Positions 1 to 30,903 of a stretch of 30,903 bases of DNA are shown piece by piece (position 1 is the first letter of the stretch; every line of letters begins with the position of its first letter). The stretch is from Chloroflexota bacterium. Its GTDB lineage: Bacteria; Chloroflexota; Anaerolineae; Promineifilales; Promineifilaceae. The notes under the pieces were generated by a model. The model was not told the origin of the DNA and did no database searches. It worked only from the letters and a program-made list of their open reading frames with translations. The position numbers and the translations under genes were made by a program. The stretch is from contig CAUJGI010000467.1 of NCBI GenBank assembly GCA_963169155.1, positions 1 to 30,903 of the forward strand. The letters are read 5' to 3'.

Positions 1-1
1 G

Positions 2-145
2 GTGGAGATGGTGATGCCGGGCGACAACGTGAACCTGCGGGTGAAGTTGAGCAAGCCGGTAGCGTTGGAAGAAGGCGGCCGTTTCGCTATTCGTGAAGGT
101 GGCCTCACCGTTGGCTCTGGCGTTATTACCAAGATCCTGGTCTAG
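2..145 (+). CDS. tuf: Elongation factor Tu, C-terminal fragment (5' truncated by window edge)
   Basis: Manual translation of frame 2 gives [47 protein letters not shown], the EF-Tu domain III end ([19 protein letters not shown]); sits directly upstream of rpsJ. Confidence 0.97.
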
Positions 146-154
146 GATTGTCAC

Positions 155-203
155 AGAGGCGTTGTGATTCTTTGAATCCAACGCCTCTACTTTCGAGGAA
201 AGT
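155..203 (+). promoter_or_regulatory. Structured tuf-rpsJ intergenic leader (two hairpins, second covers the rpsJ SD)
   Basis: AGAGGCGTTG-T-GATTC-TTT-GAATC-CAACGCCTCT (155-188, 15 bp with one bulge), then ACTTTC-GAG-GAAAGT (189-203) containing SD GAGGA just before ATG 204. Confidence 0.55.
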
Positions 204-512
204 ATGGCTAAGCAAAGAATTCGAATCCGTTTGAAGGCTTATGATCACCGTGTACTGGACCAGTCTGCCCGTCGTATCGTGGGAACGGCCGAACGTACCG
301 GTGCCCGTGTTGTGGGGCCAGTGCCGTTGCCCACACGTATCGAGCGGTTTACCGTGCGCCGCAGTACATTCATTGACAAAGATTCGCACGAGCATTTTGA
401 GATTCGGACGCACAAGCGGTTGATTGATGTGATCAATCCAGACTCAAAAACGATTGACACCCTGATGCGGCTGAACCTGCCCGCCGGGGTTGACATTGAG
501 ATTTCTATTTAA
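204..512 (+). CDS. rpsJ: 30S ribosomal protein S10
   Basis: [21 protein letters not shown]...GPVPLPT...[12 protein letters not shown], canonical uS10. Confidence 0.99.
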
Positions 513-579
513 GTAGTAAATCTCTAAACGAAGGATGATGCAGTCCCTGCCTGGTGGCTGACAGTCCTGGGAGGTTAAT

Positions 580-1239
580 GTGAAAGGATTACTAGGCACT
601 AAAGTGGGTATGGCCCAGGTTTTTGACGCAAGCGGTGAAGTTGCACCGGTCACGATCATTCAAGCCGGACCCTGCTACGTAACACAGGTTAAAACTGAGA
701 AGGCGGATGGCTATACGGCCGTACAAATCGGTTTTAGCGAAATTGCTGAAAAACGGTTGAGCAAAGGCCGACAGGGCCATCTGGGTCTCCTCAAAAAAGG
801 GAAGGGCCGTAAAAAAGCTCAAAATATTCCAGCCTTGCGCTACCTGCGTGAGTTCCGCACCAAAGATGCGGCCGAACACACCGTGGGACAGACTTTAACC
901 GTAGAGCAATTTGAAATTGGCGAACGCGTCGATGTAAGCGGGAAAACCAAAGGTAAAGGTTTTGCCGGTGCGGTCAAACGGTATGGCTTTGGGGGTGGTT
1001 CGAAGACCCATGGTCAGTCTGATCGGTGGCGCGCGCCAGGTTCCATTGGGGGTACTTCTGGTACCGGCCACGTGTTTAAGGGCAAACGTATGCCCGGCCG
1101 CATGGGCAACGATCAGTTTACCGCCCAGAACCTGGAAGTGATTCGTGTTGACGCCGAGCGTAACCTGATTGCCGTCAAAGGGCCGGTGCCCGGGGCAAAA
1201 GGCGCGCTCGTCGTAATTCGAAAAGCAGCAAAAGGCTAG
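580..1239 (+). CDS. rplC: 50S ribosomal protein L3 (GTG start)
   Basis: [44 protein letters not shown] motifs; GGAGG SD upstream. Confidence 0.99.
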
Positions 1240-1252
1240 CGGAGGCGTTGTG

Positions 1253-1918
1253 ATGAAAGTTTCAGTTTTCAACATGGCTGGCAAGGAAGTTAACAGCGTA
1301 GACCTTCCAGCTAGCATTTTTGAAGCAAAAATTAATCGTGATCTGATGCACCAGGCGTTGTTACGGCAGTTGGCCAATGCGCGCCAGGGTACACATAAAG
1401 CCAAAGGGCGTTCAGAAGTTAACCGGACCGGAGCAAAAGCTTACCGCCAAAAAGGTACCGGCAATGCCCGGCATGGTAGCAAAAAGGCGCCTATCTTTGT
1501 GGGTGGTGGTGTGGCCCATGGGCCGCTGCCGCGTAAATATACCAAACAGATGCCCCGAAAGATGCGTCGAGCGGCCCTGCGCTCTGCTTTGAGCGTGAAA
1601 GCCGGTAACGAAGCCATTGTGCTGGTAGATGATCTGACGCTGGATGCGCCGAAAACAAGCGACATGAAGCAGTTTGTGCAGACTCTGGTTGCCAATGGAA
1701 GTGCCCTGGTGCTTTTGCCTGGACGCAATGAGAACGTTGAGAAATCAACCCGTAACCTGGCGGACGTGAAAGCGCTGCAGGCCAGTTACCTGAACATTCG
1801 CGACCTGTTAGGTTATGACAAAATTGTGATACCGTTGGCGGCGCTGGATGTCATTACCAACTTCTTGGGCATCGAAGATGATTTTGAAGACGTTGATGAA
1901 TCTGGGGAGGAGGCATAA
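1253..1918 (+). CDS. rplD: 50S ribosomal protein L4
   Basis: RQGTHKAKGRSEV, RQKGTGNARHGS, GGGVAHGP motifs; ATG 1253 is 7 nt after GGAGG (GTG 1250 is an alternative); acidic C-terminal tail. Confidence 0.99.
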   Translation: MKVSVFNMAGKEVNSVDLPASIFEAKINRDLMHQALLRQLANARQGTHKAKGRSEVNRTGAKAYRQKGTGNARHGSKKAPIFVGGGVAHGPLPRKYTKQMPRKMRRAALRSALSVKAGNEAIVLVDDLTLDAPKTSDMKQFVQTLVANGSALVLLPGRNENVEKSTRNLADVKALQASYLNIRDLLGYDKIVIPLAALDVITNFLGIEDDFEDVDESGEEA

Positions 1919-1920
1919 TC

Positions 1921-2220
1921 ATGCAGCTGCATTGGCGTGAAGTGATTCGTCGCCCGGTGGTGACAGAAAAAAGCAGCTACAACGTGGATTTGAATAATCA
2001 ATACACGTTTGTGGTGAACTCGCGGGCGAATAAGATGCAGATCAAGCAGGCTATTGAATTGGCCTGGCCCGAAGTTTCTGTAGAAAAGATTCGCGTAGCG
2101 AATATGCCAGCCAAGCGGGCGCGTCGTTATCGGCGTGTTACCACGCGTAAGGTCGGTTGGAAAAAAGCGATTGTGACGTTGTCGCCTGGTGACAGTATCG
2201 ACTTGTTTGAGGGCGTTTAG
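1921..2220 (+). CDS. rplW: 50S ribosomal protein L23
   Basis: RPVVTEKS, YTFVV, KQAIE, WKKAIVTL motifs; position between rplD and rplB. Confidence 0.98.
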   Translation: MQLHWREVIRRPVVTEKSSYNVDLNNQYTFVVNSRANKMQIKQAIELAWPEVSVEKIRVANMPAKRARRYRRVTTRKVGWKKAIVTLSPGDSIDLFEGV

Positions 2221-2314
2221 CGTTTAGAAGTATGTGAGCAGGGATGAGGGCATTTGTCCGTCGGGGTTTTGTTCCTGAAGGGTAAAATGCCTGTAGCCCG
2301 TCTCTGGAGGAACT

Positions 2315-3157
2315 ATGCCAATTAAAGTTTTTAAGCCCACGTCGCCGGGTCGCCGTGACATGAGTGGGCAAACCTTTGAAGAAGTGACTCGGGTTACCCC
2401 GGAGCGCAGCTTAACCAAAGGTATGCGAAAGCAAGGCGGCCGTAACTTTCGAGGGAAGATCACCATCCGTCATCGCGGTGGTGGTCACAAGCGTCGTTTT
2501 CGTGAGATTGATTTCAAGCGGCGCGACAAGTTTGGAATTCCAGCTCGTGTAAGTTCAATTGAATATGATCCTAACCGTTCAGCGCGAATTGCGCTGCTGG
2601 TGTATGCAGACGGCGAGAAGCGGTACATCATTGCGCCGCTGGGTTTGCGCGTTGGCGATTCGATTATGAGCGGTCCGGGTTCGGAGATCCGTCCGGGTAA
2701 TGCGTTACCCCTGCAGGATATTCCGTTGGGTACGCAGGTGCATAACATTGAGCTTCAGGTTGGCCGTGGGGCGCAGATGGTTCGTTCTGCGGGCACCTCG
2801 GCTCAGTTGCTGGCAAAGGATCATCCTCGCTTCGTGACGCTGCGCTTACCTTCGGGTGAAGAGCGGTATGTGCCTCAAGAATGCCTGGCGACGATTGGCC
2901 AGGTTGGTAATGTAGAGCATGGGAACGTGAAGCTAGGCAAGGCGGGACGCAAACGTCACCTCGGTATTCGTCCGGGCGTGCGCGGTTCGGCAATGAACCC
3001 CAATGATCATCCGCATGGTGGTGGTGAAGGCCGTTCGCCGATTGGTATGGCTGCGCCGAAAACGCCGTGGGGTCAACCGGCACAAGGCCGGCGGACTCGT
3101 CGTAATAAGGCTACGGATAAGTTTATATTCCGTCGTCGCAGCAAGAAGCGTCGGTAG
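2315..3157 (+). CDS. rplB: 50S ribosomal protein L2
   Basis: [40 protein letters not shown] motifs. Confidence 0.99.
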
Positions 3158-3172
3158 GAGGTAGATTAGGAA

Positions 3173-3454
3173 ATGTCTCGTTCGTTAAAGAAAGGTCCTT
3201 ACATTAATCCGAAACTGTTGAAGAAGGTTGAAGTGCTGAACGCGGCGAAAAAGCGTGAGGTAATTCGTACCTGGTCACGTTCTAGCACTGTGTTCCCGCA
3301 GATGGTAGGACATACGGTTGCTGTCTATGACGGCCGTCGCCATATTCCGATTTATATTACGGAGAATATGGTGGGGCATAAGCTGGGTGAATTTGCGCCC
3401 ACACGGACGTTCCGTGGTCATGTCAGCAAAGCTGAGAAGAAGGGGCGTCGTTAA
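3173..3454 (+). CDS. rpsS: 30S ribosomal protein S19
   Basis: [32 protein letters not shown] motifs. Confidence 0.99.
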
Positions 3455-3456
3455 TC

Positions 3457-3834
3457 ATGGCTGAAGCATTTGAGATTAAGGCGAAATTACGTTACCTACA
3501 GATCACGCCACAAAAGGTGCGGCTGGTGGTGGATACAGTACGGGGCAAAAATGCGCGGGAAGCTTTGGATACGCTGCGTTTTATGCCCCAGCGGGCAGCT
3601 GGACCAGTCTATAAATTGATTGCGTCGGCTGTGGCCAATGCCGAGCAGAACTTTGGTCTGGAAGCTGATGAGCTTTACGTGAGCCAGATTTTTGCCGACG
3701 ATGGCCCTCGCCATCGCAAGGCACCTTATGGTGGTCGTTTTGCTGGACGCGGCCGTTTTCGGCCCATTATTAAGCGGTCATCCCATGTAACAGTCGTGTT
3801 GGCTGAACGGGATGTAGTTGAGTACGGCGATTAA
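3457..3834 (+). CDS. rplV: 50S ribosomal protein L22
   Basis: PQKVRLVVDTVRGK, SAVANAEQN, KRSSHVTVVL motifs; S10 operon position. Confidence 0.98.
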   Translation: MAEAFEIKAKLRYLQITPQKVRLVVDTVRGKNAREALDTLRFMPQRAAGPVYKLIASAVANAEQNFGLEADELYVSQIFADDGPRHRKAPYGGRFAGRGRFRPIIKRSSHVTVVLAERDVVEYGD

Positions 3835-3896
3835 GTGAAACCGGTCATTAGCACAAGCGCCGGAGGGCGCGCTAGTGATGGAATGGAGGATTAGTC

Positions 3897-4568
3897 TTGG
3901 GACGCAAAGTACATCCTGTTGGATTCCGTTTAAAAACAATTCGTGATTGGAACACGCGTTGGTTTGCTGAAGGGAAGCAGTACGAAGAACGCTTGCATGA
4001 GGATTTTGCCATCCGCAAACTCATCATGAAGGAAATGCCTTCGGCTGGTATTTCTTTGCTGGAGATCGAGCGCTTTCCCAATCAGGTTCAGGTAACCATT
4101 CATACGGCTCGTCCGGGTATTGTGATTGGCCGTAAGGGCGGTTCTGTTAAGGAACTGCGCGGTAAGCTGCGTGATTTGACTGACAAGGCGGTGAAGGTTG
4201 AGGTTGAAGAAATTTCTCAGCCAGACACCGATGCGCAGCTGATTGCTGAGAATATTGCGGGGCAACTGCAGCGCCGCATTTCGCACAGCCGGGCGATGAA
4301 GCGTGCCATTCAGCAGGCGATGCGCCAGGGTGCGGAAGGTGTTCGCATCGAGGTAAGCGGCCGTTTGGGTGGTTCTGAAATGGCCCGTAAAGAAAAGCTT
4401 TGGGACGGCCGTGTGCCGCGCAACACAATTCGGGCTGACCTGCAATATGGTTTTACCGAGGCCCTGACAACCTTTGGCCAGATTGGCGTGAAGGTGTGGG
4501 TCTACAAAGGTGAAATCCTGCCGCAGAAGACCGAATTTGAAGCCACGGACGTCTATATTAGTGAGTAA
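3897..4568 (+). CDS. rpsC: 30S ribosomal protein S3 (TTG start)
   Basis: GRKVHPVGFRL, RPGIVIGRKG, GRLGGSEMAR, GQIGVKVWVYKGE; GGAGG SD upstream. Confidence 0.99.
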   Translation: MGRKVHPVGFRLKTIRDWNTRWFAEGKQYEERLHEDFAIRKLIMKEMPSAGISLLEIERFPNQVQVTIHTARPGIVIGRKGGSVKELRGKLRDLTDKAVKVEVEEISQPDTDAQLIAENIAGQLQRRISHSRAMKRAIQQAMRQGAEGVRIEVSGRLGGSEMARKEKLWDGRVPRNTIRADLQYGFTEALTTFGQIGVKVWVYKGEILPQKTEFEATDVYISE

Positions 4569-4623
4569 CCATAAATTCTGGAGAGCCAGCGCGCTTTCCT
4601 GAGTTTTTGACGGAGTTTGAGCT

Positions 4624-5040
4624 ATGTTAATGCCAAAACGAGCAAAATACCGTAAGCAATTCCGTGGACGTATGCGTGGCATGGCGAAGGGCGGTTCCGA
4701 TTTGCAGAATGGTGAGTATGGTATCCAGGCTTTGGAGCCGGGATGGATTACCAGTCGGCAGATTGAAGCGATTCGTCGTGTGGTTGTACGCCACAACAAG
4801 CGGCGCGGTAAATATTGGATTCGCATATTCCCAGACAAGCCCGTAACGGCTAAACCGGCCGAAACCCGTATGGGTAAGGGCAAAGGGTCTGTGGACCATT
4901 ACGTGGCTGTGGTTAAACCAGGCCGCATTCTGTTTGAGATTGCTGGCGTGCCGGATGATGTGGCACGTGAGGCGCTGCGTTTGGCCAGCTACAAGCTGCC
5001 TATTAAGACGCAGATCATATCTCGGGAGGATTCGCTGTAA
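4624..5040 (+). CDS. rplP: 50S ribosomal protein L16
   Basis: [39 protein letters not shown] motifs. Confidence 0.99.
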
Positions 5041-5468
5041 TGGCAAATATTGTTGAATTACGTGGAATGAGTGACGCCAAGCTGGAAGAAATGTTGGAAA
5101 ACCGCCGCGAGGAGATGTTTAACCTGCGGTTCCAGGTAGCTTCATCCCGGCTGGAAGATTATACGCGGCTGAAGGCTGTACGACGTGAGATTGGACAGCT
5201 AGAGACCGTTTTGAACATGCGGCAACTGGCCATAGAAACGGCCGTTGCCAGCCCTGCCCTTGCCCAAGCCCTCGCGGGCAAAGAATGGGAAGCTTCGGCG
5301 CGTTTCAGCTACGAAGAAAGTGGTTGGCAGGTTACGTTTAAGGAAAAAGGTGGCAAAGAGCTGGGCACCGCTCTTGTGAATCTTAACAAGAAACGGCCGC
5401 ACGGTCGCCGCCAGGCCAAGAAGCAAAGCCAATCCCAGCGCGTTGTGTCCGCTGAGGTTGCAGGGTAG
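5040..5468 (+). CDS. rpmC: 50S ribosomal protein L29 with long C-terminal extension
   Basis: First ~64 aa match uL29 (ELRGMSDAKL, EMFNLRFQ, RLKAVRREIGQLETVL); position between rplP and rpsQ; 142 aa total, start overlaps rplP stop. Confidence 0.93.
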   Translation: MANIVELRGMSDAKLEEMLENRREEMFNLRFQVASSRLEDYTRLKAVRREIGQLETVLNMRQLAIETAVASPALAQALAGKEWEASARFSYEESGWQVTFKEKGGKELGTALVNLNKKRPHGRRQAKKQSQSQRVVSAEVAG

Positions 5469-5475
5469 GTAAACC

Positions 5476-5727
5476 ATGAGAGAGCAGCGTAAACGATTAA
5501 AAGGCGTTGTGACCAGTGACAAAATGGACAAAACCGTTATTGTCGCTGTCACTACAACCAAACGCCACCCAATTTATGGCAAAGTTATGCGCCTGGTCAC
5601 CAAGTACAAAGCGCATGATGAATCAAATGAATGCCACCTCGGTGATCAGGTCGAAATTATCGAATCAAAGCCAATCAGCCGCCATAAGCGGTGGGCTGTT
5701 GTCTCCATTCTGGAGCGAGCAAAATAA
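5476..5727 (+). CDS. rpsQ: 30S ribosomal protein S17
   Basis: GVVTSDKMDKTVIV, KYKAHDE, ESKPISRHKRW motifs. Confidence 0.99.
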   Translation: MREQRKRLKGVVTSDKMDKTVIVAVTTTKRHPIYGKVMRLVTKYKAHDESNECHLGDQVEIIESKPISRHKRWAVVSILERAK

Positions 5728-5739
5728 GAGGACCGCATC

Positions 5740-6111
5740 ATGATTCAAAAAGAAAGCCGTTTGAATGTCGCCGATAATTCTGGTGCTCGTGAACTGCTGG
5801 TCATCCAGGTGATGGGTGGGTCTATCCGCCGCTATGGCAGTGTTGGTGATATGGTTACTGCATCAGTAAAAAAAGCCGTACCCAACTCTTCCGTCAAGAA
5901 GGGGTCCGTAGTTAAAGCTGTAATCGTGCGTACCAAGAAAGAGTACAAACGTGAAGATGGCAGCTACATTCGCTTTGATGACAATGCGGCCGTTATTATC
6001 GACCCTGCTAGCAAGAATCCCATTGGGACGCGCATTTTTGGCCCCGTGGCTCGTGAACTGCGCCCTGCTGGGTACAGCCGCATCATGTCGCTGGCGCCAG
6101 AGGTGTTATAG
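5740..6111 (+). CDS. rplN: 50S ribosomal protein L14
   Basis: [40 protein letters not shown]. Confidence 0.99.
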
Positions 6112-6121
6112 AGAGGAAGCC

Positions 6122-6445
6122 ATGAAAATTAAAGTTGGAGATGAAGTACAGGTAATTTCCGGCAATGACAAAGGCGCTCGCGGTACCGTACAGCGTGTTT
6201 TGCTCAAGGAAAACCGCATTGTGGTCTCTGGCGTCAATTTGGTGAAAAAGCATCAGCGCCCCCGGCCAACCGGCGGCCGCAGCCAGGCACAGGGTGGCAT
6301 CATTGAGTTTGAAGCCCCCATCAGTGTCTCAAATGTAATGCTGATCTGCCCGGAAACTGGCGAACCCACCCGAATTGGCATTCGCCGTGATGAAAATGGG
6401 AACCGCGTTCGTTTTTCGAAGAAAAGCGGCAACCAGATTAGTTGA
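6122..6445 (+). CDS. rplX: 50S ribosomal protein L24
   Basis: [18 protein letters not shown] (KOW), [16 protein letters not shown]; start set at ATG 6122 after GAGG SD rather than ORF-track 5951. Confidence 0.98.
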
Positions 6446-6519
6446 GTTATTTTATATACCATCGGTGAGCCAGGTAGCCCTAAATACGTGCAATGCGTAT
6501 GCGTACCTGCCACTCAACT
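6440..6519 (+). promoter_or_regulatory. Candidate structured RNA between rplX and rplE
   Basis: Nested stems AGTTGAGT(6440-47)/ACTCAACT(6512-19), CAGGTA(6471-76)/TACCTG(6504-09), ATACGT(6484-89)/GCGTAT(6495-6500), abutting the GGAGGT SD of rplE. Confidence 0.5.
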
Positions 6520-6531
6520 CGGAGGTAAACT

Positions 6532-7077
6532 GTGTTTACACCACTTAAAGAGCAGTACAAAAGCGAAGTGGTGCCGGCATTGATGAAAGAATTGAACTTT
6601 CATAGTGTGATGCAGGTACCGCGAATTACCAAGATTGTGATTAACGTTGGTTTGGGGGAGGCTTTGGACAATGCCAAAGCCATCGAGTTTGCGGTAAATG
6701 ATATTACCGCCATCACGGGCCAAAAACCGGTGTTGACCAAGGCGAAAAATTCAATTGCAGGCTTCAAGCTGCGCGAAGGTCGCGTGATTGGGCTAAAAGT
6801 TACCCTACGCGGCGAGCGGATGTGGTCTTTTCTGACCCGTCTCATTCATGTGGCGCTGCCCCGTACCCGTGACTTCCAGGGTATTTCCCCGGATTCGTTT
6901 GACGGCCGTGGCAACTACACTTTAGGCCTGCGCGAACAGTTGATTTTTCCGGAAATTGAATACGATCGGATTGACAAAATCCGTGGTATGGAAGTTAGCA
7001 TTGTAACCACTGCCCAGAAAGATGAAGAAGGGCGGCGTTTATTATCTATGTTGGGTATGCCCTTCTGGGAGAATTAG
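6532..7077 (+). CDS. rplE: 50S ribosomal protein L5 (GTG start)
   Basis: [48 protein letters not shown]. Confidence 0.99.
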
Positions 7078-7078
7078 T

Positions 7079-7261
7079 ATGGCAAAGAAATCAATGATTG
7101 CCCGGGAATCGAACCGTAAATATAAAGTTCGGGTTCGTAATCGTTGTAAATTGTGTGGACGTCCGCGCGGTTACATTCGCCGCTTTGGGTTATGCCGCAT
7201 TTGTTTCCGTGAGCAGGCGTTGCAAGGCAACATCCCTGGCGTGGTCAAGTCTAGCTGGTAA
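7079..7261 (+). CDS. rpsN: 30S ribosomal protein S14, short zinc-binding type
   Basis: [10 protein letters not shown]...[37 protein letters not shown]; 60 aa, two CxxC; start ATG 7079. Confidence 0.98.
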
Positions 7262-7273
7262 AGGTGGTGCATC

Positions 7274-7681
7274 ATGTCAATGAGTGATCCGATAGCTGAT
7301 ATGTTGACACGCATTCGCAATGCCCAGATGCGGGAGCATAAGACGGTTTCTATGCCGCACTCCACTGTAAAGGTTGCGATTGCTGAAGTGTTACAAAAAG
7401 AAGGTTATATTGAAGAGTACAAGGTCTTGCCGGAAACGCCGCAATCGGTGTTGCAGGTAACCTTGAAGTATGTCGGCGACCGGCGCAACCGTCGCTCGGT
7501 GATTACCGGGCTGGAGCGGGTGAGCCGTCCGGGCCGTCGTGTATATGTTGGTAAGGGTGAGATCCCTTGGGTGTTGAGCGGCATGGGCATTTCCATCGTC
7601 ACTACTTCCCAGGGAGTTATGACTGGGCAACAGGCCCGTCGCCTGGGAGTTGGCGGCGAAGTGCTCTGTAAGGTCTGGTAA
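7274..7681 (+). CDS. rpsH: 30S ribosomal protein S8
   Basis: [46 protein letters not shown]. Confidence 0.99.
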
Positions 7682-7695
7682 CTGGAGGACTTAAC

Positions 7696-8238
7696 ATGTC
7701 TCGCATTGGTAAAGCCCCCATTACTATTCCAAATGGGGTACAGATTGAAATGAAGAAAGGGTCTGTGAACGTAAAGGGCCCAAAGGGTCAACTGACCCAG
7801 GTAATTCATCCAGACATGCATTTAGAGCAGGAAGAAGGGGTGTTGTCGGTCAAACGGCCGTCTGACTCCCGTATTCATCGTTCTTTGCATGGTCTGACCC
7901 GCGCACTCGTGAACAACATGGTTGTTGGGGTGAGCAATGGTTTTTCTAAAGTTTTGGAGATCGAAGGTGTGGGCTACCGCGCTGAGATGGACGGACAAAC
8001 GCTGGTGCTGAACGTAGGTTATTCCCACCCGGTCCGCTTTGTGCCGCCCCAGGATATCTCCTTTGCGGTGGAAAATCGTAACAAAACCATCATTGTTTCC
8101 GGTATCGACAAACAAGTGGTGGGTGAAGTTGCAGCCAATATTCGCAAGCAGCGTCCCCCGGAACCCTATAAGGGCAAAGGCATTCGCTACCGGGGTGAAT
8201 ACGTGCGGCGTAAAGCCGGTAAGGCCGGTAAGGTTTAA
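7696..8238 (+). CDS. rplF: 50S ribosomal protein L6
   Basis: MSRIGKAPI, HGLTRALVNNMVVGVS, GVGYRA, PPEPYKGKGIRY. Confidence 0.99.
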   Translation: MSRIGKAPITIPNGVQIEMKKGSVNVKGPKGQLTQVIHPDMHLEQEEGVLSVKRPSDSRIHRSLHGLTRALVNNMVVGVSNGFSKVLEIEGVGYRAEMDGQTLVLNVGYSHPVRFVPPQDISFAVENRNKTIIVSGIDKQVVGEVAANIRKQRPPEPYKGKGIRYRGEYVRRKAGKAGKV

Positions 8239-8251
8239 GAGGTAGTGAACA

Positions 8252-8614
8252 ATGGCTATTAAATCAAAAGTTGCACGCAAACGACGCCATCAGCGAATTC
8301 GTACCAAAATATCGGGCAGTGCCGAACGGCCGCGTTTGAACGTATTCCGTAGCCTGGATCACATTTACGCGCAGGTCATTGATGATGTGGCGGGCAAGAC
8401 ACTCGTTTCTGCTTCCACTGTTGATAAGGCGTTGCGGGTTGACGTTGCCGGGAAAACCAAGAAAGAGCAGGCCGCATTGGTGGGCAAAGCAATAGCTGAG
8501 CGGGCCAAGGCGGCTGGGGTGACAACCGTTCTGTTTGACCGGGGTGGCTATTTGTATCACGGCCGTATCAAGGCCCTGGCCGACGGTGCTCGTGAAGGTG
8601 GTCTCGATTTCTAA
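8252..8614 (+). CDS. rplR: 50S ribosomal protein L18
   Basis: [43 protein letters not shown]. Confidence 0.99.
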
Positions 8615-8694
8615 GACAAGACAGATCCAGGCGGCATTGGTGCCTGGAAGTGTGCCGCGCCGGCGCTTAACTGACGCGGCACCGGGAGATGGAA

Positions 8695-9219
8695 ATGGGT
8701 CAAAGACGACAAAATTTTGAACAAGAATATGACGAACGTATCATCGATATCACCCGTGTTGCCAAGGTGGTCAAAGGTGGTCGGCGGTTTGCGTTTCGGG
8801 TGACCGTTGTGGTTGGTGATAACAAAGGTCGCGTCAGCGTAGGCGTTGGTAAGGCACGCTCAGTGCCCGATGCCATTCGCAAAGCGCTGGAGGCGGCCCG
8901 CAAAACGATGACCAAAGTGCCGATCGTTGGCAGCACCGTTCCGCATGAAATCATTGGTGTGCATGGCGCGGCCCGTGTATTGCTCAAGCCAGCCTCCCCT
9001 GGTACCGGCGTTATCGCTGGTGGTGGGGTGCGCGCCGTGGTGGAAGCCGCCGGGTATCGCGACATCTTGTCCAAATCCCTGGGCAGCGCGAACGCGCTAA
9101 ATGTGCTGCAGGCCACTATGAACGGGCTGAGTAACTTGAAGAGCGTTCAAGAGGTAGCTTCGAACCGCGGTAAGAACGTGGCTGATGTTACCCCGTTTTG
9201 GAGTCGTTCCAATGGCTAA
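8695..9219 (+). CDS. rpsE: 30S ribosomal protein S5
   Basis: [36 protein letters not shown]; ATG 8695 better spaced from GGGAG than ATG 8689. Confidence 0.98.
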
Positions 9220-9394
9220 GTTACGCATCACATATTCTAAAAGTTCGATTGGTTACAAGAAAGATCAGAAAGGAACCATTCGTGCTCTGGGGTTCAGAAA
9301 GTTGAACCAGACGCTTGAGCATGAAGATACGCCCGCTATCCGCGGGATGGTTCATAAAGTCAGTCACTTAGTGACCGTGGAAGAGGTTAAATAA
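9212..9394 (+). CDS. rpmD: 50S ribosomal protein L30
   Basis: [14 protein letters not shown]...[12 protein letters not shown]...[16 protein letters not shown]; overlaps rpsE end by 8 nt. Confidence 0.98.
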
Positions 9395-9395
9395 C

Positions 9396-9851
9396 ATGAA
9401 ATTGCACGATCTGCGCCCAAATGAAGGCTCGAAAAAACAGCGCAAGCGAGTGGGTCGTGGTATCTCCGCCGGGCAGGGTAAAACTGCTGGACGTGGTACC
9501 AAAGGACAGGGCGCTCGCAGCGGTGGCGGCAAAGGTATTTACTTTGAAGGTGGTCAGCTGCCTCTGGCACGTCGGCTGCCCTACAAGCGCGGTTTTACCA
9601 ACATTCACAAAGTTTACTATAAGCCCGTAAACCTCAAGAGCCTGGCCGAGTTCGAGTTTGATGGCGTTGAAATCACACCAGAAGTGATGTCCGCCGTTGG
9701 TCTCATCAAAAAACCAACTGATCCAGTGGTAGTCTTGGGCGACGGCGATTTGACTGTGGCCCTCAACGTTAAGGCTCATCGTTTTTCTGCTTCAGCAAAA
9801 GAGAAGATCGAGGCAGCTGGCGGTACGATCGAGGTGCTCCCCCTATCTTAA
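9396..9851 (+). CDS. rplO: 50S ribosomal protein L15
   Basis: [52 protein letters not shown]. Confidence 0.99.
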
Positions 9852-9904
9852 AGTGTTGTAGAAGGTTTACAACCGTCTGATGACACATTTCTTGGAGGAA
9901 AAAC

Positions 9905-11281
9905 ATGATCGAATCAATGAGAGCTGCCTTTTCACTGCCAGACCTGCGCCGCCGAATTTTGTTTACGGTGATGATCCTGGTCATTTATCGCCTGGTGGCC
10001 AATATCCCGGTTCCGGGGGTTGACCTGAGTGCCTGGTTGGCGTTCACCAGCAGCAGCACCACAAATCAGGTTGTTAATTTTCTGGATTTGCTGTCTGGTG
10101 GTGCTGTTCGTAACTTCTCCGTTATGGCTATGGGGGTATACCCGTACATCACGGCGTCGATTATTATCCAGTTGCTCACTCCCATTATCCCGCAGCTGCA
10201 GGAAATGGACTCTGAAGGTGAGTCTGGCCGGAATCGGAAAAACCGCATCACTTACTTTTTGACCGTGCCGTTGTCCTTGCTCCAGGCCATTGGTCAAATT
10301 CGACTGGTTGGCTTTAGCCTGGGCGCTGGTGGCGCTGATGGTCTGGCCCAAATTATGCCGAACTTCGGCTTTTCGCCTGAGCAGCTGCTGCCGACGTTTA
10401 CAACCTTATTGGCTATGATGGGTGGCACGATGTTTGCCATCTGGATGGGCGAACTGATTACCGAAGATGGTATTGGGCAAGGCATTTCCCTGATCATCTT
10501 TGGCGGTATTGTGGCCCAAATTTTACCGGGTATTGCCGGTTTGTTTTCTCTTGACGACGTGACGGCCCGAATCTTTACCATTGTTGCCTTCTTGCTCATT
10601 ACGGTACTGACCATTTTTGTCATTGTGATTGTGCAAGAAGGACAGAGACGAATACCAGTGCAATACGGCCGTCGTGTACGCGGTCGTAAGGTGTACCAGG
10701 GCCAAAGCAGCTACGTGCCACTGAAGGTCAATACCGCAGGGATGATCCCGATCATCTTTGCCAACTCGATTTTGATTTTCCCATCTGTGTTGGCCGGTTT
10801 GTTCATCAGTGGCAATGGCGGTTTTGTGGACACCGTGGCGACGGCCGTTAGCCGTTTTGGCAATGCGGATCCATCCGTAGCGCCGATTGGCTTTACGCTT
10901 TACTGGCTGTTCTTCTTCATCCTGGTCGTTGGTTTCACCTTCTTCTACACGGACGTGATGGTGCGCCAGCAAAACATTCCGCAGACGTTGCAGCGGCAGG
11001 GTGGGTTCATCCCGGGTATTCGTCCGGGTAAACGGACCGAGGATTACATTACCAAAGTAGTGCGTCGCATCACCCTTGCAGGTGCCGTTTTCCTGGGTGT
11101 TATCGCCGTTTTGCCCGGTATCATGCAGCTGTTGGGCGTGATTTTGAATATTCCGGGCATTGAGCAAAGCACGCTGGTCATTAGCGGCTCGGGGTTGATC
11201 ATTGTGGTTGGTGTCGTCATTGACACGATGCGACAGCTGGAATCGCAGCTGCTCATGCGTCAGTACGAGGGCTTCTTCTAA
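9905..11281 (+). CDS. secY: Preprotein translocase subunit SecY
   Basis: Polytopic membrane protein; SVMAMGVYPYITASII, WMGELIT..GIGQGISLIIF, PLKVNTAGMIPIIFA, GGFIPGIRPGK.T. Confidence 0.99.
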   Translation: MIESMRAAFSLPDLRRRILFTVMILVIYRLVANIPVPGVDLSAWLAFTSSSTTNQVVNFLDLLSGGAVRNFSVMAMGVYPYITASIIIQLLTPIIPQLQEMDSEGESGRNRKNRITYFLTVPLSLLQAIGQIRLVGFSLGAGGADGLAQIMPNFGFSPEQLLPTFTTLLAMMGGTMFAIWMGELITEDGIGQGISLIIFGGIVAQILPGIAGLFSLDDVTARIFTIVAFLLITVLTIFVIVIVQEGQRRIPVQYGRRVRGRKVYQGQSSYVPLKVNTAGMIPIIFANSILIFPSVLAGLFISGNGGFVDTVATAVSRFGNADPSVAPIGFTLYWLFFFILVVGFTFFYTDVMVRQQNIPQTLQRQGGFIPGIRPGKRTEDYITKVVRRITLAGAVFLGVIAVLPGIMQLLGVILNIPGIEQSTLVISGSGLIIVVGVVIDTMRQLESQLLMRQYEGFF

Positions 11282-11862
11282 TGAAAACCTTTGTTGTCTT
11301 TATGGGCGCTCCCGGAGCCGGTAAGGGAACTCAGGCCAAACGCCTGGAATCCTCGCTGGGGCTGCCACAGGTAGCAACAGGCGATTTGTTCCGAGCAAAC
11401 TTAAAAAATCAGACCGAACTTGGCAAGCTGGCTCGCACCTACATGGATAAAGGTGAGCTGGTGCCTAACGAGGTGACCATTGCGATGGTGCGTGACCGGT
11501 TGTCACAGTCTGACTGTGAATCGGGGGCAATCCTGGACGGATTTCCCCGTACACTGGCTCAGGCCGAGGCGCTTGACGAGCTTTTGAAGGAGTTCGACGC
11601 CAAAATCGCCGTGGTCCCTTATATTCACGTGGCTCAGGATGTTCTGGTAAAGCGGCTGGCTAAGCGGGCTGAGATTGAGGGTCGTGCTGACGATAACGAA
11701 GAAACCATTCGCACCCGGATGCAGGTGTATGAGTCTGAGACGGCACCACTGCTGGATTATTACGAGAATCGTGGGTTGCTGGTCAAAATAAATGGCGAGC
11801 AATCCATTGATGAGGTAAGTGCTGAGCTGACGGCCGTCATTCGGCAAGAGATGTTAAACTAA
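11281..11862 (+). CDS. adk: Adenylate kinase, short-LID type
   Basis: P-loop GAPGAGKGTQ, MDKGELVP, ILDGFPRT, GRADDNEETI; lacks the large LID domain; 1-nt overlap with secY stop. Confidence 0.98.
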   Translation: MKTFVVFMGAPGAGKGTQAKRLESSLGLPQVATGDLFRANLKNQTELGKLARTYMDKGELVPNEVTIAMVRDRLSQSDCESGAILDGFPRTLAQAEALDELLKEFDAKIAVVPYIHVAQDVLVKRLAKRAEIEGRADDNEETIRTRMQVYESETAPLLDYYENRGLLVKINGEQSIDEVSAELTAVIRQEMLN

Positions 11863-12007
11863 GCAGTTTCTGGACAGAATAACGAATCAATGGCAAAATA
11901 GTAGATTGCTTTGGACACAACCCAAAACTACTCATTCGCAAACATTTGTTACCAGAAATGAATTGAGGAACAGTCTGATAGTGTGAGACTGTTGTAGGAG
12001 CTAGAAG

Positions 12008-12121
12008 ATGAAAGTAACAGCGTCTGTTAAACGTCGTTGCCCAAAGTGCAAGATTATCAAGCGCAAAGGTGTTGTCCGCGTCATCTGCGTGGACCCAAAC
12101 CATAAGCAACGTCAGGGCTAA
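12008..12121 (+). CDS. rpmJ: 50S ribosomal protein L36 (zinc-binding type; not in ORF track)
   Basis: Manual translation [37 protein letters not shown]; AGGAG SD at 11996-12000. Confidence 0.98.
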
Positions 12122-12184
12122 CTATGAGCTGGGTCTGGTTTAAACCAGGCGCAGAGTTGTCTCGTAAGGATTTTTGGAGGAATT

Positions 12185-12565
12185 ATGGCACGTATTGCTG
12201 GTGTGGATATTCCCCGTAACAAGCGGGTAGAAATTAGCCTCACTTATATTTATGGCATTGGTAAAACTAGCAGCCAGACAATTCTGGAAAAGGCGGGTGT
12301 CGATCCCAATACTCGCGTGCAGGATTTGTCGGAGGCTGAGGTTACGCAGCTGCGTCAGGTCATCGACAGCGAATATGTTGTAGAAGGTGATTTGCGGCGT
12401 GAAGTGGCAATGAACATCAAGCGTTTGACGGAAATTGGCTGTTACCGCGGTTTGCGTCATCGTCGTCATTTGCCGGTGCATGGTCAGCGGACCAAAACCA
12501 ATGCGCGCTCACGGAAAGGCCCCAAGAAGACGGTGGCCGGACGTGGTCGTCGTAAGGGCAAATAA
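12185..12565 (+). CDS. rpsM: 30S ribosomal protein S13
   Basis: [40 protein letters not shown]. Confidence 0.99.
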
Positions 12566-12646
12566 TTTTAGTTGATTTGTTGGGGGGATACGGCCGTTGC
12601 CTGGCAACAGCCGCCCCACCGCAAAGTTAAGGTTTTAGGAGACGGA

Positions 12647-13039
12647 ATGGGACGTAGAAGACAGTCACAGACACGCAAAAAAGTGAAGCGGATGGTGCCT
12701 CAAGGGCAGGCGCACATCTTTGCAACTTTCAATAATACCATTGTCACCATCACCGATATGGGTGGCAACACGGTTTCCTGGTCCAGCGCCGGTAACTCCG
12801 GCTTCAAGGGTTCGCGTAAGAGCACGCCGTATGCAGCTCGATTGGCCGCCCAAACGGCCGCGCGCATTGCCCAAGAAAGCGGGATGCAGGAACTTGATGT
12901 GATCGTAAAAGGTCCTGGCCCAGGTCGCGAGCAGGCAATTCGTTCTTTGCAGGCTTCTGGGATTCGGGTGAAAAGCATTCGCGATATTACACCGGTACCC
13001 CACAATGGGTGCCGCCCCAAGAAAAAGCGTCGCGTCTAA
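12647..13039 (+). CDS. rpsK: 30S ribosomal protein S11
   Basis: [45 protein letters not shown]; start ATG 12647 after AGGAG. Confidence 0.99.
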
Positions 13040-13171
13040 TTTGTTTTTACCGCTGCGACTCGAAAGCGCAGTGTTGTTTTCCAAAGTTATTGATATCTTT
13101 TTTTTTGAGAGGGATGAAGGGGTGTGCCACACCTGTAAACCTCTCATTTGAGCTTGAATACGGAGGTTAAG

Positions 13172-13813
13172 TTGGCAAGGTATATTGGTCCGGTATGTAA
13201 GCTTTGTCGCCGCGAAGGCGAAAAGCTGTTTCTGAAAGGGTCGCGTTGTTTGACGCCCAAATGCTCATTTGAGCGTCGGTCATATCCCCCCGGGGAACAT
13301 GGTCGTGACAATCAGTTCCGTCGGGGACGTGCTTCAGACTATTTGCTCCAGCTGCGTGAAAAGCAAAAGGCGCGTCGTATTTATGGTGTGCTGGAGCGTC
13401 AGTTTAATCGTTATTTCCGTCGCGCTACACAGCGGGTTGGTCTGACGGGTACAAACCTGTTGGTCATCCTGGAAACACGGCTCGATAACGTCGTCTATCG
13501 GCTGGGTTGGGCGGATTCTCGCGCTCAGGCCCGGCAGCTGGTGCAGCATGGCCACGTGACGATTAACGGCCGTAAAACAGGCGTGCCATCTGCTCTGGTT
13601 TCTGCTGGAGATGTGGTGTCGATTCGCCCGGAAAGTATGCGAAAAACTTATTTTAAGACGCTGCGCGAAGATTTGGATGATCGGCAAGTCCCACGTTGGC
13701 TGAACCTGGACGTGCGCAATATTTCCGCGAAAGTCGTGAATTTACCTGCTCGTGATGACATTGATGTCACCATTAATGAGCAGCTTGTTGTTGAATATTA
13801 CTCCCGGCGGTAA
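13172..13813 (+). CDS. rpsD: 30S ribosomal protein S4 (TTG start, zinc-finger type)
   Basis: [53 protein letters not shown]; GGAGG at 13162-13166. Confidence 0.98.
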
Positions 13814-13852
13814 TTTTAACCGTCCTGAGCCTAGCATAGGGAGGTATGTACG

Positions 13853-14821
13853 TTGGCTATTAGTAACCTTATACTGCCCAAAATTGAAAGTACCGCGATG
13901 TCGCGTGAATACGGCCGTTTTATCCTCGGGCCTATGGAAAGAGGGTATGGCACCACCTTGGGCAACGCTCTGCGCCGCGTCTTGCTTGCATCATTGCCGG
14001 GGGCTGCCATTACATCGATTCGCGTGACCGATGTGCCGCATGAATTTTCGGCCATTGAACATGTGCGCGAAGACATGATGCAGTTGATCTTGCACATTAA
14101 ACAACTGCGCCTGAAATTACATGGTACCGATACCGCCCGGCTGCGCCTGGAAGTTCACGGTGCGGGCACCGTCACTGCCGCCGATATTCAGACGCCGCCA
14201 GAAGTGGAAATCATCAACCCGGAACTGTACCTGTTCACCGTCGATTCCGATGACGCTTTCCTGGAAATTGAAATGACGGCCGAAACCGGACGTGGCTACT
14301 CCCCAGCGGAGGAGCGGGGTCGCTTGCCCATTGGTGAGCTGCCGGTTGATGCCATCTTTAGCCCAATTCGCCGCGTTGGCTACGAAGTAGAAAAAACGCG
14401 TGTGGGGCAGGCGGCTGATTACGATCGCGTGGTGATGCAAATCTGGACCGATGGCACCATCAAGCCAGAAGAATCGCTTGCTCAGTCGGCACAAATCATG
14501 ATGCAATATTTGCGTCCGATTGCCGGTGTGAGCGAAGAAACCTTCATGCCCATTGAGGTGGAAGAAGAGGAAGAAGGCGCGATCCCGAATGAAATCTATG
14601 ATACGCCGATTGAGCAGCTTGATCTGAGCGTGCGTGTGTTCAACTCGTTGAAGCGCACCGGCATTACCAAGGTTGGTGAAATGCTCGACATGCTGGAGCG
14701 TGGTGAAGAAACCATGCTGGCCATTCGCAACTTTGGTGAAAAATCCCTCGATGAATTGAAGGATCAACTGCGCGCCAAAGGTTTTTTGAGAGATGAAGAA
14801 GGTGAAACGGCCGCTATCTAG
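13853..14821 (+). CDS. rpoA: RNA polymerase alpha subunit (TTG start)
   Basis: PMERGYGTTLGNALRRVLL, HEFS.I.HVRED, PVDAIFSPI, alpha-CTD LSVRVFNSLKR.GI, IRNFGEKSL. Confidence 0.99.
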   Translation: MAISNLILPKIESTAMSREYGRFILGPMERGYGTTLGNALRRVLLASLPGAAITSIRVTDVPHEFSAIEHVREDMMQLILHIKQLRLKLHGTDTARLRLEVHGAGTVTAADIQTPPEVEIINPELYLFTVDSDDAFLEIEMTAETGRGYSPAEERGRLPIGELPVDAIFSPIRRVGYEVEKTRVGQAADYDRVVMQIWTDGTIKPEESLAQSAQIMMQYLRPIAGVSEETFMPIEVEEEEEGAIPNEIYDTPIEQLDLSVRVFNSLKRTGITKVGEMLDMLERGEETMLAIRNFGEKSLDELKDQLRAKGFLRDEEGETAAI

Positions 14822-14856
14822 GTAACGGCCGTTCCCCCACAAATGAGGTATACATC

Positions 14857-15285
14857 ATGCGACACAGAGTAAGCGGTCGTAGACTGGGTCGAGATACTGC
14901 ACATCGCAATGCCTTGCGCAAAAACCTGATTGCAGAACTCATCACCCACGAACAAGTTTTGACTACAGAAGCCAAGGCGAGAATGCTTCGCCCGGCAGCT
15001 GAAAAAATCATCACCCTGGCCAAGCGTGGCCTGGTTAAAGGGGAAAAAGACCCCGCCAATACCATTCACGCCCGCCGTCTGGTGGCGGCTCGCATTGCGC
15101 GCATCCGCCAGGCAGTTGACGAAGATGGCGATGTAGAAGACGTTGATGTCGTCAAGAAGCTCTTTGAGGACATTGCGCCACGCTTTGCTGATCGTCCCGG
15201 TGGTTACACCCGTATGGTCAAAATTGGCAAACGGTCTGGGGACAATGCCGACATGGCGCTGCTCATGTTGGTCGACAAGGAGTAA
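14857..15285 (+). CDS. rplQ: 50S ribosomal protein L17
   Basis: MRHRVSGRRLGR, TTEAKA, EKIITLAK, RPGGYTRMVKIGKR.GDNA.MA. Confidence 0.98.
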   Translation: MRHRVSGRRLGRDTAHRNALRKNLIAELITHEQVLTTEAKARMLRPAAEKIITLAKRGLVKGEKDPANTIHARRLVAARIARIRQAVDEDGDVEDVDVVKKLFEDIAPRFADRPGGYTRMVKIGKRSGDNADMALLMLVDKE

Positions 15286-15288
15286 TGC

Positions 15289-16071
15289 TTGCCCCATTTT
15301 GCGGCTCTGCTTGCCTACGATGGCACAGAGTACCATGGCTTTCAGCGACAAATTGAAAGCCAGGTGACCATACAGAGCACGATTGAAGATGTTCTGAGCC
15401 AGCTAGCCCGTCAACCCGTTACGTTGCTCGGCTCAGGACGAACAGACAGTGGTGTTCATGCAGTTGGGCAGGTCATTACTTTTTCTTTAGAGTGGCAGCA
15501 CGGCAGCGAGGTTTTACAAAGAGCGCTCAACGCCAATCTGCCTGAAGATATTGCAATTTTACAACTGAAACAGGTACCCTCCGCCTTTCATCCACGGTAC
15601 GATGCGCAGCGCCGGGCCTATGAATATCACATTCATGATGGCCTGGTACGGCAGCCGCTAAAGCGCCGCTTTAGCTGGCATGTACACCAAAAGCTGGACG
15701 AACAAAGCATGAATCTGGCCGCGCAGCAGCTGGTGGGGTCTCATAACTTTGCGACCTTTGGCCAACCGCCACAGGGCAACAACTTTGTGCGAGAACTATA
15801 CCAAGCAGATTGGACGCGCTCGGACGAAATGTTAACCTTCCGGATTGAGGCCAATGCTTTTTTGTACCGCATGGTGCGCAGCATTGTGGGCAGCTTGAAG
15901 CTGGTAGGTGAAGGAACCTGGACTATTGAAGAGTTTGTGAGCGCATTCAAAACCCAAAGCCGCGATGCATGCGGCACCGTTGCCCCGCCACAAGGTCTTC
16001 ATCTCGTTTCAATAACATATGAGAACCTGAACTGGTCTACGGAAACCACTAAGTTTTTGGAGAGCGTTTAG
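15289..16071 (+). CDS. truA: tRNA pseudouridine(38-40) synthase TruA (TTG start)
   Basis: AYDGTEYHGFQRQ, catalytic SGRTDSGVHA, FHPRYDA, NAFLYRMVR, APPQGL.L. Confidence 0.97.
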   Translation: MPHFAALLAYDGTEYHGFQRQIESQVTIQSTIEDVLSQLARQPVTLLGSGRTDSGVHAVGQVITFSLEWQHGSEVLQRALNANLPEDIAILQLKQVPSAFHPRYDAQRRAYEYHIHDGLVRQPLKRRFSWHVHQKLDEQSMNLAAQQLVGSHNFATFGQPPQGNNFVRELYQADWTRSDEMLTFRIEANAFLYRMVRSIVGSLKLVGEGTWTIEEFVSAFKTQSRDACGTVAPPQGLHLVSITYENLNWSTETTKFLESV

Positions 16072-16101
16072 ACCAAAGGTTTACGTTTAGGAGAAAGCGG
16101 C

Positions 16102-16530
16102 ATGAAAACGTACATCACAAAACCGGCCGAGGTGGAACGCCAATGGGTGGTTGTGGATGCCCAGGGTCAAACTTTGGGTCGTTTGGCGACTCGGGTTGCC
16201 ACCATTTTGCGCGGCAAACACAAACCTGGATTTTCCCCTTCGGTTGACTGTGGCGACTATGTGATTGTGATCAACGCAGACAAAATTCATGTAACGGGTC
16301 GTCGCATGGATCAAAAAATGTATTACCGGCACTCGGGTTATCCCGGTGGCCTGAGCGAAATCAGCCTGCGCGATCAGCTGGAACAATTCCCAACCCGGCC
16401 AATTGAAGCGGCCGTTCGTGGAATGCTGCCCAAAAACAAGCTGGGCCGCAAAGTGTTTAAGAAGCTGAAAGTTTATGCGGGTGAAGAGCATCCGCACCAG
16501 GCACAGCAGCCTGTTCCGCTGGAACTGTAG
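16102..16530 (+). CDS. rplM: 50S ribosomal protein L13
   Basis: [55 protein letters not shown]. Confidence 0.99.
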
Positions 16531-16544
16531 GAGAGTAAGGAAAG

Positions 16545-16955
16545 ATGGCAGAAGAAACAAGACGGTATTACGAAGGAATTGGCCGCCGTAAACGTGCCTC
16601 TGCTCGGGTTCGCATCTATACAGATGGCGATGCTACGGGTAACTTTGTCGTCAATGGCAAAGATGTAAAAGAGTACTTCCCGCGCTTTGGCGATTACCTC
16701 GCCCTGACTGGTCCGCTGGCCGACACCAATTTCATGGGCAAGATGGACGTGAGTGTGCACATTGATGGCGGTGGTATTACCGGCCAGACAAGTGCCGTGC
16801 GTTTGGGTTTGGCGCGTGCCCTGGTGGAGTACGATGAAAACCTGCGCGGTTCTTTGCGTGCTGGCGGGCATCTGACCCGCGACGCGCGCATTAAGGAACG
16901 CAAAAAGCCAGGTCTCAAGCGTGCCCGTAAAGCGCCAACTTATACCAAGCGTTAA
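16545..16955 (+). CDS. rpsI: 30S ribosomal protein S9
   Basis: GRRKRASARV, GGGITGQ..AVRLGLARAL, LTRDAR.KERKKPGLKRARKAP...KR. Confidence 0.99.
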   Translation: MAEETRRYYEGIGRRKRASARVRIYTDGDATGNFVVNGKDVKEYFPRFGDYLALTGPLADTNFMGKMDVSVHIDGGGITGQTSAVRLGLARALVEYDENLRGSLRAGGHLTRDARIKERKKPGLKRARKAPTYTKR

Positions 16956-16992
16956 GTCGTCTGGTTTTTGTTGGGCGGACAAATGATTGATT

Positions 16993-17022
16993 AAAAAGGC
17001 GAGACTTTGCTCTCGTCTTTTT
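16993..17022. terminator. Probable bidirectional intrinsic terminator closing the r-protein cluster
   Basis: AAAAAGGCGAGA-CTTTGC-TCTCGTCTTTTT: stem with one G-U pair, A-tract 5' and T-tract 3', 37 nt after the rpsI stop. Confidence 0.8.
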
Positions 17023-17087
17023 GCTTTACGAGAACATTTCCCCGGAGACTTGGCGTGTTTGGGGAAATAGGTTATGAGGGTATAAAG

Positions 17088-18530
17088 ATGGGAATTACGA
17101 TTGTGGGTTTGGGGCCGGGCAACGGCCGTTTCCTCACCCGGGCCGCGTGGGAAGTGTTGAGCCAGGCAGAGATGGTGTATTTGCGCACCGAGCGCCATCC
17201 GGCCGTGGCTGATTTGCCCGCCAGCGTGGTGTGCCACAGCTTTGACCACATCTACGACACCGCCGACAGCTTCGAGAGCGTGTATGAAACGATTGTGGCC
17301 CAACTGCTGGACCTGGCCCAGCGCGAGCCGGTTATTTATGCCGTGCCGGGGCACCCGTTTGTAGGGGAATCGACGGTAACGCGGCTGGTAGCCCAGGCGG
17401 AGGCCGCTGGTGTGCCGGTGGAAGTGGTGGCTGGTTTGAGCTTTGTGGAGCCTTGCTTAACGGCCGTTCATCAAGACGGCATGGACGGCGTGCAAATCTT
17501 CGATGCCATCGAGGTGGCCCAGTACCATTACCCGCCCGTCAACCCGGATTTCCCGCTGCTGCTGGGGCAGGTGTACAGCCGGATGCTGGCCAGTGAGTTG
17601 AAGCTGGTGCTGACGGCCGTTTACCCCGACGAACATCCCGTTACCCTCATTCACCAGGCCGGGGATGATGACCAGAACATCGAGCATGTGCCGCTGTACG
17701 CCATTGACCGCAGCGACCAGGTGAGCCATCTTACCAGCCTGTTTGTGCCGCCGCTGTCCACGCCATCGACCCTCAATGCCCTGGCGGAAACGGTGGCCAT
17801 CTTGCGCAGCCCGGAAGGCTGCCCCTGGGACCAGGAACAAACGCCGCAAAGCCTGCGCAGCGGCTTCCTTGAAGAAGCCAGCGAAGTGTTGGTGGCCCTG
17901 GACGAAGACGACATGGACGGCCTGCGCGAAGAGCTGGGGGATGTACTTTACCATCTGGTGATGCAAACGCAGATGGCCAGCGAGGCGGAAGAGTTTCGCC
18001 TGGCAGAGGTGATTGCTGCCATCGACGCCAAGCTGAAGTACCGCCATCCACACGTGTGGGGCGACTGGCAGGTGAGCAACAGCGCTGAAGTGGTGGCCAA
18101 CTGGGAGATGCTCAAGGCGCAAGAAAAGGCCGACCGGTCGGAGTCGCTGGTAGATAATATTCCGCAGGCGCTGCCCGCCCTGGCGTATTCGCAAAAATTG
18201 CAGAGCCGGGTGACCAAAGTGGGCTTCGATTGGCCCAGTATCGACGGCGTGTACGAGAAGCTGCATGAAGAGGTGCGGGAATTGCAGACGGCCGTTTCCC
18301 CCCAACACCAAGCTGAAGAGCTGGGCGATTTGCTGTTTGTCGTCGTGAACCTGGCCAAATGGCTGGACATCGACGCTGAATCCGCCCTGCGGGAAGCCAA
18401 TGCCAAGTTCAGCCGTCGCTTTAAGGCGCTGGAAAAACTGGCCTCGGCACGCCAGTTGAGCCTGGCAGAAATGGATTTGGACAGCCTGGAAGCGTTGTGG
18501 CAGGAAGTGAAACTGCATCTGACCGAATAA
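17088..18530 (+). CDS. mazG: YabN-type fusion: tetrapyrrole-methylase-like N-domain plus tandem MazG NTP pyrophosphohydrolase domains
   Basis: ITIVGLGPG, YAVPGHPFVGE, VAGLSF; LRSPEGCPWD.EQT, EEASEV, EELGDVL, RHPHVW, VGFDW, EELGDLLF, ANAKFSRRF; start moved to ATG 17088. Confidence 0.9.
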   Translation: MGITIVGLGPGNGRFLTRAAWEVLSQAEMVYLRTERHPAVADLPASVVCHSFDHIYDTADSFESVYETIVAQLLDLAQREPVIYAVPGHPFVGESTVTRLVAQAEAAGVPVEVVAGLSFVEPCLTAVHQDGMDGVQIFDAIEVAQYHYPPVNPDFPLLLGQVYSRMLASELKLVLTAVYPDEHPVTLIHQAGDDDQNIEHVPLYAIDRSDQVSHLTSLFVPPLSTPSTLNALAETVAILRSPEGCPWDQEQTPQSLRSGFLEEASEVLVALDEDDMDGLREELGDVLYHLVMQTQMASEAEEFRLAEVIAAIDAKLKYRHPHVWGDWQVSNSAEVVANWEMLKAQEKADRSESLVDNIPQALPALAYSQKLQSRVTKVGFDWPSIDGVYEKLHEEVRELQTAVSPQHQAEELGDLLFVVVNLAKWLDIDAESALREANAKFSRRFKALEKLASARQLSLAEMDLDSLEALWQEVKLHLTE

Positions 18531-18599
18531 TCCAATCTTGCCAAACGGTCCTGTGTTGGTTAAAGTAGGGATTAACTCGACGTACAGGAAGGAGGCAGT

Positions 18600-19259
18600 G
18601 TGACGGCCGTATTGAACATTGTCTTTGCCGGGGTGGCCGCATTGGCCGTTTTGGCAGCGTTATTTTTCGGAGGGCGGGCGATTGTCCGGCGTGGACAATC
18701 TACCGAAGCTGCGTACAACGTGGGTCGCCAGCAGGCGCGCCAGGCGGTGCAGATCGATTTGATTCGCGCCCTGGCAGCGATTGTGGTGGCCCTCATCTTT
18801 TTGGGCGCGTTTGGCCTGACGCCGCGCCCGGTCGAACCGCTTATTTCTCCCACCGAACCAGCTTTGCTGGAATCTACCGACAGCCCTACCGCACTGCCGA
18901 CGCTTACCCCAGCCGATTTGCCTGACGTGCCGGTCAGCACCTCCACCGTCGAAGCGGCCCCGGCGGAGCCTTCACCGCTGGCCACCACGGACCCCGGCGA
19001 AACAGATGCGCCAACGGCCGTTCCCCCCACCACCCCACAGCCAGCGGCAGATACGGCCGTGGTCAGCAGTGGCGTTGGTGTGTGGCTGCGCGCTGCCCCC
19101 GGCACCAGCGGTGAACAGCTGGAATGGCTGCTCGATGGCACCGTGGTTAACTTGCTCGACGCCCAGGAAACGGCCGATAATTTGCTCTGGCAGCAGGTGC
19201 AAACCGAAACCGGCTTGGTAGGCTGGGTTGCCGCCGATTTCCTCATCCCCCCAGAGTAG
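18600..19259 (+). CDS. Membrane-anchored protein with Pro/Thr-rich stalk and C-terminal bacterial SH3 domain
   Basis: Two hydrophobic segments, P/T/A-rich linker, then GVWLRAAPG...LLDGTVV.LL...WQQVQ...GLVGWVAADFL (SH3b-like); AGGAGG SD, GTG start. Confidence 0.75.
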   Translation: MTAVLNIVFAGVAALAVLAALFFGGRAIVRRGQSTEAAYNVGRQQARQAVQIDLIRALAAIVVALIFLGAFGLTPRPVEPLISPTEPALLESTDSPTALPTLTPADLPDVPVSTSTVEAAPAEPSPLATTDPGETDAPTAVPPTTPQPAADTAVVSSGVGVWLRAAPGTSGEQLEWLLDGTVVNLLDAQETADNLLWQQVQTETGLVGWVAADFLIPPE

Positions 19260-19312
19260 AAATACTTGCCAAGGTGATAAGGTGAAGGGGTGAAAGCGTG
19301 AGTTGTTTCCCC

Positions 19313-19347
19313 ATTACCGATTACCGTTCACCAATTACCGATTACCG
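19313..19347. repeat. Tandem heptamer array (NATTACC), preceded by degenerate octamers (NNGGTGAN)
   Basis: CATTACC GATTACC GTTCACC AATTACC GATTACC; upstream AAGGTGAT AAGGTGAA GGGGTGAA AGCGTGAG at about 19271-19302. Confidence 0.75.
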
Positions 19348-21173
19348 CCCCTCGTCGCTTCCTTCCGCCAGCTAGAAACCGTTTCGTTGTATCTGGGCGA
19401 CTGGTGGCGGAAGTACGTGTCGTATAGTTCGGCGTAATGCCCGGCCTGTTTCATCAGGCTGTCGTGGCTGCCTTCCTCGATGATGCGCCCTTTTTGCAGC
19501 ACGATGATGCGGTCGGCGGCGCGCACCGTGGAGAGGCGGTGGGCGATGATGATGGCCGTGCTGTTGGCCATGATCAGGTTCAGCGCCTGCTGAATCTGCG
19601 ATTCGGTGAAGGGATCCACGCTGGCAGTGGCTTCATCCAGCACAAAGATGCGCGGTGACTGCACCAGCACCCGCGTCAGGGCCACCAGCTGGCGCTGCCC
19701 CATCGAAAGGCGGCTGCCGCGCTCACCCACTTCGCTGTCCAGGCCGTTGGGCAGCGTTTCCAGCCATTCCCCTTCGCCAACGCGCCGGGCCATTGCTTCG
19801 ATTTCAGCGTCGCTGGCTTCGGGACGGCCGTAGCGAATATTCTCCGCCACCGTGCCGTCAAATAAAAACGGGGCCTGAGACACAATGCCAATCTGCCGCC
19901 GGAAGGCCGTCAGGTCAAAGCTGCGGATGTCCTGCCCATCGATGCAAATTTCACCTTCCTGGAACTCGTAATAACGGGCAATGAGCTTGATGATGCTCGA
20001 CTTGCCTGCACCGGTGTGCCCGACCAGGGCAACACTTTCTCCCGGGGCGATATGCAGCGAAAAGTCGTCCAGCACCTGCTCTTGCTCGGAGTAGCGGAAA
20101 GAGACATGGTCAAAGACGATGTCGCCGCGTAAATTTTGGGGCTTTATGCTGCCGGTCTGGCGTACGGCCGTTGCCGCATCCATCAGCGCAAACACCCGCT
20201 CCGACGCTGACAGCCCGGCCTGGAACTGGCTCCAAAAGGCAGACAGATTAGTCAGCGGGAACCAGAATCGATCAATCGTGGCCACAAACAGATACCAGGC
20301 CGCCACGGTAATCGCCCCCGCCACGGCGCTGCGTCCACCAAAATAGATGAGAACGGCCGTACCAATCCCCGACAAAATATTTAGCGTAGGGAAAATATTG
20401 GCAATCACAAACCCGCGTCGTACGTTGATACCGTACGCTTGTTTGTTCACGTCCATAAACTCTTCATAGATGGCCTGCTCTTGCCGAAAGTTTTTGGCTA
20501 CCCGCACCCCAGTCACCGACTCTTGAATCGCTTTGTTCACCTCACCCATCGCCCGCGAGCCTTGCTGCGTGACCTTTCGCGCCAGGTTGCGGAAGGTCAG
20601 GGCCGCCACGATCACAAATGGAGCCATCGCCAGCACCAGCAGCGTCAGACGCCAGTCGATGGCGAACAGGGTCACAATTAAAATCAGCGCTACCGCCAGC
20701 TGGTTGATGACATCGGTGCTGAGCACGATCACCTCACCAAACTCCTGCGTGTCGCTGGTGATCCGGCTGACAATGCGGCCCGAACTGAACTCATCGTAAA
20801 ACGACAAATCCTGCCGGGCGGCCGCGGAAAAGGTGTCCTGGCGCATGGCCAGAATGACATCGGCAATCACTTCTGAGGTGAGCTGGCGGCGCACCCAGTT
20901 CAGCCCCCAGTTGCCAATGCCCGTGACAAACACCACGCCGATGAGCAGCGGTACCAGCCGATCATCCGTGCCGCGGGTCATCACGTTCACGCTGTTGGAC
21001 ACAATCAACGGCAGCGCCGCCCCGGCTAACGCCATGAGGAAGATGCAGAGGGAAATAATGATTACTTTGCGCCGGTGTGGGCGGAAGTAGCTTAAAATGC
21101 GCCGTAAAAGCTCTTTGTCTTTGTACTGGCGATCATAGGCCTCAGCTTCTAGGCCACGGGTGACGGCTGCCAT
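19335..21173 (-). CDS. ABC exporter half-transporter (fused TMD-NBD, MsbA/multidrug-like)
   Basis: N-terminal TM helices; Walker A GHTGAGKSS, signature LSMGQRQL, Walker B IFVLDEAT, D-loop ASVD, H-loop IAHRLST. Confidence 0.95.
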   Translation of the reverse strand: MAAVTRGLEAEAYDRQYKDKELLRRILSYFRPHRRKVIIISLCIFLMALAGAALPLIVSNSVNVMTRGTDDRLVPLLIGVVFVTGIGNWGLNWVRRQLTSEVIADVILAMRQDTFSAAARQDLSFYDEFSSGRIVSRITSDTQEFGEVIVLSTDVINQLAVALILIVTLFAIDWRLTLLVLAMAPFVIVAALTFRNLARKVTQQGSRAMGEVNKAIQESVTGVRVAKNFRQEQAIYEEFMDVNKQAYGINVRRGFVIANIFPTLNILSGIGTAVLIYFGGRSAVAGAITVAAWYLFVATIDRFWFPLTNLSAFWSQFQAGLSASERVFALMDAATAVRQTGSIKPQNLRGDIVFDHVSFRYSEQEQVLDDFSLHIAPGESVALVGHTGAGKSSIIKLIARYYEFQEGEICIDGQDIRSFDLTAFRRQIGIVSQAPFLFDGTVAENIRYGRPEASDAEIEAMARRVGEGEWLETLPNGLDSEVGERGSRLSMGQRQLVALTRVLVQSPRIFVLDEATASVDPFTESQIQQALNLIMANSTAIIIAHRLSTVRAADRIIVLQKGRIIEEGSHDSLMKQAGHYAELYDTYFRHQSPRYNETVSSWRKEATRGGNR

Positions 21174-21188
21174 AAATTATCCTTCGCG

Positions 21189-21246
21189 GAGATTGGAAAC
21201 TGGAGATTTGATCTCGTTCGCTCGCCAATCGCTAATCGCCAATCTC
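21189..21246. repeat. Inverted heptamer arrays (GAGATTG-like / CGCCAAT-like) between arginase and ABC genes
   Basis: GAGATTG GAAACTG GAGATTT ... CGCCAAT CGCTAAT CGCCAAT CTC; outer GAGATTGG/CCAATCTC are complementary. Confidence 0.65.
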
Positions 21247-21251
21247 ATTTG

Positions 21252-22145
21252 TCATAAAATTCGCTGGCCCAGCAAGGACGCAGCCAGTTCAACGGCGAGT
21301 TCGGCCGTGCGGTTCATCGTGTCCAGGATGGGGTTGATTTCCACAATGTCCATCGACTGCACCCGGCCGCTGTCGCCCAGGATTTCCATGAGCAGGTGGG
21401 CTTCCCGGTAGCTGAGGCCGCCGGGAACGGCCGTTCCTACCCCAGGCGCTTCATCCGGGTCCAGGCTGTCCATGTCCAAACTCACGTGAATGCGCGAGAA
21501 GTGGCGCAGCCGATCAATTGCCTGCCGGGCCACGCTGGCCATGCCCATTTCATCCAAATGGCGCATGGTAAAGACGCTGATGCCGCTGCGGGCCAGCCGT
21601 TCTCGCTCTTCATTGTCCAGATCGCGAATGCCAATCTGCACAATCTGGCGCGGCTTCAGCTTGGCTCCCGGTGTGCCCACGTTCACCAGCGATTCCGGCC
21701 CTTCGCCTACCAGCACCGCCACGGGCATCCCGTGAATATTGCCGCTGGGCGAACTTTGCGGCGTGTTAAAGTCGCCGTGAGCATCAACCCAGATCACCCC
21801 CAGTGATTCGTCCTGCGATGCGGCGGCAATTGAGCCGATGCTGATGCTGTGGTCACCGCCCAAAAAGATGGCAAATTCCTCGGCCGTCACACATTTGCGG
21901 GCAATGTCGTAGATGTTCTGGCAAACGGCCGTCACCGTCTTCAACCGCCGCGCCCCCGATTGGGCCACATCTTCTTCTGGGTTAGGCACCGCAACGTTGC
22001 CTTCGTCAAAAACGGTGTGCCCCAGCCGCTCCAGCCGACCTTGCAGCCCGGCATAACGCGCCGCGCTGGGACCCATGTCCACGCCGCGCCGACTTTGTCC
22101 CAAATCCATGGGAACACCAATGATCCGAACTTTTCGCTTGTGCAA
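21252..22145 (-). CDS. rocF: Arginase (TTG start)
   Basis: [78 protein letters not shown]. Confidence 0.96.
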
Positions 22146-22255
22146 GCTGCGCCTCTCTTTGTGTCGGTGTTGGCTTTATTGCCAGCCAGTTACCGGGATA
22201 GTGGTGACCTAATTGTGACCCATCCTGTCTAATGCCGCAACCGCCCTCAAAACAC

Positions 22256-22292
22256 AAAAAAGGCGCAGCCGTGGATTTCCACGACTGCGCCT
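22256..22292 (-). terminator. Intrinsic terminator downstream of the SBP gene
   Basis: Minus strand AGGCGCAGTCGTGG-AAAT-CCACGGCTGCGCCT followed by TTTTT; 14-bp stem with one G-U pair. Confidence 0.85.
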
Positions 22293-22304
22293 GACATTGA
22301 ATCT

Positions 22305-22337
22305 AGATTGGACCAATCTCAAAGATTGGTCCAATCT
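22305..22337. repeat. Palindrome of palindromes
   Basis: AGATTGGACCAATCT-CAA-AGATTGGTCCAATCT; each half is self-complementary around one base and the halves are exact reverse complements. Confidence 0.85.
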
Positions 22338-22354
22338 TCGCATCCAACGAGTAA

Positions 22355-24340
22355 TTATTGTTGCATATCGAACTGGTAGATGTTTTGCATCTCCGTGCCG
22401 CCGGTCGGGTCAACGCCAAAGCCAACCACATTGGGCCGGGCCGCCGCCACAATCAGGCGCAGGAAGGCCGGGATGACGGGCACTTCTTGAGAGAAGATGC
22501 GCTGGGCTTCCTTGTGGCTTTCTTCATATTCAGGCGTGCCGGGCAGCGATGACAGAGCGGTGTTACACGCCAGGTCAAACGCTTCGTTGCTCCAGCCCGT
22601 GTTGTTTGAAGCGCCCCAACCGCCAAAACCTTCCTCCTCCGGGCCAGAGATCTGGCTGGTCAGGTAGAGGTTGCAGCTGGGCTGCACGGCGCTCACCCAG
22701 GCAAACTCACCCAGATCATAACGACGGCCGAACAGCGGGCCATCCGGACCATCGGCAAACCATTCGCTGGAGGGCACGTAGTAAAGCGTCACGTCGATGC
22801 CACATTCCAGCATGTTGGCTTTGAAGATCTGCGTCATTTGCTGGCGCATATCGTTGCCGGTGGTGGTGCCCAGGTCAATTACAAACGGTTCGCCTTCCCA
22901 CGAAGTGCCCCGGTCAGTGTAGTATTCACGAATGCCGTCACCATCGCTGTCGATGAAGCCGACCTCATCCAGCAGAGCGTTGGCCCCTTCCACGTCAAAC
23001 GGCCACTCGGTCAGTCCGTCTTCCGGGTAGAGCGGGTGCACGCTGGGCACGTAGCTGTGAATCACTTCAGAACGGCCGAACAAAATGTTGTCCACCATGC
23101 CTTGCCGATCAGTACACATCGTCATCGCCTGGCGCACGCGGGCATCCTCAAACCAGTCCGGTCGGCCCTGGTCATCGCCGAAGTCGCCGTAGGAGTTGAT
23201 GCCAAAGTCGATATGCTCAAACACGGTGCCGGTCTGGAAGTACGGGGTGAGCAGGCCGTTGTTTTCCGCCTCAATGAGGAATGGGGCATCGCTGGCAGAC
23301 AGGCCGTCCTGCGTGCCAATGTCGCAGGCACCAGAGAGGAGCTGCGCGAGGAGCTGGTTGGTGTCTGGGATGAATTTGTAGGTGACGCTGTCCAGGTAGG
23401 GCAGCCCTTCAGCCTGGCGATAGTAGAACGGGTTTGGTTCCAGCACAATGCTGTCACCGGCCACCCATTCCACAATGTGGAACGCGCCATCGCTGACGGG
23501 CAGGCGGGCCACTTCTTCGGCTTCCAGCAGTTCGCTGGCGGAGAACTGGCCCCAGATATGCTGCGGGAACGGCGGCCAGACGTTGGTGAAGTAAGTCGGG
23601 TCCAGATAGCCAGGAATACCGGTCCAATTCAGCCCCAGCTCGCCAGTGGCTTCATAAGACGCAGTGCGGTCGGGCACAAATTTGGTGGCGGGTGTATCGG
23701 GATCGCGGTTAACTTCGAAGCTGTAAACGGAATCGGCGGCGGTTACCGGGGTGCCGTCTGACCAGACGCGCGGTTTCAGGGTGAAATCGACGCTGATCTG
23801 GTCCATGGTGATGGGCGCGCCGTCAAATTCGACGACTTCACCGTCCGAATTGATGACCGAAACGCCTGCTCCCAGGGTTGCCGGATTGCCGGTGGCATCC
23901 AGCACCAGGTCGCCTTCATTCACCTCTACCTGGCTCACCACGGCATCACCATCAGCCAGGCTGGGCAGTTTTTCAATGCCTAACGGTTGGTAATCGTAGG
24001 AGAAGGTTGTCACTTCAGTTTCAAAAATGGCTACCTGAACGGCTAATGCTGCCAGCATCGATCCGCCATACGGGTACAGCGTATCCGGCTCCTGGGCCAT
24101 ACAGACGATCAGGTCCTTCGGTTGAGCGGGCGCTTCGGTAACTTCGGGGGTGACCACCACGGTTTCGGTCACAACACGCGTTACTTCGATCTGCTCACCA
24201 GCTTCTGTCACAACTTCAGTCACCACGCGGGTGACTTCTATTGTTTCAGTAGCGGGCTGGCAGGCGGCCAGCAGCACCACGCCAAGCAGGGGGATGATCG
24301 CCAGAAGCGACCATCGCTTGATCAATTGATGGGTAAACAT
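22355..24340 (-). CDS. Family-5 (peptide/oligopeptide) ABC solute-binding lipoprotein
   Basis: Signal peptide with lipobox LLAAC; AQEPDTL, WSDG.PVTAADSV.SFE, LEPNPFY, DARVRQAM, GEFAW; start at ATG 24340 after GGAGGA. Confidence 0.9.
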   Translation of the reverse strand: MFTHQLIKRWSLLAIIPLLGVVLLAACQPATETIEVTRVVTEVVTEAGEQIEVTRVVTETVVVTPEVTEAPAQPKDLIVCMAQEPDTLYPYGGSMLAALAVQVAIFETEVTTFSYDYQPLGIEKLPSLADGDAVVSQVEVNEGDLVLDATGNPATLGAGVSVINSDGEVVEFDGAPITMDQISVDFTLKPRVWSDGTPVTAADSVYSFEVNRDPDTPATKFVPDRTASYEATGELGLNWTGIPGYLDPTYFTNVWPPFPQHIWGQFSASELLEAEEVARLPVSDGAFHIVEWVAGDSIVLEPNPFYYRQAEGLPYLDSVTYKFIPDTNQLLAQLLSGACDIGTQDGLSASDAPFLIEAENNGLLTPYFQTGTVFEHIDFGINSYGDFGDDQGRPDWFEDARVRQAMTMCTDRQGMVDNILFGRSEVIHSYVPSVHPLYPEDGLTEWPFDVEGANALLDEVGFIDSDGDGIREYYTDRGTSWEGEPFVIDLGTTTGNDMRQQMTQIFKANMLECGIDVTLYYVPSSEWFADGPDGPLFGRRYDLGEFAWVSAVQPSCNLYLTSQISGPEEEGFGGWGASNNTGWSNEAFDLACNTALSSLPGTPEYEESHKEAQRIFSQEVPVIPAFLRLIVAAARPNVVGFGVDPTGGTEMQNIYQFDMQQ

Positions 24341-24413
24341 GCTTATTTCCTCCAAAAACGGGTTTGGTTGGATTAATTCGGCCGAAGAATCCAGGGTCTG
24401 AGTTTATGGGGGC

Positions 24414-24442
24414 ATTATAGACGGAAATGAGAAAGGTGTCAA
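24414..24442 (-). promoter_or_regulatory. Perfect sigma70 consensus promoter for the SBP gene
   Basis: Minus strand TTGACA (24442-24437), 17 nt, TATAAT (24419-24414). Confidence 0.9.
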
Positions 24443-24486
24443 TTAAGTGTCATAATAGTGACAATTTGGTATTGCGCCAGGGGTTC

Positions 24487-24514
24487 TTGCTTGTGGGGCC
24501 TGGCTTCATATAAT
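24487..24514 (+). promoter_or_regulatory. Sigma70-type promoter for trmB, probably yielding a leaderless mRNA
   Basis: TTGCTT (24487-92), 16 nt, TATAAT (24509-14); ATG lies 6 nt downstream with no SD. Confidence 0.65.
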
Positions 24515-24520
24515 TTATCC

Positions 24521-25540
24521 ATGTCATCCACCTTGCTGCACAACCACCTGCTACCCTGGCCCGCCGACTGGACGGCCGTTTTTAACCGTGAAGCGCCCCT
24601 GCTGATCGAAATTGGCTTTGGCGGGGGTCACTTTTTGGTGGACCTGGCCCAGAAACGGCCGTCGGCCAACGCGCTGGGGGTCGAAATTTCCTTGCCCGCG
24701 TTGGACAAGGCACAGCGTAAGGTGCAAACAGCCGGGTTGAGCAACGTGCGGGTGCTGCAAAGTGATGCCCGGTATTTGCTCCAGGTGTTGTGCGCCCCAG
24801 AATCTATCGCCGAGATAACCATCAACTTTCCCGATCCGTGGCCTAAGGCCAGGCAGCTGCACCGCCGCCTGATCGATGTGGAATTTTTGCACCTGCTGGC
24901 CACGCGGTTGAAACCCGGCGGCCTGCTGGACATCGCCACGGACCACGCCGATTATGCCCTGGCCATCACCGAAGCGCTGGAAACAACGCCATTTTTCGAC
25001 AGCCGACTGGCGACTACGTTTGTGACGGAAGACACCGAGCGGCTGCGTACCAAATATGAGCAAATCGGCCTGGACGAAGGGCGCACCTGCCATTACTACA
25101 AATGGGTGCGCAACAACACGGCCGCCCCCAACGATTTTCCCATCCCCAAGGAGTTCCCCATGCCCCACGTTGTGCTGCACACCCCCATGGATTTAGACGC
25201 GATTCAGGCGCGCTACGGCCGTAGGCGCACCAGCGACCAGGCGCGCCATATCAGTTTTATGGAGCTGTTCCGCGCCCACGAGGGTGAGGCGCTGTTTGTG
25301 GAGACGTACATCAAGGAAGAGCCCGTGTCGCAGCGATTGGGGCTGGTGATTCGCCAGCGGGAGCCGGGTAACTATGTTATCAGCCTGCACGAGTTGGGCT
25401 TTCCCCGGGCCACGGCGGGGGTGCAGCTGGCAATTGCCGCCCTGGCCCGCTGGCTGCTGAGCCTGGACGAGGCGGCCCACATCTTACACCACAATTTGCC
25501 TGGCGAAATGCTGGAAGTGGACGTGACCCATGCAGCTTGA
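24521..25540 (+). CDS. trmB: tRNA (guanine-N7)-methyltransferase TrmB with C-terminal extension
   Basis: EIGFGGG, LGVEIS, NFPDPWPK...HRRL, L.PGG...ATDH..Y, TKYE; extra ~110 aa C-terminal; start set at ATG 24521. Confidence 0.92.
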   Translation: MSSTLLHNHLLPWPADWTAVFNREAPLLIEIGFGGGHFLVDLAQKRPSANALGVEISLPALDKAQRKVQTAGLSNVRVLQSDARYLLQVLCAPESIAEITINFPDPWPKARQLHRRLIDVEFLHLLATRLKPGGLLDIATDHADYALAITEALETTPFFDSRLATTFVTEDTERLRTKYEQIGLDEGRTCHYYKWVRNNTAAPNDFPIPKEFPMPHVVLHTPMDLDAIQARYGRRRTSDQARHISFMELFRAHEGEALFVETYIKEEPVSQRLGLVIRQREPGNYVISLHELGFPRATAGVQLAIAALARWLLSLDEAAHILHHNLPGEMLEVDVTHAA

Positions 25541-28070
25541 CCTGGAACTATACCGCGAAGAGGCCCAGGTTGAGGCGGATGTGCAGATTAGCTACATTCG
25601 CATTGCCCCGGAACGGCCGCTGCACACCATGCTCTTTATTCACGGCTTTGGCGGCCGTTCCCGCCAGTGGCGCTACCAGATTGAGCAGTTTGCCATTCAC
25701 AACGAGATTATTGCCATTGATTTGCGTGGGCACGGCCGTTCCTCGCGGCCGGGGCATGGCTACGACATGGATCGCATTCTGGCGGACATAATGGCTGTGC
25801 TGCGGCGCTGCGATGTGAATCGGCCGTTTGTGGTGCTGGGGCATTCCTACGGCGTGGCGATGGCCACCGAGCTGGCCTGGCGCTACCCGGAGCGGGTGAG
25901 CCACCTCATTTTGATTGCCGGGGCGGGCGAATACAAAATCTCGCCTGCCTACCAATTGATGTTCCGCCTGCCGGAGACGCTGCTGCGGCTGCTGCAGCCC
26001 GTGGCCAACCGGGTGATGGATGCGTCGCTGTACGCCTTGCAGGAGATGTACCTGCACAACCTGCGCCACTGGCGCGGCTGGGACAAATTTCCGCAGCTGA
26101 AGCCGCCCACGATGGTGATTTTGGGCAACAAAGACCGGGTTTTGCCCCAATCTGCCTTTGAACGGGTGGGGGAGCTGGTGCCGGAAGGGTCTGAAGTGAT
26201 CAACGTGGGCGTTTCGGCACACATGGTGATGCTGGAGCGGCGTGACGCGGTGAACCGGGCAATTGAGCGCTTTTTGGACGGGGAAACGGCCGCCGCTACC
26301 TACTCCCGCTGGCGCAGCGATGCCGAAACAGGGGGGCGCGGTGGTTTGTCGGCGGAACGGCCGTGGCTGGCGAGTTTTGAAACGGCCGTACCGCCCACTA
26401 TCGACATTCCCCGCCTGCCGCTCAACCGGCTGTTGGACCGGGCGTGGCGACGCTTTCCCAACCGGCCCGCCATTCATTTTATGGGGTACAAGCTCAGCTA
26501 CCGTTCGCTGAGCGCCCAGGCGGGCCGTTTTGCCAACGGGCTGCTGTCGTTGGGCGTGAAGAAGGGGACGCGGGTGATGCTGCTGCTGCCTAACGTGCCG
26601 CACCTGGTGATTGCCTACTACGGCACCCTGCGCCTTGGCGGCATTGTGGTGATGGCCAATCCGCTGGATCCGGCGGCGGAGGTGGTGCGCGAGGCCAATG
26701 CTTCGGGGGCGGAGGTGCTGGTGACGTTGGGGCGCTTTCGCGAAACGGCCGTTCAGGTCAAAGCCCAATCCGGCGTACGCCACGTCATTTTTGCCAGCCT
26801 TACCGATTACCTGCCGCTGCCCAAGCGGCTGATGGCGGCGCTGCTGCCCGCGCAGCGCACGGCCGATCGGCCGCCCAGCCTGCCCGGCGCAGCTGACTTT
26901 GCCTGGCGCGGCTGGCTGCGCAAATTCCGACCCCAGCCGCCTAAAATGGAAGTACGGGCGGAGGATACGGCCGTCATCCAGTTCACCAGCGGCACCACGG
27001 GCAAGCCGAAGGGGGTGGTGCTGAGCCATTACAACCTGGTGGCCAACACGATGCAGGTGCGCCTCTGGCTGACCGACACGCGGGACGGGCAGGAGGCGAT
27101 GTTGTGCGTGGTGCCGTTTAGCCACGTCTACGGCATGACCTCGGCGATGAACCTGGCGGTGAGCCTGGGGGCCAGCATGATTCTGCTGCCGCTCTTCGAC
27201 ACGGAAGAGGTGCTGCACACTATCCGCCGCTACCGGCCGACGCTCTTTCCCGGCGTTCCGGCGATGTACGTGGCGCTTAACAATTTCCCCGGCGTGCGCA
27301 AATTTGGCATTGAGTCGATTCGCGCCTGCATCAGCGGGGCGGCACCGCTGCCGATTGAGGTGAAAGAAACGTTTGAGAAGCTGACCAAGGGTAAGTTGGT
27401 GGAAGGTTACGGCCTGAGTGAAGCCAGCCCGGTGACCCATGCCAATCCGATTAACGGCCGTCACAAGGTAGGTTCGATTGGCCTGCCGCTGCCCAGCACC
27501 GAGGCGCGCATTGTGGATTTGAAGACGGGACGGCCGTTGGCCGCCGGGCAAATCGGCGAGCTGATCATTCGCGGGCCGCAGGTGATGCGCGGTTACTGGG
27601 AGGATGAAGCAGCCACGCAGGAAGTCCTGGACAAAGATGGCTGGCTGCACACCAACGATGTGGCCCGCATGACCGAGGACGGTTACTTCCAGATTATCAG
27701 TCGGCGGCAGGACATCTGGACGGGGGAAGACAGCGGCCTGGCCTTTCCGCGCGATGTGGAAGAGGTGGTTTACGAGCTGCCCGAGGTGCGCGAGGTGGTG
27801 GTGGTGGGCATTGCCAACCAGCCGGTGGCCTTTGTCAGCCTGAAGGAAAAGACGCGTTTGCCTGCCAAAACCATCATTTCGTTTTGTGAGCGGCGGCTGC
27901 CGCCCAGCCAGGTGCCCCGGCTGGTGATTTTTGTGAAGGAGTTCCCACGCAGCTTCATTGGCAAGGTGCTGCGGCGTGAGCTGGTGTCGCAGTATCAGCA
28001 GCAAATTATGGCCGAGGGGGGCAGCGTGGGGCAGCATCTGGCGGGGTTGGAGGATACAGCCGTCGAATAA
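25530..28070 (+). CDS. Fusion: alpha/beta-hydrolase (Ser nucleophile) plus long-chain acyl-CoA ligase (AMP-binding)
   Basis: FIHGFGG, DLRGHGRS, GHSYG, GNKD, AHMVMLE; then FTSGTTGKPKGV, HVYG, GYGLSEASP, GELIIRGPQVM.GYW, GKVLRREL; overlaps trmB end by 11 nt. Confidence 0.92.
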   Translation: MQLDLELYREEAQVEADVQISYIRIAPERPLHTMLFIHGFGGRSRQWRYQIEQFAIHNEIIAIDLRGHGRSSRPGHGYDMDRILADIMAVLRRCDVNRPFVVLGHSYGVAMATELAWRYPERVSHLILIAGAGEYKISPAYQLMFRLPETLLRLLQPVANRVMDASLYALQEMYLHNLRHWRGWDKFPQLKPPTMVILGNKDRVLPQSAFERVGELVPEGSEVINVGVSAHMVMLERRDAVNRAIERFLDGETAAATYSRWRSDAETGGRGGLSAERPWLASFETAVPPTIDIPRLPLNRLLDRAWRRFPNRPAIHFMGYKLSYRSLSAQAGRFANGLLSLGVKKGTRVMLLLPNVPHLVIAYYGTLRLGGIVVMANPLDPAAEVVREANASGAEVLVTLGRFRETAVQVKAQSGVRHVIFASLTDYLPLPKRLMAALLPAQRTADRPPSLPGAADFAWRGWLRKFRPQPPKMEVRAEDTAVIQFTSGTTGKPKGVVLSHYNLVANTMQVRLWLTDTRDGQEAMLCVVPFSHVYGMTSAMNLAVSLGASMILLPLFDTEEVLHTIRRYRPTLFPGVPAMYVALNNFPGVRKFGIESIRACISGAAPLPIEVKETFEKLTKGKLVEGYGLSEASPVTHANPINGRHKVGSIGLPLPSTEARIVDLKTGRPLAAGQIGELIIRGPQVMRGYWEDEAATQEVLDKDGWLHTNDVARMTEDGYFQIISRRQDIWTGEDSGLAFPRDVEEVVYELPEVREVVVVGIANQPVAFVSLKEKTRLPAKTIISFCERRLPPSQVPRLVIFVKEFPRSFIGKVLRRELVSQYQQQIMAEGGSVGQHLAGLEDTAVE

Positions 28071-28071
28071 T

Positions 28072-28518
28072 TCAGGCGAGATGTTCGGCGACGAGGTGCA
28101 GGATGGTTTGCAGCCGGTACGGCTTGGGCAAAAAGCCGGTGGGTTTTGAATTTTCCAGTTTTTCCAGGCTTTCCGCTTCAGAGTAGCCGGAAGAGAGAAT
28201 AATTTTGGCGGCGGGGTCAAGCTCTCGGAGGGCCGTAAAGGTGTCTACGCCGCTCAGGCCCGGCATGTACAAATCTAGAATGATCAGCCCGATTTGGTCC
28301 CGATTGGCGATAAATGCAGCAATTCCCTCTCTGCCGTTGGCGGCCGTGAACACAGGCACCGCTTCCAGTTCCAGAATATCCCTGACGGTTTCGCGCACTT
28401 GCCGTTCATCATCAATGATGAGGACTGTATTTTTAGGCGCGGCCAGGTTGTGTTCCTGCACTTTGCCGGTATCTGGCGGTTTAACTTCCTGGTCATTGGG
28501 CTTTTTTTGCGTAGCCAT
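28072..28518 (-). CDS. Stand-alone response-regulator receiver protein
   Basis: VLIIDDE, LIILDLYMPG (phospho-Asp), LSSGYS, FLPKPY; no output domain; start ATG 28518 (28530 alternative). Confidence 0.9.
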   Translation of the reverse strand: MATQKKPNDQEVKPPDTGKVQEHNLAAPKNTVLIIDDERQVRETVRDILELEAVPVFTAANGREGIAAFIANRDQIGLIILDLYMPGLSGVDTFTALRELDPAAKIILSSGYSEAESLEKLENSKPTGFLPKPYRLQTILHLVAEHLA

Positions 28519-28558
28519 TTGGCACTTCAAACCTTATTAGCTTCAGGCGATGAGATTC

Positions 28559-28567
28559 ATTATAACA
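28559..28567 (-). promoter_or_regulatory. Extended -10 promoter for the receiver gene
   Basis: Minus strand TG-T-TATAAT about 40 nt upstream of the start; no good -35. Confidence 0.55.
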
Positions 28568-28632
28568 AAGGAGGCAAGGTGTGGGTGCAGGACAATTGGT
28601 CGATACGGCCGTTTCCCCGCCCGGCTTGCACT

Positions 28633-28648
28633 TTAGATGATCATCTAA
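28633..28648. promoter_or_regulatory. Perfect 16-bp palindrome, candidate operator
   Basis: TTAGATGATCATCTAA between divergent promoters. Confidence 0.55.
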
Positions 28649-28655
28649 TAAAAAT

Positions 28656-28683
28656 TTGACCCATTGCTATTCGTTGCTAAACT
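28656..28683 (+). promoter_or_regulatory. Candidate sigma70 promoter for pepF
   Basis: TTGACC (28656-61), 16 nt ending in TGC, TAAACT (28678-83): extended -10 form. Confidence 0.5.
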
Positions 28684-28722
28684 TGCCGCACGGCCGTTGT
28701 AAGCATGCCAAATCAAACAAAC

Positions 28723-28860
28723 GGGAAACTTCATGAGTGGATTCACCACCACGAATGAAAGAGACACAGATAAACTCAGATATTTATCAGCGTTCATCTG
28801 TGTGAATCAGTGTCCTATTTTCAAGGGAGACTTCATGAGTGGTCTCACCACCACAGATGA
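28723..28860. repeat. Two 36-bp direct repeats flanking an imperfect decamer inverted array
   Basis: GGGAAACTTCATGAGTGGATTCACCACCACGAATGA (28723-58) vs GGGAGACTTCATGAGTGGTCTCACCACCACAGATGA (28825-60), 31/36 identical; 66-nt insert GACACAGAT AAACTCAGAT..ATCAGCGTTC ATCTGTGTGA ATCAGTGTC. Confidence 0.8.
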
Positions 28861-28866
28861 GAATTT

Positions 28867-28913
28867 GTAGCCCGATTTACCAAATCGGGCGGCGATTTAC
28901 CAAATCGCCCTAC
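28867..28913. repeat. Inverted doublet of GTAG-tagged REP-like palindromes
   Basis: GTAG-CCCGATTT-ACC-AAATCGGG-C-GGCGATTT-ACC-AAATCGCC-CTAC. Confidence 0.75.
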
Positions 28914-28933
28914 ATTTTCACAGGAGAATGAAT

Positions 28934-30742
28934 ATGAGCCAGGTAAAAACAGAGCTGCCCCACTGGGATTTTAGCACGGTGTTTCCCGGGTTGGATTCGC
29001 CGGAATTTGCCTCCGGTTTCCAGGCGGTGATTGACGCGATTGCCGGGTTGGTCACTTTTTATGATGAGCATGGGATCAACCGGTTGGATACGGCCGTGCC
29101 CGTTGACGACCAGTTGGTTAGCCTGTTTGACACCATCATCAAGCGCACCAACGCCGTTGATGAGCAGGGCCAGACGCTGCAGGCGTACCTGTACGGTTTT
29201 CTCACCACCGATTCGCGCAACAACGAGGCCCAGGCGCGGCTCAGTGAACTGATGCCGCACCTCTCCCGCTTTGCCCTGCTGCACACCCGGCTGACCGCCT
29301 GGATTGGCTCGCTGGACGTGGAGCTGCTGCTGGAAAAATCGGCCGTGGCCCAGGCACACGAATACATGCTGTCCCGGGCGCGGCAGGAAGCGCTGCACCT
29401 GATGTCGCCTGAGCAAGAAGATTTGGCCGCGGAGCTGTCGCTGACGGGCAGCAGCAGCTGGTACCGGCTGTTTAATGATTACACCTCGCAAATCAAGGTC
29501 AACATTGAACGCGACGGCCAGGTGGAGGCGATGCCGCTGACGGCGGCGCAAAACCTGGCTTTTGACCCGGATCGAGCGGTGCGGGCCCAGGCGCACCAGG
29601 CGGTTTTGGATGCGCTGGCCGCCGCGTCTGTTCCTATTGCCGCTTGCCTGAACAGCCTGAAAGGCGAAACGTTAACCCTGGTGCGGCGGCGCGGCTGGAA
29701 GTCGCCCTTGGAGATGGTGCTTTTTGCCAACGCCATCGACCAGGCCACCCTCGACGCGATGATGACGGCCACGCGTAACGCTTTCCCCGATTTTCAGCGT
29801 TACCTGAAGGCGCGGGCAAGGGCGCTGGGGCTGCCCAAGCTGGCCTGGTATGATCGGCTGGTGCCGCTGGGGCAGGGAGAACAAAGCTGGGCCTACCAGG
29901 ACGCCACCAGCTTTGTGCTGGCCCAGTTTGGCACCTACTCGCCCAGAATGCGCCGCCTGGCGGAACGCGCTTTTGCCGAGAACTGGATTGATGCCGAGCC
30001 GCGTGATGGCAAGCGGGGCGGGGCGTTTTGCATGGGGCTGCGCGCCGACGAGAGCCGCATCCTGGCCAATTTTGAGCCGGGTTTCTCTGGGGTGAGCACG
30101 CTGGCGCATGAACTGGGGCACGCCTACCACAATTTGTGCCTGGCGGAGCGCACGCCGCTGCAGAAAGAGATGCCGATGACGCTGGCGGAGACGGCCAGCA
30201 CGTTTTGCCAGAAGATTGTGGAGAATGCGGCGTTAAAAACGGCCGTGCCCCAGGACCAGCTCATCATCATCGACGGGGTATTGGAGTATGCCGCCCGGGT
30301 GGTGTTGGGGGCCAGCAGCAACTTCATGTTTGAGCAGAAGTTGTTTGAAAAGCGGCAGGAGCGTGAACTGTCGGTAGAAGAGCTGTGCGCCCTGGACGAA
30401 GAAACCCAGCTGGCGGCCCTGGGCGATGCGCTGGAAGATGGCTCGCTGCATCCGTACCGCTGGGCTTACGTGCCGCACTACTACGGCGCCACGTATTACA
30501 ATTTCCCCTATACCTTTGGCTTGCTGTTTGGTTTGGGATTGTATGCGCAGTATCAGGCCGATCCGGAGCCGTTCAAAACGGGCTACGACGAGCTGCTGGC
30601 GATGACGGGCATGAGCAACGCCGCCGACCTGGCCAACCGCTTTGGCATCGACATCCGCAGCACCGCCTTCTGGGAAGCGAGCCTGGACGTGCTGCGGGCG
30701 GATGTGGACCGATTTGAGCGGTTGGTGGACGAACTTAAGTAA
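28934..30742 (+). CDS. pepF: M3B-family oligoendopeptidase F
   Basis: WDFSTVFPG, WIDAEPRDGKRGGAFC, zinc motif TLAHELGHAYH, LAETASTF, HYY..TYYNFPYTFG.L; ATG 28934 best spaced from GGAG (28928 alternative). Confidence 0.94.
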   Translation: MSQVKTELPHWDFSTVFPGLDSPEFASGFQAVIDAIAGLVTFYDEHGINRLDTAVPVDDQLVSLFDTIIKRTNAVDEQGQTLQAYLYGFLTTDSRNNEAQARLSELMPHLSRFALLHTRLTAWIGSLDVELLLEKSAVAQAHEYMLSRARQEALHLMSPEQEDLAAELSLTGSSSWYRLFNDYTSQIKVNIERDGQVEAMPLTAAQNLAFDPDRAVRAQAHQAVLDALAAASVPIAACLNSLKGETLTLVRRRGWKSPLEMVLFANAIDQATLDAMMTATRNAFPDFQRYLKARARALGLPKLAWYDRLVPLGQGEQSWAYQDATSFVLAQFGTYSPRMRRLAERAFAENWIDAEPRDGKRGGAFCMGLRADESRILANFEPGFSGVSTLAHELGHAYHNLCLAERTPLQKEMPMTLAETASTFCQKIVENAALKTAVPQDQLIIIDGVLEYAARVVLGASSNFMFEQKLFEKRQERELSVEELCALDEETQLAALGDALEDGSLHPYRWAYVPHYYGATYYNFPYTFGLLFGLGLYAQYQADPEPFKTGYDELLAMTGMSNAADLANRFGIDIRSTAFWEASLDVLRADVDRFERLVDELK

Positions 30743-30793
30743 TTGAGTAATTGGTAATTGGTAATTACCTCAATTACCAATTACCCAATTACC
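30739..30793. repeat. Inverted heptamer arrays GGTAATT / AATTACC
   Basis: GTAATT GAGTAATT GGTAATT GGTAATT ACCTC AATTACC AATTACC CAATTACC; overlaps the pepF stop codon. Confidence 0.85.
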
Positions 30794-30800
30794 TTCTTCC

Positions 30801-30903
30801 ATGGATTCCCTCACCCAACTTCAAACCGAAATGCGTGCCTGCCGACTGTGCCATGAGGCGGGTCATGCGATTGTGCCGGGGGCGGTTTTTCGTGGCAGTG
30901 CGG
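30801..30903 (+). CDS. Probable uracil-DNA glycosylase family protein, N-terminal fragment (truncated by window edge)
   Basis: Manual translation MDSLTQLQTEMRACRLCHEAGHAIVPGAVFRGSA; L..L..E..AC..C...P.VF.G pattern resembles Fe-S UDG N-termini; only 34 codons visible. Confidence 0.55.
   Translation, partial: MDSLTQLQTEMRACRLCHEAGHAIVPGAVFRGSA

Follow-up and report, generated by a model that had tools for sequence, protein, structure and literature searches.

A HIP1-like iterated palindrome in a Chloroflexota genome and the strand-polar composition of its flanks

Introduction

The octameric palindrome ACGGCCGT recurs throughout a 30,903 bp stretch of a Chloroflexota genome (the window), in genes on both strands and in the spacers between them. 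What writes this word into the DNA, and what holds it there? The host belongs to the Anaerolineae, family Promineifilaceae, near Candidatus Leptofilum, and its genome assembly comprises 4.58 Mb in 838 contigs at 57% GC. The original prediction, made by eye, listed 39 copies and placed the word in the class of the cyanobacterial highly iterated palindrome HIP1. No published description of ACGGCCGT iteration in Chloroflexota was found.

Abundance and dispersion

The window contains 40 exact copies (Table 1) as against 0.82 expected from dinucleotide-preserving shuffles (maximum of 4 in 100). All 39 coordinates read by eye are correct; the copy at 19014 had been missed. Genome-wide there are 7,458 copies, one per 614 bp or 1,629 per Mb, making ACGGCCGT the first-ranked octamer. 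Markov models of order 0, 1, 2 and 3 give observed/expected ratios (O/E) of 66, 76, 43 and 22. HIP1 and the alternate HIPs of cyanobacteria reach 300-2,700 copies per Mb with O/E of 55-228 (Elhai 2015, PMC4390886).

The original prediction had raised two doubts about itself, that codon and amino-acid usage might account for the excess and that other GC-rich palindromes might be equally frequent. The excess persists under both controls: the 6,033 genic copies are 7-fold above within-gene synonymous-codon shuffles (840 +/- 30) and 42-fold above codon-order shuffles (142 +/- 11). The runner-up palindromic octamer has 654 copies, and none of the GC-rich palindromic octamers compared genome-wide approaches ACGGCCGT in frequency. 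Coding DNA carries 1.66 copies per kb and non-called DNA 1.46, nearly the same density. Codon usage, amino-acid motifs or faulty assembly as the source of the excess is refuted and keeps practically no probability: half of the genic copies genome-wide do lie in frame 0 (TAV), but the shuffles and the equal intergenic density stand against it, and the word recurs in each of the 14 genus genomes, which were assembled independently, some of them from long reads into 2-6 contigs.

The window copies divide into 21 TAV, 11 [NDHY]GR, 4 xRPx and 4 intergenic (3330, 14825, 28605 and 28690), so that all frames are hit, as had been stated. Three of the positions listed as intergenic by eye stand; the fourth, 12590, is uncertain, lying inside a called ORF that starts at TTG 12572. 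The estimate that over half of the CGGCCG hexamers carry both A and T flanks also holds in the window (40 of 77, 52%), and genome-wide the full word makes up 60% of CGGCCG. Single-nucleotide variants number 24-156 copies at inner positions and 121-831 at outer positions. The copies are spaced more evenly than by chance, and there is a deficit of distances under 40 bp and of those over 1.5 kb. There is a weak palindromic extension to GGnAACGGCCGTTnCC, and no longer repeat was found around the copies; it is a bare 8-bp word.

Table 1. The 40 copies of ACGGCCGT in the window (each 8 bp, strand '.').
Position	Context	Frame	Remark
715..722	rplC-like gene 580-1239(+)	0 (TAV)	
3330..3337	outside called genes		
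4405..4412	gene 3897-4568(+)	1 (DGR)	
5238..5245	gene 5040-5468(+)	0 (TAV)	
6902..6909	gene 6532-7077(+)	1 (DGR)	
7854..7861	gene 7696-8238(+)	2 (KRPS)	column is HIP in 23/72 related taxa
8559..8566	gene 8252-8614(+)	1 (HGR)	common to 27/72 taxa
10665..10672	secY 9905-11281(+)	1 (YGR)	common to 36/72 taxa; ATGGGCGG etc. in non-HIP taxa
10841..10848	secY 9905-11281(+)	0 (TAV)	common to 9/72 taxa
11830..11837	gene 11281-11862(+)	0 (TAV)	
12590..12597	5' edge of ORF 12572-13039(+)		spacer if true start is later; common to 12/72 taxa
13566..13573	gene 13148-13813(+)	1 (NGR)	common to 42/72 taxa
13911..13918	gene 13853-14821(+)	1 (YGR)	common to 27/72 taxa
14825..14832	intergenic		
17122..17129	MazG/methylase fusion gene 17007-18530(+)	1 (NGR)	
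17460..17467	MazG/methylase fusion gene 17007-18530(+)	0 (TAV)	
17613..17620	MazG/methylase fusion gene 17007-18530(+)	0 (TAV)	
18288..18295	MazG/methylase fusion gene 17007-18530(+)	0 (TAV)	
18603..18610	ORF 18600-19259(+)		strand of real gene uncertain
19014..19021	ORF 18600-19259		missed by eye
19053..19060	ORF 18600-19259		
19824..19831	ABC transporter gene 19335-21173(-)	1 (YGR)	
20164..20171	ABC transporter gene 19335-21173(-)	0 (TAV)	
20353..20360	ABC transporter gene 19335-21173(-)	0 (TAV)	
21427..21434	arginase-family gene 21252-22145(-)	0 (TAV)	
21925..21932	arginase-family gene 21252-22145(-)	0 (TAV)	
24572..24579	trmB-like gene 24458-25540(+)	0 (TAV)	
24655..24662	trmB-like gene 24458-25540(+)	2 (KRPS)	
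25215..25222	trmB-like gene 24458-25540(+)	1 (YGR)	
25732..25739	hydrolase/AMP-binding gene 25530-28070(+)	1 (HGR)	
26357..26364	hydrolase/AMP-binding gene 25530-28070(+)	2 (ERPW)	
26382..26389	hydrolase/AMP-binding gene 25530-28070(+)	0 (TAV)	25 bp from copy 26357, smallest spacing in window
26745..26752	hydrolase/AMP-binding gene 25530-28070(+)	0 (TAV)	
26967..26974	hydrolase/AMP-binding gene 25530-28070(+)	0 (TAV)	
27454..27461	hydrolase/AMP-binding gene 25530-28070(+)	1 (NGR)	
27530..27537	hydrolase/AMP-binding gene 25530-28070(+)	2 (GRPL)	
28605..28612	intergenic		
28690..28697	intergenic		
29090..29097	pepF-like gene 28928-30742(+)	0 (TAV)	
30239..30246	pepF-like gene 28928-30742(+)	0 (TAV)	

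Conservation, coding and lineage

Between species at 84.5% identity, 89-90% of the ACGGCCGT sites are retained, compared with 35% of all 8-nt windows. Alignment columns of the word are common to up to 42 of 72 related taxa, and non-HIP taxa have synonymous alternatives there. The word encodes 95% of the TAV, 85% of the [NDHY]GR and 60% of the xRP[FLSYCW] motifs of the proteome, in which the tripeptides TAV (Thr-Ala-Val) and NGR have O/E of 5.9 and 5.5. Within Promineifilaceae the trait is patchy, lineage-specific and quantitative, and two sister genera have replaced the word by its mirror, TGCCGGCA. Mobile elements of the clade carry 3-4 ACGGCCGT copies per kb, above the chromosomal density.

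A directional force thus adds ACGGCCGT by point substitutions, in genes (all frames, both orientations) and in spacers, to about 1.6 per kb. It overrides codon choice and partly protein sequence, and it keeps the sites across species; this force could be selection or biased conversion. Jointly, it is almost certain that ACGGCCGT is a bare word of the HIP1 class, written and held by a directional force at the DNA level, lineage-specific, and replaced by TGCCGGCA in some relatives.

The flank footprint

Every chromosomal copy is surrounded by a bipolar GC skew, G-rich on the 5' side and C-rich on the 3' side, that decays over about 30 nt. The 5' skew is +0.35 at 1-10 nt, +0.20 at 11-20, +0.10 at 21-30 and +0.05 at 31-60, mirrored on the 3' side. 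Neither CGGCCG outside the full word, nor other GGCC sites, nor any of six other palindromes shows this skew. Its magnitude is alike in every frame and around 1,064 intergenic copies, and it resides mainly at codon position 3. Site by site both flanks are shifted, the one independently of the other (r = 0.05); no covariation between the arms was found, and the divergence of the flanks equals background. A two-weight model (C x ~0.5, G x ~1.5-1.8, A+T unchanged) fits 4-fold, NNY and NNR sites; the C-poor, G-rich strand is also T-enriched at NNY sites. Being stationary, this composition would look alike under a mutational asymmetry, a bias in fixation or a selective preference for G against C. 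Replication-associated GC/keto skew likewise enriches one strand in G and T at the expense of C and A, chiefly at silent positions, but it changes sign twice per chromosome, whereas the present skew does so at thousands of 8-bp words, within 10-60 nt and with a terminus-like polarity at every one.

The same footprint surrounds ACGGCCGT in Ca. L. proximum (G010). Around TGCCGGCA in the genome G050 the skew has the same polarity despite the opposite G/C order of the core, so that it is the process, not the word, that sets the polarity; this skew is flatter, about 0.15 out to 30 nt. Copies on mobile elements show almost no skew (mirror component 0.07). At sites present in one species only, the word-less ortholog keeps most of the skew (0.22/-0.15 vs 0.25/-0.20; n = 48), and young sites already lie in a partly skewed context (0.11 vs 0.18; n = 29), so that the skew might precede the word rather than follow it.

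A possible short-patch mechanism

The best, though still tentative, explanation is that each chromosomal copy anchors a frequent, strand-polar, short-range DNA transaction, most likely a nick followed by resynthesis. The word would be nicked, and some 10-30 nt of the nicked strand would then be removed 5'->3' and resynthesised, symmetrically on both strands. Template-directed short-patch repair would restore or create ACGGCCGT from near-cognate or mismatched versions, which would produce the hyper-abundance, the conservation and the scarcity of inner variants. On each strand the 5' flank would always serve as template, while the 3' flank would be synthesised anew again and again. Losses of cytosine would become fixed sooner in the former and be wiped out in the latter, so that 5' flanks would turn G-rich and 3' flanks C-rich through the weights of C and G alone. 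A high density with almost no skew on mobile elements is expected if the word is acquired fast and the footprint is slow to build in the chromosome.

Several points weigh against such patches. A two-fold change in cytosine loss would have to involve patches at most sites in most generations; the flatter skew around TGCCGGCA fits a very short patch less well; and the skew, as noted, might be the older feature and has a composition that fixation bias or selection would fit as well. A nickase with a phyletic pattern matching ACGGCCGT was not found. The proposed site-anchored nick and short Pol I patch resemble Dcm/Vsr very-short-patch repair of E. coli, where CCWGG is enriched over near-cognates, and the length scale of that repair is near that of the footprint. 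However, Vsr was found in none of the 14 genus genomes, half of which have a C5 methyltransferase, and the CCWGG enrichment is one to two orders of magnitude weaker than that of ACGGCCGT.

Candidate enzymes and other explanations

It is rather unlikely that near-cognates are converted to ACGGCCGT by a methylation-directed mismatch repair, the mark being set by an orphan methyltransferase on the internal CGGCCG or on the outer A. This is Elhai's model for HIP1 and, with a CGGCCG/GGCC methyltransferase, the driver named in the original prediction, for which no support emerged. Variants with one changed nucleotide differ mostly at the first or the last position, as in HIP1 (PMC4390886), a change in what the enzyme recognises could account for the other word of the sister genera, and an orphan DUF1156-type Zn-ribbon N4/N6 methyltransferase, the only enzyme of the N4/N6 type so widespread, is kept in 13 of the 14 genus genomes without a nuclease partner. 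But HIP-free genera (g28 10/10, g41 17/19, g45 7/7) and the HIP-free family f2 (3/3) have this orphan too, and it was not found in the HIP-rich genus g3 (0/2) or the alternate-word genera (0/4). C5 enzymes, in 7/14, were not found in the near-complete G010; Dam types are present in genomes that have the word and in genomes that lack it, and the Dam of Leptofilum retains the E. coli GATC-contact segments; the four alternate-word genomes have no methyltransferase in common; and the lack of Vsr counts here as well. Among the C5, N4/N6, Dam and DUF1156-type methyltransferases, Vsr and NotI-like nucleases none co-varies with ACGGCCGT. Methyltransferase specificities are not readable from sequence, however, so that methylation keeps some likelihood.

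About equally doubtful is a self-recognition signal, marking kin DNA for uptake or recombination and selected via transformation or recombinational repair, with the flank skew as a separate side effect. The 1-2 copies per kb, their even spacing with both deficits and the still denser mobile elements agree with it. Haemophilus USS and Neisseria DUS likewise recur roughly once per kb at rather regular distances, are conserved within a clade and visibly affect the encoded peptides, and the tripeptides encoded by the Haemophilus sequences are over-represented, as are those of ACGGCCGT. The known uptake sequences are asymmetric words read in one orientation, unlike the palindromic ACGGCCGT, and no flank skew has been described for USS or DUS. 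Nor does an uptake role explain the strand-polar footprint or its absence on mobile elements. Self-recognition was recently proposed for HIP1, which is reported to enhance transformation and to correlate with competence machinery (bioRxiv 10.1101/2024.09.10.611283; PMC13756078). ComEC is present, but equally so in the HIP-free family genome G113.

The chances are lower still for a break-initiated or Chi-like site, at which double-strand breaks are made or a helicase-nuclease is tamed, so that on both sides the strand ending 3' would become single-stranded and RecA-loaded, which would leave the 5' flanks G(T)-rich. The would-be 3' tail strand on each side does have the C-poor, G-rich, T-enriched composition, two unrelated words share one polarity, and both sides are affected at every site. 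But the 15-30 nt decay is far below known resection or Chi-stimulated tracts, which span hundreds of bases to kilobases; a cut site should vanish by conversion (the hotspot paradox), yet 90% are retained; flank divergence is not raised; and a cognate nuclease, such as a NotI-like (GCGGCCGC) enzyme, was not found.

Very improbable is a role of the copies as closely set targets of an abundant DNA-binding dimer, engaged in nucleoid organisation, condensin loading or the like, that reads the palindrome and prefers G-rich 5' flanks. The palindromic core with its extension, the spacing and the strong conservation would suit it, and for HIP1 a part in chromosome architecture was proposed by Xu et al. 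(PMC5861425). A compositional preference over 30-60 nt per side with free sequence turnover is, however, unlike a protein footprint, the preference is absent at mobile-element copies, and no candidate protein is known.

Relation to HIP1

Like HIP1 (GCGATCGC), ACGGCCGT is a GC-rich octameric palindrome and the top 8-mer, with the density and low-order O/E (66-76) given above. Both are dispersed in all frames and spacers, with codon use no explanation (PMC4390886; Xu et al. 2018, PMC5861425), and are better conserved between species than control words. Both deviate at outer positions, have palindromic extensions and yield to a different palindrome in some related lineages. These features bear out the HIP1-like class originally assigned. 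Unlike HIP1, ACGGCCGT belongs to the phylum Chloroflexota (Anaerolineae), its core CGGCCG has no internal GATC, none of the methyltransferases could be assigned to it as cognate, and its effect on the proteome, above all on TAV, is very strong. Its strand-polar flank skew also sets it apart: Xu et al. 2018 (PMC5861425) never use 'skew' for such a feature, and around 144 HIP1 copies on a cyanobacterial plasmid it was not seen (0.05 +/- 0.03).

ACGGCCGT therefore gives the unexplained HIP1 word of cyanobacteria a counterpart in another phylum. It is dense enough to have altered the proteins of the bacterium, and its footprint hints at a DNA process that starts at the word.

Abundance of the palindrome

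The window contains 40 exact copies of ACGGCCGT, an 8-bp palindrome (the word), against 0.82 expected and a maximum of 4 in dinucleotide-preserving shuffles. All the positions listed in the original prediction are correct, with one copy, at 19014, overlooked, and its statement that the majority of CGGCCG hexamers are flanked by A and T agrees with the count: 40 of the 77 hexamers in the window (52%) are the full word. Thr-Ala-Val is the context of 21 copies, [N/D/H/Y]-Gly-Arg of 11 and x-Arg-Pro-x of four; the other four lie between called genes.

The source assembly, G000, to which the window belongs as contig C467, consists of 4.58 Mb in 838 contigs and is 75% complete. It carries 7,458 copies of the word, that is 1,629 per Mb or one per 614 bp. 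The word ranks first among all octamers, the runners-up being octamers that overlap it, and the second palindromic octamer has 654 copies. The observed/expected ratio (O/E) is 66, 76, 43 and 22 under Markov models of order 0, 1, 2 and 3, respectively, and 60% of all CGGCCG in the genome is the full word. Single-nucleotide variants number 24-156 copies each at the six inner positions vs 121-831 at the two outer positions. The AACGGCCGTT form accounts for 28% of copies, and the weak extended consensus of the word is GGnAACGGCCGTTnCC. A search for other flanked CGGCCG variants in core-rich loci gave none, such loci being those of high-GC genomes. Measured in G000 to the next neighbour only, across the 838 contigs, the gaps between copies are near exponential and slightly over-even (CV 0.95). 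Gaps shorter than 40 bp occur at 0.45-0.7 of expectation and those longer than 1.5 kb at about 0.8.

Coding controls and the proteome

With genes called by a home-made gene caller, 6,033 copies (about 80%) are genic and are distributed over the three frames as 3,072, 2,063 and 898. Word density is 1.66 per kb in genes vs 1.46 per kb in non-called DNA. A within-gene shuffle of synonymous codons, which leaves the proteins unchanged and draws on codons whose usage the word has already raised, gives 840 ± 30 copies, and a codon-order shuffle leaves 142 ± 11. Had codon or amino-acid usage generated the word, as the original prediction allowed, the excess would have disappeared in these controls; it persists. 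Its other reservation, that GC-rich palindromic octamers in general might be equally frequent, is answered by the absence of any comparable one.

The effect on the proteome is large. The word spells 95% of TAV, 85% of [NDHY]GR and 60% of xRP[FLSYCW] contexts. TAV is over-represented 5.9-fold, NGR 5.5-fold, DGR 2.8-fold and YGR 2.5-fold, with permutations near 1. Thousands of surplus Thr-Ala-Val, Asn-Gly-Arg and Asp-Gly-Arg tripeptides are attributed to the word, and their number is a measure of how far a DNA-level force can rewrite protein sequence.

The genes of the window itself are those of the S10-spc-alpha ribosomal protein cluster, secY included, and, after these, MazG, an ABC exporter, an arginase-family gene, a solute-binding protein, trmB, a hydrolase/AMP-ligase fusion and pepF. 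Its SecY shares 99% identity with the SecY of an Anaerolineae MAG and 90-95% with those of Candidatus Leptofilum and 'Ardenticatenaceae'/Promineifilaceae MAGs. The start of the fusion gene overlaps the stop of the trmB-like gene. Of two overlapping opposite-strand ORFs in the window (see table), the one on the minus strand has no Pfam match.

Conservation of sites

In 157 kb aligned at 84.5% identity between G000 and Ca. L. proximum (G010), 206 sites are common and 22 + 26 are unshared, a retention of 89-90% vs 35% for all 8-nt windows in the same alignments. An alignment of the secY region from 72 taxa has the word in up to 42 taxa per column, down to ~68% nucleotide identity. The word-less taxa have identical amino acids at those columns in another spelling, for example ATGGGCGG for Tyr-Gly-Arg, and word copies in this alignment originate by point substitution at orthologous columns. 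A directional force at the DNA level is shown to keep the word in place. The flanks of the word diverge at the background rate.

Gene order has been extensively rearranged within the genus, with 8 kb of G010 corresponding to different contigs and regions in five congeners. A segment of ~1.5 kb in G010 (L118:4246-5753; G010:C2, about 1,184,246-1,185,753) is probably an insertion sequence family, since it has at least 18 matches in genome G009 at 68-70% identity.

Phylogenetic distribution and the mirror word

Among 31 relatives, the word reaches 1.2-1.7 copies per kb in all 14 species of Leptofilum and in two more genera. Two genera have intermediate densities, and other families show background levels. 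A survey of 143 genomes (46 genera of the order) found about 15 genera hyper-abundant in the decamer and several intermediate. The decamer is at background in genera g18, g23, g28, g29, g41 (19 genomes), g44 and g45 and in family f2. Within a single genus, g27, octamer density spans 0.28 to 1.2 per kb, with G058, G063 and G069 at 1.1-1.2 and G060, G066 and G068 at 0.3-0.5.

A control pattern, the word pattern reversed, proved hyper-abundant in genera g24 and g33. Its word, TGCCGGCA, has 8,850 copies in genome G050 (4.9 Mb) and 4,560-6,775 in three g33 genomes (G095-G097), and in these genomes ACGGCCGT has 21-132 copies. In 160 kb of G050 (C1:1-100000, C2:1-60000), TGCCGGCA is the top octamer with 1.6 copies per kb, and 78% of GCCGGC cores belong to it.

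The mirror-word core GCCGGC is strongly avoided in G000 (O/E 0.18). Other GC-rich hexamer palindromes strongly avoided there are CTCGAG (0.06), GGGCCC (0.20), GGCGCC (0.24) and CCCGGG (0.31), and CTAG has an O/E of 0.50. Palindrome avoidance in this assembly looks like the footprint of past or present restriction systems.

A strand-polar footprint

On the top strand, the 5' flank of every chromosomal copy of the word is rich in G and the 3' flank rich in C. The skew, (G-C)/(G+C), is +0.35 at 1-10 nt upstream, +0.20 at 11-20, +0.10 at 21-30 and +0.05 at 31-60, is mirrored downstream and falls to about 0.01 past 100 nt. In the window it is +0.27/-0.17, and Ca. L. proximum has an identical type of footprint. 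The skew is 0.06 at non-HIP NCGGCCGN and is absent also at other GGCC sites and at six other palindromes. The mirror word in G050 has the same polarity, with successive values of +0.15/-0.11, +0.15/-0.08, +0.12/-0.09 and +0.05/-0.06. Since polarity is equal despite the opposite G/C order of the two cores, it is a property of the process and not of the word. These controls and the polarity of the mirror word exclude an extension of the core G/C order or a general trait of GGCC palindromes as the source of the skew.

The skew is equally large in each of the three frames, taken in gene orientation, and at 1,064 copies between genes, which rules out a coding effect; it lies mainly at codon third positions. 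The two flanks shift independently per site (r = 0.05, with a joint distribution that equals the marginals multiplied). A model of Okazaki priming, with a single skewed flank at each site set by the replichore, is rejected because both flanks are shifted at the same sites. A hairpin or cruciform element is likewise rejected: pairing between mirrored positions does not exceed the marginal expectation, the arms do not covary, and the flank minimum free energy is -12.5 kcal/mol for real arms vs -12.1 for chimeric ones, 0.4 kcal/mol apart. As the flanks diverge no more slowly than background, the footprint is a compositional pressure rather than a conserved sequence.

In the 5' flank, C drops from 0.60 to 0.42 at NNY sites and G climbs from 0.55 to 0.68 at NNR sites. 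At four-fold sites the reference composition is A.088, C.403, G.372, T.137 and that of the flank A.111, C.214, G.561, T.114; A+T does not change. A single pair of weights (C x about 0.5, G x about 1.5-1.8) accounts for the NNY, NNR and 4-fold classes. This is the pattern that asymmetric loss of cytosine between strands would leave; a fixation bias of G over C yields an equal stationary state, so a mutational origin is not proven.

Three comparisons address word-less orthologs. At sites that carry the word in G000 or G010 but not in both, the word-less ortholog retains most of the skew, 0.22/-0.15 vs 0.25/-0.20 (n = 48). In old columns of the 72-taxon alignment, the mirror skew is +0.13 in word taxa vs -0.04 in word-less taxa. 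For young words, an underpowered set of 29, it is +0.18 vs +0.11 in the nearest word-less relatives. The data show a short-range, strand-polar asymmetry anchored on the word, which is added evidence of a directional DNA transaction at these sites.

Mobile elements

A scan of IMG/VR for two word copies 40-70 nt apart found 'viral' contigs (L151, L186, L205; L188; L134; L145) with 3-4 copies of ACGGCCGT per kb, a density that exceeds every host genome counted. One of these, the 100-kb IMGVR_UViG_3300033417_000002 (L151, L186, L205), is certainly mobile. It encodes ParA, an anti-repressor, a transglycosylase and an FtsK/SpoIIIE-like ATPase, and because of this gene content it may be conjugative or plasmid-like rather than a strict phage. 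At 330 mobile-element copies the mirror skew component is 0.07 vs 0.35 at chromosomal copies. Word enrichment and footprint are separable. HIP1 on 200 kb of a Stanieria plasmid has a flank skew of 0.05 ± 0.03 (n = 144, not significant), a result that says nothing on chromosomes because mobile elements lack the skew here too.

Comparison with known systems

The word has six tested defining features of the highly iterated palindrome (HIP) class, which is defined on cyanobacteria and whose members are the most frequent 8-mer, at hundreds to thousands per Mb and an O/E of tens to hundreds. Its rank as top octamer, its copies per Mb and its O/E at the three lowest orders fall in the class by the ranges of PMC4390886, Table 2. 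It is a bare word, dispersed in all frames and in non-coding DNA with no longer repeat around it. Codon and amino-acid usage do not suffice to produce it, and its sites are more conserved than control words, as for HIP1 (Xu 2018). Its single-nucleotide deviations favour the outer positions, a bias to the first and last positions also known for HIP1 (Elhai 2015, PMC4390886). Related lineages, here G050 and g33, have an alternate palindrome. A further feature, kilobase-scale periodic spacing, is reported for HIP1 (Xu 2018, PMC5861425).

Repeats of the REP, BIME and MITE kind are intergenic hairpin palindromes of 20-40+ nt spread by transposases, unlike the mostly genic word. DNA uptake sequences (USS/DUS) are words preferentially taken up by the competence machinery of their own clade. 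They are asymmetric and set in one orientation, whereas the word and its extension are palindromic, the word perfectly so.

Candidate enzymes and alternative explanations

The origin and function of HIP1 are debated between methylation-directed repair, chromosome architecture and an uptake signal. The first of these, in which a methyltransferase specific for the word would direct its repair, is an unlikely explanation here. By the criterion for HIP1 (Elhai 2015, PMC4390886), an enzyme with specificity for the whole word or for its core would accompany the word wherever it is abundant, and the original prediction named CGGCCG or GGCC methylation as one possible driver. The searches lend that proposal no support: no methyltransferase type searched tracks the word. 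Target specificity cannot be read from sequence, and by phyletic pattern no PF00145, PF01555, PF02384, PF02086 or DUF1156-type enzyme matches. C5 methyltransferases occur in 7 of the 14 genomes of the genus and are absent from near-complete G010 and from G018, which does not support them as the driver.

Of the N4/N6 (PF01555) enzymes, a 659-aa orphan alone is universal. It has permuted motifs (DPMMGGGTT ... DPPY, motif I lying about 390 residues ahead of DPPY), a DUF1156-type signature and Zn-ribbon-like inserts, and it adjoins MoxR/DUF58 genes. Orthologues of 52-68% identity are present in the HIP-free genera g28 (10/10), g41 (17/19) and g45 (7/7) and family f2 (3/3), and were not found in HIP-rich g3 (0/2) or the alternate-word genera (0/4). 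The orphan is therefore neither necessary nor sufficient, and its distribution is unlinked to the palindrome. NotI cuts at GCGGCCGC; a NotI-family nuclease, a possible partner of the orphan, is absent among relatives.

Each of 18 family relatives encodes a Dam with 55% identity to the E. coli enzyme and with its GATC-contact segments preserved. This orphan Dam is found in 13 of 14 Leptofilum genomes and in scattered genera, with two TGA codons interrupting the copy of G013, and was not found in the 75% complete G000. Dam was rejected as the driver, being an E. coli-type GATC enzyme with Dam types also in HIP-free genera. GATC is mildly under-represented in G000 (O/E 0.66). Gamma-class N6 methyltransferases are sporadic.

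The Dcm/Vsr very-short-patch system pairs a C5 methyltransferase with Vsr. Vsr is found in 0 of 14 genomes of the genus and in 14 of 143 of the order, unrelated to the word, and the C5 enzymes in only half of the genus. No methyltransferase is common to the four alternate-word genomes. A restriction-modification-like pair of g33 is missing from G050 and G096. G050 has a C5 cytosine methyltransferase followed directly by a Vsr gene (G050:C2:3160825-3161952), and this pair is unlikely to be the driver because three g33 genomes with the same word are without Vsr.

Coordinates of candidate genes and window features (G000, source assembly; G010, Ca. L. proximum)
Feature	Location	Strand	Remarks
659-aa orphan, DUF1156/Zn-ribbon type	L107:2610-4589 = G010:C2:1110612-1112588	-	order-wide
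659-aa orphan, partial copy	G000:C107:3-494	-	
Orphan E. coli-type Dam	L129:5545-6345 = G010:C1:1922547-1923344	-	housekeeping neighbours; E = 2e-92 to 2G1P
Two overlapping opposite-strand ORFs, 219 aa (+) and 224 aa (-)	window 18572-19259	+ and -	three palindrome copies inside
846-aa alpha/beta-hydrolase + AMP-binding (acyl/aryl-CoA ligase-like) fusion	window 25530-28070	+	

That the word serves as a signal for uptake or kin recognition is likewise unlikely. ComEC is present alike with either word and in HIP-free genomes. A break site or a Chi-like recombination site is quite improbable. In work on mammalian recombination hotspots 'skew' refers to protein binding and not to base composition (PMC7447979). 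An array of sites for a binding protein is very improbable, and an artefact or by-product has a practically negligible chance of being the explanation.

A possible mechanism

The preferred but tentative reading of word and footprint, at somewhat less than even confidence, is that they are the product of nicking and short-patch resynthesis. The word would be nicked, on either strand, and a short patch resynthesized 5'->3', restoring or creating the word. Each 5' flank would then be the template, on which losses of cytosine become fixed; each 3' flank would be renewed strand, from which such losses are removed. Such resynthesis would explain why the footprint is polar, spans 10-30 nt and alters the weights of C and G only, why the two sides are independent, why both words have equal polarity and why short-lived mobile DNA lacks a footprint. 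Three points count against it: the searches found no enzyme, the equilibrium data also fit selection, and the skew persists at word-less orthologs.

Extended to the class, nicking and resynthesis would make HIPs the entry sites of constitutive, strand-polar short-patch resynthesis by an enzyme that reads ACGGCCGT in most Promineifilaceae and TGCCGGCA in two genera, a generalization that is fairly unlikely. One possible form would be the strand-discrimination nick of mismatch repair in MutH-less bacteria. A single machinery would then be responsible both for saturation with the word, through biased conversion, and for the mirror-image G/C footprint.

Significance

To our knowledge HIP1, known since 1995, has been described from cyanobacteria only. 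No paper in the literature searched combines highly iterated palindromes with Chloroflexi, the single match being a passing mention. The query Promineifil* with palindrom* had no match, and no relevant use of the word appeared in the best-ranked of 293 matches. The word is an independent second HIP case, in another phylum and with a different word. Its composition also makes it a marker with which to bin these abundant filaments of wastewater and to link mobile elements with them. The order offers HIP-rich and HIP-poor species in one genus, HIP-free genera and two genera that switched words, and with such natural contrasts the origin of HIPs becomes a tractable comparative problem. If constitutive short-patch resynthesis is indeed their source, the 30-year-old puzzle of HIP1 would be a case of repair-driven genome writing, legible from sequence alone.
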